From NCBI GenBank assembly GCA_963781585.1, contig CAWAGQ010000006.1:256001-320000 (forward strand): DNA of 64,000 nt, written 5' to 3'. Under the pieces are notes generated by a model. That model ran no database searches. It had not been told where the DNA came from and saw only the letters and a program-made list of their open reading frames with translations. Made by a program: the position numbers and the translations under genes. Shown piece by piece: positions 1 to 64,000 of the stretch. Numbering within the stretch: position 1 is the first letter of the stretch; every line of letters begins with the position of its first letter. The stretch is from an uncultured Gemmatimonadaceae bacterium (GTDB lineage: Bacteria > Gemmatimonadota > Gemmatimonadetes > Gemmatimonadales > Gemmatimonadaceae).

Positions 1-2258
1 GAGGCCAACGCCAGCTCCACGGTTCGTGTCTCGTCAGGCGCCAATGTCACGCGCCGGAATCCGCGCAGGTCCTGTCGAGGTCGCGGCACGGCCGAGCCGA
101 GGTGCTGCACGTACAGCTGAACCACCTCATCACCGGTCCGCGTGCCGGTGTTGGTAACCCGGACGCGCACGGTGATGGTGTCGGTCGCGGCGAGCGTATC
201 GGCGCTGGTCGCCAGACTGTCGTACGCGAAAGTGGTGTAGCTCAGGCCATGCCCGAACGGATAGAGTGGCGGGCCGTCGAAGAACCGGTAGGTGCGGCCG
301 GCCATGTCGTAGTCGTCGAAGGGTGGAAGGTCATCGACGCTCCGGTAGAATGTCACCGGCAACCGGCCGCCGGGGTTGTAGTCACCGAACAGCACGTCGG
401 CGATGGCGGTGCCAGCGGCCTGTCCCGGATACCAGGCCTCGACGATCGCCGGGACGTGTTCCTGCGCCCAGTTCACGGCGAGCCCGCTTCCTGTGAGCAG
501 CACGAGCACGGTGGGCTTGCCGACGGCCACGATCCGTTCGAGAAGGCGCTCCTGCGGCGCCGGGAGGTCGAGGGTCGTGCGGTCGCCACCGTTGAATCCG
601 TCGATCTGAACCCGCATCTCTTCGCCTTCCAGACGACTCGTCAGGCCCAGGAAGAGGATGACCGCGTCGGACTGCTCGGCGGCGTGCACGGCTTCGGCCA
701 GGAGCGAGTCCGCGATCGCCGCCTGCAGGGAGGGTTGGGAGGCGGCTTGAGGTACGGCACGCGCCTGGCCGGCGCGTCCCTGCGCTGCGTTCGCCTGGCC
801 TGGCGGCGCCGTCGACGGACGTCCAGTCGGCGACGCGCGACCAGCCGGCGACGCTCCCGGCGGGGGCGGTGCGCCAGGCGGTGGCACGGTATCCACACCG
901 CTCATCCCCGGCGCGAGATCGGAGCCACGGGCGTAGAGCACGCGCGTCGCACTGCTCACTGCCTCGCGGATCCCTCCCAGCGGTGTGACAGGATCCGCCG
1001 GCATACCATTATAGTTGCCCAGCAGCATCTGCCACTGGTCGGCGTTGGGCCCGATCACGGCCAACGTACCGAGATCCTTATGGAGCGGCAGCAATCCGCC
1101 CTGGTTCTTGAGGAGCACGATCGACTCCCGCGCAACCTGTCGCGCGAGCGCGCGGTGTGCGGGCCGGTCGAGCACGCTGTAGGGGATCTGCGCCCAGCGG
1201 ACCCGGTCGGGGGGATCGAACATGCCGAGTCGGAAGCGCGCGAGAAAGAGCCGGGTGACCGAGGTATCGATCTCTGCTTCGGTGATCAGACCCTGGTGCA
1301 CCGCGTCGGCGAGATTGTTGAAGACACGCCCGCAATTGAGATCGGTGCCCGACATCACGGCGAGTGCGGCCGCCTGGGCGGCGGAGTCGACGACCTGATG
1401 GCGCTGGTAGATGTCGGCGATCGCGCCGCAGTCGGAGACCACGTAGCCCCGGAATCCCCACTCGCCGCGCAGGATGTCGCGGAGCAGCAGGTCGCTCCCG
1501 CACGCGGGCTTTCCGTATACCCGGTTGTACGCGCACATGAGCGACTGCGCGCCGCCTTCGCGAATGCCGGCCTCGAAGTGCGGGAGATAGCTCTCGCGGA
1601 GGTCGCGCTCGCTCACCACCGCGTCGAACGTGTGGCGCTCGGGTTCGGGACCGCTGTGGACGGCGAAGTGCTTGACCGTGGAGACGGTCTTGAGGTATGT
1701 GGGATCGTCACCCTGCATCCCGCGGATGAACTGCACCGCCATGCGTCCAGTGAGAAACGGATCCTCGCCGTACGTTTCCTGGCCGCGCCCCCAGCGCGGA
1801 TCGCGAAAGAGGTTGATGTTGGGCGACCAGAAGGTGAGCCCGCCGTATCGCGGACTGCGGCCGTTGCGGACGTTCTCCTGATACTTGGCGCGCGCCTCGT
1901 CGGAGACGACCGTCGCCATCCGGAACATCAGGGAGTCGTCGAACGTGGCGGCGAGGCCGATGGCCTGTGGAAACACCGTCGCTAGTCCGGAGCGTGCCAC
2001 GCCGTGCAGCGCTTCGTTCCACCAGTTGTACGCCGGCACGCCGAGTCGGTCGATCGCCGGCGCCACGTCCTTCATCTGCGAGACCTTTTCCTCGAGGGTC
2101 ATGCGCGAGACGAGGTCCTTTGCGCGCTGCTCGAAGGGAAGATCGGGGTTGCGGAAGTCGGGCGCCTGCGCGTGCGCCGTCAAGGTGGCGATGCCGGAGA
2201 GAACCGATATGGCGATCGCGCGGACCGCGGAGGGCAAAGGCACGGGCAGGAACGGCAC
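1..2258 (-). CDS. Glycoside hydrolase family 3 (beta-glucosidase/xylosidase, BglX-like), secreted; 3' end runs off the window
   Basis: Manual minus-strand translation (absent from the ORF track because it is open-ended): DLVSRMTLEEK, WWNEALHG, FPQAIGLAATFD, WSPNINLFRDPRWGRGQETYGEDP, KHFAVH, GYVVSDCGA, AWYPGQAAG, PLYPFGHGLSY, Fn3-like tail. The first in-frame GTG after a TGA is at 2258. Confidence 0.95.
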   Translation of the reverse strand, partial: MPFLPVPLPSAVRAIAISVLSGIATLTAHAQAPDFRNPDLPFEQRAKDLVSRMTLEEKVSQMKDVAPAIDRLGVPAYNWWNEALHGVARSGLATVFPQAIGLAATFDDSLMFRMATVVSDEARAKYQENVRNGRSPRYGGLTFWSPNINLFRDPRWGRGQETYGEDPFLTGRMAVQFIRGMQGDDPTYLKTVSTVKHFAVHSGPEPERHTFDAVVSERDLRESYLPHFEAGIREGGAQSLMCAYNRVYGKPACGSDLLLRDILRGEWGFRGYVVSDCGAIADIYQRHQVVDSAAQAAALAVMSGTDLNCGRVFNNLADAVHQGLITEAEIDTSVTRLFLARFRLGMFDPPDRVRWAQIPYSVLDRPAHRALARQVARESIVLLKNQGGLLPLHKDLGTLAVIGPNADQWQMLLGNYNGMPADPVTPLGGIREAVSSATRVLYARGSDLAPGMSGVDTVPPPGAPPPPGASPAGRASPTGRPSTAPPGQANAAQGRAGQARAVPQAASQPSLQAAIADSLLAEAVHAAEQSDAVILFLGLTSRLEGEEMRVQIDGFNGGDRTTLDLPAPQERLLERIVAVGKPTVLVLLTGSGLAVNWAQEHVPAIVEAWYPGQAAGTAIADVLFGDYNPGGRLPVTFYRSVDDLPPFDDYDMAGRTYRFFDGPPLYPFGHGLSYTTFAYDSLATSADTLAATDTITVRVRVTNTGTRTGDEVVQLYVQHLGSAVPRPRQDLRGFRRVTLAPDETRTVELALA

Positions 2259-2465
2259 AGCTCAACCATGTCGCGGCGTGCCCAGGACGGCAACCATGTC
2301 GCCGTGGCGAGTCCGACTCTCGGCTCGCGGAGGGCGGCGGGACCGAGCGGATTGGCGATGCCTTCCCCCTCGGGTCTCCCGAGGTGGTGCCGGCCGCCAT
2401 GTCCACACCCCTTACCACATTCAGGTCAGCGTTCCACCAACGCGCCACAACTCGTCCTGCCCTTG

Positions 2466-3773
2466 CTACTGGAGCCCGGGCGTGATCCGCAGCCGCACCA
2501 CTCCTGGCAGATCCTCTTCATCCCGGGTGATCGCCCAGAGAAGGTCGCCGTCTGCTTCGACGAGCGTGGTGCGCGGCGGGAGCATCACGCGTCCCAGGAA
2601 GCGGCCGTTGTCGGAAAAGACCTCCCACACGCCCGAGGATCGGTAGTGCCGGAGCGGCGGACCGTTCGGGCGGGAGGGAGGGAGCTGGTCGTCGGGGATG
2701 CGCTCCGACGGCGTCGCCGCCAGCGCCCAGATCCGGCCGTCCCGGGCGATGAACAGATTCGACATTGGAGCCTTGACTTCGGGGAGCGCGGGCCCCTGCC
2801 AGGTCCACGAGGGATTGGTGCGACGCATGACGGAGTAGATCCGCGCCTCTTCGTCCTTGCGGTCCTCCTCGGCCACCGGAATGCGCGGGTAGTCACGCTT
2901 GATCACCACCGGCCTGCCCTGCGTTCGCGCCAGGACGATCTCGTATTTCCCGCCGTGCGCGGCCACGAAGTACCCGTCCGGGTGCCATGCCCAATGGAAG
3001 TTCGGCGCGTACTGTGCCCCCGTTCCCGTCGATGCGCGTCCGTCGGGACTGGTCGAGACGTACGACGAGCGGGGAACATCGATCTCCGGAGGCAGGAGCG
3101 AGTCGCCTAACGGGATCGCCTCCGATGCCCGAATCGGGGCAGTGGTGGATTCGTCCGTCCGGAGTTTGACCAGCCCCAGGCGGCCGATCACTTCGCCCGC
3201 GCGGCGCATCCTGATCGGGCGCCGGAGGAAGAGAGCGCCGGAGCGGTCCGTCACCAGGCCGTGAGTGGTGCCGAAACCGGCCGGCGTGCGCCAGCTGGTG
3301 CGAAAATCGCCGCTCGCCGCAAACGACGAGACGCGCGCATTCTGCGGGTCCCAGATGGCGAGGCCCGTGTCGCTCGTCGCGACCATCCCGCCGTCGCCGT
3401 TGAATTCCCCCGGCCCTCCGCCTTTTCGTCCAATCGTCTTCAGCAGTTTGCCATCGGCCGCAAACAGAAAGAGCCGATTGGTCGGCGTATCGTAGACCCA
3501 CATCCTTCCCGCGCGATCCACGATGAAGTCGTAGACTTGCGTGAAGAGTAAGGTGTCGTCGACCCCCGGGGCGATCCGCAACTCCTCGGTCACGTGACGC
3601 ACGGCGCCGGCCGGAACGTCCCCCGCCACGTGGGCAATGATGGAATCACCGGTGGTGTCGAAGACGGTCACCAGGCCGGAGGGATCTGCGCCGCCCTTGG
3701 CGTCGGTGCCGGCGGAACACGCGCCAGCGAGCACGCACGCGGAAACGACTGCCAGCCGTAGCATCGATGGCAC
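2466..3773 (-). CDS. Lipoprotein with 6-bladed/NHL-like beta-propeller
   Basis: Lipobox LAGAC; 'VDRAGRMWVYD...TIGRKGGGPGEF' NHL-like repeats; C-terminal 'WEVFSDNGRFLGRV' typical of this family. Confidence 0.8.
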   Translation of the reverse strand: MPSMLRLAVVSACVLAGACSAGTDAKGGADPSGLVTVFDTTGDSIIAHVAGDVPAGAVRHVTEELRIAPGVDDTLLFTQVYDFIVDRAGRMWVYDTPTNRLFLFAADGKLLKTIGRKGGGPGEFNGDGGMVATSDTGLAIWDPQNARVSSFAASGDFRTSWRTPAGFGTTHGLVTDRSGALFLRRPIRMRRAGEVIGRLGLVKLRTDESTTAPIRASEAIPLGDSLLPPEIDVPRSSYVSTSPDGRASTGTGAQYAPNFHWAWHPDGYFVAAHGGKYEIVLARTQGRPVVIKRDYPRIPVAEEDRKDEEARIYSVMRRTNPSWTWQGPALPEVKAPMSNLFIARDGRIWALAATPSERIPDDQLPPSRPNGPPLRHYRSSGVWEVFSDNGRFLGRVMLPPRTTLVEADGDLLWAITRDEEDLPGVVRLRITPGLQ

Positions 3774-3791
3774 CGTGGTTCTCTCCCGGAG

Positions 3792-3886
3792 AATTGGGGT
3801 CAGACTCGAATTTCTGGGAAATTCGAGTCTGACCCCATTTTCAAAGGAAATTCGAGTCTGACCCCATTTTCGCGGACCCCATTTTC
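3792..3886. repeat. REP-like element: perfect 20-bp inverted repeat plus extra direct copies
   Basis: TGGGGTCAGACTCGAATTTC (3795-3814), TGG loop, GAAATTCGAGTCTGACCCCA (3818-3837); third copy at 3847-3866; partial copy at 3875-3886. Confidence 0.9.
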
Positions 3887-3890
3887 GCGC

Positions 3891-4187
3891 CTACCGCGTC
3901 GTTCCCGCCAGCTCTGTCAGATCGGTGAAGGTGGGACCTGCGTCGCACCGCGGATAGAGCACCTCGACGAACGCCTTCGTGTACGCCGATCCGCGATGTC
4001 GCTCTTCCGACGCGCTGTCGGGAAACTCCATGAGGTGCACGAAGGAGACGCCGTTTGGTGCACGGAAGGTTCTGTATTCGCTGTCCGGCTCGTGCTCCGC
4101 GACCGCGCTGACGAACTCGGCGATTGCCGCCTCCACCGTCGGCACTTCCGCTTTGCGCACCCGGTAGCGCACGAGCTTCACGATCAT
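3891..4187 (-). CDS. Antibiotic biosynthesis monooxygenase (ABM)-like dimeric alpha/beta barrel protein
   Basis: 98 aa MIVKLVRYRVRK...HEPDSEYRTF...FVHLMEFPDSASEERHRGSAYTKAF; real start is the ATG at 4187 inside the longer track ORF. Confidence 0.75.
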   Translation of the reverse strand: MIVKLVRYRVRKAEVPTVEAAIAEFVSAVAEHEPDSEYRTFRAPNGVSFVHLMEFPDSASEERHRGSAYTKAFVEVLYPRCDAGPTFTDLTELAGTTR

Positions 4188-4401
4188 GGGATGGCTCCGA
4201 TTGGGCCGGCCTCGCAGACTACTGCGTCCGGTCGCCCGGCGCCACTTCTTCTGGTGAGCCAGCGCACTGCCGGACTGTGATGAACGACACCTGATGGGCC
4301 GGCGGGACGCCTCGCGCGGCACAACCCGCCGGGCCTCGCGCGCCCGAAGCCAGCAGTTTCCGGAGTGGTGACAAATACTGTGGACAAACGTCCTCAGTAT
4401 T

Positions 4402-6249
4402 GTGAGCACGTCTCTGCACTTGTCGGAAATCACGTACTCGGGACGCGAGACGACCCGCGAGCACGCCGTGCTGAGCGGGACGTTCGCGGCATCCATGGAG
4501 CGGCTTGTCCGCATCGCCGCGAGCACGCTCTCGGTGCCCTCCACGCTCCTGGCATTGCTGGGGAGCGATCGGCGCTGCTTTGCCGCCGGGCGCTACTGGC
4601 ACGACTGGTACTCGCACGACACCGGCGCGTTGTTGCGTTCGGGCCTGCTGCAGCGGACGGTCGAGCAGGGTGGGACGCTGGCGGTGCGCGACGCCCGCAT
4701 CGCCGAGGGCGACCTGGTACTTCGTTCCGCCGCGCGCGAGCTCGACATCGTCAGCGTCGCCACGGTGACCCTGGCGCAGGCTGACGGGACGATGCTCGGG
4801 TTGCTCTGCGCCTTCGACGACAAACCCCGCGACTGGGTTCCGCGTGAGATCGCTCTGCTGGGTGAGTTCGCGCAGATGGCGTCGACCGAGCTGCATCTGC
4901 GCCGGGTCCTCACCGAGCGTGACGCGCGAGAGCAGCAACTGCAGCACGATTCGATGCACGATCCCCTGACCCGCCTCCCGAACCGCACGTTCTTCATGAA
5001 GCGGCTCGCCGACGCGACGAACCGGGCGCGGCGTGGCGATGACGGCATTTTCGCCGTGTTGTTCCTCGATCTCGATGACTTCAAGCTGGTGAACGATTCG
5101 ATGGGTCACCACGTGGGCGATCAGGTGCTGATCACGGTGGCGCGGCGGCTGGAGGAGTGCGTGCGGGGAGGTGACATCGTCGCCCGGCTGGGCGGCGACG
5201 AGTTCGCGATTCTGCTCGAGCGCGTGACCGACGTGCGTGACAGCGCGATGGTGGCGGATCGCGTGCAGCAGTCGCTGAACCAGCCCATGAACATCGGCGG
5301 CTATGAGCACGTGACCACCGCGAGTGTGGGTGTTGCCCTCAGTACGTCGGCTGCCGATCAGCCGGAGTACCTGCTGCGCAGCGCCGACATGGCGATGTAC
5401 CGGGCGAAGAACACCGGCCGGGCGCGCTTCGAGATGTTCGACCGGGCCATGCACGCCGAGGCGCTGACCCGACTCCAGCTCGAGACCGATCTCCGGCACG
5501 CAATCGAACGGGACGAGTTCTTCCTCCACTTTCAGCCGATCATCTCGCTCAAGGACGGCGGGATTACGGGGATCGAGGCGCTCGTTCGCTGGCGCCATCA
5601 CGACCGCGGTATCGTCTCTCCGGGCGTGTTCGTGCCGGTGGCCGAGGACACCGGGCTCATCGTGCCGCTGGGCCGTTGGGTCCTGCGTGAGGCCTGCCGG
5701 CAGGCGCGCGCTTGGCAGGAGCGCTACGAGGACGAAACACCGCTGACGGTGTCGGTGAATCTCTCGGTGCGCGAGTTCGCGCAGCCCGATCTCGTTCCCC
5801 AGGTGGCGGCGATCCTGAAGGAGACAGGGATGCCGGCCAACCGCCTGCAGCTCGAAATCACCGAGAGCGCCATCATCGGGCAGCAGCATCCGGCCATCTC
5901 GACTATTCAGGAGCTGCGTGCCCTTGGCCTGGCGATCCACCTGGACGACTTCGGCACGGGCTACTCGGCCCTCAGCTACCTGCACCGTCTGCCGCTCGAC
6001 GCGGTGAAGGTGGATCGCGCGTTCACGAGTTCGATCGATACGGAAGAGCGACCGCTGCACGTGGTTCGGGCGATCATCTCACTCGCCCACGCCATCGGGC
6101 TGGAAGTGATCGCGGAAGGCGTCGCGACCCCGCATCAGCTCGCGCTCCTGCGGTCGATGGAATGCGATCGGGGCCAGGGGTTCCTCTTCGCCCGCCCGGG
6201 ATCGCCGACGGACATGGAAGCTCTGCTTCGGAGCAAGCCGCGCTGGTAG
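4402..6249 (+). CDS. GAF-GGDEF-EAL diguanylate cyclase/phosphodiesterase
   Basis: GAF (LGLLCAFDDKPRDW), HDPLTRLPNR, DLDDFKLVND, ARLGGDEF, IEALVRW, LEITES, LDDFGTGYS, EGV. Start uncertain (4402 GTG or 4495 ATG). Confidence 0.95.
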   Translation: MSTSLHLSEITYSGRETTREHAVLSGTFAASMERLVRIAASTLSVPSTLLALLGSDRRCFAAGRYWHDWYSHDTGALLRSGLLQRTVEQGGTLAVRDARIAEGDLVLRSAARELDIVSVATVTLAQADGTMLGLLCAFDDKPRDWVPREIALLGEFAQMASTELHLRRVLTERDAREQQLQHDSMHDPLTRLPNRTFFMKRLADATNRARRGDDGIFAVLFLDLDDFKLVNDSMGHHVGDQVLITVARRLEECVRGGDIVARLGGDEFAILLERVTDVRDSAMVADRVQQSLNQPMNIGGYEHVTTASVGVALSTSAADQPEYLLRSADMAMYRAKNTGRARFEMFDRAMHAEALTRLQLETDLRHAIERDEFFLHFQPIISLKDGGITGIEALVRWRHHDRGIVSPGVFVPVAEDTGLIVPLGRWVLREACRQARAWQERYEDETPLTVSVNLSVREFAQPDLVPQVAAILKETGMPANRLQLEITESAIIGQQHPAISTIQELRALGLAIHLDDFGTGYSALSYLHRLPLDAVKVDRAFTSSIDTEERPLHVVRAIISLAHAIGLEVIAEGVATPHQLALLRSMECDRGQGFLFARPGSPTDMEALLRSKPRW

Positions 6250-6376
6250 GGCAACCGGGTGTCACCCGTGGCCTTAACTACCAGGTCGCGCACGTCGTCT
6301 CAAAGCGGCTCGGGGCCTTCTCTCGCTCTCATCCCTCCAGGGGACGGCCAGCGGATGCGGGGAACGGCGCGTACTG

Positions 6377-6467
6377 ACGGCAGCGATCAGCTGTCCGCTA
6401 TCAGCGGTCAGGAATGAGCGGACAGACGGCGGCTGTCCGCTATCAGCGGGGAGCCGTCGGCGGTCAG
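6377..6467. repeat. Degenerate 7-bp tandem array (consensus cNNNCAG)
   Basis: cgatcag ctgtccg ctatcag cggtcag gaatgag cggacag acggcgg ctgtccg ctatcag cggggag ccgtcgg cggtcag. Confidence 0.75.
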
Positions 6468-6477
6468 ACAGGAATGC

Positions 6478-8178
6478 ATGACCAAACGTGACGAACGGCG
6501 AGGAGCAACCGACGTACCCGCACCGCCCGTAGGGCGGCGCGAGTTTCTGCATTCGGCGGCGGCGCTCAGTGCCGCTTTCGCGGTGGGGTCGCGCTTTTCG
6601 CCAGTCTCCGGTCGCGCTTCCTCGATCCTCACCGGTCCTGGCCGACGACTTCCCGAAAGAAGCGCCGCGGAGCTCGGCTTGATCGAGATCACCATCGACC
6701 AGCTGCAGGAAGGGATGCGGTCGGGTCGCTTCACGGCCCGGTCGGTGACCGAGGCGTATCTCGGACGGATCGCGGACCTCGACCGCGCCGGTCCCAAGCT
6801 GCGGGCGGTGATCGAAACGAATCCCGACGCGCTCAGGATCGCCGATCAGATGGACGCGGAGCGAAAGGCGCGCGGGCCGCGGGGGCCCCTGCACGGGGTG
6901 CCGGTCCTGATCAAGGACGCGATGGATACGGCCGACCACATGCGCTCAACGGCCGGGTCGCTGGCGCTCGCCAACTCGTTCGCCCCTCGCGACGCCTTCA
7001 TCGTGCAGCGACTGCGGGCGGCGGGCGCGGTGATCCTGGGCAAGACCAATTTGAGCGAGTGGTCGAACTTCCGGTCCACGCATTCCGCGGCCGGTTGGAG
7101 CGCGCGAGGCGGCCTGACGAGAAATCCCTACGTCCTCGATCGCAGCGCCTGTGGGTCGAGCTCGGGAAGCGGGGCCGCGATTGCGGCCAACCTGGGCGCG
7201 ATCGGGATCGGGACCGAGACTGACGGCTCCATTGTCTGTCCGGCAAGCGCGAACGGGCTGGTTGCGGTCAAGCCGACGGTGGGTCTGTGGAGCCGGACCG
7301 GCCTTATTCCCGTGTCGTACTCGCAGGATACCGCGGGTCCGATGTGTCGGACAGTGCGGGACGCGGCGATCCTGCTCGGCGCGCTGGCCGGTGTGGATCC
7401 GGCCGACGCAGCGACATCGGGCGCCGCCGCACACGCGCAGACGGACTTCACGGCCACGCTCGATCGTGATGGTCTGCACGGGGTGAGACTGGGCCTGTTG
7501 CGCCAGAGCCTTCCTGACGAGTCGACGCTGGTGCACGTGATGGATCAGAGCATCGCGGCGTTGAGGGCCGCCGGCGCGGTGGTGATCGATCCGATCGACG
7601 CAGGCGCTGTGGAAGACATCGACCTGCCGGAACTCCAGGTGCTGCTGTACGAGTTCAAGGCGAGCATCAAGGAATACCTGGCGGCGCGCGGGCCCGGTGA
7701 ACGAAACAAGAGCCTGGCCGACCTGATCCGGTTCAACGTGGATCACCGAGATGTCGAGATGAAGTACTTCGGACAGGAGTGGTTCGAGATGGCGGAGCAG
7801 ACGACGGGGCTGTCGTCATCGGAGTACCTGACCGCCCTCGCGGACTGTCGCCGCCTGTCGCGTGCCGAGGGGCTCGACCGGATCCTGCAGAGGCACCAGG
7901 TCGATGCGATCGTGAGCCTCACCAGTGGTCCGGCATGGAGCTCGGACCTTGTGGATGGCGACCACAACACCATTGGGAGCTCCAGCCTGGCGGCGGTGTC
8001 GGGATACCCGTCGGTGACCGTGCCCGCCGGGTTCGTCTACGGGTTGCCGGTGGGGGTGTCGTTCATTGGCGGCGCGTGGAGCGAACAGAACCTCCTGCGC
8101 TACGCCTACGCCTTCGAGCGGGCGACCAAGGTCCGTCAGACGCCGCGGTTCCTGCCCACGATCAACCTGGACGGTTGA
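6478..8178 (+). CDS. Amidase (amidase-signature family) with Tat signal peptide
   Basis: GRREFL twin-arginine leader; GPLHGVPVLIKD, GKTNLSEW, CGSSSGS, GTETDGSIVCP. Confidence 0.93.
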   Translation: MTKRDERRGATDVPAPPVGRREFLHSAAALSAAFAVGSRFSPVSGRASSILTGPGRRLPERSAAELGLIEITIDQLQEGMRSGRFTARSVTEAYLGRIADLDRAGPKLRAVIETNPDALRIADQMDAERKARGPRGPLHGVPVLIKDAMDTADHMRSTAGSLALANSFAPRDAFIVQRLRAAGAVILGKTNLSEWSNFRSTHSAAGWSARGGLTRNPYVLDRSACGSSSGSGAAIAANLGAIGIGTETDGSIVCPASANGLVAVKPTVGLWSRTGLIPVSYSQDTAGPMCRTVRDAAILLGALAGVDPADAATSGAAAHAQTDFTATLDRDGLHGVRLGLLRQSLPDESTLVHVMDQSIAALRAAGAVVIDPIDAGAVEDIDLPELQVLLYEFKASIKEYLAARGPGERNKSLADLIRFNVDHRDVEMKYFGQEWFEMAEQTTGLSSSEYLTALADCRRLSRAEGLDRILQRHQVDAIVSLTSGPAWSSDLVDGDHNTIGSSSLAAVSGYPSVTVPAGFVYGLPVGVSFIGGAWSEQNLLRYAYAFERATKVRQTPRFLPTINLDG

Positions 8179-8203
8179 CGGCCGGGCGGCCGGAGTTCCC
8201 GGC

Positions 8204-8257
8204 AATTGGGGTCAGACTCGAATTTCCGGTAATTGGGATCAGACTCGAATTTCCGGT
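8204..8257. repeat. Two tandem 27-bp copies of the same REP-like unit as at 3792-3886
   Basis: AATTGGGGTCAGACTCGAATTTCCGGT and AATTGGGATCAGACTCGAATTTCCGGT. Confidence 0.9.
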
Positions 8258-8426
8258 AGCAGGCGTCACACTCCAGTGACCGGGAGCCGCTGGACGCGCT
8301 GACCACGGATTTCGAACCCCTGAAGCGGTCCCGTCGCAGGTCCTGCGAGGTGCGGCAAGTCACGAGGCGTCATCGGGTTCCGAAGCGTGACGGTGGCCGG
8401 GTTGCGCCAGTCACTTACCAGAACCA

Positions 8427-10301
8427 ATGACCTCTCGCGAAGACGCACTGACCGACCCGTCGCCGCTCCTCGCCTACGGCGAGAAGCCGCGCATCTCTGC
8501 GTGGTCCAACCCCTACCTCGTGTCCCGGTCGGCGGCGGGGATCGCGGTCATGGTTGGCATCCTGGTGCTCATCGGGTGGGTGGCGGGCGTGCCCGAGCTG
8601 CGGGCACTTGGGCCGGACCCGCGCGACGTCGTGAACCCCATGACGGCGGTGTGCTTCGTCGCCCTGGGCTCGTCGATGTGGCTGCTGTCGATCGAGGAGT
8701 ACCCGCGCGGCCGTGAGATCGCGCGTGCGCTGGCGCTGTTCGTGATGGTGGTGGGTGTGGCGCGCATGTACGGCCTGCTGTTCGGCGACTCGCCAGGCGT
8801 GGATCAGCTCCTGTTCGGCGACACGATGACCGCGTTGCACAATGGCGACCTGAGTCGCATGCCGCCTAACGCGGCGTTTGATCTCGCGCTCCTGGGCACC
8901 GGCCTCCTGTTTCAGGTCAGGTCATCGCGCGCGGGCAGCGTGCTGGCGCAATTGTTCGCGGTGATCGTGCTGTTCACGGCGCAGGCCGCGCTGATCGCGC
9001 ACGCCTACCGGAGCGGGTGGTTCGAAGGCATCGGCAGCTTCAACCGGATGGCGCTGCCCACCGCGATCGCATTCGGCGTGATGTCGGTCGGGGTGATGAC
9101 GTTGAGCAGCGAGGATGGGCTCATCGCCATCATTCTCAGCGACGGGCCGGGCGGATCGACGGCCCGGACGCTGCTGCCGGCGGGCTTCCTGGTGCCCGCG
9201 ATTCTCGGCTGGATGGTGATCTTCGGCCGGCGGGGCCAGGTGATCGACGCCGACCTGGCGGACACCCTCTTCGTGCTGGCGACGATTCTCGTGTTCGTCG
9301 GCATGGTGGCGTGGATCGCGACCCAATTGCACGAGAGTCACCTGGATCGGACGAAGACCGAGGAAGCACTGCGCGAGAGCGAAGTGCGCTTCCGCCTGAT
9401 CGCCGAGAACGGCAGCGACGTGGTGAGTCTGCACGACACGTCGGGCCGGGCGATCTACCTCAGTCCCTCCTGCGAGCGGGTGCTGGGATTCCTGCCGGAA
9501 GAACTGATGCGCATGGCGCCGTTCGCGATCGTGCATCCCGATGACACTGACAAGCTGCAGCGCCATTTCTCGCAGCTCACCCGTGCCGAGCCGGTGACGT
9601 CCATCCAGTGCCGGATGCTGCACAAGACGGGGAAGCACATCTGGCTGGACATGATGTGGCGCGCCGTGTTCAACCGGGAAGGGAAGGTGGTGCGTCTCCA
9701 GGCGTCATCGCGCGACATCACCGAGCGCAAGGAATACGAGAAGCGGCTCGAGGAGACACAGCGGAAGCTGAAGGCGCGGACGGACCAGCTGGAGGAGGCG
9801 AAGATCCAGCTCGAGGCGCTGGCGGCGCTGGACGGCCTGACCGGTCTCAAGAACCGCCGCGCCTTCCAGGACCGGCTGCAGGAGGAGATCTCGCGGTCGC
9901 GGCGTCACGGGCATCCGCTGTCGCTCATCCTGCTCGACATCGACCATTTCAAGTCGTACAACGACACCTTCGGCCATCCCAAGGGCGACGAGGTGCTGCG
10001 CGCGGTCGGCAAACTGCTGTCGCGCACGATGCGCGACACGGATTTCGCGGCGCGATACGGCGGTGAGGAGTTTGCGATCATCCTGCCGAACACCGACCGC
10101 GAGGGTGCGCAGCAGGTGGCCGAGCGGTTGCGGTCGGCGATCGCGGCGGCGGAGTGGGACGACCGCGCGATCACCGCGAGCGTGGGAACGGCATCGTTCT
10201 CGAGCGATGTGAACAACGTGGATGCGCTGTTGGAGCACGCGGACCGGGCCCTCTACCGGTCGAAGGAAGCGGGGCGGAATCGGGTAACGGTGGCGGCATA
10301 G
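8427..10301 (+). CDS. Multi-TM membrane sensor PAS-GGDEF diguanylate cyclase
   Basis: About 8 hydrophobic segments, PAS (IVHPDD...SRDITERK), DGLTGLKNRR, RxxD I-site (RDTD) before RYGGEEF. Confidence 0.95.
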   Translation: MTSREDALTDPSPLLAYGEKPRISAWSNPYLVSRSAAGIAVMVGILVLIGWVAGVPELRALGPDPRDVVNPMTAVCFVALGSSMWLLSIEEYPRGREIARALALFVMVVGVARMYGLLFGDSPGVDQLLFGDTMTALHNGDLSRMPPNAAFDLALLGTGLLFQVRSSRAGSVLAQLFAVIVLFTAQAALIAHAYRSGWFEGIGSFNRMALPTAIAFGVMSVGVMTLSSEDGLIAIILSDGPGGSTARTLLPAGFLVPAILGWMVIFGRRGQVIDADLADTLFVLATILVFVGMVAWIATQLHESHLDRTKTEEALRESEVRFRLIAENGSDVVSLHDTSGRAIYLSPSCERVLGFLPEELMRMAPFAIVHPDDTDKLQRHFSQLTRAEPVTSIQCRMLHKTGKHIWLDMMWRAVFNREGKVVRLQASSRDITERKEYEKRLEETQRKLKARTDQLEEAKIQLEALAALDGLTGLKNRRAFQDRLQEEISRSRRHGHPLSLILLDIDHFKSYNDTFGHPKGDEVLRAVGKLLSRTMRDTDFAARYGGEEFAIILPNTDREGAQQVAERLRSAIAAAEWDDRAITASVGTASFSSDVNNVDALLEHADRALYRSKEAGRNRVTVAA

Positions 10302-10403
10302 GGGCGGGTAGGAGTCCAGAGTCCAGAGGTCGAAGGCGCTGACGCGTGTGCCTGCGCATCATTCGCACCTCCGACCTCCGGCGCTATCGGCTGTGGGCTT
10401 CTG

Positions 10404-13196
10404 TCACGGCACCGGCACCGCCGCCTTCGGCGGATGGTTCGCGAAATCGCCGGCCCGCACCACCGTGATCCTGTTCGGATCGAGGTACTTCTTCAGCGCC
10501 GCGTTCACATCGGCAACGCTGAGATCGGCCACCCACTTCTCGAGCTGCGTGTTGTAGGCCATGGTGCGCCTGGTCATCACCTGATTCGAGAAAAGACTCA
10601 CCAGATACCCATCCTGCGAGCGGTTCTGGAGCTGTTGCTGCAGCCACCCCTGCTTGGCCTTCTCCAGCTCTTCCGCCGTGAATCCGCTCTTCAACACCTT
10701 GTCCAGTTCCTCGCCGAACGCGGACTGCAGCCGCACCACGTTCTCGGGATTGTAGATCGCGTAGGTCTGGAAGGTCGCCACGCTGTCGAGCGACTGGGCG
10801 GAGAAGCTCGAGCCGACGCCGTAGCTGAGGCCGTCCTTCTGACGGATGCGGGTGGCCAGGCGCGAATTGAGGAACCCGCCGCCCAGCATGTAATTCCCGA
10901 GCGTCATCGCCGCGTAGTCCTTGCTGTCGTCGCGCAGCCTGATGTTCTCCCCCGCGTAGAAGAACGCATTCGCCTTGTCGGGCGTCTCGATCTTCTCGTT
11001 GGACTGGGGCACGTCGAAGTATGTGCGGGCCAGATGCGCGAACGGCGTGGGACTCTTCCACGATCCGAACAGCTCGCGCACCGCGGCGGCAACCGAATCC
11101 TTCGCAAAGTCGCCGGCGACCGCCACGTCGGCGTACGAGGCGCCGACCAGATCGGCATACACCTTCTTCACGTCATCGACGGTGAGCTTCTGGTACTCGG
11201 CGATCTGCGCGTCGATGGGGAGCGTGGCGAGCGGATGCGAATCCGGATAGGGCGACAGCTTCCGGGAAATCGCGATGCTGGCGAGCAGCCCCGGCTCGGA
11301 CTTCTGCTGCTCCAGGGATGCGAGCCGCGCCGTCTTCAGCTTGTCGAACTCCCCGGGATCGAACGCGGGCTCCTTGAGGATGCTGGCGACCAGCCGGAGC
11401 GCGGGAATCAGGTTGCCGTGGGTGGTCTCGATGCTGGCGATGGTCGAGTTGCCCGATCCCGAGATGAGGACATCGGCCTTGAGCTTGTCGAAGGCGTCCG
11501 AGATCTGCTGCCGCGTCATGGTGCGGCTCCCCTTGTCGAACATGCTGCTGATCGTCCGGGACGCGAGCGCGCGTCCGGTGAGCGACTGCTCCGTGCCGTA
11601 GCGGAGCGTGACCCGGGCCTCGACCACGTTCCCGCGCGTCTCCTTGGGAAGCAGCGTGACCTTCATCCCGTTAGGCAGCGTGGATCGGGTGGTGCGGACG
11701 TCGATGTTCGATGGCGACGGATCGAATACCTCGCCGGTGGCCAGCACTTCCGTGCTCCGGTAGCTGGCCGCCAGGGAGTCGATCGCCGCGTCGGCGATCA
11801 CCGGAATCGTCGCCCGGTCGGGCTTGTCGGTGGGAATGAACAGCCCGAGGGTCCGGTTCGACGGCTTGAGGTAGGCGGCCGCGACGCGCTGCACGTCCGC
11901 CGGCGTCACCTGCTTCAGCCGGTCGCGATAGATGAAAATGAGCCGCCAATCACCCGACGCCGCCCATTCGGTGAGATCGAGGCCGACGTATTCGGAGTTG
12001 GTCAGTTCGAGGTCGAGATACTTGAGCAGGGTGGCCTTGGAGCGCTCGACTTCCTCGCTGGTCGGGGGCGACGCCGCAACGCCCTCGATGGTGGAGAGCA
12101 GCGTCTGTCTGGCGTCATCGAGCGACTGCTCCTTCCGCACCGAGGCCTGTCCGATCAGCACGCCGGGCTGACGCAACAGGTAACTGTAGGAGGCGGAGGA
12201 GGCGGCCTTCTTCGTCTCCACCAGCGCCTTGTAGAGCCGACCGCCGGGCTGCGAGCCGAGCACCTCCGCCAGCACCGCCACGGGCGCATAGTCGGGATGG
12301 ACCCCGGCCGGCACATGGTACGCGGCCATCACCGCCTGCACATCCCCCACCCGACGGAGCGTCACCTCGCGCTCACCGTCCTGGGTGGGTTCTTCCGTAT
12401 ACGTCGGGAACAGCATGTTGCCCTTGTCCAGCGCGCGCACCGGCCTGGGAATCGACCCGAACTTGTCTGCCACGAGCTTCAGGACCTTGTCCTCATCGAT
12501 CTTGCCGGCCACCACCAGAATCGAGTTGTCGGGCTGGTAGTACTTGTGATAGAACGCCTGCAGCCGCTCGATCGGGACGTTCTCGATGTCGCTGCGGGCA
12601 CCGATGGTGCTCTTCCCGTAGTTGTGCCACAGGAACGCCGTGCTCATCGTCCGTTCGGTCAGCACGTTCAGCGGGGAGTTCTCGCCCGCCTCATACTCGT
12701 TGCGCACCACCGAGAATTCGCTCTCGAGATCCTTCCTGGCGATGTAGCTGTGCACCATCCGGTCCGCCTCGAGATCGAGCGCCCAGGCGATGTTCTCGTC
12801 GGTGGCCGGGACGGTCTCGAAATAGTTGGTGCGATCGTACCAGGTGGTGCCGTTGGGCCGCGCTCCGTGCTCGGTGAGTTCCTGCGGGATGTTCGGGTGA
12901 TTCGGCGTCCCCTTGAACACCATGTGCTCGAGCAGATGTGCCATTCCCGTCTCGCCGTATCCCTCGAACCGCGACCCGACGAGATAGGTGATGTTGATCG
13001 TCGCGGTCGGCTTGCTGGCGTCGGGGAAGATCAGTACCCGCAAACCGTTGTCGAGCGCGTACTCGGTGATCCCCTCCACCGACGCGCGCTTCTGTACGCC
13101 TGCCGGCAACTGCGCGGCGAGCGGCGCCGCCAGCGCCGTCAGGAGCAATGACGCGGCAAGACCCCTCAGACGACGCGGCGTGACGGAACTCAACAT
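10404..13196 (-). CDS. M16 family zinc metallopeptidase (pitrilysin/PqqL-like), secreted
   Basis: Inverted zinc motif HLLEH, NGTTWYDRTNY, duplicated M16 halves, 'NSRLATRIRQKDGLSYGV'; ATG at 13196 preceded by GGGAGG; Sec signal peptide. Confidence 0.95.
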   Translation of the reverse strand: MLSSVTPRRLRGLAASLLLTALAAPLAAQLPAGVQKRASVEGITEYALDNGLRVLIFPDASKPTATINITYLVGSRFEGYGETGMAHLLEHMVFKGTPNHPNIPQELTEHGARPNGTTWYDRTNYFETVPATDENIAWALDLEADRMVHSYIARKDLESEFSVVRNEYEAGENSPLNVLTERTMSTAFLWHNYGKSTIGARSDIENVPIERLQAFYHKYYQPDNSILVVAGKIDEDKVLKLVADKFGSIPRPVRALDKGNMLFPTYTEEPTQDGEREVTLRRVGDVQAVMAAYHVPAGVHPDYAPVAVLAEVLGSQPGGRLYKALVETKKAASSASYSYLLRQPGVLIGQASVRKEQSLDDARQTLLSTIEGVAASPPTSEEVERSKATLLKYLDLELTNSEYVGLDLTEWAASGDWRLIFIYRDRLKQVTPADVQRVAAAYLKPSNRTLGLFIPTDKPDRATIPVIADAAIDSLAASYRSTEVLATGEVFDPSPSNIDVRTTRSTLPNGMKVTLLPKETRGNVVEARVTLRYGTEQSLTGRALASRTISSMFDKGSRTMTRQQISDAFDKLKADVLISGSGNSTIASIETTHGNLIPALRLVASILKEPAFDPGEFDKLKTARLASLEQQKSEPGLLASIAISRKLSPYPDSHPLATLPIDAQIAEYQKLTVDDVKKVYADLVGASYADVAVAGDFAKDSVAAAVRELFGSWKSPTPFAHLARTYFDVPQSNEKIETPDKANAFFYAGENIRLRDDSKDYAAMTLGNYMLGGGFLNSRLATRIRQKDGLSYGVGSSFSAQSLDSVATFQTYAIYNPENVVRLQSAFGEELDKVLKSGFTAEELEKAKQGWLQQQLQNRSQDGYLVSLFSNQVMTRRTMAYNTQLEKWVADLSVADVNAALKKYLDPNRITVVRAGDFANHPPKAAVPVP

Positions 13197-13381
13197 GATG
13201 CCTCCCGGTTCGGTGCCTGGACAACGCTCCCGCCAAGGGACCCGGAGCGCAACCCTCACTTTGACACCGGCCCGGCGGCCCCGGTTACCTGCTCTCGCGT
13301 ATTTTCAAGGACTGGCAGCGCGCGCGGGATGTCCCGGTCACTACGCTCCCTCGAAATGACACGGAGCGTGCGAGACGCCCG

Positions 13382-14704
13382 CTACCCCGGCTCGTCGAGC
13401 AGGCCTTCGATCAGCCGCGCCAGGGGCTCCTCGAGGAGCGGATCCCAGTCGAACGCGACGTAGCGGACCAGGCCGCTCTTGTCCACGATCACGAAGGTCG
13501 CGAAGGGATAATGGCCCTCCTGTGCCGTCGGATCGTCCGCCCGGCGCCCATCGGGCAGCCACGAGAACTTCGTCTCAGCCACCGCCAGCATTCCGGGGAC
13601 GTGCAGCTCGCCGCGGAAATACACGCTGTCGTATCGCGCTTCCTGCCCGGGCGATACCGGGGCGGTATCGACGTAGAACCCGTAGGTCCGTGTCACGTTG
13701 ATCAGGTCGAGACCACGCGCCCCGAATCGGGATTGGTAGCGCGCCATCGCTTCGTAGCGTCCGCGACAGCTCATCCCGCAGTAGTGTGAAACGCCGCTGA
13801 TGATCGACACGTGACCGCGCGCGGGGCGGGGCGTGCTGTCGCCGCCGGTGTTGAACCAGAAACGCGCCTCGACCGGAGCAGCCGGCTTCCCCAGCACGCC
13901 GTACATCGTTCGTGTGGTCGCCACGTACCAGTTGCCGTCGGTGCCCGGCGGAATGAACGTGTTCGCCGAGTCGATTACCGCCCGGGCCGAGTCGATCCCC
14001 ACCGTGCGCAGCTCCACCTCCGCCAGCATGAGATACGTCTGGGCCACCGGCAGCGTCAGGCTCCGACGCCCCGAGTCCGGAACCTGTTTCCACAGCTCGA
14101 TCGCGCGCTCGGACTCCGCTCGTGCCGCCGAGTCGTCCCACGCACGCAGCGCCGCCTGCGCGAGGGATTGATGGGCCAGGATCTGTGCCCTGGTTGCGCC
14201 TGCGCGCGCCACGGAGTCCACCGGGCCGCCGGCCGACGCCAGCGAGTCGAGTGCCGTGACCGCGCGTCGCGCGCGCGCCAGCCGCGGCGGTCGGGCAGCG
14301 AGATTGTCACTGGCGATGAGATAGAGCGCCCAGGCGCGCTCGCGTGCCGGCGCATCCGCGAGGTGTTCGAGATAGCGACGCTGCAGCGATGCTGCGACGG
14401 AGTCTGCGCCCGCGGCGAGCTTGACGCGCGCCAGGTTCAGAAGCTGGCGCTCGTCGCTGGTCAGGCCACCGTACGCTCCATCGCACGCAAGAGTCGCGTC
14501 GATGGTCGCGCGACGCAGCGTGTCCGACGCGGGCGTGAATGCCGCCGAGTCCCGTTCCTGTCGCGCCGCGAACTGCTCGGCGAGACCCGGCACCATCGCG
14601 CATCGCGAGGGCGTGAAGAACTGGTAGGGCATGCCGACGCGCTGCCCGAACGCGACGGCAGGCGGGCAGAGGAGAAACGCGGCCCCGAACAGGCTACACC
14701 GCAT
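13382..14704 (-). CDS. Secreted hypothetical protein with helical N-terminal region and C-terminal thioredoxin/TlpA-like domain (CxxxC)
   Basis: Signal peptide; 'GKPAAPVEARFWFN...GHVSII...HYCGMSC...GLDLINV...FVIVDKSGLVRY'; overlaps the tldE stop by 11 nt. Confidence 0.65.
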   Translation of the reverse strand: MRCSLFGAAFLLCPPAVAFGQRVGMPYQFFTPSRCAMVPGLAEQFAARQERDSAAFTPASDTLRRATIDATLACDGAYGGLTSDERQLLNLARVKLAAGADSVAASLQRRYLEHLADAPARERAWALYLIASDNLAARPPRLARARRAVTALDSLASAGGPVDSVARAGATRAQILAHQSLAQAALRAWDDSAARAESERAIELWKQVPDSGRRSLTLPVAQTYLMLAEVELRTVGIDSARAVIDSANTFIPPGTDGNWYVATTRTMYGVLGKPAAPVEARFWFNTGGDSTPRPARGHVSIISGVSHYCGMSCRGRYEAMARYQSRFGARGLDLINVTRTYGFYVDTAPVSPGQEARYDSVYFRGELHVPGMLAVAETKFSWLPDGRRADDPTAQEGHYPFATFVIVDKSGLVRYVAFDWDPLLEEPLARLIEGLLDEPG

Positions 14705-16142
14705 CGGCCAGACTCGTCAGGCTGAAGTCGCGGATGAGAGCCGGAGGCGCCACGGCCGGCATCCGCTGCAGCACGCGGATCGGTGTGCCAAGCGCCTGCA
14801 GGTTGTTGAACGCGAACAGCGGGGACTCGCGGAACCGGAAATTCTTCACCGGCGTCACGATCTTCCCGCGCTCGATGAGCCAGACACCGTCGGCGGTGGT
14901 TCCACTGCACAGCAGGCTCGTGCCCTCTACCACCCGGATGTTCACCAGCCGCGTGATGAGCAGCCCCCGCACGGTGTCGGCGATCATCTCCTCCTTCGAC
15001 ACCGGTCCACCGCTCACGCGAAACGCGGAGCTGTTGTTGAGGGGATCTGATCGATTGAGCTCGCGGAGCGCGTAGTACCTGTCGTACGACAGCTCCTTGA
15101 GCACACCAGCGTCGATCCACTTGACGGCGCGATAGGGCGACCCATCCACCCAGAACGGAACGAAGGGAGCGCCGGGATCGGCAGGGTCGGCGCTGATGGT
15201 GATTCGCTCGTCCAGAACCTTCTGCCCGATCCGGGAGCGCGGCCGCGGCAGTGGAATCGCGCCTGGCGAGAGCGCGACGCCCGGGGCCGCAAGCGTCCCG
15301 GTGGGCTCCGCGGTGGCCGGCCGGTCGGCCCACGGCCCCATGCCCATTTCGGCGCCCTGGCGGTCGAGTGAACGCACGAGGGGAAGCATCAGATCGGCGA
15401 CCGCCTGCGGCTCGAGGATCACCGTGTACCGCCCCGGTTCGATGGCGACGGGATTGGCCGATCGCCGGCACTTGTCGAGCGCGATGGCGGACAGACCGGC
15501 GGCGTCGATCGCCTGCCAGTCCCGGTTGTCCACGCCGGCCCACCCCGACGCCGTTCCCTCGGCATTGCGCACCGTGACACTGTATTCGGCGCGCGTCTGC
15601 GGCGCGTACGCGAACATGCCCGCGGAATTGAGCATGCCGGTCGCGGCCGCCGAGACCTCGAGGTAGCCGGCGGAGAGCAGTCCGGCGGCCATCGCGGGCT
15701 CGACGAGCTGCCGTTGCTGCGCGGCGCGCGCCCCGGCGTCGAGCGCGTACGTGGTGTCGCTCCACAGATCGGTTCGCGGATACACCTCGCCGGTGCGGAG
15801 CGGCGTGGCGTCGAGATCGAACTGCGCGTAACGCAACTGCTGCTCGGCGCGACGCACGCACGCCTCGAGCGCATCGTCGTCCGCGCGGTTGGTCGTGGCC
15901 GCTCCACCGGCGCCCCGGATGCGGCGATCGATGATGATGCGATGGTCGGTGGTGTCGCCGGATGTGGTGATCTGGTTGCCGGCCCACCGGACGTTTCCGA
16001 TCCACGCGCTGCGGATCCACAGCGACACATCGCCGCCTCCCGCGCTCATCCGCACCACGCGATCGAGGATGTCGCGGCATGCTTCCCTGGACAGGAAGCG
16101 GTCGTCCGCCAGCAGCGAGTGCGGGCGCCCCCGTGACCGCAT
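14694..16142 (-). CDS. tldE: TldE/PmbA-family protein
   Basis: IEPGRYTVILEPQAVADL, IGQKVLDERITISADP, GVWLIERGKIVTPVKNFRFRESP; ATG at 16142 overlaps the tldD stop (TGATG). Confidence 0.85.
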   Translation of the reverse strand: MRSRGRPHSLLADDRFLSREACRDILDRVVRMSAGGGDVSLWIRSAWIGNVRWAGNQITTSGDTTDHRIIIDRRIRGAGGAATTNRADDDALEACVRRAEQQLRYAQFDLDATPLRTGEVYPRTDLWSDTTYALDAGARAAQQRQLVEPAMAAGLLSAGYLEVSAAATGMLNSAGMFAYAPQTRAEYSVTVRNAEGTASGWAGVDNRDWQAIDAAGLSAIALDKCRRSANPVAIEPGRYTVILEPQAVADLMLPLVRSLDRQGAEMGMGPWADRPATAEPTGTLAAPGVALSPGAIPLPRPRSRIGQKVLDERITISADPADPGAPFVPFWVDGSPYRAVKWIDAGVLKELSYDRYYALRELNRSDPLNNSSAFRVSGGPVSKEEMIADTVRGLLITRLVNIRVVEGTSLLCSGTTADGVWLIERGKIVTPVKNFRFRESPLFAFNNLQALGTPIRVLQRMPAVAPPALIRDFSLTSLADAV

Positions 16143-17785
16143 CAGGCCTTCCTCAGCGCATCGGTCACGGCCACCCGCCGAAAGAGCGCCGGCGCCGCCG
16201 TGACGCTGAACGCGAGTTGCTGCGCGGGCTGTCCCTTGCGCGCGATCCAGGCGCTGGTGAGCTGCGACCGCCGGCCACCGACTGCGGCGAGACTCTTCCA
16301 CAGCTCCGGCGCGCGGAAGAGGCACTGCGAGTTCCGCACGCACCCGATTCGTTTTCCGCCGCGCACTTCGTACACCATGTTGCCGTTGATCTCGCCGTTG
16401 AGCTGCTGGCGATCCACGGTCACGCCGCCGCCGAACCCCGGCGATCCCTCGACACCGCGCACTACGAGGCCATGTCCGAGCTCCGCGGCCAGATCGTCGA
16501 GCAGGACGTCCGCGCGCCCCGGAGCCAGTGTGAGGTTCGGCGTCTGGACGGTGGGAAAACGCAGGGCGTCCTCGCTCGCCGCGCACCCGTGCGACCGCGC
16601 CGCGCGTCCCGACCGCGCGTACCACGTCGCGAGCACCGGAGCGAGTTCGCGGGTCGTCTGGTAGTCCACCACCACGCCGTCCTTCACCAGCTGGTAGTCC
16701 TCGGGGGCAACGCCGTCGTCGTCCCACCGCACGGTGGCCAGGCCACCGGGACGGGAGCGGTCGGCCGTGACGTTGAGGAGCGCGGGACCTAACGAGAGAT
16801 ACCCCAGGATCCGGTCCGGCGGTGCCAGGTAGGTGGTGCCGCCGGCGTTCGCCTCAAAACCGAGCACCCGATCGAGTTCGGCGGCCACGCCGATCGTCTG
16901 CGCGAGAATCTGGGCGGTGACCACGGCATCGAGGACCACGTCGTACCGATCGGGCGACACCGTCCGCGCCCGCAGCATCTGCACGGCGTCGTCGAGCAGC
17001 CCGGGAACGTCGTCGGCGATCGGCGCCTCGGCCAGCACTTCCCACCCGCCGGCCGCCGGTTGCGGCCGGTCGCCCTTGCGTTCGACCGCCGCGCCACCGG
17101 CCCCCGCGCGAATGCTGTAGGCCGGATGCGACGTGTAGAGGGACTGCGAGACGAACGTGCCGTCGGTGGAGGCGAACGTCTTCTGCTGACGACGGTGCTC
17201 GACGCTGATCGACGCCTGCACCGGCACGTCCAGGTCGGCGCGCGTGGGAATCTCGTTGAACGCCAGCAGCGTTTCGACTTTCTCGGGGAGCGATACGGTG
17301 AAGGGATCGCGGCGGATCGGCGTCGCATACTCACCGGTCGCCGCCGGCACACGATCGCCGAGCTCCACCCGCCGCCGGCGACCGCGCGCGTTATGGCCGG
17401 CCTGGATCGCCGCGTCCCGGCCCAGCCGCGCCACTTCGTCCGTCGTCCAGACCGGACTCGCCGCGAACCCCCACGCGCCGTCGGCCAGCGCACGCACGCC
17501 CACCAGACCGCTCTCGGCATCGTCCGACACGAACCACAGGAATCCTTCGGCGCCGACACTCTCGACGCGGGTCAAGGTGAAGCGAACGTCCGCGTAACTG
17601 GCGCCCGCGGCAGTGGCCGCTTCGAGGGCAGCCGCGGCCAGTTCGCGGAGCTGCGGATCGCCAACCTGAGGAAACCGATCGAACCCACTCAGCAAGGCGG
17701 GCAGGTGCGGGCCACCGCGCGCGGTCGCCACCACCGCGGCCGCGCCTGCCATCTCCTTCAGGAATCCGCGTCGTGTCGAACTCAT
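16142..17785 (-). CDS. tldD: TldD/PmbA-family protein with Tat signal; metal-binding motif degenerate
   Basis: TRRGFLK leader; ASYADVRF, GVRALADGAWGFAAS, ELDRVLGFEAN, WDDDGV, KGQP; the HExxGH position reads AQTIGV. Confidence 0.88.
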   Translation of the reverse strand: MSSTRRGFLKEMAGAAAVVATARGGPHLPALLSGFDRFPQVGDPQLRELAAAALEAATAAGASYADVRFTLTRVESVGAEGFLWFVSDDAESGLVGVRALADGAWGFAASPVWTTDEVARLGRDAAIQAGHNARGRRRRVELGDRVPAATGEYATPIRRDPFTVSLPEKVETLLAFNEIPTRADLDVPVQASISVEHRRQQKTFASTDGTFVSQSLYTSHPAYSIRAGAGGAAVERKGDRPQPAAGGWEVLAEAPIADDVPGLLDDAVQMLRARTVSPDRYDVVLDAVVTAQILAQTIGVAAELDRVLGFEANAGGTTYLAPPDRILGYLSLGPALLNVTADRSRPGGLATVRWDDDGVAPEDYQLVKDGVVVDYQTTRELAPVLATWYARSGRAARSHGCAASEDALRFPTVQTPNLTLAPGRADVLLDDLAAELGHGLVVRGVEGSPGFGGGVTVDRQQLNGEINGNMVYEVRGGKRIGCVRNSQCLFRAPELWKSLAAVGGRRSQLTSAWIARKGQPAQQLAFSVTAAPALFRRVAVTDALRKA

Positions 17786-17855
17786 GAATCCATCACCTCA
17801 CGCCGCGCCACGGTTTGCGCTGCGCTCGAATGCAGGAGCTGATCCCATCGCGGAC

Positions 17856-19278
17856 TCACGCCGCACCCCTGAGCCGTCGCGACGCCCATTCGAATATGAG
17901 CGCCATCACGAACAGGGCATACAGCCAACCTGGCGGAAGATAAAAGCCAGTTCCAGTTCGAGAGACGCCACCTGACGACGGTCCCAGCTTTTCGACGAGA
18001 TGGGCGAGTGGCGCCTCCTCGGTTTCGGCCGGGCGCGCCAACGGACGTTCGATGCGCGAAGGCCACGCGCGCGACCAGTGAGGCCCACCACTCGCGGTGG
18101 TTCGCCACCGCGTTCTCGCCACCGCCCATTCGCCATCGCCACGTGTCTTCATATCCGATCGCGATCACGCGGCCGTGCTCCACGCGGCGCGCCGCCACGG
18201 CTACCGCAGCCGCGCGCTCCTCGAGGGCTACGGCATCGTCCTCGAGGGCGATGGGCGTGAGCGCCAGGTCGCGGCGCGGATCGCCGGGATGTGGCGCAAA
18301 GGGCTCGACCGCCGGGACCCCGACGAGCGACTCGCCCACTCGCAGCGTCTCCATGACCCGGGCCGCCAGCACCGTGACGGATGCGACCAGCCCTCCGCCG
18401 CTGCGCACGTACGCGACGATGTCGCGTGCGCGCGCAAGCGCGGAGGTGTCGAGCGCGACGACCGCGGCGTAGGTCGCGGTGTCGATGCGGATCGGGAGGC
18501 GGCACCGGCCGGCCGACGCGCAGGAAGAATCCTGGACTACGTCTCCCCTGGGAGAGAGCGCCAGCCGAGCATCCACGCGCCACCCTCGCTCCTCCAGCGC
18601 GGCGAGGACGAACTTGCTCTCCCACCCGACGCGCGCCAGCAACAGCAGACGGCCGAGCGACAGCGCGCTCCCGGTCGCGGACCGTGCCGTCATTGGCTCT
18701 CCGCGCACGAACACCTCGTCAGGCGCCGACCGCGCGAGAAAGCGCCCGCCCGCGCCGGCGGCGGTGATCGAATCCAGCGGGCCGTATCGATCCATCAGAT
18801 GGAGGGGCGTACCCGCGGGGGCGGCCACCCACACGCCCGTTCCGCCGGCCGGATCCGCGAGCGGCTCTGCCGCGGCAGCCAGTGGGATCAGGCCGCGTCC
18901 GTCCCAGGCGACCGCAGTCCCGGTCGCGGTCAGTGCCGACAGCCAGTCGAGCCGCGACGCCTGCACCTCGCCCGTCACGCGAACGTGCACTCGCGCCGGT
19001 GCGAGTGAGGTGCTCCAGCGGCGCAGCGCGACACCCAGCGAGTCGCTGCCGGCGATCTCCGTGCGCTCCACCGCGCGCGGCCGGCCGGTCTGGACCAGCA
19101 GCCAGGCGAGGACCATCAACGCGACCCCGCGAGCGGCACGCTCCACCATGCGGCGCAGGTTGCGCGCCGCCGGGCCGACCCCCGCCTGACGAGCAGACGG
19201 CTCTGTCGCGCCGCCCCCTGCCTGACGAGCAGACCGCTCCGTCGCGCCGCCCGGTTCCCGATCAGCGGGTGAGCGCAT
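17856..19278 (-). CDS. Membrane protein with class-I GATase-like central domain; apparent +1 frameshift near 18032
   Basis: 'GWESKFVLAALEERGW', 'YVRSGGGLV', 'GRVIAIGYEDTWRWRM'; the expected C-terminal TM 'WLYALFVMALIFEWASRRLRG' lies in another frame ending at 17856. Confidence 0.7.
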
Positions 19279-19873
19279 AGACCACGATGTTGACCGCGAA
19301 CTTCGTCACGTCCTGCTCCATGAAGCGCTTGGTCTCCGGGTGCAGGTTCCACTCGGAGCTGTAGTCCTTGCTGCTGTACAGCACGTCGATGCGATCGCCG
19401 TGCATGATGCCCTGCAGGTGCTCATGGACGAGGTTGTCGCCCCATCCGTTGAGCTCGTGGCTGGTGGCCGGCGGGCCGTCGCGGAAGGTGAAGAAGCAGC
19501 GGTACAGGGGATGATCGTTCGGCACGTCGCGCAGCGCACCGAACAGCCGGGCGAGCTCGCCGGTCATGGTCTTGTGATATTCCCCATCGATGTCGTGATT
19601 GTGGTCATCGACGAAGAGGAATCCGCCCCGCGCCACGAAGCGCGACAGATGCTCCCGTTCGGCCGCGGTGAAGAAGACCGGGAGGTGACCGGTGAGGAAG
19701 ACGAACGGGTACTCGAACAGGTCGTCCGAATCGAGCCGCACGTTCACGCCCGCGGGCGACAGATCGAGCGTGGTGTACCGCGCCAGGGTGTCGATCACGC
19801 TTGCCGGGAGCAGCGCCGCGCTCTCCCAGTCGCCTGACGAGTAGATGCCGGTGGCGAACGTGAAGCGGGTCAC
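19262..19873 (-). CDS. DUF4159 domain protein
   Basis: YSSGDW, LFEYPFVFLTGH, GGFLFVDDHNHDIDG, HPLY, GPPATSHELNGWGD, SKDYSSEW, VNIVVYALT; GTG start overlaps the upstream stop (GTGA). Confidence 0.9.
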   Translation of the reverse strand: MTRFTFATGIYSSGDWESAALLPASVIDTLARYTTLDLSPAGVNVRLDSDDLFEYPFVFLTGHLPVFFTAAEREHLSRFVARGGFLFVDDHNHDIDGEYHKTMTGELARLFGALRDVPNDHPLYRCFFTFRDGPPATSHELNGWGDNLVHEHLQGIMHGDRIDVLYSSKDYSSEWNLHPETKRFMEQDVTKFAVNIVVYALTR

Positions 19874-21816
19874 GGAATCCCCCCACCCTGCCACGGGCCC
19901 AGCGCCGGTGTCGCCACGGTGGATCGTTCCAGACGGCGGCGCGCAATGCCCAGTGGCGCACCGGGATCGGCGTGGCGGCGGGCAGCATCGATGGCGCGCG
20001 CCAGCGGATCCGCGACATCGGGCGCCGCGGTGAGCGCATCCACCCGGAGCACAGTGAGCGAGTCGACCAGGGCCTGCCCGGCGAGTCCGGCCAGGCCATC
20101 GAGTCGGGCAAGGAGCGCGCGTCGCGGGTCGGCGAGCCGGTCGCGCGGCCGCCGCAGCGCCACGGTCGCCGAGTCGGTGCCCTGGAGCCGGACGGCCGGG
20201 AGATCCACCGTCTCGGGCGGCAGGACGCCGCGCAGATACAGGCGACGTGCCTGACGAGCCTGCTCGAGGAATCGCAGCGCGCGTCGCATTGGCGGCAGCG
20301 CCGTTTCCACATGCGCGATCCGGAGCTCGGTCTCGGCGTCGCGCATGGCGTCCGACGCCTGGTGCAACAGGGTCGAAATCTCCGTGCGCCCGACGAACCC
20401 CACGGTCTGGATGTTCTCGAGGTCGGAGATGACCGACTCCACCCGGGTGCGGAGCGCCGCCTGCCTGCCACCGAGCTGCACCGACTGCCGCGTGAAGGAG
20501 TCGGCGACGAGCCGCGGCTTCCGCGTGAGCAGCGTCTCGGCGCGCACGATCAGCATCCGCTGACTGAGTGCGGTGGTGTCGAGCGGAGCCGCCTGTGAGG
20601 GATTGATGCGGATGGTATCGCGCGCGCCCGGGTCGTCGATCCTGAGAGTGCGGGTGTCGGACCATCCCGTGTCGGGGCCGGTGACGTCGTTCGCGTCCAT
20701 CGCCATCGCCCGCACGTGCACCACGTCGCCCGGGCCGAGCCGCAGCGTGTCGAGCCGCACGGTCACGCGGATGGCGGCCGAGCGGGCGTTCCCTGGTGAT
20801 GTCGCGGCGACGATCCAGCGGCGGGTGGTGAATCGCTCGCCGCCGCCTGACGAGTGGCGGAACTCAAACCAGGCGGCGGCCAGTCCGATGTCGTCCTCGG
20901 CCTTCGCCTGGAACACGACCTGGCCACGCGGCAAGCGATACGTCGAATCTCGCGCCGGGACTTCCAGCGTGACTCGCGGCGCGAGGTCGGCGCCGGGCTC
21001 CAGCGCGAGCAGGCGGTCGAATCCGCGATCCGCGAGTCTCACGATGGCCGGGCGGGACGGCATCGTCACGTCCACCCGCCAGGTGTCGCCGACCGCGGTG
21101 ACGGGCAGCGTGTCTCCACCCATGCCGGCCGACACCCGCGGAAGTGAATCGCCCGCCCCACGCCCCAGAATCTCGACGCGACTCCCCGGCAGCGCGGAAA
21201 CCGAGATGGGATCGTCCAGCGCGAACGAACTCTGGTGCGCGTACGCGGGCGGGTTCACCCGCGCGACAATCGGGACGAGACGGCTCGCGCGCACCGGACG
21301 GGCGCCGGGGCGCGCGAGTACATCGCCGGCGCGCGGGTTCAGCACGCGCTGTCGTGTGGCGGCCGGGACGGTGAACATCGCGAGCACGAGCGTCAGAAAC
21401 ACGCCGGCCGCCAGGCTCAATGCGCGGCGCACGGGCGCGCGCAGAACACCCTCGGGGTACCGCTGCGCCACGACCCGATCGAGCGCGGCCTGTCGGGACG
21501 GCGTTTCGGCGTCGATCGCGGTGGCGAGCGCGAACTGCAGCGCCGGCGCGCGTTCCTCGATGAAGAGGGCCACGCGGGGCAGGGCACGCGCGCGCCGTCC
21601 GCGCCAGACCACCGCGACTGCCGCCGCGAGAGCCACGGTCACCGCGAGAGGTGTAACGAACTGCCGCACGCCCAGCGGCAAGCCGACCACGAGATCGGCG
21701 GCGGACGCGAACAGCGCAACGAGGTGGTAGCCGGCTCCGGCCCACAGCACCGCCGCCACCGCGATGGTGACGAGCAGTATCACGCGCGCCCGGCGCACCC
21801 GCTCCAGCGCGGTCAT
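19870..21816 (-). CDS. Membrane-anchored protein with Ig-like and helical domains (DUF4175-like)
   Basis: N-terminal TMs, 'AEDDIGL', 'LGPGDVVHVRAMAMDAN', 'SQRMLIVRAETL', 'ALPPMRRALRFL..ARRLYLRG'; ATGA overlap with the upstream gene. Confidence 0.7.
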   Translation of the reverse strand: MTALERVRRARVILLVTIAVAAVLWAGAGYHLVALFASAADLVVGLPLGVRQFVTPLAVTVALAAAVAVVWRGRRARALPRVALFIEERAPALQFALATAIDAETPSRQAALDRVVAQRYPEGVLRAPVRRALSLAAGVFLTLVLAMFTVPAATRQRVLNPRAGDVLARPGARPVRASRLVPIVARVNPPAYAHQSSFALDDPISVSALPGSRVEILGRGAGDSLPRVSAGMGGDTLPVTAVGDTWRVDVTMPSRPAIVRLADRGFDRLLALEPGADLAPRVTLEVPARDSTYRLPRGQVVFQAKAEDDIGLAAAWFEFRHSSGGGERFTTRRWIVAATSPGNARSAAIRVTVRLDTLRLGPGDVVHVRAMAMDANDVTGPDTGWSDTRTLRIDDPGARDTIRINPSQAAPLDTTALSQRMLIVRAETLLTRKPRLVADSFTRQSVQLGGRQAALRTRVESVISDLENIQTVGFVGRTEISTLLHQASDAMRDAETELRIAHVETALPPMRRALRFLEQARQARRLYLRGVLPPETVDLPAVRLQGTDSATVALRRPRDRLADPRRALLARLDGLAGLAGQALVDSLTVLRVDALTAAPDVADPLARAIDAARRHADPGAPLGIARRRLERSTVATPALGPWQGGGIP

Positions 21817-23204
21817 CCGCCGGGCCCGCGCCTGACGCGCCGGCGTACGAGCCACTCGCCAAGCGCGAACAGCACCGCCAGGGCCAGGAACCATTTCGCA
21901 AGCGGCGACGACGTGGTCCGGGTGGGGACAATGTCGGCCGCGGCAACCGGGTATCCGTGGGGCTGGCCGGTAAGCGAGGCCACCTGTGCTTCGTCGATTG
22001 GCGTGAAGTCGGGCGTGTCGCGGCAGGGCGCCAGCAACGCCTCGACCAGTCGCGCGAAGCGCGGCTGGAGCACCAGGTCTCCTCTCGCGGTAACGGGGAT
22101 GGTCACCGTCCTGATGCAGCCCGCGCCGATGGTGTCATCGACCGCGGCGGGGGTTCCGTCCACCCAGCGTGCCACCACGTGTTGATTCGCCGATTCCTGC
22201 GCATCGCGAAGGGCCAGCCGGCGGACGAACGGAGCGACGACCACGGCGTCGCCGGCCACCACCGCGCCGGTCGTGTCGGGCACGGGGCGCGGGGCCCACG
22301 CGCCCGACACGACCGGCGCCGAACCGGCCTGCGCCGGCCAGTACACGAGCAGCCGCCCGCCCGACCGCACCCACGCGGAATCGGCTGCGCCTAACGAACC
22401 ACGCACCAGCCGGATCGTGCCGCCCGATTCCGCGCCGGTCGGCCCGGGCGGCACCCGACCGGCGGGGCGCGCGCCGGCGGCCGCACCCAGCGGCGCCGCG
22501 ACCTCCGGGATACGCGCCGGCAGCGCCATCCGCAGCGGATCGTCGGTGTCGGCGTCGACCACCGGGGCGGCTGCGGCCGGTGCGGGCGTGCGGCCGGACA
22601 CCCGCACCAGCCGCAGCCGCCCCGGCCACAGCGCGCGAATGGAGTCGGTGGCCCGATCCAGCTCTTCGGCCGCCAGCGGCGAGACCAGGGCGATCTCCAC
22701 CGAGTCGGCGGCGTTCCGCAGGGACGAGGCCACGCGGAGCGACGCGATCAGCGCGGCCGACAGCCGCCCCCGGCGCGGCCCGACCGCGAAGCCGCCTAAC
22801 GACGACTGGTCGGCGGGCACCACCGTCGCCGAGGAGTCGAACAACACCAGGCCGTCGCCCGAACCAAGCAGCGCGCGGGCGGAGTCCACCACCTCCCCGG
22901 CCCGACCCACCGCCCGCGACCGGTCGAGCACCAGCACCCGCGCCATCGCGCGGCGCGGCGGACGAACCACGGGACCGGCGAGCGCCACACCCACCGCCGC
23001 CACCAACCCCACCCGCAGGAACAGCAGCAGCAGGTCCTCCAGCCTGAGCGCCCGCGCCCTCGCCAGCGGCGGCCGATCAGGGGCGAATCGCGCCGTGGGA
23101 AACGGCAGCGCCCGCGGATCGCGCGTGACGATGAAGTGCAGCGCGACGACCACGACCGCACCGGCTGCCGCGCCCAGCAGGTACAACGGGGCCAGAAAGG
23201 TCAT
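21813..23204 (-). CDS. BatA (N-terminal double-TM) domain protein with degenerate vWA-like region
   Basis: MTFLAPLYLLG...LHF...FPTARF...LLLLFLR...ALAGP; 'LVLDRSRAV'; C-terminal 'LFALGEWLVRRR'. Confidence 0.85.
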   Translation of the reverse strand: MTFLAPLYLLGAAAGAVVVVALHFIVTRDPRALPFPTARFAPDRPPLARARALRLEDLLLLFLRVGLVAAVGVALAGPVVRPPRRAMARVLVLDRSRAVGRAGEVVDSARALLGSGDGLVLFDSSATVVPADQSSLGGFAVGPRRGRLSAALIASLRVASSLRNAADSVEIALVSPLAAEELDRATDSIRALWPGRLRLVRVSGRTPAPAAAAPVVDADTDDPLRMALPARIPEVAAPLGAAAGARPAGRVPPGPTGAESGGTIRLVRGSLGAADSAWVRSGGRLLVYWPAQAGSAPVVSGAWAPRPVPDTTGAVVAGDAVVVAPFVRRLALRDAQESANQHVVARWVDGTPAAVDDTIGAGCIRTVTIPVTARGDLVLQPRFARLVEALLAPCRDTPDFTPIDEAQVASLTGQPHGYPVAAADIVPTRTTSSPLAKWFLALAVLFALGEWLVRRRVRRGPGG

Positions 23205-23225
23205 GCCGGAAACGCAGGATGGAGT

Positions 23226-24107
23226 TCAGAGGGCATGGATCGGAGGTCGGCGGTCCGGCCCGGCCACGATGCGCCGTACGGCCCGGTGCGCGGGTTCTCC
23301 CGTCGTCACCAGGTGATACGACGCCCCGGCCCCGCGCCACTGCGAGGCCAGCGACTCCCGCCATGCAGCAAACGCGACTCGATAGGCATCGAGATCCGGT
23401 GCGGCGAGCGGCCGCCGGACCGAGGGATTCTCGGGATCGACAACCATCCCCATCGGCACCGGATCCAGCTCCTCGGCGGCCACCACGTGCACCGCGTACA
23501 CCTCGCGTTCCGCGGCGGCGAGCTCACGCACCTGCGCAACGAGCGCCTCGGCATCCCCCAGAAAGTCGCTCACGATCGCGATGCGCCGGCTCGATCGCAT
23601 TGTCGCCACCAGCGGCGCCAGTGGCGCGACGCCGGCTGGCGTGGTCTCCACCAGGAGTCGCAGCGCGGCCGCCAACGTGCCGCGACGGGTCCGCGGCGGG
23701 AGGGCGCGCCCGTCCGGCTCGCCGGCGATCGCCAGTCCCACCGGGTCGCCGTCACCCAGAGCAACTGCACACAGGCCGAGCGAGAGCGCGGCCGCGGTCT
23801 CCCACTTGGCGCGCGTATTCCCGGGAAACGCCATCGACGCGCTGGCATCCGCAACCACCGTGGTGCGTACCGTCGAGTCGTCGTGCGCCAGCCTGATCGC
23901 CACCCGCTCGCTGCGCGCGAACAGGCGCCAGTCGATCTTGGCCGGATCGTCGCCCTGCTGATACGCGCGGTAGTCCATGAATTCCGGCGACGCCCCGGCG
24001 CGCCGGGAGCGATGGGCGCCGTGCTGCGCACTGCTCGTCAGGCGGCGTGATGGCCAGTGCACCCCGCGAACGGCGTCGAGCAGGGCGCCGCTGGTCAACG
24101 CCTGCAC
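23226..24107 (-). CDS. DUF58 domain protein (MoxR partner)
   Basis: GAHRSRRAGASPEFMDYRAYQQGDDPAKIDWRLFARS; DASASM; VSDFL. Confidence 0.93.
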   Translation of the reverse strand: MQALTSGALLDAVRGVHWPSRRLTSSAQHGAHRSRRAGASPEFMDYRAYQQGDDPAKIDWRLFARSERVAIRLAHDDSTVRTTVVADASASMAFPGNTRAKWETAAALSLGLCAVALGDGDPVGLAIAGEPDGRALPPRTRRGTLAAALRLLVETTPAGVAPLAPLVATMRSSRRIAIVSDFLGDAEALVAQVRELAAAEREVYAVHVVAAEELDPVPMGMVVDPENPSVRRPLAAPDLDAYRVAFAAWRESLASQWRGAGASYHLVTTGEPAHRAVRRIVAGPDRRPPIHAL

Positions 24108-24109
24108 CG

Positions 24110-25153
<1,044 letters not shown>

Positions 25154-25218
25154 GGCTGCTCCACGGATTTCCAGGCTCAAATCCCCCTGAAAGTTGCGAA
25201 GGGGTCTGGGGAAACTAC

Positions 25219-25309
25219 AGGCCAAAGGCCAAAGGTCACAGGTCAAAGGCCGAAGGCCACAGGTCAAAGGCCGAAGGCCACAGGTCAAAGGCCACAGGTC
25301 AAAGGCCGG
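25219..25309. repeat. 7-bp tandem array, 13 units of AGGYCRV
   Basis: aggccaa aggccaa aggtcac aggtcaa aggccga aggccac aggtcaa aggccga aggccac aggtcaa aggccac aggtcaa aggccgg. Confidence 0.92.
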
Positions 25310-25346
25310 AGCCGTTTGATCTGCGATGTTCGCGGTCGTAGGTTCG

Positions 25347-25447
25347 AGGTCAGTGATCAGCGAGCAGTGGTCAGCGAGTTATCACCATCAGCGGTCAGCT
25401 CTCAGGCATCGGCGGTCAGCCATGGGCTGTGAGCTATCAGCTATGGA
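25347..25447. repeat. Degenerate 7-bp array (NNNNCAG type)
   Basis: aggtcag tgatcag cgagcag tggtcag ... ccatcag cggtcag ctctcag gcatcgg cggtcag ccatggg ctgtgag ctatcag. Confidence 0.7.
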
Positions 25448-25489
25448 CCATGACGCACTCGCCATGAGTTCTTCTCTCGGAGCCGAGCA

Positions 25490-27562
25490 GTGACTACTTC
25501 CAATCCCGTTCGCCGTTCCCGTCGGTTCCTTTCCGCGACCGCCCTGGTTGCGCTGAGCGCCCACGGCGCCCTCGCCCAGCGGTCGAGCGCCGCGAGTCCG
25601 GCCACGCCGGCGCCGGCGAAGCGCGCTCTCAAGGTCGACGACATGTTCCAGCTGCGAGCGGTGCGGGACATCCACTTCTCGCCCGACGGCGACTGGGTGG
25701 CGTATGTGGTCTCGGCGCCCGACTCGACGCGCGACCGCGGCAACTCCGACATCTATATGACGCGGTGGGACGGCACCAGGACCATGCAGCTCACCTACAC
25801 GCCTCAGGGCGAGAGCGCGCCGCGGTTCAGTCCCGACGGGAAGTTCCTCTCGTTCGTTGCCTCACGCGGCGACGCACGCTCGAGCTCACAGGTCTGGCTG
25901 CTCGATCGGGCCGGCGGCGAGGCGCAGAAGCTGACCGATCTCAAGGGCGGCGTGTCGAGCTACGAGTGGTCGCCTGACAGCAAGCGCATCCTGATCGTGT
26001 CGCAGGATCCCGACACGTCCGAGTCGGACCAGGCGGCGGATTCGTCGAAGAAGAAGACGCCCGCTCCGATCGTACTCGATCGCTACCACTTCAAGCAGGA
26101 TGTTCAGGGATACCTCGGCAATCGTCGCGCTCATCTGTACCTGTTCGACGTCGCGGCGAAGGCGACCGAGCAGCTCACCAGGGGCCGGTTCGACGAGTCG
26201 AACCCCGCGTGGTCGCCCGACGGAAAGATGATCGCCTTCGTCAGCGAGCGCGGTGCCGATCCCGACCGGACGAACGACTCCAACATCTATGTGATGGAAG
26301 CGCGGGCGGGAGCGCCCGCCAAGGCGCTCACCACCTGGACCGGCCCCGACGGCGGCCGGCCGGCATGGTCCCCCGACGGGAAGTGGATCGCGTACACCCA
26401 GGGGAGCGAGCCGAAGTACTGGCAGTACAGCCAGGAGAAGCTCGCGGTGGTGTCGGTGGACGGTGGCGAGCCCAGGGTCCTGACCGCCTCGCTGGACCGC
26501 TCGGTCAGCGATCCGACCTGGACGAAGGACGGGACCGCGATTCTCTGTCTGGTCTCCGACGATCGGAGTGTCTATCTGGCCCGCGTGAACGTAGCCGACG
26601 GCGTGGTGACCCGGCTGCTCACGGGGAAGCGGGTCGTCTCGGACCTGGCGGTCTCGGCCAACGAGCGGATGGCGGTGGTCAGCGGGACGGACGAGAAGCC
26701 TAACGAGGTGTACGCGCTGGAGCGGGGCTCCCTCCGCGCCCTCACCCACGAGAACGACGGCTGGCTGGCCGACGTGAACCTGGGGGCGGTCGAGGAATTC
26801 AGCGCGAAGACGAAGGACGGCACCGAGGTCCACGGGCTGCTGGAGAAGCCTGCGACCTGGAAGGCGGGCACCCGCTATCCGACGCTGCTGCGCATTCACG
26901 GCGGACCCGGCAGCCAGGACCAGCACGCGTTCAACTTCGAGCGCGAGTTGTTCGCCGCCAATGGCTACGCGGTGCTGAACGTGAACTATCGCGGCAGCGA
27001 GGGCCGGGGCGCCGACTACCAGAAGGCCATCTTCGCCGACTGGGGCAACAAGGAGGTGGAGGACCTGCTCACGGCCGTGGACTACGCGGTCTCGTCCGGC
27101 GTGGCGGACTCGACGCGGCTCGGCGTCGGTGGATGGAGCTACGGCGGCATTCTCACCGACTATCTCATCGCGTCTACCACGCGCTTTCGCGCCGCCACCA
27201 GTGGAGCCGGCGTGGGGAACGTCGCCTCCCTGTACGGCGTGGACGAATACGTCTTCCAGTACGACAACGAGCTCGGTCCACCCTGGAAGAACCAGGATGT
27301 GTACCTGAAACTGGCCTACCCGTTCTGGCACGCCGACCGCATCAGGACGCCGACCCTCTTCCTGGGTGGCGAGAAGGACTTCAACGTGCCACTGGTGGGC
27401 GGGGAGCAGATGTATCAGGCGCTGAAGAGCCTCGGGGTCGACACGGAGCTCATCGTCTATCCGAACTCGTTCCACGGAATCACGACGCCGAGCTACGTGA
27501 AGGATCGCTACGAGCGCTACCTGGCCTGGTACGCGAAGCACCTGCGTCCGGTCCAGCCGTAG
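25490..27562 (+). CDS. S9 family peptidase (acylaminoacyl/dipeptidyl peptidase) with PD40 propeller
   Basis: Signal peptide, multiple WSPDG repeats, IHGGP, NYRGS, GWSYGG nucleophile elbow, D(FNVP) and H(G) triad residues. Confidence 0.95.
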   Translation: MTTSNPVRRSRRFLSATALVALSAHGALAQRSSAASPATPAPAKRALKVDDMFQLRAVRDIHFSPDGDWVAYVVSAPDSTRDRGNSDIYMTRWDGTRTMQLTYTPQGESAPRFSPDGKFLSFVASRGDARSSSQVWLLDRAGGEAQKLTDLKGGVSSYEWSPDSKRILIVSQDPDTSESDQAADSSKKKTPAPIVLDRYHFKQDVQGYLGNRRAHLYLFDVAAKATEQLTRGRFDESNPAWSPDGKMIAFVSERGADPDRTNDSNIYVMEARAGAPAKALTTWTGPDGGRPAWSPDGKWIAYTQGSEPKYWQYSQEKLAVVSVDGGEPRVLTASLDRSVSDPTWTKDGTAILCLVSDDRSVYLARVNVADGVVTRLLTGKRVVSDLAVSANERMAVVSGTDEKPNEVYALERGSLRALTHENDGWLADVNLGAVEEFSAKTKDGTEVHGLLEKPATWKAGTRYPTLLRIHGGPGSQDQHAFNFERELFAANGYAVLNVNYRGSEGRGADYQKAIFADWGNKEVEDLLTAVDYAVSSGVADSTRLGVGGWSYGGILTDYLIASTTRFRAATSGAGVGNVASLYGVDEYVFQYDNELGPPWKNQDVYLKLAYPFWHADRIRTPTLFLGGEKDFNVPLVGGEQMYQALKSLGVDTELIVYPNSFHGITTPSYVKDRYERYLAWYAKHLRPVQP

Positions 27563-27572
27563 GGCACGCTGC

Positions 27573-28670
27573 CTATCGCGGCATCGGGCAGGTGATCAGG
27601 CGTATCGGCTCGCTGCCTCCCTCGCTCGTGAGGAGCAGTCTGCCTGACGAGTCCAGCCAGGTGACTCCCTCGCCCTGCCGCTCGTGCAGCCGGGCAATGT
27701 TGCACCTGCTCGCGACCGGGGTGCGAAGGATTCGTCCGGTGGCCGAATCGACCGGATAGACGAAGACCTGGCCATATGTCCGGACCGCGAGGGCGTGCGC
27801 GTCAGGCGACAGCGCCGCGTCGGTGACGTAGCGCAGCGGCGCCGACCCGGGAACCAGGGGGAGGGAATCGACCAGCGTGGCCAACGTTACCGTGCCCGGC
27901 GTGTCCCAGGCTTCCGGCGCGATCCGGAAGACCAGCGCGGGACGGAGGTGGCCGGAGGGATCGAAGCGCGGCCGCTTGGTGATGAGCCAGATCGCGCCGT
28001 CAGGCGTGACGTACATCGCTTCCACGTCGTGCGGGCCGTCGGTGTAGTGCAATCCGATGCGCTCCGCGGTCAGCGCGCCCAGGTAGCCGGATTGCTCCGC
28101 CAACGGCTCTCTCACGCGGTACAGGGATGGCTGGTCGCGAATCTCGGAGTTGTCGCCGGTATCGCCGATGTACACGCAGTGGGGCGGTGGTGGCACCGCC
28201 GGCCGCGGCGCACCACCCGTAGACCCGGCCGGGTCGCGGGCCGGAGGCGGTGGGGCCGGGGTCTCACCGGAACACGGTCCGAGCGACGCGTTCTCCCAAT
28301 CGTTGTTCACCGCATTGGTCACGCGCCAGGCGCCACGGCCCGCGCCCGTCGTGTCGAACGCGTAGAGGATCGGCTCGTTCCCGGAATCGTTGATCGTGAA
28401 GATGACGCCGGGCTGGGTGGCGCTGGCGGCTGCCGCCGAATTCTCGGTGAGATCGCGCGACGCGTGCAGAGGGACGATCGACACGGCACCCGGTTCGACT
28501 TCTGTCGCGTCGGTCGCAGCCGCCCCGGATCGACCGTCACCTCCGCCGTTCAGGTCGCAGGCGGCCAGCCACGTCAGCGCCACGACGGTCACCACGTCGC
28601 GCAGGAGTCGTGGCAGTCGCGCCCGGTGCGGGGTGGGGCCGTCACCGCGAATGGATCGGCGTGAAGTCAC
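27573..28670 (-). CDS. Hypothetical lipoprotein, beta-propeller (phytase/SdiA-regulated-like)
   Basis: Lipobox LAAC; ENS, TINDSGN, DWE, YIGDTGDN, DVEA, TDAALSPD, VRTY, QGEGV motifs. Confidence 0.7.
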   Translation of the reverse strand: MTSRRSIRGDGPTPHRARLPRLLRDVVTVVALTWLAACDLNGGGDGRSGAAATDATEVEPGAVSIVPLHASRDLTENSAAAASATQPGVIFTINDSGNEPILYAFDTTGAGRGAWRVTNAVNNDWENASLGPCSGETPAPPPPARDPAGSTGGAPRPAVPPPPHCVYIGDTGDNSEIRDQPSLYRVREPLAEQSGYLGALTAERIGLHYTDGPHDVEAMYVTPDGAIWLITKRPRFDPSGHLRPALVFRIAPEAWDTPGTVTLATLVDSLPLVPGSAPLRYVTDAALSPDAHALAVRTYGQVFVYPVDSATGRILRTPVASRCNIARLHERQGEGVTWLDSSGRLLLTSEGGSEPIRLITCPMPR

Positions 28671-29232
28671 AGGCTCAATACACCGGTGGTCCGGTCGCGA
28701 TGAGGCGTCGAGACGTCATGTCGACGTCACCCGGGCGACAGGGCCGCGTTCGTCCCGCCCCAGGAGACTGAACGGTAGTCACCAGGCGCTTGCGCTCGCC
28801 AGCGGATGTTCACCCGAACGCGCTCAGGCTCCCACGACAGCTGCGGTCGCCGCCGGGTGCAGGTCGTGCCGGCGTGTCCCGGGTATTGTCGTCGCGGCCG
28901 GTTGCCGTCGGGCGTCAGGGCCGGCGGCATCGACCTGCGGTCGAGTCCGCCTAACGCCCGCCATGGCTGAGCGCGCCTAACGAACAATCAGCCGCCGAGC
29001 TGTGATCTGGACGGAACTGTCGCGCGCGCACGCCGGGTATACAACGAATCGGAGCTCGCGCTCAGGCCAGCCGCTCGCGCGGCGCACAGACCGGCCACGC
29101 ACCGTCAGCAGACGGCGACACCGTGAAGGCGAACGTGGCACCAATCCAGTGGGGGAATCCAGTCGGTCTCACGCTCCGACTGACGCCTGTGAGAACGACC
29201 CGGATACGTCGTCAAGGTGGAGGATGCAACTC

Positions 29233-30303
29233 ATGACTTTCAGCGGCTCACATCGCTGGTTCGTGATCTGTGCCACCGCGGGCATCGCCGCGATGGCCGC
29301 GCCCCTGCGCGCCCAGGTCCCGACCCCGGCCAAACCGGATTCGACCCGTCCGCGCACCACGTCGGACCGTCGCATCCCCGTTCAGAAACGCTCGTCAGGC
29401 GGCGAGGTCGCGTTGCCGACCCGCGCCGAGCAGGCGAGGCTCGATTCGATCGCCCGCGCCGATTCGCTGCGACGGATCGAGCAGACGCGCACGGATTCGA
29501 TCGAGCGCGTGGAACGTGCGCGCCAGGACTCGCTGGCCGCGGTCGCCCGCGCCAGGCAGGACTCGCTCGAGGCCATGGAACACGCGCGCGAGGATTCCAT
29601 CGCCGCGGTCGAGAAAGTCCGCGCCGACTCCATCTCACGCGCGGATTCCATCGCCCAGGCCGAACAGATGCGGCGGGCGCAAATGAGAAGCCGGCGGCTC
29701 GGAGGCGGTTGGTACATCGGCCTGGCCGGCGGACCGAACGCGCCAACCGGCGATCTCAAGACCATCGGCTACACCACCGGCTACCAGGTCGGGGTCCCTG
29801 TCGGCTGGCAGAGTCAGAACAAGGTGCTCGGCGCCCGGGTGGATCTGGGCTTCAGTCAGTTCAACGGCGGCTCGTACGCCGTCGTGCCGACGGCGGGCTC
29901 GCCAGCGGTGCTCGTGAACGAAGATCCGAGAATCTACTCCGCGGTGCTGAACGCAACGCTGCGGTTCCCGCTCAACCAGAGCCACTCGACCGGGTTCTAC
30001 CTGCTCGGTGGTGGCGGGGTCTACAATTTCCGTAACTTCGGCATGGGCTCGGCGCTGTCCGGCTATCTCGGCAACGACGTCACGAATCCGCTGACCGCCG
30101 ACAACAAGAGCTCGATCACCAAGTGGGGCGTCGACGGTGGCGCCGGTCTCGACTTCGGCATCGGTGCAGCGTCCCTGTATATCGAGTCGCGGCTCGTGAA
30201 CGTCTACGCGAACCGCAACAACCCGACTGCCGACGCCCTGCTCGGAACCACCAACGATCAGCTTCGCTGGGTTCCGATCGTGCTGGGCGTCAAGTTCCGG
30301 TAA
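29233..30303 (+). CDS. Outer-membrane beta-barrel protein with N-terminal coiled-coil (AR[A/Q/E]DS repeats)
   Basis: GGAGG RBS, signal peptide ending LRA-Q, helical repeats, then amphipathic strands (WYIGLAGG, FYLLGGGGVY, WGVDGGAGLDF, LYIESR) ending LGVKFR. Confidence 0.8.
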   Translation: MTFSGSHRWFVICATAGIAAMAAPLRAQVPTPAKPDSTRPRTTSDRRIPVQKRSSGGEVALPTRAEQARLDSIARADSLRRIEQTRTDSIERVERARQDSLAAVARARQDSLEAMEHAREDSIAAVEKVRADSISRADSIAQAEQMRRAQMRSRRLGGGWYIGLAGGPNAPTGDLKTIGYTTGYQVGVPVGWQSQNKVLGARVDLGFSQFNGGSYAVVPTAGSPAVLVNEDPRIYSAVLNATLRFPLNQSHSTGFYLLGGGGVYNFRNFGMGSALSGYLGNDVTNPLTADNKSSITKWGVDGGAGLDFGIGAASLYIESRLVNVYANRNNPTADALLGTTNDQLRWVPIVLGVKFR

Positions 30304-30370
30304 CCGAGCGAGTCGATGCGCGGCCGGCGCTGCGTTGTGCGGCGCCGGCCACGCATTGGCCGTCACACGC

Positions 30371-31195
30371 ATGACCGCCGCGCGACTGACTGCCTGTCTC
30401 GCGTTGCTGGTGGCGCCGGCGTCGGCCCGCGCCGCGGCGGGGCAGCCGAATGGCCCGGGCGGCCCACCGGATTCCCGGGCGAGACGGTCGGCCGCGGTTG
30501 GCGCCGCTTCCGATACTGCGCGGCAGTTGCCATTCCGTTCCGCCGGGGACAGTGCTGATTGGGCCCGGTGGCGGTCAGCGGCCACCGATTCACACGAGTT
30601 CCGAGTGGTTGTCTCGCTGTTCGATCGGGAGCTGTGGGTCATCAGCGGCGACGATACACTGCTCGACGTGCCCGCCGCCGTCGCCTCCGGGCTGACGCTC
30701 AATTACGCCGATCGCTCCTGGACCTTCCGCACCCCGCGCGGGCGGCACGAAGTGCTGCGGAAGATCGAGCATCCGCTGTGGACTCCTCCTGACTGGCTGT
30801 ACGCCGAGGTGGCCGAGGAGAACGGCCTCACCCTGGCTCGGCTGCGGCCGGGCGAGCGCGTCACCCTCGACGACGGCTCGCTGCTCACCGTGGTCGACGG
30901 CATGGCAGGACTGATTCAGCGCGGCACCGGCGAGTTCGTGCCGCTGCCTGACGACGAGCACATCGTGTTCGGGGACACCCTCTACATCCCGCCCTTCGGT
31001 ACGGACAACCGGAGAGTCCCCGGCGAGCTGGGGCAGTACGCGCTGGATCTCGGCGACGGGTACCTCATTCACGGCACGCCCGAGAAGGATTCCATCGGGC
31101 ATGCCGTCACCCACGGGTGCATCCGTCTGCGGGACGACGACATCGCCTGGGTCTACCGGTACGTGCCGGTGGGGACGCCGGTGTTCATCTACTGA
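30371..31195 (+). CDS. L,D-transpeptidase (YkuD family)
   Basis: RTPRG, PLWTPPDW, LGQYAL, YLIHGT...SIGHAVTHGCIRL, VPVGTPVFIY. Confidence 0.93.
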   Translation: MTAARLTACLALLVAPASARAAAGQPNGPGGPPDSRARRSAAVGAASDTARQLPFRSAGDSADWARWRSAATDSHEFRVVVSLFDRELWVISGDDTLLDVPAAVASGLTLNYADRSWTFRTPRGRHEVLRKIEHPLWTPPDWLYAEVAEENGLTLARLRPGERVTLDDGSLLTVVDGMAGLIQRGTGEFVPLPDDEHIVFGDTLYIPPFGTDNRRVPGELGQYALDLGDGYLIHGTPEKDSIGHAVTHGCIRLRDDDIAWVYRYVPVGTPVFIY

Positions 31196-31217
31196 CGGCT
31201 GCGTCAGCAGTCTTCAC

Positions 31218-31369
31218 TTTTCAGCAATCAGTCCTCGGCGAGTAGTTGTCGGTTGACAGCCAGCCGCCCACAGTTGACCGTTGTCAGTCGCTGTTCAGGA
31301 GAACCTGTGGTGGTCGTGCGCTGATCACTGTCAACTCACTACTGTTAACTGATAGCTGATGTCAGATAG
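31218..31369. repeat. Head-to-head degenerate 7-bp arrays (NNNNCAG followed by CTGNNNN)
   Basis: ttttcag caatcag tcctcgg cgagtag ttgtcgg ttgacag ... ttgtcag, then ctgatca ctgtcaa ctcacta ctgttaa ctgatag. Confidence 0.7.
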
Positions 31370-31598
31370 CGACGCCCACTGGGAACTCCTCTGCACCGTC
31401 CACTCGGGCCTGGAGGCGGACCAGGTGCGTATCACGCTCGAGGAAGAGGACATTCCCGTCCTGATGAAAGGGATGCCGGTCGGGATCTTCGGCGGCGGGT
31501 TCCAGGGGACGATCCCGGGCGGCGTGGAGGTCTTCGTTCCGTCGCCGGAACTGGAGCGCGCGCGCGAGCTGATCGGCGAAGGCGAGCCTAACGACTGA
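31359..31598 (+). CDS. DUF2007-like small putative signal-transducing protein
   Basis: W..L......EA..V...LEEEDIPV...GG VEVFVP...ERARELI pattern, 79 aa. Confidence 0.8.
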   Translation: MSDSDAHWELLCTVHSGLEADQVRITLEEEDIPVLMKGMPVGIFGGGFQGTIPGGVEVFVPSPELERARELIGEGEPND

Positions 31599-32787
31599 AC
31601 TGCACCGCGGTCCCGGTCAGACTCCAGGTCGAGGCGTCGCCGCAGCCGCCCCCCGGGAAACCCTGGATCCGCAGCGTTGACGCGGTCACGACCTGCAAGA
31701 CGATGTGCAGGCTCGGCCACGACGACGACTGGTAGCAGTACAGGTTCCCGTCGGCGGTTACGAGCTTGAAGTCCAGGTTGACCCGGCCGCTCGATGCCGG
31801 TGTGAAACGGTACGTCCCCGTCGGCACGCTGGGCACCGACGTGCCCATCGAGAACACGCCCAAACCCGGCACGACGTTGTCGTGCACCAGGGCCAGGTGG
31901 TGGTCGTCGTTGGTCGTGGCGTCGTAGAACCAGCGACCCTGGCCAGTATTCGCCACGTCCTGCATCAGCTCCCCGCAGACCGGCGCCACCGAACGGCGCA
32001 CGCCGCCGCCGCCGAGCAGCGCACGCATCGCACTGGCGACCGCCGAGGCGAAATAGTCGATCGGGCAGACCGTGTGCAGCGCCGAGAAAGCGCCGCCGCC
32101 ACCGCCGCTCACGCGTGCGGGGTCCACGAACGCGAGCGCCGCCGTCCGGCGGTCGTAGGCGCCCAGGTCGAGCGCTCCCTCGCTGGGTCCCCCCATCGCG
32201 CCGAGGGCCGTCCCGGCGGAGAGGGTGATCGAAACGCCCTTGTAGCATTGTTGGTACGTGAATCCGCCGGTCATGTACGGCGCGTTGCACCCGGCGTCGA
32301 AGGGGCCGACCTGAGTGAGCACGTCCGCCGTCAGGGCCGACAGGTGGCCGAGGTACATGTAGACATCGGCGCAGGGATAGAACTGCACCGTGTAGTCGAC
32401 CAGATCCGGCTGGCCGCCTCCCGAGCGCGTCTGGCGCCCCACGCTGGTGATGGCGATGTCGCCGGGCGACTGCACCGCCGCGGGCGTCGATCCGCCGGAG
32501 ACGAACGGCGTATAGAGGTAGATGTGATCGGTGGGAAAGGTGTGCCCCGGTGGATTGAGGTTGCCGAGCGGAGCGATGTCCTGGAGCACCGCGAGGTCAA
32601 CGGGCGACACCGCGAGCGGTGGTGCCGACGTGCACGCTGCGAGTCCGGAGGGGGGATTGGGGCCGGTTGAGCCGCCGCCATGGTGGCCGCCGCAGGCGAC
32701 GACCGCCAGGATGGTCGCGCAGCAGGCGACCCGCGTGCCGACCGTACGGCACCCCTGCACAGGACTCCTAACGCTGTTTCGAAGCAT
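31588..32787 (-). CDS. Hypothetical lipoprotein
   Basis: Lipobox VVAC-GG; 'PLGNLNPPGHTFPTDHIY'; several Cys; high-GC codon bias. Confidence 0.7.
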   Translation of the reverse strand: MLRNSVRSPVQGCRTVGTRVACCATILAVVACGGHHGGGSTGPNPPSGLAACTSAPPLAVSPVDLAVLQDIAPLGNLNPPGHTFPTDHIYLYTPFVSGGSTPAAVQSPGDIAITSVGRQTRSGGGQPDLVDYTVQFYPCADVYMYLGHLSALTADVLTQVGPFDAGCNAPYMTGGFTYQQCYKGVSITLSAGTALGAMGGPSEGALDLGAYDRRTAALAFVDPARVSGGGGGAFSALHTVCPIDYFASAVASAMRALLGGGGVRRSVAPVCGELMQDVANTGQGRWFYDATTNDDHHLALVHDNVVPGLGVFSMGTSVPSVPTGTYRFTPASSGRVNLDFKLVTADGNLYCYQSSSWPSLHIVLQVVTASTLRIQGFPGGGCGDASTWSLTGTAVQFSR

Positions 32788-32806
32788 GAAGTAGTATGGG
32801 TGGGGA

Positions 32807-32890
32807 AGGCCAAAGACCACAGGTCAAGGCGCCAGGTCAAAGGCCACAGTCAAGGCCAAAGGCCACAGGTCAGGGAATCAACAGGCCAAC
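32807..32890. repeat. Degenerate 7-bp array of the AGGYCA type (same family as 25219-25309)
   Basis: aggccaa agaccac aggtcaa ggcgcc aggtcaa aggccac agtca aggccaa aggccac aggtcag. Confidence 0.75.
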
Positions 32891-32924
32891 GTCACACCGG
32901 ACTTCAATGACAGGGAGCGAGAGA

Positions 32925-33245
32925 ATGGCGCTGTACATGATTCAGGCGTCGTACACGGCGGAAGGAGCCAGGGGGTTGATGAAGGAAGGCGGCAGCAAGC
33001 GAAAGGCGGCTGCGCAGAAGGCGGCAGAATCGCTCGGCGGAAAGCTGCTCTCCTTCTACTACACGATGGGGCGTGACGACATTGTCACCATCGGGGAGTT
33101 TCCTGACGATGTGTCGGCTGCCGCGTTGAGCATTACGATTGCAGCCAGTGGCGGCGCACGGTGCAGGACCACCGCGTTGCTCACGGCCGAGCAGGTCGAT
33201 TCCGCGGTAAAGAAGACGGTGGGCTATCGAGCGCCGGGCGCGTAG
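32925..33245 (+). CDS. GYD domain protein
   Basis: MALYMIQASYTAEGARGL..EGGSKR..A...ESLGGKLLSFYYTMGRDD...FPDDVSAAA...YRAPG. Confidence 0.9.
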   Translation: MALYMIQASYTAEGARGLMKEGGSKRKAAAQKAAESLGGKLLSFYYTMGRDDIVTIGEFPDDVSAAALSITIAASGGARCRTTALLTAEQVDSAVKKTVGYRAPGA

Positions 33246-33310
33246 CGTACGAGCGTAGAACTCGGCCTCGCCCCCGGTCCGCTCAGCGTTGACGGGATCC
33301 TGCCGCCCAG

Positions 33311-34291
33311 ATGATCAGCGTTGGCATCCGGGCGGCCCTGGAGGATCTGCGCTCGCTGATGCTGCTGACATCCGGCTATTCGGTCACGGCGCTCGTACCG
33401 CCGCGGTTCGATGCGCGGTTCGTGACGGGTGTGATGAGCGGTCCGCTGCTGGTTCACGAACGATGGGTGCGCCAGATCGCCGAGCGGATGCGGCTCGTCC
33501 TGGAGCCCTTTCTGCCTGACGCGGACTTCCACACGCTGGGCGCCGCGTACTGCCAGATGTTCCGCGAGAACCAGTGGATGCGGTGGCGCGCCATGCACGG
33601 CGCCGCGGTGGCCGTTTCGACAACCGTGGTCGGATTGCCCCACCTCAAGGCGGCGCACGCCCGGGGGCGCGGCGTCATCCTGTGGGGCATGTCGTTCTGC
33701 GAAACGCTGGTGGTCAAGATGGGACTCCATCGGGCCGGTGTGGCGCTGGTTCACCTGAGCACTGCAAACCACGGAGCAGCCTGGCCGCCGACGCGTCTCG
33801 GACTTCGCGCTGTCGCGCCGCTCTACACCGCCGCGGAGACGCCCTACCTGGCCGAGCGCGTGGTGATCCCTGCGGACCAGTCGCTGGGTTACATGCGTGT
33901 GCTGATGGATCGCCTTGCCGCGAACCGCTGTGTCTCGATTGCCGGTGACGGCGTCGCACGGAGGCAGAACATCCCCGCCACGGTACTGGGTCGTGCGGCG
34001 CACTTTGCTCCGGGTGCGCCCGGCCTCGCATTGAAAATGGGATCTGCGCTGCTTCCGCTGCATGTGGTTCGGGAGGGGCCGCTGCGCTACCGCGTGGTCA
34101 TCGACGAGGAGATTGAGGTCGATCGCGATCTGGCGAAACCGGCGTTCATTGACCGTGCCGTCAGCGAGTTCGCGCGGCGTTTGGAGCAGCGCGTGCTCGA
34201 GCGTCCGGCGGACTGGGCGTGGTACTCGCACATGGTGCTCGCCTGGATGCGCGAGATGCGGAAGACGGATGCCTCGGATGGAGCGGATTAG
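33311..34291 (+). CDS. Lysophospholipid/lipid A acyltransferase-like protein (LpxL/HtrB family)
   Basis: VVGLPHLKAAHARGRGVIL, SIAGD, VLGRAAHFAPGAPGLALKMGSALLP, LEQRVLERPADWAW. Confidence 0.75.
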   Translation: MISVGIRAALEDLRSLMLLTSGYSVTALVPPRFDARFVTGVMSGPLLVHERWVRQIAERMRLVLEPFLPDADFHTLGAAYCQMFRENQWMRWRAMHGAAVAVSTTVVGLPHLKAAHARGRGVILWGMSFCETLVVKMGLHRAGVALVHLSTANHGAAWPPTRLGLRAVAPLYTAAETPYLAERVVIPADQSLGYMRVLMDRLAANRCVSIAGDGVARRQNIPATVLGRAAHFAPGAPGLALKMGSALLPLHVVREGPLRYRVVIDEEIEVDRDLAKPAFIDRAVSEFARRLEQRVLERPADWAWYSHMVLAWMREMRKTDASDGAD

Positions 34292-34480
34292 GGAAATGCA
34301 GATGATTGAAGTGGCTGAGGCGGATTCAGGAAAGGCGGATGCGCCGGATGGTGAGGATGAGGGCGAGTTTGGGAAGCGCGGACAGTTGAAGTGGCTGAGG
34401 CGGATTCAGGAAAGGCGGGTCCGTCCGATGACGCGGAGGAGCGGGTCAGGAAGGCGGATGATTCGGATGGAGCGAATGTC
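34262..34480. repeat. Degenerate 9-bp array (core CGGAT) containing a perfect 33-bp direct repeat
   Basis: acggatgcc tcggatgga gcggattag...; TTGAAGTGGCTGAGGCGGATTCAGGAAAGGCGG at 34306-34338 and 34386-34418. Confidence 0.8.
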
Positions 34481-34576
34481 CGCGGCTCGGTAGGGCAGTG
34501 ACTTGGGATGCATAACCCTGATGGCTCGCGCGTTGGGATGATGATACCGGTCCTGGCACACCTGCCATCCTATCGC

Positions 34577-35134
34577 ATGGCACGCCGCCCCGACGGGTTG
34601 GTCGAAGAAGAGCTTACACGTTCCGTGATCGGCGCGTTCTTTGACGTCTACAACAATCTCGGCTACGGATTCCTCGAGCACGTGTACAGCAAGGCACTCG
34701 AGCACGAGCTGCGCGAACGCGGACATCGCGTACGCCGGGAGGTGTGGGTAAGCGTCAGCTACAAGGGGGTCCCGCTCACCTCACAACGGCTCGACTTCGT
34801 CGTCGACGACAAGCTGGTCCTGGAGATCAAGTCGACCCCGTCACTGCACGCGAGCGCGGCGCGCCAGCTCTACAACTACCTCCGGGCGACCGACCTGCCG
34901 GTGGGCCTACTGCTCCATTTCGGACCCCAGCCGAGATTCCACCGTCTGATCTGCTCGCACCGGGCGGATAAGGCGCATAGTGCGGATACGGCGGATACGG
35001 TAGATCAGCCGCACAGGGCGGATCAGGCGCACAGGGCGGATCAGGCGCACAGGGCGGATCAGGCGCACAGGGCGGATCAGGCCGATAGGGCGGATACGGC
35101 GGGTGGACCGGATTTCAGCGAATCGGCTGGGTGA
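34577..35134 (+). CDS. GxxExxY protein (PD-(D/E)XK nuclease superfamily) with repeat-derived C-terminal tail
   Basis: LGYGFLEHVY, RLDFVVDDKLVLEIKS, QLYNYLRATDLPVGLLLHFG; tail of (HRADQA)n. Confidence 0.93.
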   Translation: MARRPDGLVEEELTRSVIGAFFDVYNNLGYGFLEHVYSKALEHELRERGHRVRREVWVSVSYKGVPLTSQRLDFVVDDKLVLEIKSTPSLHASAARQLYNYLRATDLPVGLLLHFGPQPRFHRLICSHRADKAHSADTADTVDQPHRADQAHRADQAHRADQAHRADQADRADTAGGPDFSESAG

Positions 35135-35220
35135 GCCCGATCAGACGCTACCCGTTGTCAAATCGCAGATACTGGTTGCTTGATCCGCTTTGATCCGTCC
35201 CATCAGCCGTATCCGTTCCC
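34958..35220. repeat. 9/18-bp tandem array (GCGGATCAG-GCGCACAGG) followed by inverted ATCCG nonamers
   Basis: Four copies of cacagggcggatcaggc (35012-35082) within a longer nonamer run; after the stop codon: tgatccgct ttgatccgt cccatcagc cgtatccgt. Confidence 0.85.
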
Positions 35221-35223
35221 TGC

Positions 35224-36507
35224 TCAGTCGCGAACAATCAGTCGCACGAACCGGCGGAGGTTGTCCGCTCCATGCCGCGAAGCGACCCATGCGCGCGCGC
35301 GTTGGCCCATCTCCTGACGTACCGGCTCACGCGTCAGGCAGCGCATGACCCGGTCGACGAATTCGCCGCGGTCACGGCACAGGAATCCGGTCACGCCGTC
35401 CTGCACCAGCTCGTCCGCACCCGGGTAGCGCATGCTGATCACCGGAATGCCGAGCGACATGGCTTCGAGGGCAGCGATCGGCAACCCCTCGTGATGCGAA
35501 GTGAGACAGAACAGTCGTGAGGCACGCAGCCACGGTGTCACGTCCTGCTGCCATCCGGCGAGCACGAGCGGCGGTTCCAGGCCGAGTCGCGTGCGCTGAC
35601 GCTCGAGTTCCGCGAGCCCAGGACCGCCGCCGACGATGACGGCGCGAACGGAAGGGCGCATCTCGCGGATGTCGCGGAGAATCTCCACCAGGAGCGAGAG
35701 GTTTTTCACCGGCGCCAGGCGACCCACGTAGATCAGGTCGAATCCGTCGTCAGGTACCGGCATCGCGCGCGCGTCTGCTGATGCGCGAGGGCCGGAGCGG
35801 AATTGCGGCGCGGGCGCACCCGACCAGAAAAGGGGTGGTCTCGCCTTGGCATCTACAGCGTCATCCGGGCGCTCCGGATCGGGCAGCGGGCCGGCCCAGT
35901 TGCGGCTCACCACGACCTTTTCCGCCGGCACCGCGAACGTTGCGACAAGGTCGACCTTCGCCGCGTCGGTCGGGACGGCAACCCAGTCGGCGCGCGAGTA
36001 GCCCAGTCGCACGAGGGTCCGCAGGAACGCGGCATGCACCCTGCCGCGCGACTGTTCGACAACTGCGCCCGACGGGAACGAATCGTCGCTGATGCCGATG
36101 CGCATGGCGCGCCACCAGAACAGTCGACGAAGCATCACCGCGATGAGCCCGGGGCCGCGGAGGAAGCCGATGATGCGCTGCGGCCGCAACGTGAGCACGC
36201 ACCAGAAGCAGAACAGCGGGAAGGGCACGGCGAGCACACCCGCGACACCCCTTGGCCGACAGCGGATCCGGACCACCGACTCTTCGACCGCGTCGAAAAA
36301 CGCCCGCTCACCCGGATCGGCGGGCGGCCCCTCGCGCAGGAGCAGGTGGATCGTGCCCTCGAACGACTCGCAGTAAGTCGTCAGGCAGCGCGCGAAATCG
36401 GCGATCTTCCGCTGCACGCCGCCTGCGCCGAGGTCGTGACTGATGAGGACAATGGTCGGTCCGCGCCTTTCGGCGCCTCCCGGCGTCGATGAGGTCGCTC
36501 CGCTCAT
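35224..36507 (-). CDS. Glycosyltransferase family 4 (GT-B)
   Basis: GAGGVQR, YVGRLAPVKN, SHHEGLPIAALEAMSLGIPVI, ELVQDGVTGFL. Confidence 0.92.
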   Translation of the reverse strand: MSGATSSTPGGAERRGPTIVLISHDLGAGGVQRKIADFARCLTTYCESFEGTIHLLLREGPPADPGERAFFDAVEESVVRIRCRPRGVAGVLAVPFPLFCFWCVLTLRPQRIIGFLRGPGLIAVMLRRLFWWRAMRIGISDDSFPSGAVVEQSRGRVHAAFLRTLVRLGYSRADWVAVPTDAAKVDLVATFAVPAEKVVVSRNWAGPLPDPERPDDAVDAKARPPLFWSGAPAPQFRSGPRASADARAMPVPDDGFDLIYVGRLAPVKNLSLLVEILRDIREMRPSVRAVIVGGGPGLAELERQRTRLGLEPPLVLAGWQQDVTPWLRASRLFCLTSHHEGLPIAALEAMSLGIPVISMRYPGADELVQDGVTGFLCRDRGEFVDRVMRCLTREPVRQEMGQRARAWVASRHGADNLRRFVRLIVRD

Positions 36508-36532
36508 TCCCCGGCGCCCTGAGCGGATCCGC

Positions 36533-38335
36533 TCATTCCACGGCTGGCACCGAACGGTGGGCGCCGTCCGGGTCCTCGCGCCGCAGCGATTCATCCGATT
36601 TGTCCACCCGACCCGACCGGAGGGCGATCACGTGATCGGCCCCCGCCACTGCCGAGTCGCGATGCGCGATCACGATCCGCGTGCAGCCGCGAAAGGCGGC
36701 ATCGAGCGCCTCCCGGATGGATGCTTCCGCCGGCGCGTCGAGCGCACTGGTGGCCTCGTCGAGAATCAGGATGTCGGATTTCCGCAGGATCGCCCGTGCA
36801 ATGGCGACGCGCTGACGCTGCCCGCCGGACAGCTTCACCCCGCGATTCCCGACCACCGTGTCGTAGCCCTCCGGCATCTGCTGAACGAACTCGTACACTC
36901 CCGCCATGCGAGCCGCCGCGGCCACCGCCTCCTGGTCGGCATCCTCCGCGCCTAACGTGATGTTGCTGCGCAGGGTATCATTGAAGATGAATTCATCCTG
37001 GCTCACCAGAGCGATCCGGCCGCGCCAGGAGGCGAGGTCGAGATCGGGAAGTGGCGAATCGTCGATCAGAATCGCGCCGCGCTGCGGGTCGTGGAAGCGC
37101 AGGATGAGATCGATGACCGTCGACTTTCCCGCGGCTGACGGACCGATGATGGCGGTGGTGCGACCGGCCGGAATCCCGAAGGTCGCATCGTCCAGCGCCC
37201 ATGTTCCATCGTCGTCCCAGGCGAAGCTCACGTTCTCGAACCGAATGCCGCGCGTGAGCCCGGTGAACGCGCGTGAGCCAGAGCGCAGGAAGGGCTTGTC
37301 GTCGACCCGCAACAGTTCGTGGATGCGGCGCGCGAACGGCCACCGGCTGGCGATCTGCGCGCGCGCGCGATTCAATTCCTTGATGGCGGGGAGAATCCTG
37401 GTGAGCACATATGCGAACGGCACCAGCTGCACCAGGAAGACTTCCCGATTTCCCCCGCCCATCTGCAGTGCCACCAGACAGACTACCGCCAGCGCGACGA
37501 CGCCGAGGCTCTCGGTCAGGATGTGCGCCAGGTAATTGCCGAGGATGATGTGCTGGTTCGCCTGGGCGTACGCTTCGGCATGTTCGTTCAGCAGCGCGCT
37601 ACGGCGCCGTTCCTGCACCGCGGCGCGGATCACGTGCATGCCGGCAATTGTCTCGTACAGCGAGGCGGCGAGCTGGCGACTCCGCCCCTCGGCGCTCGAC
37701 CCGGCGCGCGAGAGGAAGCGCACGTAGCTCGTCAGAACAGCGAGTATGGCGCCGGCGGCGACCGCCGACAACAAGGTCAGTCGCCACGAGAGAATCAGCA
37801 GCACCACGAAGAGCGCCACGAACGAGGTGAGATTCACGAAGAAGTCGGCCGCCTGCACGATCAGAAACTCGATGCGTGAGGTGTGGGTGAGCAGCCGCTC
37901 CACCAGATCGCCGGGCTGTGATCCGTGGAGGTAGTCGAGCCTGACGCGCATCAGGAGGTCCACACCGCGTTTCCGGAGATCGAGCGTGATTCGCGACGAG
38001 AGCCACGCCGCCAGATACGTCGACGCCGCCAGCAGCGCATTCTTGAGCAGAATGGCGCCGACCACCGCCGCAAGTGAGAACAGGACCTGGTCGCGGACGG
38101 GATAGGTGCCGAAGAGGAGCGCGAGACGACGAAGCACGGTGGGAAGGGCGGTGTAGTCCTGGCCGCCCTGCAGGCTCACGAGCAGCGGCACCAGCATGCC
38201 GACCGACACGCCGTCGAACAGCGACGCGGCCATGGACGCCAGCAGGAAGGTCGCGATCCGCGCGCGATACGGCCGGAGCAGCGCCCGCACAAACCCTCGC
38301 GGAACCCCCCGCCGCTCCATGTCCGCGGACATCAC
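36533..38335 (-). CDS. ABC exporter, fused TMD-NBD (MsbA/PglK-like)
   Basis: 6 TM segments; GPSAAGKST, LSGGQRQRVAIARA, LILDEATSALD, IAHR. Confidence 0.93.
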   Translation of the reverse strand: MMSADMERRGVPRGFVRALLRPYRARIATFLLASMAASLFDGVSVGMLVPLLVSLQGGQDYTALPTVLRRLALLFGTYPVRDQVLFSLAAVVGAILLKNALLAASTYLAAWLSSRITLDLRKRGVDLLMRVRLDYLHGSQPGDLVERLLTHTSRIEFLIVQAADFFVNLTSFVALFVVLLILSWRLTLLSAVAAGAILAVLTSYVRFLSRAGSSAEGRSRQLAASLYETIAGMHVIRAAVQERRRSALLNEHAEAYAQANQHIILGNYLAHILTESLGVVALAVVCLVALQMGGGNREVFLVQLVPFAYVLTRILPAIKELNRARAQIASRWPFARRIHELLRVDDKPFLRSGSRAFTGLTRGIRFENVSFAWDDDGTWALDDATFGIPAGRTTAIIGPSAAGKSTVIDLILRFHDPQRGAILIDDSPLPDLDLASWRGRIALVSQDEFIFNDTLRSNITLGAEDADQEAVAAAARMAGVYEFVQQMPEGYDTVVGNRGVKLSGGQRQRVAIARAILRKSDILILDEATSALDAPAEASIREALDAAFRGCTRIVIAHRDSAVAGADHVIALRSGRVDKSDESLRREDPDGAHRSVPAVE

Positions 38336-39729
38336 GCGCCGGCCACGCGGTGCGACGAGCTCTCGGCTCCGCGCCCGTCGTGTTGCTCTGCGCGCTTCGC
38401 TGCGCCGGCGTCCCGCGCGTCCGGTGCGTCCCCTGCGTCCCCTGCGTTCCCTGCGTCCCCTGTGTCCCCTGCGTCCGGTGCACCGCGCGTTCCGCTCGCT
38501 CCGGCACGAGCCGAGCTGACGATCTCGAGATACCGGGCGATGTGCGCATCGGCGGTCCAGCGCGTTTGCCAGGCCTCGAAGCCTGCGCGTCCCAGCGCCG
38601 TGCGCCTCGCCGGATCGCGCAGCAGCTCGGCGAGGTGGCGGCGAAGCTCCGCCTCGTCGTCGTACAGGAGACCTCCGCCACTCTCACGGATGATGTCGGG
38701 CGGCGAGCCGAGGTTGCGGCAGATCACCGGCGTGCCCGACCGGAACGCCTCGAGGATGACGAGCGGGAAGACCTCGAACCAGAGCGACGGGAGAATGAGC
38801 GCGACGGCGTTCCGGTACCACTCGACAAGATCCGCGTGCGCCACCTGTCCGAGAAAGCGGATATGCTGTGAATCACCGGCCTGTCGCCGGAGCTCGCTTT
38901 CATCGGCACCCGTTCCCGCGATGACGAGCGTTCCCAGCTCACCGGAAAGGAACAGCGGCAGGATGGTCTGCACGCCCTTGATCTTCTCGAGGCGCCCGGC
39001 GTAGAGGAAGTACGGAGCGTCACCACGTCGTCCGGGCGGCGCGGCGGTGGCGGGCGAGGACGCGCGATCCACGGCCGGCGCGAAGTTCGGCAGGTAGCGT
39101 ACGGGACGCTCGAAGCCGGTCCGCGCGAACCGCTGCTCCATGAACCGGCTCGGTGCCAGGAAGACGTCGACGTGGCGGGTGGCGCGCCGGAGCATCGGCG
39201 TGTAGCGCCAGAGTTGCGGCGGGCGTCCGTGGATCAACGTGCACGCGAAGCAACGCCGCGTGGTGCAGGGAGCGCGCTTGAACCGATAGAGCAGATGGGT
39301 AGGACACTCCAGCCAGTACTCGTGCATCGTGTACAGCTTGCACGCGTCGCCCAGGGCCAGGACCCCCGGACCACCCACCAGCGACACGTTGTGAAAGTGG
39401 ATCACGTCGAATCCGCGCTGGAGGATGCGCCGGATCGCCCGCCCCGTGAAAACCGGGAACCCCGTCTGCTGGGTGGTGAGCGACGCGATCGGCCCCAGCC
39501 GGCTGTGCAGGCCATGCACTGTCACCCCCGGGTGCTGCGGCAGTGGCTCGGTGCCGGGGCCGTCGACGAACAGGTGATAGGAATCGACGGAGTGAATGAC
39601 GTCGACTTCGTGACCGCGGCGCGCCAGCTCATTCGACAGGTGATGCACGAAGATCCCGTCCCCCCCGAAGTGATAGGGTGGATAGAACGTCGTGATCATG
39701 CAGAATCGGAGCGGCCGATCCGCATTCAT
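38332..39729 (-). CDS. Glycosyltransferase family 4 with low-complexity tail
   Basis: TTFYPPYHFGG, TMHEYWLECP, YAGRLEKIKG, PSLWFEVFPLVILEAF. Confidence 0.92.
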   Translation of the reverse strand: MNADRPLRFCMITTFYPPYHFGGDGIFVHHLSNELARRGHEVDVIHSVDSYHLFVDGPGTEPLPQHPGVTVHGLHSRLGPIASLTTQQTGFPVFTGRAIRRILQRGFDVIHFHNVSLVGGPGVLALGDACKLYTMHEYWLECPTHLLYRFKRAPCTTRRCFACTLIHGRPPQLWRYTPMLRRATRHVDVFLAPSRFMEQRFARTGFERPVRYLPNFAPAVDRASSPATAAPPGRRGDAPYFLYAGRLEKIKGVQTILPLFLSGELGTLVIAGTGADESELRRQAGDSQHIRFLGQVAHADLVEWYRNAVALILPSLWFEVFPLVILEAFRSGTPVICRNLGSPPDIIRESGGGLLYDDEAELRRHLAELLRDPARRTALGRAGFEAWQTRWTADAHIARYLEIVSSARAGASGTRGAPDAGDTGDAGNAGDAGDAPDARDAGAAKRAEQHDGRGAESSSHRVAGA

Positions 39730-39763
39730 CGGGAGCGCGCTCACGGGGGACCGCCCCACGGGT

Positions 39764-40846
39764 TCATCCGACGGCGTACCGGATCACCCGGTCGTAAATG
39801 GCGGCGCGACAATCCCACGTATGGTGACCAAGGATGTACCCGACCGCGGCGTTGCGATCCCAGTCGGTTCGCGCGGCGGCCGCGGCGCGTTCGGCCATGA
39901 ACTCCATGTTACCGTTAGGCACCACCTCGCCCAGCCCCGATTCCGTCACCACCTGGTCGTTCGGGAACCCTGCCTCGCTGATGACGGGAAGGCCGGCCCG
40001 CAGATAGTGGTAGATCTTGGTGCTCTCGTTGTTGTGCATGAACGGTCCGGCGGCTACCACGATGCCCACGTTCGCGAAGTGCAGGTAGTTCCAGGATGCT
40101 TCATAGGACGAGTGCCCCAGGTGGGTTATCAGCGTTCGATCGAGGGCGCGCGTGTTTCCCGTACCAAGGAAATAGAGCCTGATGCCCCGCGCGGCGAGGT
40201 GACGGCCGAGGGCGTTCAGCTTCCCGGCCAGGACACGATTGGCCTCCGGCTGATCCCGCATTCCATAGATATTGCCGGCGAACAGCACGCGAGGCCGCCC
40301 ATCGGCCGGGAAGGGATCCGCGCCGGGCGCGGGAATCTCCGCATCCACAGCGCCCGGCACGAGCAGGAGATTGTCGGGCCGGCCGTGACACGATCGCCAC
40401 AGCTCCGCCGCCTGGGGGCTCAGGACCGTGACGTAGCGCGCCGCGGCCGCGATCGCGCCCTGCGTGTCGTAGAGTCGCTCTCGCACCCGGCCGTAAAAGT
40501 AGATGCCGGGCATGTCTTCCGGACCCACGACCGATCCCAGCTTCGCGATGAGGAAGGGGTGATCGGCGCCTCCGCGCTCGGCGAGCGTGGTGAATCCGTC
40601 GTGGAAGAGCGTCTTCACCACATCGTAGTCGCGCCAGCGGATCCCGCGCAGCGGAACCCGTCGCACCCCGTTCCGCAGGATCACGCGATCGCGTGACGGC
40701 CACCACGAGATGGCATCGGTCGCGAAATGCACTTCGTGACCGAGCCGTGCCAGCGCCTCGGAGACCTTCACCCACCGGATGACCGACATCTCGACCGCGC
40801 GCAGTGGCCGTCGCGACGGCGAGAACACGGTGACGATTCTGGCCAT
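39764..40846 (-). CDS. Glycosyltransferase (GT-B)
   Basis: EALARLGHEV, VPGAVD, STKIYHYLRAGLPVI, HTWDCRAAIY. Confidence 0.82.
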   Translation of the reverse strand: MARIVTVFSPSRRPLRAVEMSVIRWVKVSEALARLGHEVHFATDAISWWPSRDRVILRNGVRRVPLRGIRWRDYDVVKTLFHDGFTTLAERGGADHPFLIAKLGSVVGPEDMPGIYFYGRVRERLYDTQGAIAAAARYVTVLSPQAAELWRSCHGRPDNLLLVPGAVDAEIPAPGADPFPADGRPRVLFAGNIYGMRDQPEANRVLAGKLNALGRHLAARGIRLYFLGTGNTRALDRTLITHLGHSSYEASWNYLHFANVGIVVAAGPFMHNNESTKIYHYLRAGLPVISEAGFPNDQVVTESGLGEVVPNGNMEFMAERAAAAARTDWDRNAAVGYILGHHTWDCRAAIYDRVIRYAVG

Positions 40847-40852
40847 CGCGCC

Positions 40853-42316
40853 TCACGCGGCCGTGGTGAGGAACACGCGCGAGGCGACTTCATCCAGCGT
40901 GGCGAGCCGGCCGAGCTGCTGAAGACGATCGAGCAACGCCGGATACTGGGGCAGCCAGAAGTCGGCGTAGCAGTCGTGCAGCGACAGCGCGGTGAAGTTC
41001 CGCCGCGATGCGGCACGAAGAACGTTGGCCTCCCAGTCGGGCCACGAGAGATCACCGCGGTAGAGGGGATGGTCGTCCGTGAGAATCGGAATGTGCACCG
41101 TCCGATGCCGATGGGCCGGCGCCTCCAGTCGCAGCGAGTGGGTCGAGCTCGCGAGCCACTCGAAGTTGTGCCAGCACAGGTTGCTATCGCGCAGTTCGCG
41201 GGTGATGCGGGACTGGGGCGGTCGATAGCCGCGGATGCGGTAGTCGATCTCCCGGCATCCCGTGAGCTGGTCTATTGGAGCGGCCGGCGCCACCCGTGTG
41301 GTTGACGACGGCGGCGCGGTGCCCGGGCTGGTCCGGCCGGCAATCCGGCGGCGGAGGCGGCGTGCCCACTGCGACACCGGCCACCAGCGGTCAATCGTGT
41401 GATCATACGAGTGAAATCCCAGGCAATGGCCGTCGGCCTCGATGCGTTCCCGCACCTGCGGGAGTAGGCATCCAACGACGTTGTACGTGGCCCGAACACC
41501 GGCGCTTCGCTCGTGCTCCAGCATCGCATCGAGTGACGCATCCGCGGTGCGGTCGGCGCGCGCTGCCAGTTCGGGATCGATCCCGCGATGGCCCATGCCG
41601 CGCTCTATGTCGTGGCAGAGGCAGATGGTGCGCGCCATGGAGAGATCGTCGCTGCCGCTCTCAGGCCTGATGATTCTGCCGGTGTTCCGTTCCGCATCGA
41701 GGATCCACCATGAGCCCTGGCGGGTCGCCTCGAACCAGCGGGTGACACTGGTATCATAGATGCGCTGGTAGATCTCCGGCTGCACGATTCTGGTGGGATC
41801 GGTGTGCCGCACCACCAGCTCCGATGTTGGCGAGCGGAGTTCGGTGCAGCCTTGGGTGCGCGCGAAATCGAGCACGGCATTCAGCGCCCACAGCGTCCAC
41901 CCCTTGAACCGGCTGTCGATCTGCGAGCGGTAGTCCTGGCGGCGCGAACTGCGCTGCACCAGGTCGGACACGTACGTCAACGCCCACGCCGTCCGGTGGC
42001 GCACGACGAGGCTCACGCTGGCGACCAGCCCCGGGATCCCGAGGTGTCGCTGATGCCAGTTCAGATCGCTGTCGAAGAACAGCTCCGCCGGGAATTCGTC
42101 GAGCACCGGCGGAAGGGCGTGAATCGCAATCTCCCAGAGCAGATCGGGGTCGCGACGGTGGCACATGCGCCACGCCATCTGCAGGCCGTCAGGGCCACAG
42201 CGTCGCAGATGGCGGATCCGGTGCGGAAAGAAATGTCGCTCTGCGCGGCCGAGTGCGACGTGGTCCGCCAGGCGCTGCTGGCCGATGTCGCGATACGGGG
42301 ACGCTTGCGAAGCCAT
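40853..42316 (-). CDS. Polysaccharide deacetylase (CE4/NodB-like) fused to an unknown N-terminal domain
   Basis: LCHDIE, VRATYNVVG, GHCLGFHSYDH, GYRPP, LSLHD. Confidence 0.8.
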   Translation of the reverse strand: MASQASPYRDIGQQRLADHVALGRAERHFFPHRIRHLRRCGPDGLQMAWRMCHRRDPDLLWEIAIHALPPVLDEFPAELFFDSDLNWHQRHLGIPGLVASVSLVVRHRTAWALTYVSDLVQRSSRRQDYRSQIDSRFKGWTLWALNAVLDFARTQGCTELRSPTSELVVRHTDPTRIVQPEIYQRIYDTSVTRWFEATRQGSWWILDAERNTGRIIRPESGSDDLSMARTICLCHDIERGMGHRGIDPELAARADRTADASLDAMLEHERSAGVRATYNVVGCLLPQVRERIEADGHCLGFHSYDHTIDRWWPVSQWARRLRRRIAGRTSPGTAPPSSTTRVAPAAPIDQLTGCREIDYRIRGYRPPQSRITRELRDSNLCWHNFEWLASSTHSLRLEAPAHRHRTVHIPILTDDHPLYRGDLSWPDWEANVLRAASRRNFTALSLHDCYADFWLPQYPALLDRLQQLGRLATLDEVASRVFLTTAA

Positions 42317-42501
42317 TGCGCTCAATGTAGCGGGAGGGGGTGACGTGGGTCACCGGCGTGGCGGTGAGCGACGACTCAGCGGCGATGCGCGCCGACGATC
42401 TGATATCGCGACTGCGGCGCTCAGGCCGGCCGCCGACCGTCTCGCGCCTGCGCCCCCGACCGTATCGTGGCCGGGCCGCCCACCATCTCTCCGGTGCCGC
42501 C

Positions 42502-45063
42502 TCAGAACCCCTGGCCGAGTGAGACCACGAAGCCCCAGCGTGCATGGTGATCGATGGGGCGGGCAAGCGCGATACCTAACGCACCACCGAAGAACCGGAG
42601 CCCCGCGTCGATGCTGGTGCGGAATCCGTCGCTTGGCCAGGAGACCGGCGTCCCGATGCCCGGCGGCAACGGGGCCACGCCGATCCGGTCTTCGGTGGAG
42701 CCGAGCAGGGCGATCGCGCGCCGCGCAGCGTCGCTGGCCACGGTCGCACCACTCTGGAGGCCTAACGCGACAGACGGGCCGATGGGCGGCAGCCACGGCC
42801 GGCCGAAGATGCGCATTGGCGATTGCCAGACCGGAAGCCGATACATCACGAGCCCGCGCGCCACCGCGGCGCGGTCGCCGGCGAACTCCTTGTAGCCGTA
42901 GCCGGGGAGCCCCTGGCCGCGCCCCAGCTCGAACAGCTGTTGCGGGGGCGGTGTCGTGCCGAACAGCGCGCCCGCGTCGAGCCGGGTGGCGTACGTGAAC
43001 CGGCCCGCGTTCTGGCGCGCGCTCACGCGCACCTCGGCGCGCTGCCACGCGAGTCCCCCGGCCGCGGCCTCGTAGCGGAGCAGGAGGCCCACGCCGGGTC
43101 GGACGAACTCCGCGCTCACGTCCGGATTCAGCGCCAGCTCGATGGCCGCCCGCGCGTAGCGTCCGGCGGACACCCCGCGGTTGGGTCGAAAGGTCGAGTC
43201 GGCGCTGATCCACCCGCGCCGGAGCCGCGCCGGGGCGCCGCGATCGCTTCCCACTCCCATTTCCAGGCGCAGCCAGCCGTCGCGCGAACCGTCGAGGATG
43301 CGGGTGAGCGACAGGGTGGCCGCGTGGCGATCGACATAGTCGTAGTCGTCGACGGAGGCGATCGCGCCAAGCGCCGTTCCGCCGCTGTCGAACGACGTGC
43401 CGAACTCGTTGGTGATGGTGAGCGACCGCTCCAGTCGCAGACCGGGAACCCACGCTCCGCGCCGCCACTCGGCGTCGACGTGTCCGCGCACCGTGTGCTC
43501 GGCCCACGCGAGTCCCGCCTGACCGCGCACCACCACGCCCGGCATCCGGTCGCGCAGCCGCAGCTCGGCGGCCACGCCGGTGGTCAGGCCTTCTATTCTA
43601 TTGAAGTGCACGAAGTCCGCGACTCGCTGGCCGCGGAGCTCGAGGACCGGGGCGCCGGTGGGGCGCCAGACGTCGGGGGCCAGGTCGAGGAAGTCGTCGG
43701 CGTGGAGGTCGGCGGTCGCGTCGCCGAGTGCGAGCCACCAGTCGCCGGCGTGGGCGAGACTGTCAGTGGGGGCGAAGGTGAGGTCGTGTGAACGGACGGC
43801 GATCGTGTCGGCGTCGGTGGACGCGGAGGGGGACTCGTCAGGCGCGGGCGCGCCGCCGTCGGGCGTGCGCAGCGGAGGGAGTGGGGAACGCGCGTCGATC
43901 GCCACGTCGCCCGCCTCCGCAAAGACATTGTTGGCGCGCTGGTCGCGGAAGCGGGAGACGATGCGGAATGCCGAGCGTGCGTCGCCGAAGGTGCGCATGG
44001 CGACCTGCGCCTCGATGCGCTGGTACCTGGGGAGCCAGTACTTGCCGGCGACTTCGACGTTCTCGAGCTCGACGAAGGCGACCGCGTCCATCGGCAGAGC
44101 GGCGACGCGGAGGCGTTCGCGGTGTCCGCGCGCGAGGGTGAGGAAGGCGCCGCGCATGCGGACGATCGCGCCGCGTGTGGCGTCGACGTCCACCTCGCCG
44201 CGGAAGACCACCAGGCGCAGCGTGCGCAAGTCGGCGCGGGGCTCGACGTGGATCCGCGCGATTGGGATGGAGCGCCCTGCGATCCGGAGGACGGCGACCG
44301 TGTCACCGCCGGTGAAGCGATAGACGCTGTCGCGGTCGGCGGCGAACGGGTGGACCGCGAGCGTGCCCTGCGGCTTCGTCGCCTCGTGCGGGTCGGCGTG
44401 CGCGGCGCGACCGTCGCGTGGGGCGGTGCGTGAGGAGTCGAGTCCGAAGAAGAGCGCGATGCGATTGCCGTAGAGGACCGGGATGGTCCACGCCCTGGTA
44501 AGGATGGCGAGGGCGGAGATCGTGGGGCCCGCGTGCTGGGCGCGGTAGGCCGTCATGTGTTGCTCGTACTCGCCGTCGCGGAGCCAGCGCACGTCGTTGC
44601 GTGACTGTTCGAGTGAGAGTGTGCCCTCGGAGCCGTCGGCCTTGCGAACGACCACCGCGATCTCGCTTTCGACGCGGGCGGCGTAGGAGTGGAGTGACGG
44701 CGGTGGGACGCGGTTCTGCCGGGCGACGCGTTCAATCAGTGCGCGGAGGGCAGGGGTGGCGTAGACCGAGTCGGGCGATGTGGTATCGGGGCGCGCGGTG
44801 GTGACAGGGCGCACGTTGGTGTCAGGCTGCGCGGTGGTGCCAGGGTGCGCGGTGGTGCCGGGGTGCGCGGTGGTCGCAGAGCGCGCCGTGGTGTCAGCGT
44901 GCGCGGTGCTGTCGGGACGCGTGAAGGCGACAGAGCGCGCGGAGGTCGCAGGGTGCGTGGTGCTGGCGCCGAGTGGCGCGCCGGCGGGCGCGGTCCGGGG
45001 AATGGAGACCGGGGCGGCCAGCGGTGCGGCGAGGAGTTGCGCGGCGAGGAGGACGGCGACCAT
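42502..45063 (-). CDS. Large outer-membrane beta-barrel protein with Thr/Pro-rich N-terminal repeats
   Basis: Signal peptide, 6-aa TTA(H/R/Q)P(G/D) repeats, YWLPRYQRIE, FNRIEGL, LPGYGYKEFAGDRA, C-terminal LGQGF. Confidence 0.75.
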   Translation of the reverse strand: MVAVLLAAQLLAAPLAAPVSIPRTAPAGAPLGASTTHPATSARSVAFTRPDSTAHADTTARSATTAHPGTTAHPGTTAQPDTNVRPVTTARPDTTSPDSVYATPALRALIERVARQNRVPPPSLHSYAARVESEIAVVVRKADGSEGTLSLEQSRNDVRWLRDGEYEQHMTAYRAQHAGPTISALAILTRAWTIPVLYGNRIALFFGLDSSRTAPRDGRAAHADPHEATKPQGTLAVHPFAADRDSVYRFTGGDTVAVLRIAGRSIPIARIHVEPRADLRTLRLVVFRGEVDVDATRGAIVRMRGAFLTLARGHRERLRVAALPMDAVAFVELENVEVAGKYWLPRYQRIEAQVAMRTFGDARSAFRIVSRFRDQRANNVFAEAGDVAIDARSPLPPLRTPDGGAPAPDESPSASTDADTIAVRSHDLTFAPTDSLAHAGDWWLALGDATADLHADDFLDLAPDVWRPTGAPVLELRGQRVADFVHFNRIEGLTTGVAAELRLRDRMPGVVVRGQAGLAWAEHTVRGHVDAEWRRGAWVPGLRLERSLTITNEFGTSFDSGGTALGAIASVDDYDYVDRHAATLSLTRILDGSRDGWLRLEMGVGSDRGAPARLRRGWISADSTFRPNRGVSAGRYARAAIELALNPDVSAEFVRPGVGLLLRYEAAAGGLAWQRAEVRVSARQNAGRFTYATRLDAGALFGTTPPPQQLFELGRGQGLPGYGYKEFAGDRAAVARGLVMYRLPVWQSPMRIFGRPWLPPIGPSVALGLQSGATVASDAARRAIALLGSTEDRIGVAPLPPGIGTPVSWPSDGFRTSIDAGLRFFGGALGIALARPIDHHARWGFVVSLGQGF

Positions 45064-45473
45064 CGGGGGGAGGACGATCGGCGAAGGTGGGTGGTTTTAC
45101 AAGGCCGATTGTCGTGTTACGGGCGCGATTTGGGGTACGCGCGGGGTGTGGGTTGGGGTGGGTGGAGGGGGTGGCGTGGGTCACCTGGGCGAACCGGGGC
45201 TCGCCACACTGCAGAACGGAGGAGCGCTTTGCGAATGCAGTCGAAACGGGGACCGCTGTGCTACCAGCGCGCGAAAACCTCAACCTGCGGCGGAAATGCG
45301 CCGGAAGGCGCAGATGCCACTCCCGCGCCTCGAACGGAGCAGCAGGTCACTCCCTGGATGGTCTGTTCGGGCATGCATCAAGCGACGTCGGTCGCCGTCT
45401 TCGTAGACACCTCGTCGGCACGACGCGACGTGCGTTTCCCGAGCTTGAAGAAGGGCGAGGAGACACGGCGACT

Positions 45474-46826
45474 CTACACCACTGCCAACTGTGGCACCAC
45501 CACAAACCGTTCTGGCAGCGGCATCTCCTTGAGTACGTGGCTCTGGAGGCGCACGAAGCCATTGGCAGCACGCTGGCAGTGCGCCATAAGCCACTCCATG
45601 GCGGCGTCGGAGTTCAGGTAGGCGCACAGATCGTGAATACGCGATTCGTCCTTCGGCACGAGATAGTAGACCGAATGCCGAGGGACGATGTCCCCACTCT
45701 CATCGACCACGAACCAGGGACGGGAGCCGATGTCCTTGCAGAGTATCTTGGGCCGCAGGATCTCGTCGAGCGGCGGATTTTCGTGAAACGCATACCAGGG
45801 CTTTCGCTGCACACACGTTCGCTGCAGCAGCCGGGCGCGTCGTTCGGGCTGACGGAGGTAGTCTCCGAGCGGACCAAGCGCCCCTTCCGGGAGGAGCGCA
45901 CCGCTGCGGGCGTACGGGATGAGCATCGATTGCGTTGTCCTGATCTCACTCCCAGCCGTCATTCGACGCCCTGAGATCGTGCGAAATGCAAATGGGCGAA
46001 GCGAGCCCGGCAGGTTGACCGCATCGATCACATAGACGCTGTCAGCGCCAGTCGCGACCCCGCAGCTGATCCTCAGGAACGCGTCGCTGAGCGTAGGTCC
46101 CCCATTGGCTGCGCCGCTGCCGTTCAACAGCGGCAGCCACGATGCGCCCGAACTCGTGAGGCGTGCGGTCCGGGTCGTGCCGTCACGAAGCGTGATCCGG
46201 GTTTGTCCCGTCGGCGCGTCACCTACAACCGTGGTAATCGTTGGGTACGTGACCAGATCGCCGAAGGCCGCTTCCTCGACAAGCTCGATCTCTTCAACGG
46301 CAAGCTGCGCCAGCGCGCGGCGGAGGGGCGCGGCAGTCTGCACGTAGAGAAACTTCTCCGGCGTGATGAGGACGAGACGCCCTCGCGGCTTGAGCAGCTT
46401 GAGCGCCTGCTCGAAGAACAGCAGATAGAGATCGAACCTGCCACGCGCCGTGCGATATCGCCGCCGGTACTTCGCGCGCTCGTCCACCGTCAGCCCGGTA
46501 ATGGGGACGTACGGCGGGTTGCCGACAACGTAATCGTAGCGCTCCGTGCGGGACGTCAGGAATTCCTGCTTCAACAGTGTGACCTGTGGATGCCTGCCCA
46601 GATGTCGTCTCGCTTTCTCCAGGAGCGAAGGATCGGAGTCGACGCCCACAATTTGCGGCACTGGGGATCCCTGCGAATCGCACCAGCGCACGACGCCCTC
46701 TATGAACGCGCCGGTGCCGCAACCGGGGTCCAGCAGACTCTCGTCCGCGCGCGGGCGGCGCGTGCGGAAGAGCCGCGCGACCATTGCATCCACCAGATGC
46801 GGCGGCGTTGGTACGAATCCTTTCAC
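45474..46826 (-). CDS. Type II N6-adenine DNA methyltransferase (gamma class, TaqI/Eco57I/PaeR7I-like)
   Basis: FVPTP, LLDPGCGTGAF (motif I), VGNPPY (motif IV), DLYLLFFEQALKLL, TaqI_C-like 'PKILCKDI...AYLNS'; GTG start at 46826. Confidence 0.93.
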   Translation of the reverse strand: MKGFVPTPPHLVDAMVARLFRTRRPRADESLLDPGCGTGAFIEGVVRWCDSQGSPVPQIVGVDSDPSLLEKARRHLGRHPQVTLLKQEFLTSRTERYDYVVGNPPYVPITGLTVDERAKYRRRYRTARGRFDLYLLFFEQALKLLKPRGRLVLITPEKFLYVQTAAPLRRALAQLAVEEIELVEEAAFGDLVTYPTITTVVGDAPTGQTRITLRDGTTRTARLTSSGASWLPLLNGSGAANGGPTLSDAFLRISCGVATGADSVYVIDAVNLPGSLRPFAFRTISGRRMTAGSEIRTTQSMLIPYARSGALLPEGALGPLGDYLRQPERRARLLQRTCVQRKPWYAFHENPPLDEILRPKILCKDIGSRPWFVVDESGDIVPRHSVYYLVPKDESRIHDLCAYLNSDAAMEWLMAHCQRAANGFVRLQSHVLKEMPLPERFVVVPQLAVV

Positions 46827-46935
46827 CGTCTTAGCCCAAACCGAGGGGTTTGAATTGCGGAGTCGAAAACTAGTGCGGGATCGCTGAGAAAGCGTTACCA
46901 AAACAACGCACGGACGTGCGCCATCTGCGCCCGTA

Positions 46936-47853
46936 TCAAGAGTCGCGGGACGCTTCGTCGTCCACAGGCATTCTGTCGACAGCACTGGCCGGCCTTGGCG
47001 TCGGTGGCCCGACGGGTTTCGCGTCACGGATGGAGATGAGATCCCGGCACGCCCGGAACAGGACGCGGTCTATCTGGATATGCGCCGGAACCTCTTCGGC
47101 GCGGTACTGCGTGCGCTGTTCGCTCGAAATGGGGCCGAAGCAGAATACGCCCACGGCATCGCTTACGAGCCCGGCGACGTTCGCGAACTGGATCACCCGG
47201 CTCAGATCGTGCTGGCCGATGACCCGGGCGGCGAAGAAGACGTACGAACGTGGCTTCACCGAACGGAGCCAGGTGGTAAGGTCCCCGGACATGACGCTCG
47301 GACTCTCACCCTGCGCCGCCAGGATTCGTGCATATTCGGCTTTCAGGTCGATCGCCTTGAAGCCGATCTCCTTCACCCGCTTGTCGAGGTCCGCGGATGC
47401 CGCGCGTCCTATCTCCTTCTGCTTGGGACTTCCCGGGTGCTTCGGCGTGCCAACAGCCTTGGCCTCGAGAATGAACTCGATTGCGCCCGTACTTGGAAAG
47501 GTCACGTCGAGGTTGTGCTTCGGAAAGATCAGGCCCGGGACGCCGCCCCGGCTGTAGAGCTGGACCTGTGCGCAGTTCTCCAGGATGAGTGCGAGGAGGT
47601 CGTTGAAGAAATCGCCCTTGCCGTTCTGCAGGTCGCCCATGTCGGCGACGCCACTCGCTACGTTCTGGTCGAACCTCTCCATCGCGCGAAGAAACACGTC
47701 CTCAATCGCTGCCCAACGCTTGGGCCCTTGAGCCACAGCGGATCGGTAGGTTTCCCTGAGCGGAACGCATCCCGGGCTGGTCGCAACGACGCGACTGGTG
47801 GTGCGCGCTCGAGCCGACGGTGCTGCTCTCTTGGCGGATTTCTTGCGCGGCAT
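46936..47853 (-). CDS. Putative type II restriction endonuclease (PD-(D/E)XK)
   Basis: Co-oriented with and directly upstream of the MTase; 'PGLIFPKHNLDV...ILEAK...DLDKRVKE...AIDLK' has a D...ExK core; start ATG at 47853. Confidence 0.65.
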   Translation of the reverse strand: MPRKKSAKRAAPSARARTTSRVVATSPGCVPLRETYRSAVAQGPKRWAAIEDVFLRAMERFDQNVASGVADMGDLQNGKGDFFNDLLALILENCAQVQLYSRGGVPGLIFPKHNLDVTFPSTGAIEFILEAKAVGTPKHPGSPKQKEIGRAASADLDKRVKEIGFKAIDLKAEYARILAAQGESPSVMSGDLTTWLRSVKPRSYVFFAARVIGQHDLSRVIQFANVAGLVSDAVGVFCFGPISSEQRTQYRAEEVPAHIQIDRVLFRACRDLISIRDAKPVGPPTPRPASAVDRMPVDDEASRDS

Positions 47854-48096
47854 AGCGGTGACTATCGTACAAGGCGGGAGCCATCCACCATCACAGGAAG
47901 GCAGGAGTTGCACGGACAAGATAGCCACATCGCTGAGCGGAATCGTCGGCGGTTCACGTCGCCCCTGGGCGTTGGAGCAGCTGAAGACGAGACCGGCACG
48001 AGGGCTGCCTATCAGGGTACTGGTGCTGGTCCGCGGGAAGGAGGGACGCGGCCGCCATTTCTCGCCGCTGCACTTGTTTTCCGTGAGGGTAGCCGC

Positions 48097-49422
48097 GTGT
48101 TCATCGACAGGGCCACGCTCCTCGATCTCGAGATCTTCGCCACCTCGGCTGGAAGTGGCCTCACCCTGTTCTCGTTGATCGACCGAACGCGCACCGAAGT
48201 TGGCCGACAGCACCTTCGACGGAGACTGGGCGCGCCGGCCGAAAGCGCTGACGAGATTGCGGCTCTCCAGGGAGCGCACCAGGCGATCGCCGCGGCCCGG
48301 GATGCGTTTCGAGCGTGCCTTGATCGCGCCGGTCTGGATGATGCCCTGCGCTACCTGAACTCACGCTGGCAGCTACCCTCCGCGCGGAATTGGATCAGTC
48401 GGGCGGGCACCAGTTTCTGGCTCGGCCTTGGGTACTCAGCGTATCTGCGAGACATCCGGAAAGGTCGGGATGATATCGTCGGTCTCGTGCGGGCTGCGTA
48501 CGAAATCCGTCGGCGGTTGGGGAGCAGCAGCAATGCGCTCCTGGGCCAGGTGGCCGCCGCACTCGCCGGGCACATTGATTCGCCGGAGTGCAGGGATATC
48601 CTGCGAATCGGCGCGAAACGCAGTGGGGCCTCCCGGCTGGCCTTTGATCAGCTCGCGCGCGGCGCAGCGAAGGAACGACTTCTCGGTCTTGCCGATCGTC
48701 TGGGATACCTCGAGTCGTTGTGGAGCGTCGCCGCGGCCACGATCGAGCATGGATGGACCTATCCAGCAGCCGGTGAGTCACTTCGTCTGTCTGGCCTCAC
48801 GCATCCGTTTCTGGGGCCCCACGCGGTCGCCAACGACTTCGACCTCGGTTCCACGGCGCGTGTCTGCTTTCTGACCGGACCAAACATGGCGGGCAAGTCC
48901 ACATTCCTCAAAGCGGTGGGCGTCGCGATGGTGCTCGCGCAGATCGGTTCGGGTGTGCCGGCTGCAGCGATGGAGTTCCCGCCGGTGCGGACCGTATTCT
49001 CGAGCGTCCAGATCGCCGACAGTCTCAGCACGGGTGAGAGTTTCTATCTGGCGGAGGTCCGCCGCATTCGTGGACTGGCTGAGGCGGTTCGCGACTACGG
49101 GTCGGCGGTGGCCGTGGTCGATGAGCCGTTCCGGGGAACGAATGTCCATGATGCCACAGAGGCGACGCTGGCGGTCATGAGACGTCTGGCAGGACACCCG
49201 TTGGTGGTCACCATCGTGGCCTCACACCTTGGGGAGATCGGTCCACTCGTTGCGAACGACCCGCGCATCCTGTCGCTCCATTTCGCCGCCGATCTCAGCG
49301 ACGAGTCGCCTCGATTTGATTTCCAGCTCCGGGACGGCGTGTCCCATCAGAGACTCGGGATGCTCCTCCTGGAGCAGGAGCGGGTGCTTGAGCTGTTGGA
49401 GCAGTCGGCGTCCGCGGCCTAA
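48097..49422 (+). CDS. MutS domain V (ATPase)-containing protein lacking the mismatch-recognition domain
   Basis: FIDRATLLDLEIF start; LTGPNMAGKSTFLK, GESFYLAEVRR, VDEPFRGTN, ASH, LRDGVS. Confidence 0.9.
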   Translation: MFIDRATLLDLEIFATSAGSGLTLFSLIDRTRTEVGRQHLRRRLGAPAESADEIAALQGAHQAIAAARDAFRACLDRAGLDDALRYLNSRWQLPSARNWISRAGTSFWLGLGYSAYLRDIRKGRDDIVGLVRAAYEIRRRLGSSSNALLGQVAAALAGHIDSPECRDILRIGAKRSGASRLAFDQLARGAAKERLLGLADRLGYLESLWSVAAATIEHGWTYPAAGESLRLSGLTHPFLGPHAVANDFDLGSTARVCFLTGPNMAGKSTFLKAVGVAMVLAQIGSGVPAAAMEFPPVRTVFSSVQIADSLSTGESFYLAEVRRIRGLAEAVRDYGSAVAVVDEPFRGTNVHDATEATLAVMRRLAGHPLVVTIVASHLGEIGPLVANDPRILSLHFAADLSDESPRFDFQLRDGVSHQRLGMLLLEQERVLELLEQSASAA

Positions 49423-49450
49423 CGGCCAATTGGATTGGACGCGCCAAGCC

Positions 49451-50772
49451 TCAGCGGCTCCGGTCGGGTTCACTGTCCCGCACCACCCGCTCCGCCACCC
49501 GCCACCCCGACCCAATCGCCCCGTCCACCGTGCCATTCCACCCGCGGGCCGCCGTGTGCTCGCCCGCGAAATACACCGTTCGTTCAACAGATCGTGCCAG
49601 CGCGGCGGCCGCCCCGGTACCTCCGACGCGCGAGTAGCTGTAACAGCCCCGCGAGAACGGATCGTTGCTCCAGTCGCGCGTGAATGCCGCGCGCACACGA
49701 TGCGACATCGTCCGGCGCGTTATGCCGAAGAGTGCCGCGGCCCAGCGAATGGCGGCATCGATCACTGCGTCGCGACTCTCACGCCCCAGAGCCCGCGCTG
49801 CCGGCCCGCCGCACCAGCCAACGAGCAGTGGCGCGAGAACGGGGTAGGGTGTCCACCACACCGGGAACGACTCGGACGATTGCGAAAACACGAACGCCAT
49901 GTCATCGCCGTGACTGCCACCGCGCTTCCTGCCGAATTCCGGCGAATCCCAGAACGGCTCGTCGAGCTGCAGCGCCACGCGCACGGCTGCGCCCATCGCC
50001 AGCCCCCGCATCGCGCGCTCCGCCGAAGCCACCGGCGGATCGAACGCGATGCGACCCCCGGCGCCGGCGCGGTCAACACGCCGAGTGGCGCGGTGACGAT
50101 GACGGCCCGCGCCGAGAACTCGCCTAGCGGCGCCCCACTGGGTGACTCGGCCGAAACCACTACATCGCCCGCGCGCCAGCGCACGCGAGTCACCGCGGCA
50201 CCGAGTCTGATGCGACCATCCACGGAAGAGGCAAGCGCGTGAACCACGCTGTCATATCCTCCGAGCACGCGCCCGATGCGCTGCTCACGCGCATCTGCGT
50301 GCCGGCGTCCCTTCATGATCCCCTCGGCGAGTGACCGCTCGCTGATGACTTCGGGGTCCGCCGCGTGGAAGCCCTCCACATACTGCAGGGCCAGTCGCCG
50401 GTCCGCGCTGCTCACCGACCGCATGCGTGCGACCGCGTCGGCGAACGAGCGATCCGGCCACCGCCCGGCCTCCAGTCGACGCAGCACGTGATAGAGACCC
50501 GCCCAGAAGTCATCGGCCGGGCGCAGCCGCCCACGTGCACCGATCCAGCGGCTTCCGGGAATGTCGACGATGCCTAACGCGGCATCGCGCGCGATCCGGC
50601 TCACCTGGGGTGTCGCTCCCGTGCGCGAACTCCGCCCCGAGCTCGACCGGGACGGCGAGACCTGGCTCGCGGTGGGTCCATACGCGTCCGCCGATCCGGT
50701 CCCGCGCCTCGAGCACGATGACGCTGCGTCCCGCGGCGACCAGCCGCTGCGCGGCAGCCAGACCCGCGGCGG
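49451..50772 (-). pseudogene. Flavin monoamine oxidase-family FAD oxidoreductase, 5'-truncated with two frameshifts
   Basis: Segments in three ORFs: AAGLAAA..VLEARDRIGGRVWT..VELGAEFAHG / YVEGFHAADP..VIVTAPLGVL / DWSNDPFSRGCYSY..YFAGEHT..GTVDGAIGSG; frameshifts near 50619 and 50057. Confidence 0.85.
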
Positions 50773-51307
50773 TCTCATCACCTGGACCGCGTCTCGTGGC
50801 GTGCTGGGTGACCAGATAGACCGCCACGTCCCAGGCATTATGGATGCCGATGAAGAGGAGCATCAGCACCACCGCGGCCACCACCACGAGCGCAACGTCC
50901 AATGAGGTGTGGAGCATGAGAGCGCCGACCAGCAACATCACATGGGCCGCGAGCGGCAGAATCACGTGCCAGGTCCAGTCCTCGGCGTCGGCGGCATATC
51001 CTTCGACCCTGCGCATCCGGACGGCGGCCCGCACGCCGGAGGTAATACCGCCGGCCGCGCTGCCACCGAGACAGACGGACAGGCTCAGGACCCGGTGCAA
51101 TGGAATCGTCATGATCCCGGCAATCAGCAGCACGATGGCGAAGTGTCCAACCGTGGGCGTGGAGAACGCGCCCACGCCGTCGGACGAGGAGCCGTCGATG
51201 CGCCCCGCCGCGAGCGCGATGACGACGAACATCAGGCCCGTGAGCGCTGCCCCGGCCGAGCCGGTGATGACGTAGAAGGTGTCCCACTCGTGGAGGGAAA
51301 GCGGCAC
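50773..51307 (-). CDS. Conserved small integral membrane protein (about 5 TM); lacks its own stop and reads into the oxidase remnant
   Basis: W.TFYVITGSAGAALTGLMFVVI...FSTPTVGHF...EDWTWHVILP...IGIHNAWD; the ORF continues to 50510. Confidence 0.8.
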
Positions 51308-51409
51308 GTTACCTGGCTATCGGGGTTGCGGGTCGGCTAAAGACAACACGCAATTCGCCTCGAAGCAAGCCGAGGCGCGGGCATCCTTCGCGCCAGCCGG
51401 GCCGCGTTC

Positions 51410-52063
51410 TCAGAGAGCGCCGAGCGCGCGCAGATCGCGGGTCTCCAGCACGCGCCTGGAAGCACCGTCCCGCGCGACACGGATCATCGCGCGCCCTAGC
51501 TCCTCGGTGCTGATCACGGTATTCGGTGCCATCGCCTGCACCAGCGGCAAGAGCGGGCGAAGGACGGCGTAACTGATCCGCGTCCAGCGCGTCTTCGAGA
51601 CTTCGCCGTGCACCGGGCGGAGCGCGCTCAGCCGGATCATGTACGCCGAAGGAAACAAGGCCAGCAACGCGGCTTCGGTGCGCCCCTTCACCTGCGCCCA
51701 CATCGCTTTTCCGCCGGTGCCCGCGCCCGAGACGTACAGGAATGTCATCGACGGGTTGATCCGCGCCAGCGCGTTCGCCCAGCCCATCGTGAGATCAAAG
51801 GTCAGGCGAGTGTAGTCGGCCTCGTTCATGCCAGCCGACGAAACGCCAAGGCAGAAGAAGCAGGCGTCATACCCGTGCAGATCTTCGCCGGTGACGGTGA
51901 AATCGAACAGGTCCCTGCGAACCAGTTCCCGCAACTTCGGGTGCGCCCGGCCGATGGGGCTGCGGCCGATCGCGAGCACACGCTCCACGCCGTCGTCCAC
52001 CAGACATTCGCGCAGGACGGCCTGCCCGACCATGCCGGACGCACCAAAGAGAACTACCTTCAT
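51410..52063 (-). CDS. NAD(P)-binding Rossmann protein (atypical SDR/epimerase-like)
   Basis: MKVVLFGASGMVGQAVL, YDACFFCLGVSS, FLYVSGAG, MWAQVKGRTE. Confidence 0.9.
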   Translation of the reverse strand: MKVVLFGASGMVGQAVLRECLVDDGVERVLAIGRSPIGRAHPKLRELVRRDLFDFTVTGEDLHGYDACFFCLGVSSAGMNEADYTRLTFDLTMGWANALARINPSMTFLYVSGAGTGGKAMWAQVKGRTEAALLALFPSAYMIRLSALRPVHGEVSKTRWTRISYAVLRPLLPLVQAMAPNTVISTEELGRAMIRVARDGASRRVLETRDLRALGAL

Positions 52064-52227
52064 GCCGGTCTCCCTTTGCCGGGACCAGATCACATGTGAG
52101 CGCCCGGTGAGCGCACTCAAACAGATCCGATCCTGCCTCCCGTGAGGACGAACGTGTGGAGAATCCGCGATCGTCCGGGTCACCGCAATAGCTTGTAGAG
52201 CGTGATCGGGGGCTCACGTCCTCGCGG

Positions 52228-52450
52228 GACTTTCCGGTCGGAAGAACGCGTGCGACAGTGGTGCTCGAGTCGAGGTGGGTCGATAGGGCCGATCGTGACG
52301 ATGCCGCAGCTTTGGGGTCTGGCGACGCACTGGTACGCCAGCAGGCTGTCGCCCGACGCCAGACGACCAGGGGCCGCCGAGATGCGTGGCATCTTTGCTT
52401 CGCTCGGGTTGACCGGTCCGTTCTGGGACCCCGAACCACGAAAGTCATAG
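52228..52450 (+). pseudogene. C-terminal remnant of a MerB-like (alkylmercury lyase family) gene
   Basis: FRSEERVRQWC...G...QLWGLATHWYASRLSPDARRP...EMRGIFASLGLTGPFW; no N-terminal half upstream. Confidence 0.55.
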
Positions 52451-52470
52451 CAGTGGTGGCGTCCATTGCG

Positions 52471-52749
52471 ATGAGCGCGCGATACGGAGTTCGCTTTTCC
52501 GCGAAACTGTTCCGATACCCCGGCAAAGGCGGCTGGTATTTTGCGCCAGTGCCGAAGCGGCTGGCGCCGCCTGTCACGCACGCATGGGGGCGCACTCCGG
52601 TCCGGGCGACCGTGGACGGCTACGCGTGGCAGACGAGTGTGTGGCGCGCCAGGGACGGCCGGACCCTGCTCGCCGTGCCCAAGCGCGCCCGTGGCACAAA
52701 AGGACATGGCGACTCCGTGAGGGTCGAGCTGGCGTTCTCGGCGCTCTGA
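52471..52749 (+). CDS. DUF1905 domain protein
   Basis: FSAKLFRYPGKGGWYF..VP...WGRTPVRATVDGYAWQTSVW...LLAVPK..R...GDSVRVEL. Confidence 0.85.
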   Translation: MSARYGVRFSAKLFRYPGKGGWYFAPVPKRLAPPVTHAWGRTPVRATVDGYAWQTSVWRARDGRTLLAVPKRARGTKGHGDSVRVELAFSAL

Positions 52750-52822
52750 GGTCGGTGGGGCCGAAGGCGCGATCGTTAGGCACCCAGCCGCGCATGGCCG
52801 TCCGCAGCACGTGCGGCGCCAC

Positions 52823-53818
52823 TCAGTTCCCGGTCACCATCCCCACCATCTTCACCACCTCGAAATCCGACCCGTGCAGCCGCTTGATCGTGTCGATGTT
52901 CGCGTCGTTCCACCGCGGGTCGGGAGCGCCGCTCACGAAGAAACCGCTCCCGTTATCGGCGAGGATCATCCCGTACTTCCTGAGCGCCGTGAGGATCACG
53001 CGCACCTCGGGCGGAAAGCCCGAGAGGTCGACGTTCGCCTTGAGGCGCACACGCATCCCCATCGGCGGCAGGTTCAGATCGGTACGGCTGCTGGCGTAGT
53101 GGCGCGCCGGCGGCAGATACGCGCGCCGCGTCGTGGGGCAGGTGAAGCGGATCGCATGCGTAATCACGCCGGCGGTCACAGCCTCGTCGAACCTGACGAG
53201 TCCGGCGAAGATGGGGAGCCCCGCGGCGTCGGCCGAGGTCCATCCCGCAGGGCGGATGGCGTCCGACGCCAGGTCGAAGACGGCCCCTGAGCCGGCGGTC
53301 CAGCGCGCACCGCCGCTCACCGGATGCGCGTCGAACAGCTCGTATAGCATCCAGTGATCGACGTCCACGACGAGTACGTGGCGGTCGCCGGTGGACCCGG
53401 CCCCGCCCTCGACAGGCGCGTCGGCAGGGATGGGATACGGTCCGGGGTCGCTCTCGTCGGCGTAGTCGAAGGTGACGGGCACGCGCGGCTGCGTGCCGTG
53501 CACGGTGACGAAGGGGATCCCCCATGGCACTCCGTCGTACTCGGTGCCGAAATCGGGGTGCAGGCTCTTCGTCGCGCCGCAGGCGGCGATGAGATTGTCC
53601 GAGTTGGGGTCAACCGCGTCGGCCGAGATGTCGCGATTCCACGGATTGTCGGCAGGGAAGACCGTGCGCGATGGCAGTGCCGGCGGGGTTCCGCCGGTGT
53701 GGTTGGTGGTGTCGGCGGGGCCGGTGGAGTCCGTGCTGGACCTCGCACATGCGGCGAGCGCGATGAGCACGAAACCACGGGCCGCACATTGGGAGGCGGA
53801 GAGGAGCGAGCGACGCAT
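52823..53818 (-). CDS. Conserved hypothetical lipoprotein
   Basis: Lipobox LAAC; FPADNPWNRDIS, ESDPGPYPIP, GDRH, LYELF, WTSADAAGLP, HAIRFT, PPMG, KYGMILADNG. Confidence 0.8.
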   Translation of the reverse strand: MRRSLLSASQCAARGFVLIALAACARSSTDSTGPADTTNHTGGTPPALPSRTVFPADNPWNRDISADAVDPNSDNLIAACGATKSLHPDFGTEYDGVPWGIPFVTVHGTQPRVPVTFDYADESDPGPYPIPADAPVEGGAGSTGDRHVLVVDVDHWMLYELFDAHPVSGGARWTAGSGAVFDLASDAIRPAGWTSADAAGLPIFAGLVRFDEAVTAGVITHAIRFTCPTTRRAYLPPARHYASSRTDLNLPPMGMRVRLKANVDLSGFPPEVRVILTALRKYGMILADNGSGFFVSGAPDPRWNDANIDTIKRLHGSDFEVVKMVGMVTGN

Positions 53819-53991
53819 CGCCGTGAAAGTTAGGCAGCCTCGGCTGCGACGAAGCTGACCGGGCGCACAGCGCCATTGCGGCGCGGATCACCGTCCCGGA
53901 TGATGGCCGGTGAATCAAATGACGGTGCCTCGGCCGCGGCTCCCACTTCACGCTCGCCGATTCGCCGTCGCGGACGCCGCCGCTCTCAGTC

Positions 53992-56250
53992 CTACGACAG
54001 GTTCATCTTCTTCAGCAGCGCGATGAACCGCGGATGCGAGCGCAGCGTGATAAAGAGAAACGACCCCTTGATGCCGTACACGGCGCCCGCTTGCTCCTCG
54101 AACGCACGCTCCAGCAGGTCGATGGCCCGCTCCCGGTCCCCCAGACCGGTGTGCACGTAGGCCATGTGGTACGGTGACACATATCTCTGGGCGGCCATGG
54201 ACTCCAGTCGCTGGAGCACGTCGCGGCTCTTCGCCGTCTGGCCCGCCATCCCGTACGCCTGCCCCAGCTGCGCAAGAAAGAGCGTGTTATCCGGCGAGAG
54301 CATCGCGGCGCGTTCGAGCTCGGCGATGCCGCGCTCGTGCATCCCCTGGAGAAACAAGGCCCACGCGAGCGTGGCCCTCGCCCGCGCGTTCTGCGGGTCG
54401 AGGTGGACGACCTGTTCGATATTCGCCACCGCGTCTTCGTACCGACCGGCACGGATCAGCGTCGTGGCGAGATCCACCCGATGCGCCAGGGGGTCCAGCT
54501 GCTGGGCTCTCCGGAGCACGTCCAGCGCCTCGTCGAAACGTCCGGTGGCATTGAGCAGCCGGCCATAGTAGTCGTGGGCATCGGCGCTCCCGGGATTCAG
54601 GTCGAGGGCACGCCTGAATTCCCCCTCGGCGCCGCTCCAGTCGAAATCGCCGACCACGTGGAGATAGCCGAGCGCGGCGTGGGCTTCGCCCAGTTCGTCA
54701 TCCAGGGAGAGCGCCGCCGTCAACGCGGTACGGGAGGCTGCGTAGCTTTCCGCGGGGTCCGCCGCGCCGCCCTCGGCGAGCTCGTTATGCGCGATGGCGA
54801 TGCTGGTGTATGCGAGGGCGTAGTCCGGATCGAGCGCGATGGCCTGCCGGAAGTACTCGATGCTCTTGCGCAGACCCTCGTGGGTGTACCGGATCAGCCA
54901 GTGCCGCCCCTGCAGGTACAGCTGATAGGCCGGGAGATTGGTGGTGGGCTCACGGCCGATGCGGTTTCGTTCGTCCGCGGACAGCCCGGCGCGCAGGGAT
55001 CGCGCGATGTGCAGTGCCACGTCGGTCTGGATCGCGAAGATATCCGTAAGCTCCCGATCATAGGTCTCGGACCAGATGTGCTGCTCGGTTCCCGGGTCGA
55101 TCAGGTGCGCGACGATTCGCACGCGGGCGCCGGCTCGCCGCACGCTGCCGTCGAGCACCGTGCCGACGCCGAGCCGGGCGGCAATCTCGCGAAGGCCGTG
55201 TTCCCGCTTCTTGAACGGCATGACCGATGTCCGCGAGATCACCTCGATCGCGCGGACCTTCGAGAGGTGCGTGATCACGTCCTCGGTAATGCCGTCGGCG
55301 AAGTACTCGTTCTCGGGGTCGGCGCTCAGATTCAGGAACGGCAGGACGGCCACCGAGTGGGCACGCACCCGACCAGCGTCCGGCGCCGACAGTGCCTCGG
55401 CGAAAGAAATGGTGGACGCGTATCGATCCGCCGGCACGCGGGCCAGCGCCCTGGTGATGGCCCGCTCGACGGCCGCGGGCACCTCGGGGCGGAGGCGGCG
55501 CACCGACGGCACGGGGTCCGTCAGGCGCTTCGTCATTACCGCGAGTGTCGTGGGCCCGGTGAACGGAGGCTCGCCCGCCAGCATCTCGTACAGCACGCAG
55601 GCAAGCGCGTACACGTCGCTGCGCGCGTCGACCGCCGGGTCACCGGCGGCCTGCTCGGGACTCATGTAGGCCGCGGTGCCGACCACCATGCCGGCGCCGG
55701 TCAGGTTCTGGTCGGTCGTCGACAGCGCCCGCGCGATGCCGAAGTCGGCGACCATCGCTTCCCCTTCGTGGATCAGGATGTTCTCCGGCTTCACATCGCG
55801 ATGCACGAGCTGCCGGGCGTGCGCATGATCGAGCGCCGACGCGACCTGCCTGGTGATGCGAAGCGCCTCGTCGACCGGCAGCTGGGTCTCACGTTCGAGT
55901 CGGGCGCGCAGGGACTCGCCACGCACGTACGGCATGACGTAGAAGAGCAGGGGCCCCTCTCCCGCGCCCTTCGTCGTCCCCACAAGGCTCACGTCGATTT
56001 CGCCCGAATCGTACAGGGGGAGGATGTGCGGGTGATTGAGGCTGGCCGCGATCTGAATTTCGCGGTGAAAGCGCTCCGCCCCCAGGGCGGACGCGATCTC
56101 GGGCTTGAGGACTTTCAGCGCGACCTGACGGTTGTGCTTCAGGTCATGCGCCAGGTACACCGTCGCCATTCCGCCGCTGGCGACCTCGCGCTCGATCGCG
56201 TAGCGCTCGGCGATCGCGCGCGTGAAGGGATGCGATGGGGCGGACGACAT
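53992..56250 (-). CDS. Ser/Thr protein kinase with TolB-like (FlgO-like) and TPR domains
   Basis: GGMATVYLA, VALK, HRDVKPEN, DFG, GTAAYMSPEQ; SVAVLPFLNLS..EYFADGITED; TPRs. Confidence 0.95.
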   Translation of the reverse strand: MSSAPSHPFTRAIAERYAIEREVASGGMATVYLAHDLKHNRQVALKVLKPEIASALGAERFHREIQIAASLNHPHILPLYDSGEIDVSLVGTTKGAGEGPLLFYVMPYVRGESLRARLERETQLPVDEALRITRQVASALDHAHARQLVHRDVKPENILIHEGEAMVADFGIARALSTTDQNLTGAGMVVGTAAYMSPEQAAGDPAVDARSDVYALACVLYEMLAGEPPFTGPTTLAVMTKRLTDPVPSVRRLRPEVPAAVERAITRALARVPADRYASTISFAEALSAPDAGRVRAHSVAVLPFLNLSADPENEYFADGITEDVITHLSKVRAIEVISRTSVMPFKKREHGLREIAARLGVGTVLDGSVRRAGARVRIVAHLIDPGTEQHIWSETYDRELTDIFAIQTDVALHIARSLRAGLSADERNRIGREPTTNLPAYQLYLQGRHWLIRYTHEGLRKSIEYFRQAIALDPDYALAYTSIAIAHNELAEGGAADPAESYAASRTALTAALSLDDELGEAHAALGYLHVVGDFDWSGAEGEFRRALDLNPGSADAHDYYGRLLNATGRFDEALDVLRRAQQLDPLAHRVDLATTLIRAGRYEDAVANIEQVVHLDPQNARARATLAWALFLQGMHERGIAELERAAMLSPDNTLFLAQLGQAYGMAGQTAKSRDVLQRLESMAAQRYVSPYHMAYVHTGLGDRERAIDLLERAFEEQAGAVYGIKGSFLFITLRSHPRFIALLKKMNLS

Positions 56251-56378
56251 TGTGCGAATAGTGTTCGACGACCCTGGGGGTCGGGAAGAGCTGAACGAGG
56301 CGAACACGACGTCGTGCGGAAGCGGCTTGTCCGTGACGCAGGGCCCGGTCTTCCATCCCGCGACCTGCTGACCGCCGC

Positions 56379-59057
56379 TCAGTAACCGTGTCGGGTGTCG
56401 AAGTTCTTGACCATCCACACGTCCGTCTGCCGGCTGTCGACGATGCCAACCGCGCGGCGGCCATCGTGTGTGATGTTGAAGTCGCTGAACGACAGCGGAA
56501 GTTCCTCGAACTCCGTCTTGCCGGTGGCCGGATCCACGTAGCCCAGGCGCATCCTGGTCCCGGCCACGAAACCCGGCTGGTCGCTGTACACCAGGCGCCC
56601 GTCGGTCTGCGCCTGCAGCAGACCGGACCAGGTGGTGGGCAGTTTCAAGTCGCCCAGCGGCACGATGCCGCCCCCGATCGGATCGAACCGGAGCAGCCGC
56701 TCGGTCAGGGAGCCGGCGCGCAGGGCCCGGGCCAGCACGAAGACGTCGTCGTTGACGGGCGACGCCACCTCGACGTCGGGGAAGCCTAACGAGTCCGGCC
56801 AGGGGTGGGAGGCAATGAGGGCGCCATCCCTGCCGTATCGGTTGAAGACCGAAGCGACCGGATTGGAGGGCGCCGGAAGTTCGATCAGTCGCCCGCCATC
56901 CCGGAGCCCTGCGAGGTAGCCGAGCCTGGCCGGAAGGGGCTGCGGAGTGCCGCCGGCCGAGGGGAGGAGGGCGTTGTGCACCGAGTCGTGCTCGTCCTTG
57001 AATGAGACCTTCAGCACGCCGTCGATGTAGCGCGGATAGGTGGGGCCGGTGAGGCTCGTCAGCGGCGGTCCCACGGAGTGGGGATCACCTCCCTCGAACG
57101 GCGCCACCCACACCCGGGCACTCGCGCCGGACGGCTCGAACACCCCGTAGGCGATCTCCTTGCCGTCATCGGAGACGTCCGCTCCCGTCAGCCCCGCGGT
57201 CGAGGTGAGAATCTGTCTCGTCTTCCAGGGGCCGCGCGGTCCGGCGCGCTCCAGCGTCCACAGCTCGCGCGTGACCGGGCCGCCCGAATAGACGACGGTC
57301 TTCCCGTCGGCGGAGACGTCGAACCCCGCGCCCGGTGGTGCGCGCAGCGCGGTGAGCACCGTATCCCCTTCGCCGACGAAGCGCCCTTTCGACGGGTCCA
57401 CGTCGCGACGCACGAGGAACGCGCGGATCCCGGGTCCCTCGGCCAGGAAATACAGCCCGTCCGACTTCGGCGTCCACCGTACCTGGCCTGTATATCGGAA
57501 GGTCGCGATGCGCGGTTCGCTCAGATGGTCCACGACTTTCAGGTCGCGCGAGAGAAGTGCGATCCGGGCACCGGCTGGTGCTACCTCGGTCACCACCGCG
57601 AGCCATCGTCCGTCAGGCGACCAGCGCGCGTCCACCGCCATCATGCCCGGCAGCTTGAGGCTGTCCACGACCTCGCCGGTAGACCGCTTGAGCACCGAGA
57701 CGCGCGCGAACGAATCACTCGAGATGGCGATATCGGGCGCGATGACGCGCGCGCTGTCGGCCGTGACCGCGTAGGTCCAGAAGCCACCGATCCGTTCGAC
57801 CGCGCCCCCGAGTCGCGGCACCGAGAACAGCGAGGTGACGGAGCCCTGACCGGCCGTGTAGTAGATGCGGGTGCCGTCGGTGCTCCACCGCGACTGAATC
57901 ACCGCATCGAGGTTCGACGCCACGGTGGTGGGCCGGCTGCCGCTGGCGAGATCCTGCACGATCAGGCTCTGGGTGCACTTCTTCGGCTCGCCCGCGCACT
58001 GCTCGGTGACGTAGGCCAGGAAGTTGCCGTCGGGCGAAAGCGATGGCGCCCAGCTTCCGCCGGTCGATGTCAGTTGCGTCGTCTGGGCCGGTGGTGGCGG
58101 TGGCGGCGGCGTGCGCCCTCGCAACAGCAGGAAGAGGACGATCCCAAGGACGACCGCGATGCCACCGCCGACGGCGAGGATGGGGCGTCGATCGCGGCCC
58201 GATGCGCCGGGGGGAGTGGCGGTGAACGCCGCTGTGACCGCCGCGGCGAATTCCGCGGCACTCCCGAACCGGTCGGCCGGAACCTTGGCGAGCGCCTTCG
58301 CCACCGCGGTGTCCACGCCCTCCGGCACGGTGTCGCGCACGGTGCGAACCCGCGTGGGCTTCTCCGTCAGCAGCTTCGCGATCACCGCCTGCGCCGTGGC
58401 GCCGGAATAGGGCGCCTCGCCGGTGAGCATCTCGTAGAGCACCGCCCCCAGGGAGTAGACGTCCGAGCGCGCGTCGGGCTGGCGCTCCCCGGTGGCCTGC
58501 TCGGGGCTCATGTACTGCGGCGTGCCTAACGAGAGTCCCGTTTCGGTGAGCCGGTTGCCGCCCGCTTCCTTCACCGCCAGGGCGATTCCGAAGTCGGCCA
58601 GCATCGCCTCACCCTCGAACAGCAGGATGTTCTCGGGCTTGATGTCGCGATGGATGACGCCCTGACGATGGGCGTACTCCAGCGCGCCCGCGACCTGCTG
58701 GGTGATCCGGAGGGCTTCGTCGAGCCCCAGCTGCTTCTCCCTCTGCAGTCGCACGCGCAGGGATTCGCCGCGGATGTACGGCAGGACATACCACAGCAGC
58801 CCCTCAGTGGAACCGGAGTCGATCAGGGTGAGGATGTGCGGATGGTCCAGCCGCGCCGTGATGCGGATCTCGTTCAGGAATCGCTCACCACCAAGCACCG
58901 CGCTCAGGTCCGGGCGGAGGACCTTGAGCGCCACCTCGCGGTCGTGGCGCACATCGCGCGCGAGATACACGGTCGCCATGCCGCCGGCCCCGAGCTCGCG
59001 CTCGATGCGGTATCGGCCGGCGAGAGCGGCGGTGAGCTGTTCGAGCGAGTTGGACAT
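56379..59057 (-). CDS. Ser/Thr protein kinase with TM segment and PD40/WD40 beta-propeller
   Basis: LGAGGMATVYLA, HRDIKPEN, DFG, GTPQYMSPEQ; TM; LSPDG and WSPDG repeats. Confidence 0.95.
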   Translation of the reverse strand: MSNSLEQLTAALAGRYRIERELGAGGMATVYLARDVRHDREVALKVLRPDLSAVLGGERFLNEIRITARLDHPHILTLIDSGSTEGLLWYVLPYIRGESLRVRLQREKQLGLDEALRITQQVAGALEYAHRQGVIHRDIKPENILLFEGEAMLADFGIALAVKEAGGNRLTETGLSLGTPQYMSPEQATGERQPDARSDVYSLGAVLYEMLTGEAPYSGATAQAVIAKLLTEKPTRVRTVRDTVPEGVDTAVAKALAKVPADRFGSAAEFAAAVTAAFTATPPGASGRDRRPILAVGGGIAVVLGIVLFLLLRGRTPPPPPPPAQTTQLTSTGGSWAPSLSPDGNFLAYVTEQCAGEPKKCTQSLIVQDLASGSRPTTVASNLDAVIQSRWSTDGTRIYYTAGQGSVTSLFSVPRLGGAVERIGGFWTYAVTADSARVIAPDIAISSDSFARVSVLKRSTGEVVDSLKLPGMMAVDARWSPDGRWLAVVTEVAPAGARIALLSRDLKVVDHLSEPRIATFRYTGQVRWTPKSDGLYFLAEGPGIRAFLVRRDVDPSKGRFVGEGDTVLTALRAPPGAGFDVSADGKTVVYSGGPVTRELWTLERAGPRGPWKTRQILTSTAGLTGADVSDDGKEIAYGVFEPSGASARVWVAPFEGGDPHSVGPPLTSLTGPTYPRYIDGVLKVSFKDEHDSVHNALLPSAGGTPQPLPARLGYLAGLRDGGRLIELPAPSNPVASVFNRYGRDGALIASHPWPDSLGFPDVEVASPVNDDVFVLARALRAGSLTERLLRFDPIGGGIVPLGDLKLPTTWSGLLQAQTDGRLVYSDQPGFVAGTRMRLGYVDPATGKTEFEELPLSFSDFNITHDGRRAVGIVDSRQTDVWMVKNFDTRHGY

Positions 59058-59309
59058 TGGCTGGGCGGGCGGTTGCCGGTGGGGTCGCGCGGGCTGCGGA
59101 CCCGTAGACCGGCCCCGTGAATCTACGACGAATCGACGTACCGGGCACGTGCGTGAGGACGCTCTGGGGACCGTGCCCGCAGGCGTGCCGGGACCGGGAT
59201 GCGCCGAGGATTCCCGCGAACCGGGCGGCCGCTCCATTATGGTAGGTGCAGCGCGCCACATTGCATGCAGCGGTCTCAGGCCCGCGAACCTACTCCATCG
59301 CCGACTCTC

Positions 59310-59825
59310 ATGGTTTCACGATTCGATGGTCGCTACGCCAGGGAGTTCCTCGCTGGCTGGGGCGACATGGACTTCAACGGCCATCTGGCGAATACCGCCT
59401 ATCTCAACCTCGCCGCCGACGCGCGCCTGGCGTTCTTCGCTGAACACGGCTTTCCGCCGACCGAGTTCCGCCGGCTCGGACTCGGACCGGTCATTCGCAA
59501 GGAGGAGCTCGAATACTTCCGCGAGATCGGTCTCCACGACGCGGTCACCGTCACGTACGCGGTCCTCGGGATGAGTCCTGACGGCGCGCGATTCGTGGTC
59601 GAGAACGAGATCTGGTCCGCAGCCGGCGAGCGCGCCGCCACGGTGAAGTCGACCGGCGGCTGGCTCGACCTGCGCGCGCGGAAGCTCGTTGCTCCCCCCG
59701 CGGCCTTACTCGCGGCCTTTCAGCTGGTGCCGCGCGCGCCGGGCTTTGTCGAGTTGCCTTCTCGCAACGGTGGCACGGAGTCAGCGCCAGCGGGCCCCGC
59801 GCGGCGCGACGTCGGCCCGGTCTGA
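59310..59825 (+). CDS. Acyl-CoA thioesterase (4HBT hot-dog fold)
   Basis: WGDMDFNGHLANTAYL, GPVIRKEELEYFREI, GGWLDLRARKLVAPP. Confidence 0.92.
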   Translation: MVSRFDGRYAREFLAGWGDMDFNGHLANTAYLNLAADARLAFFAEHGFPPTEFRRLGLGPVIRKEELEYFREIGLHDAVTVTYAVLGMSPDGARFVVENEIWSAAGERAATVKSTGGWLDLRARKLVAPPAALLAAFQLVPRAPGFVELPSRNGGTESAPAGPARRDVGPV

Positions 59826-59849
59826 CGCAAACCCTCTCTGAGCGAGCGA

Positions 59850-62261
59850 ATGGCTGCGCACACTTTCACCCGGGCCCTTCGGATGGCGCGACGGCGCCCC
59901 GTCCTGTCGCTCACCGTCGTCGCCATCATCGCGATCGGCATCGGCTCCACCAGCGCGGTGTTCAGCGTCGTGGACGCGTCGCTGCTGCGCCCGCCTCCCT
60001 ATAGGGACGCCCCGCACCTGGTCGAACTCTGGAATCGCGATGCCGACGGGAGCGCCTGGCCGCGACTCGAGCCCGAGCGCGCGCAGGCGTGGCTGAACAA
60101 GACCGACCTGCTCACACGGGTCGAACGCTACACGGACCGCACGATGCTGCTGGCAGGCGTCGCCGATCCCGAGGACCTCCGCGTGACCACGGTGTCAGCC
60201 GGCCTGTTCGACATGCTCGGCGTGAGCATGACGCGCGGACGCGGCTTTGCGCCTGACGAGTACGCCACCGGGGCGGCACCGGTCGTGGTGGTGAGCGACG
60301 CGTTCTGGAGACGCCATTTCGGTGGGGAGCCGATGGCGAAGGCCGAGACCATTCTGCTCGACGATCAACGATACGACGTGATCGGCGTGACCCCGGCGTG
60401 GTTTCGCTTCCCGCACGGAAACGGGTCGGTGTGGCGGCCGCTGCGCCCGGAGGAATCCGGAGCCGACGCTCCGCTCAATTACGTGGCGCGCCTCGCGGAT
60501 GACGTGACCCGTGCGAACGCGACCGCGCGTTTCGACGTCTATGGAAAGCAGCTCGCGCAGGCGGTCCCCCGGAAGGATGGGTGGCAGGTGTATCCGGCAT
60601 TTCTGATCGAGCCCGATATCAGCCAGGAACTGCGCACCGCCATCTGGGTGCTGCTGGGCGCGGTGGCGTGCGTCATGCTGATGGTGTGCCTCAACGCGAC
60701 GAATCTCCTGCTGGTGCAGGCCACCACGCGCCAGCGCGAGTTCGGCATCCAGCAAGCGCTCGGTGCGACGCCCGGACGGCTCGCGCGACAGGTTTTCGTC
60801 GAGGGCGCACTGTACGCCGGAGTTGCAGCCGTCCTGGGTGTTGCGGTCGCGCGGTGGTCGCTCGAGCTGATGCTCACCCTGGCCCCGCGCGAGCTGGCAC
60901 GATTCGGCAACGGCGCGCCTGCGATCGACGCGCGAGCGCTGGCCTTCGCGGTCGGCCTGGCGTCGATCACGGCGCTGGTCTCGACCATGGGGCCGGCGCT
61001 GCACGCCGCGCGCGCGCGGGGCCACCTGGTGACGGCGGGCGAGGACCGGACGCAGACCGGCGGCCGTCGGCTCCAGCATCTGCGCGCAGGACTCATCGTC
61101 GCGGAGTTGTCGCTGTCGCTCGTCCTCCTTGCCGGGGCTGGACTGTTCATTCAGTCGCTGCGACACCTGCTGCGCGTCGATCCCGGGTTCGACGTCGAGC
61201 ACGTGGTGGCGGCGCAGTTCGGCGTGCCGTCGATTCGCTATGCCACCGCCGACGCCCGCGCGGGCCTGCTCGATCGCCTGGCGGAATCGCTGCGGGGCGT
61301 GCCCGGCGTCGCAGGGGTGTCGTTCTCGAGCGGCCTTCCGCCGAGGGCTGACATCACGTTTGGATCGAGGCTCGAGGCCGAGGGCGCCGTAGCGCCGGCG
61401 CGTACCGGTGACATCGTGCTTCCCTTCGCCGAGGTCGATACGGCCTTCTTCTCGACATTGGGCGTGCGGTTGCTGCGAGGGAGGGGATTCGACGAGGCCG
61501 ATGTGTCGGCAGATGCGTCGCGATCGGTCGTGGTCGGCCGCGCGTTCGCGGACCTGCTGTGGCCTGGAGAGGATCCGATCGGCCGTCGCTATCGCATTTC
61601 GGCCGACGGCGCATGGCGTACGGTGGTCGGCGTCGTGGCGAACGTGAAGCTGATGGGCCCCGATGACCGCAGCTATCCGTACGCGGTGTTCTATCCACGG
61701 CCGCGACTTGGCCGCGCCACCCGCACCGTCGCGCTGGCGGTGCGCACCGCGGGTGACCCGGGCGCGAGCATTTCCGCGATGCGGCGGGCCATTCGCGAGG
61801 TCGACAGCGAGATCCCGATCTCGGAGATGGCTTCGGGCACCGAGCGATTCGCCACGTCGATGGATCGCACGCGATTCGTGCTGACGCTGCTCACGGTGTT
61901 CGCGAGCATCGCGCTCGCGCTCGCGGTGGCCGGCACGTATGGCGTCGTGTCCTATGCCGTTGCCCAGCGCACGCGTGAAATCGGGATCCGGATCGCGCTC
62001 GGCGCGAGCGAGCCGTCGATCCAGCGCGCGGTGCTCGCGCAGGGGTCGGCGCTTGCGCTGACCGGGGTGGCGGCGGGACTGCTTATCTTTGCCGGGGCGA
62101 GTCGGTTCATCGCTCCGCAGCTGTTCGGCATCGCCCCACGGGACCCGGGGGTGCTGTGGGTCGCGTCGCTGTTTGTGATACTCACCACGCTGGCGGGCGT
62201 GTTGGTGCCGGCGCGCCGGGCCAGTCGCGTGAGTCCCGTGATCGCGATGCTGCCGGAGTGA
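59850..62261 (+). CDS. ADOP-type duplicated ABC permease (MacB-PCD/FtsX x2)
   Basis: AIGIGSTSAVFSVVD..LLRPPPY, CLNATNLLL...RQREFGI..ALGA, AQRTREIGIRIALGA, VPARRASRVSP. Confidence 0.93.
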   Translation: MAAHTFTRALRMARRRPVLSLTVVAIIAIGIGSTSAVFSVVDASLLRPPPYRDAPHLVELWNRDADGSAWPRLEPERAQAWLNKTDLLTRVERYTDRTMLLAGVADPEDLRVTTVSAGLFDMLGVSMTRGRGFAPDEYATGAAPVVVVSDAFWRRHFGGEPMAKAETILLDDQRYDVIGVTPAWFRFPHGNGSVWRPLRPEESGADAPLNYVARLADDVTRANATARFDVYGKQLAQAVPRKDGWQVYPAFLIEPDISQELRTAIWVLLGAVACVMLMVCLNATNLLLVQATTRQREFGIQQALGATPGRLARQVFVEGALYAGVAAVLGVAVARWSLELMLTLAPRELARFGNGAPAIDARALAFAVGLASITALVSTMGPALHAARARGHLVTAGEDRTQTGGRRLQHLRAGLIVAELSLSLVLLAGAGLFIQSLRHLLRVDPGFDVEHVVAAQFGVPSIRYATADARAGLLDRLAESLRGVPGVAGVSFSSGLPPRADITFGSRLEAEGAVAPARTGDIVLPFAEVDTAFFSTLGVRLLRGRGFDEADVSADASRSVVVGRAFADLLWPGEDPIGRRYRISADGAWRTVVGVVANVKLMGPDDRSYPYAVFYPRPRLGRATRTVALAVRTAGDPGASISAMRRAIREVDSEIPISEMASGTERFATSMDRTRFVLTLLTVFASIALALAVAGTYGVVSYAVAQRTREIGIRIALGASEPSIQRAVLAQGSALALTGVAAGLLIFAGASRFIAPQLFGIAPRDPGVLWVASLFVILTTLAGVLVPARRASRVSPVIAMLPE

Positions 62262-62781
62262 CGGCAGGCGTTAGGCAGCGGGCACGATTGCGACCACGAT
62301 TCCCAAGCACAGCACCTGCAGCGCGGTTGGTGTGGGCTTCGCTTCGGCGGCCGTGTCGTTGCTTGCGGGATGGAGCATCTACCGCGACGCCGGTAATGCG
62401 TTTCGTCTCTATGCGATTGATCGGCCAGCTGAGTCGGCTACCTGAAGCGGGCCGCAGTCACGGGATCGGATGGATCGCTACACGGTCCATGATTCGGCGG
62501 CAACAAAACGCTCGCGCGGACCGCGGCCCCGGCGCTCAGGGAACCGGTCACAGCCGTGTGAGAGCCGGGCAGAGGACCAGATATCGAGCTCCCATGGACG
62601 GCGGAATCGCGCCCCCGCCGTTTCGCACCTATCATGTTCGTGGCATCTGGCGTCCCGAAGGTGATTCCGGCGCGCGTTCCGCGATCCGACCTGAAGGCGT
62701 TATACGTTAGGCACCCGCGATGCCGCACACCCCAGGCGTACCTGAGGGTTCGGTACCGGGTCCGGCTCCGAGGAGGGTAGC

Positions 62782-63912
62782 ATGCCCAATCCCAATGCGG
62801 TCGTCTCACGCACCATCCGCCTCGACCCGCCACTCGATCGAGCGCCGGCGGAGATGCTGCGCGCCGAGCGCGGCCTCTCCGTGGTACTGGACGGCGGGCG
62901 TCGGGCGCGCCTCGACCCGGGCAATCCTCGCTCGGCCGGCTTGGCGCAGATCCTGGATGGGCTGAGCAAGCAGCGCCTTCCGGTCTATCTGGAAGTCGAC
63001 CCCGCGACCGAGTCGATCACGCGGCTGCTCATCCCGCTGGTCGCGCGGGTAGTCAGCATCAGTTCGACCGGAAACGTGCTCGACGTCGAGTTGGACTCCT
63101 CGCACGCGCGCCACGTGCTGCCGCTCGATGCGCCCGACTCGGCCGATCTGCAGCGTCTGCTCCGCGAAGCGCTGCAAAGCCATCAGGCGATGGTCATCAC
63201 CGAGGATGACGCGCACCGCATCATCGACGTCCGCGTCTTCACCCCGGCCCCCGAGGTGCCGCTCCCCCCTTTTCCGCCGCCTGAACCGAGACTTCCGCCA
63301 CGCTATCCCTGGCCGCTGAACTGGATCCGCTGGATCTGGCGGTGGCTCGGGTGGCTATGGCGCTGGTGGCATTGCCTGTCGGGGACGAGAGCGCAGCAGG
63401 TATTCAACGCGATGGCGGCTACCACCTGTGATCCGCTCACCGTCCCCGTGCCGTGCATTCCGTTTCTCTATCCCGACGACGGCTGCTGGGCACGTGCGCA
63501 CGAGATGTGCCGGCTGATGATCAACATGGGACTCTCGCCGCAGAAAGTATGGATCGACCACAGCTCAGGGCACTTCCTGCACGTGGACACGAGAAACAAT
63601 CCCCAGTGTTTCGTGGAGTGGGGGTGGCATGTCGCGCCCACGCTGTGTGTCCGGGGCCGGTGGCCCTTCTGGACGCGCCGAGTGGTGATCGATCCATCGC
63701 TGTTCACCACGCCGGTGTCGGAGGCCACGTGGAAGGGGGTGCAGGGGGATCCGGGCGCGTCGCTGACTCACACCGGCGCCGACGTGTTCTGGCATGGCGG
63801 TGGCACCGACCCGACGTACTCGCAGTCGAACGCGATCCTGGCGCAGTACCGGCTGGCGCTGCAGAACCGGGCGAACCAGTTTGGACCTCCCCCCTATGCG
63901 AATTGTCCGTGA
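62782..63912 (+). CDS. Protein-glutamine glutaminase (protein glutaminase)-family cysteine hydrolase with pro-region
   Basis: CIPFLYPDDGCWARAHEM (Cys), WGWHVAP (His), VIDPSLF (Asp), matching the Chryseobacterium protein-glutaminase motif order; AGGAGG RBS. Confidence 0.88.
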   Translation: MPNPNAVVSRTIRLDPPLDRAPAEMLRAERGLSVVLDGGRRARLDPGNPRSAGLAQILDGLSKQRLPVYLEVDPATESITRLLIPLVARVVSISSTGNVLDVELDSSHARHVLPLDAPDSADLQRLLREALQSHQAMVITEDDAHRIIDVRVFTPAPEVPLPPFPPPEPRLPPRYPWPLNWIRWIWRWLGWLWRWWHCLSGTRAQQVFNAMAATTCDPLTVPVPCIPFLYPDDGCWARAHEMCRLMINMGLSPQKVWIDHSSGHFLHVDTRNNPQCFVEWGWHVAPTLCVRGRWPFWTRRVVIDPSLFTTPVSEATWKGVQGDPGASLTHTGADVFWHGGGTDPTYSQSNAILAQYRLALQNRANQFGPPPYANCP

Positions 63913-64000
63913 CGCCGGGAGATGGGCGGAGGAGGAATAGAACTCAGGCTGATCGGAGGAGACGGCCTGCACCGCTGGATGTAGCCTGACGCCGGCCCGG

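Follow-up and report, generated by a model that had tools for sequence, protein, structure and literature searches.

This window, the whole stretch of 64,000 nucleotides analysed here, raises the question of why a short word recurs through its genes against their codon preference, and what might read it. A sequence-only reading had listed 18 copies of CCTAACG on the plus strand and 5 of CGTTAGG, and all 23 were found where it had placed them, as was an AGTTAGG at 53828. Dinucleotide shuffles of the window gave a mean of 2.48 and a maximum of 7 sites, and none of 100 shuffles reached 23. The sites are real, but the unit is 8 bases rather than the heptamer proposed: the octamer CGTTAGGC stands at 19 of the 23, with three CGTTAGGT and one CGTTAGGA (Table 1). 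No extended flank consensus was found around CGTTAGGC, and no description of the word was found in print. With the gene calls made in this analysis, the proposed codon contexts were borne out, ten sites being read as NCG-TTA-GGN (x-Leu-Gly; among them the kinase motif GLSLGTPQY at 58525) and four as CCT-AAC-GNN (Pro-Asn-x), with one read as Val-Arg. The word also supplies a TAG stop at 31587 and, as had been claimed, the TAA stop at 49418 of a gene with Pfam MutS_III and MutS_V domains, and it occurs between genes, as had also been claimed, at six sites.

Table 1. Sites of the word in the window, with strand and context
Feature	Position	Strand	Context
CGTTAGGC	3105..3112	-	Pro-Leu(TTA)-Gly in gene 2466-3764(-)
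CGTTAGGC, antisense	8864..8871	-	Pro(CCT)-Asn-Ala in GGDEF/PAS gene 8427-10301(+)
CGTTAGGC, antisense	11669..11676	+	Pro-Asn-Gly in M16 peptidase gene 10404-13196(-)
Variant CGTTAGGT	16787..16794	-	Ser-Leu-Gly in PmbA/TldD gene 16142-17785(-)
CGTTAGGC	22389..22396	-	Ser-Leu-Gly in BatA-domain gene 21813-23204(-)
CGTTAGGC	22794..22801	-	Ser-Leu-Gly in BatA-domain gene 21813-23204(-)
Variant CGTTAGGT	24485..24492	-	Ser-Leu-Gly in MoxR-type AAA gene 24110-25153(-)
CGTTAGGC, antisense	26698..26705	-	Pro-Asn-Glu in S9 peptidase gene 25490-27562(+)
CGTTAGGC x2, intergenic direct repeat 26 bases apart	28949..28982	-	28949-28956, 28975-28982
CGTTAGGC	31586..31593	-	TAG stop (CGT-TAG) of gene model 31588-32610(-)
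Variant CGTTAGGA, intergenic	32766..32773	-	
CGTTAGGC	36950..36957	-	Thr-Leu-Gly in ABC transporter gene 36533-38290(-)
CGTTAGGC, antisense	39913..39920	+	Pro-Asn-Gly in glycosyltransferase-like gene 39764-40846(-)
Variant CGTTAGGT	42574..42581	-	Ala-Leu-Gly in gene 42502-45063(-)
CGTTAGGC	42760..42767	-	Ala-Leu-Gly in gene 42502-45063(-)
CGTTAGGC	49417..49424	-	Complement gives TAA stop of MutS-domain gene 48097-49422(+)
CGTTAGGC	50572..50579	-	Val(GTT)-Arg(AGG) in gene model 50510-51307(-)
CGTTAGGC, intergenic	52774..52781	+	
CGTTAGGC	56784..56791	-	Ser-Leu-Gly in Ser/Thr kinase gene 56379-59057(-)
CGTTAGGC	58524..58531	-	Kinase motif GLSLGTPQY (gene 56379-59057(-))
CGTTAGGC, intergenic	62269..62276	+	Directly past gene 59883-62261(+)
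CGTTAGGC, intergenic	62705..62712	+	
Sibling word CGTCAGGC, 27 copies	1..64000	14 +, 13 -	Missed in the sequence-only reading

The source genome (G000) carries 1,442 copies of CGTTAGGC on either strand. Its genes hold 1,134 of them, compared with 38.2 +/- 6.0 in 20 genome-wide synonymous shuffles (30-fold) and 34-62 when synonymous codons were shuffled within genes, and the word ranks first among all octamers. All four usable frames are enriched (762/9.2, 273/21.0, 70/3.3 and 29/4.6), and 881 of the 1,306 TTA codons genome-wide lie in the context CG-TTA-GG. In two co-binned strains at 26% four-fold-site divergence, CGTTAGGC was retained at 194 of 236 aligned positions, which ranks first of 2,008 octamers (octamer median 0.50). 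The earlier proposal that selection or targeted mutation acts at the DNA level is supported, as selection or drive: the enrichment survived both codon-preserving nulls and appears in antisense as well as sense frames, and the two strains have kept the word. Use of the word drops from 0.30 to 0.07 in low-GC3 genes; CGTCAGGC is 3-fold enriched in genes genome-wide, and AGTTAGGC shows no enrichment in genes (4 vs 11). An effect on translation, with the rare TTA codon as a control point or with a protein motif as the cause, would suit the concentration of TTA codons in the word. However, the enrichment extends to antisense frames (CCT-AAC, CTA-ACG), to stop codons and to intergenic DNA, tripeptides are at most 1.3-fold above expectation, and the exclusion described below spans gene boundaries. 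The antisense and intergenic enrichment rules this reading out, and we give it practically no credence. A methyl-directed mismatch-repair signal (Dam/GATC type) is not supported either, as the lower substitution rate expected near sites is absent: four-fold-site divergence 100-1,000 bp away is 0.99-1.03 of the gene mean, and the slight transition dip closer than 100 bp (0.86-0.87) is inside the range of control words.

The 18:5 strand skew had been taken to fit a Chi- or KOPS-like chromosome signal. The skew is real within the window, but it is not a property of the word. The minus strand holds 70% of the window's coding bases, which predicts 57:43 (P = 0.028 for 18/23), and among 79 genome segments of 64 kb, 4 are skewed as strongly. 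Chi and KOPS, the polar signals for a helicase-nuclease and FtsK, are over-represented non-palindromic octamers like CGTTAGGC, and raw counts are 338 leading vs 230 lagging where dif and parS give the orientation, which covers segments of just three contigs (C4, C5 and C8). However, 72% of coding bases on these segments are co-directional, and once gene strand is controlled the polarity is absent: sense use per opportunity is 0.193 co-directional (227/1,174) vs 0.208 head-on (91/438; P = 0.53), antisense use is 67/256 vs 40/122, and intergenic copies number 33 leading vs 35 lagging. Additionally, GGGNAGGG gives 242:99 on the same segments, and the density of CGTTAGGC does not rise at dif. Because the skew follows gene orientation and not the replichore, the distinction that the sequence-only reading had itself drawn, a polar signal fails on the three contigs tested and is extremely unlikely.

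The sites exclude one another at short range. Use was counted at x-Leu-Gly and Pro-Asn-x positions against the distance to the nearest other site, and in the source genome it rises from 2% of possible positions closer than 100 bp to about 25% beyond 1 kb (successive bins 5/280 at <100 bp, 14/284, 25/288, 32/280, 42/301, 94/509, 150/678 and 252/940 at 1-1.5 kb, then about 0.25). An exponential fit with a scale of 643 bp beats a flat one by 103 log-likelihood units, and the ramp is equal in all four relative orientations (0.070-0.084 below 500 bp vs 0.255 at 1-3 kb). Gaps below 300 bp occur at 0.28 of expectation, compared with 0.82-1.63 in 150 control octamers, and 40 pairs this close were counted among about 1,625 sites; the direct repeat in Table 1 is one of only 3 neighbour gaps below 50 bp genome-wide. 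The exclusion extends across gene boundaries (ratios 0.39-0.59 below 750 bp), and four variants, CGTCAGGC among them, are excluded near CGTTAGGC, whereas seven control words are not consistently so. Placement along genes is near-uniform, and gaps of 15-27 kb occur, some near the origin.

Copy number is high, with hundreds to thousands of copies within ordinary genes on either strand, in 9 of 151 Gemmatimonadota and in 10 of the 81 genomes from a single Thermoanaerobaculia family. A recA tree with 28 Gemmatimonadota genomes shows at least 4 state changes and a methyltransferase tree with 48 genomes shows 7, and no alternative word was found in about 90 kb of each of five low genomes. The lineages have dialects: T-form and C-form stand at 1,442/1,519 in G000 and 191/2,387 in G050, and NGTTAGGC is the form in G394 and G361. 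The distance ramp was demonstrated only in G000, with P values of 0.05-0.73 in samples of 65-96 sites taken from other high genomes. To our knowledge, words iterated genome-wide come from few groups (Neisseriaceae, Pasteurellaceae and cyanobacteria), and whether benefit or drive makes them accumulate is under debate. In the present case a single word has become abundant on several occasions, in two phyla of soil bacteria, high and low relatives stand side by side, and the range of action is measurable at about 0.6-1 kb in G000, so models of drive versus selection are directly testable.

The explanation we favour, tentatively and at somewhat less than even chances, is that CGTTAGGC is a saturating tag, like uptake sequences or HIP1, that biases DNA uptake or recombination. 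The sequence-only reading had named both an uptake sequence and a HIP-like motif linked to a methyltransferase or DNA-binding protein, and some results favour each of these while others speak against it. Together with the weaker CGTCAGGC, CGTTAGGT, TGTTAGGC and CGTTATGC, it would mark DNA for a sequence-specific protein indifferent to strand and replication direction. One copy would serve about 0.6-1 kb of DNA around it, and therefore a second copy nearby would add little; the ramp may reflect fragment length. The tag would most likely favour some fragments over others at uptake or at recombination into the chromosome, and tagged alleles could spread via synonymous changes up to the point where the word occupies about a quarter of the easy positions. 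The DUS of Neisseriaceae (read by ComP) and the USS of Pasteurellaceae, as presented in PMC3630211 and PMC7811141, are likewise non-palindromic words of 8-10 bases with over a thousand copies; they lie in genes on both strands, are conserved, become rare in atypical DNA and are split into lineage dialects. CGTTAGGC shares their over-representation in genes, lack of replichore polarity, conservation beyond protein constraint and competence machinery; G000 has comEC, dprA, prepilins and an HhH gene of comEA type that neighbours pilB- and pilT-type ATPases. The low genome G103 also carries ComEC and HhH genes. No sequence-specific uptake receptor was found with one of about ten prepilins examined, a FimT-like pilin. 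Low genomes carry this pilin too, while in 7 of the 9 other high Gemmatimonadota searched it is missing at any strength, or weak, and it does not track the word. Unlike DUS and USS, CGTTAGGC has no extended flank consensus, is patchy within families and shows strong mutual exclusion instead of inverted pairs at terminators: pairs below 300 bp number 5 +/- and 12 -/+ genome-wide, and C2 has a single pair that resembles a terminator, whereas in H. influenzae 23% of USS are given as lying <100 bp from another (PMC7811141). One word in two phyla is also a poor self tag, which counts against an uptake tag. HIP1 (GCGATCGC) of cyanobacteria, served by the orphan methyltransferases DmtA/DmtC, is likewise an octamer iterated through genes, conserved beyond codons and non-randomly spaced, with a lineage-wide orphan methyltransferase as the candidate partner here, and it is reported to raise transformation in a way that depends on methylation (PMC13756078). 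However, CGTTAGGC differs from its reverse complement, GCCTAACG, and thus is no palindrome; its exclusion is short-range, whereas the HIP1 period is put at tens of kb (PMC5861425); and the candidate enzyme is an Eco57I-type adenine methyltransferase with an SNF2 helicase partner.

This pair is the best named candidate for writer or reader of the tag, with the word as its candidate target. A rival that can overlap with the uptake or recombination tag, and that we consider somewhat unlikely, makes the word the target of the pair: a methyl mark would direct the choice of strand, or of self, inside the cell across about 1 kb, and new sites would be fixed by a repair ratchet of the kind that Elhai proposed for HIP1. 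Saturation close to one site per 1,000 nt is what Elhai's model predicts (PMC4390886). The methyltransferase (G000 C6:144469-147699, 1,076 aa) and helicase (800 aa) occur in 9/9 high Gemmatimonadota and 10/10 high Thermoanaerobaculia (19/19 tested). Among 201 Acidobacteriota, sampled before the methyltransferase was tested there, 5 have an orthologue (E < 1e-100), including the sample's only high genome (Fisher P = 0.025, post hoc). The enzyme's catalytic motifs, DPACGSG and NPPW, show conservation, whereas residues 1-159, the expected nuclease position, hold zero invariant residues. The predicted structure (pLDDT 92.7) is nearest in fold to CamA, M.BseCI, BrxX and MmeI, which would fit CamA-type orphan adenine methyltransferases, although identity to solved structures is 11-14%; a target ending in RAC fits MmeI-type sites and is counted in favour. 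The enzyme matches Type IIG, DrmMI and PglX models and its partner DrmD, DpdE and BrxH models, but unlike the DISARM (DrmMI/DrmD) and BREX (PglX/BrxH) pairs, this one is single-copy, order-wide and, in G000, set among ordinary housekeeping neighbours, with no defence island. However, the pair is also carried by 48/58 low Gemmatimonadota and 16/20 other members of the Thermoanaerobaculia family, and co-occurrence is weak evidence because the two lineages could have many other genes in common. Of 62 metagenome loci that carry a close homologue, only 7 are word-dense, all Gemmatimonadaceae-like; high and low genomes are not set apart by any single residue, and both kinds have an intact helicase. 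The low genomes without an alternative word and the undiminished divergence near sites, which speaks against a repair strand signal, weigh on the same side. A search for methylomes from these lineages found none.

A protein that organises the chromosome or protects DNA, spreading or sliding about 1 kb outward from each binding site, with the sites selected for even coverage, would account for orientation-free exclusion with a smooth ramp, near-uniform gene placement and conservation, and Xu et al. argued such a role for HIP1 (PMC5861425). The patchy state changes and the tolerated 15-27 kb gaps, even near the origin, make it unlikely, and no candidate protein was found. An integron integrase that makes or uses the word, as secondary sites or scars, was considered because the word equals the attC R' core. 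In the cassette arrays that five low genomes carry, counted over the 20 commonest matches, the R' box is CGTTAGGC 133 times, CGTTAGAC 18, CGTTAGGT 4 and CGTCAGGC 3 times; the R box matches the attC consensus GTTRRRY (RYYYAAC) given in PMC5027507, and G000 has a full intI and small cassette arrays. This origin is nevertheless very unlikely. Word abundance does not track intI (full-length in 22/43 genomes tested, with only 3/9 high ones among those), the AGAC variant is not favoured, and CGTTAGAC, frequent in attC, is under-represented in genes (3 vs 18). The sites are synonymous placements within conserved genes. IntI is described as recognising folded single strands by structure (PMC5027507). 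Dispersed sites lack L boxes and the partner arms of the attC hairpin (R''-L''-L'-R', about 55-140 bp, after a cassette gene), and only 12 pairs below 300 bp genome-wide have the attC arrangement. Another possibility, again unlikely, is that the methyltransferase-SNF2 pair or an uptake receptor reads the attC core when the DNA is double-stranded, its original use perhaps being to collect or label gene cassettes, and that this bias spilled over in several lineages of two phyla, writing the crossover word chromosome-wide at cassette-length spacing. If so, DNA uptake, methylation and integron cassette traffic would be one system. Judged by eye, sites resembling true attC are only a few, on C7 and C13.

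All 23 copies of the heptamer CCTAACG/CGTTAGG that the sequence-only reading had listed in the window (G000:C6:256001-320000) were found at their positions, compared with an expectation of 2.48. By its RecA, 92% identical to that of a named record, the genome belongs with Gemmatimonadaceae. Across the study genome, G000 (own dicodon gene calls: 4,592 genes, 84% coding), CGTTAGG occurs 1,706 times, 1,442 of them within the octamer CGTTAGGC (hereafter the word) and 183 within CGTTAGGT, with no additional consensus in the flanks of these sites. The proposed excess over a codon-preserving null was borne out: genes hold 1,134 copies of the word, whereas synonymous shuffling leaves 38.2 +/- 6.0 when done genome-wide (20 shuffles) and 34-62 when confined to each gene (ten shuffles), and enrichment is seen in four of four usable reading frames. 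Codon bias is also overridden as had been claimed, with 881 of the 1,306 TTA codons lying in the context CG-TTA-GG. The word further contains 52 of 353 TAA and 83 of 1,383 TAG stop codons, and tripeptide frequencies at its placements are close to expectation. Lesser variants are enriched as well (CGTTAGGT 12-fold, TGTTAGGC 3.7-fold, the C form CGTCAGGC 3.0-fold and CGTTATGC 2.0-fold), and CGTTAGAC is under-represented. About 78 of the 1,519 copies of CGTCAGGC come from a single CRISPR repeat, a 36-base unit that contains it.

Copies of the word avoid one another. Gaps of less than 300 bp between sites occur in G000 at 0.28 of expectation, compared with 0.82-1.63 for control octamers (150 drawn at random from 244 comparable ones). 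Positions encoding x-Leu-Gly or Pro-Asn-x carry the word in 5 of 280 cases when less than 100 bp from another site and in 252 of 940 at 1-1.5 kb, with a plateau beyond. After removal of the second-strain contigs, an exponential (scale 643 bp) or a ramp rising linearly to 829 bp improved on a flat profile by about 102 log units, and did so equally in all four relative orientations of neighbouring sites. The ramp was measured in G000, samples from other genomes rich in dispersed copies (high genomes) being too small to confirm it. CGTCAGGC, CGTTAGGT, TGTTAGGC and CGTTATGC are likewise scarcer close to the word in G000 (counts for the last three are small), and control words show no consistent thinning there. 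This suggests that one process reads the word and these variants, with a benefit that would saturate within about 1 kb.

The assembly of G000 holds two strains with duplicated contigs (C5/C8, C2/C6 and C17/C11; 88-91% nucleotide identity, about 615 kb) and two parS sites, which is consistent with its 7% contamination figure. When 472 orthologue pairs from these strains were compared (four-fold-site divergence 26%), the word was retained at 194 of 236 positions, both sides counted, ranking first of 2,008 octamers. TTA was retained in 152 of 162 cases inside the word context versus 48 of 96 outside. This conservation fits purifying selection and a restoring drive alike, and the test does not tell them apart. 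No local fall in divergence between the strains was found near sites.

The strand skew in the window had been read as a possible Chi/KOPS-like signal, and this reading is unsupported. dif was located at C4:569339, and C5 and C8 carry parS; these three contigs together have 338 leading and 230 lagging copies in raw counts. Of their coding sequence 72% is co-directional, and the word is most often placed as sense-strand Leu-Gly. Per opportunity the polarity disappears, in sense (227/1,174 leading vs 91/438 lagging) and antisense placements (67/256 vs 40/122), and intergenic sites number 33 leading and 35 lagging. For the window, gene strand predicts a 57:43 split, and 4 of 79 genome windows are equally skewed. 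The octamer with the strongest polarity in the oriented segments of C4, C5 and C8 is GCTGGTGG, the Chi sequence of E. coli (381 leading vs 138 lagging, raw counts).

Across Gemmatimonadota, where conservation had been proposed as a check, the word is abundant in 9 of 151 genomes (173-1,442 strand-balanced copies each) and not in the remainder. High genomes number 6 among the 32 of the study genome's family and 3 among the 71 of another, and none occurs among the other 48; in the stretches examined, sites are in-frame and dispersed. The C form predominates in three genomes (G050, G104, G029). In G050 (stretches L038, L039 and L093), CGTGAGGC is over-represented too (20 vs 5.1 in 50 kb), which suggests a broader word dialect. 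A recA tree of 28 genomes (28 of 30 loci) requires at least four changes between the high and low states, with weak deep support. The entry point to a second phylum, Acidobacteriota, was a record titled Verrucomicrobiia whose RecA places it there; 1 of 201 genomes of that phylum is high. The title or bin of that record (L166/G151) is doubtful; its RecA is 92% identical to that of an Acidobacteria record, and it carries a second recA copy. In the family of the high Acidobacteriota genome, which protein names identify as Thermoanaerobaculia, 10 of 81 genomes are high (229-939 balanced copies), with the word loosened to NGTTAGGC in two. None of 251 Planctomycetota was high (top count 77). Unpublished genomes (G057, G097, G179, G204, G307, G376 and G398) enter the denominators only, and none was counted as high. 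No prominent alternative word appeared in five low genomes (about 90 kb each), the word never exceeded three copies in 80 viral loci chosen for having one, a virus scan with a G000 integrase as query gave no matches, and Terminase_6N had no match in G000.

Among possible enzymes, an orphan methyltransferase and an SNF2 helicase, adjacent in G000 and present in both strains, were the main candidates for reader of the word. The methyltransferase has matches in 57 of 67 Gemmatimonadota, including 9 of 9 high genomes, and in 0 of 8 from more distant families. In the Thermoanaerobaculia family all 10 high genomes, and 16 of 20 others, carry an orthologue (35% identity) together with the helicase; across Acidobacteriota as a whole the orthologue is found in just 5 of 201 genomes (scored on at most three candidates per genome). 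Myxococcales and Bradymonadales carry homologues too, and an alignment-based structural model places the enzyme closest to CamA, M.BseCI, BrxX and MmeI. Most genomes carrying it are low, and 7 of 62 metagenome loci with a homologue are word-dense (18 distant loci set aside). No residue of either protein distinguishes high from low genomes, in a methyltransferase alignment that omits two high genomes with sequences too short. The methyltransferase is at most necessary for the word, not sufficient. The pair is single-copy, order-wide and core in one Thermoanaerobaculia family, and such conservation of an orphan methyltransferase-SNF2 pair is unusual whatever its link to the word.

Other candidates were rejected. 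N6_N4_Mtase (PF01555) has no match in G000, a C5 methylase is found in 3 of 5 high genomes, and a FimT-like pilin (C7:29700) does not track the word. The methyltransferase in the window (45474-47027) is present in 3 of 9 high genomes with differing neighbours and therefore resembles a mobile restriction-modification gene. Its homologues in G140 and G094 adjoin a different ORF, the latter beside an integrase remnant, and together with its upstream ORF it probably forms a type II restriction-modification pair that is mobile.

Features in the window and at other loci discussed in the text
Feature	Location	Strand	Remarks
Eco57I/TaqI_C-type methyltransferase and upstream ORF	window 45474-48279	-	ORF without Pfam hit
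Short MutS-family gene	window 48097-49422	+	domains III and V only; 441 aa; adjoins methyltransferase pair
ORF with Gln_deamidase_2 (PF18626) domain	window 62782-63912	+	
Eco57I-type adenine methyltransferase and SNF2-type helicase	G000 C6:142082-147699 (L089:5082-10699)		1,076 and 800 aa; copy on C2
C5 methylase-Vsr domain fusion	G000 C7:476868-479892 (L095)		adjoins EcoRII-type endonuclease
CRISPR array with CGTCAGGC in its repeat	G000 C7:396071-401900 (L513:11071-16900)		at least 78 repeats; adjoins cas3 and cas4-cas1 fusion
Integron	G000 C7:170000-186829		intI, attI-like site, few cassettes
Second cassette cluster	G000 C13:307783-335211		
Large cassette arrays in low-count relatives	G046 C7:1-26600, C5:48500-60800; G125 C3, C4		dozens of near-identical attC

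The reading ranked first, tentatively, is that the word is a tag that biases uptake or recombination of short DNA fragments. Bias of this kind would be expected to leave an orientation-free tag, its value saturating over 0.6-1 kb. It is placed first because competence genes are present in G000 and the flat divergence profile around sites speaks against a repair signal. That profile also weighs on an intracellular methyl mark, which is ranked second and is unlikely; the methyl-directed ratchet of Elhai (PMC4390886) predicts saturation over an equal length. In its working the word would resemble an uptake sequence (DUS/USS) or HIP1, as had earlier been suggested. However, the word lacks the inverted pairs that help define DUS/USS and the palindrome that helps define HIP1, and is therefore not classed with either. 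Full-text searches, covering few subscription papers, returned no published description of the word in this lineage, and a term search did not find it in the supplements of PMC8919816 and PMC4752239.

A protein spreading along the chromosome is ranked third, as improbable, and behind it a link to the integron integrase, as very improbable. Low genomes with skewed word counts hold integron arrays in which the attC R' box is CGTTAGGC; intI, found in 22 of 43 genomes, does not follow the dispersed word. Stand-alone integrase N-terminal domains were rejected too, none being common to five high genomes. The integron and cassette regions of G000 also contain three copies of an element with a tyrosine recombinase and an IS91-type transposase.
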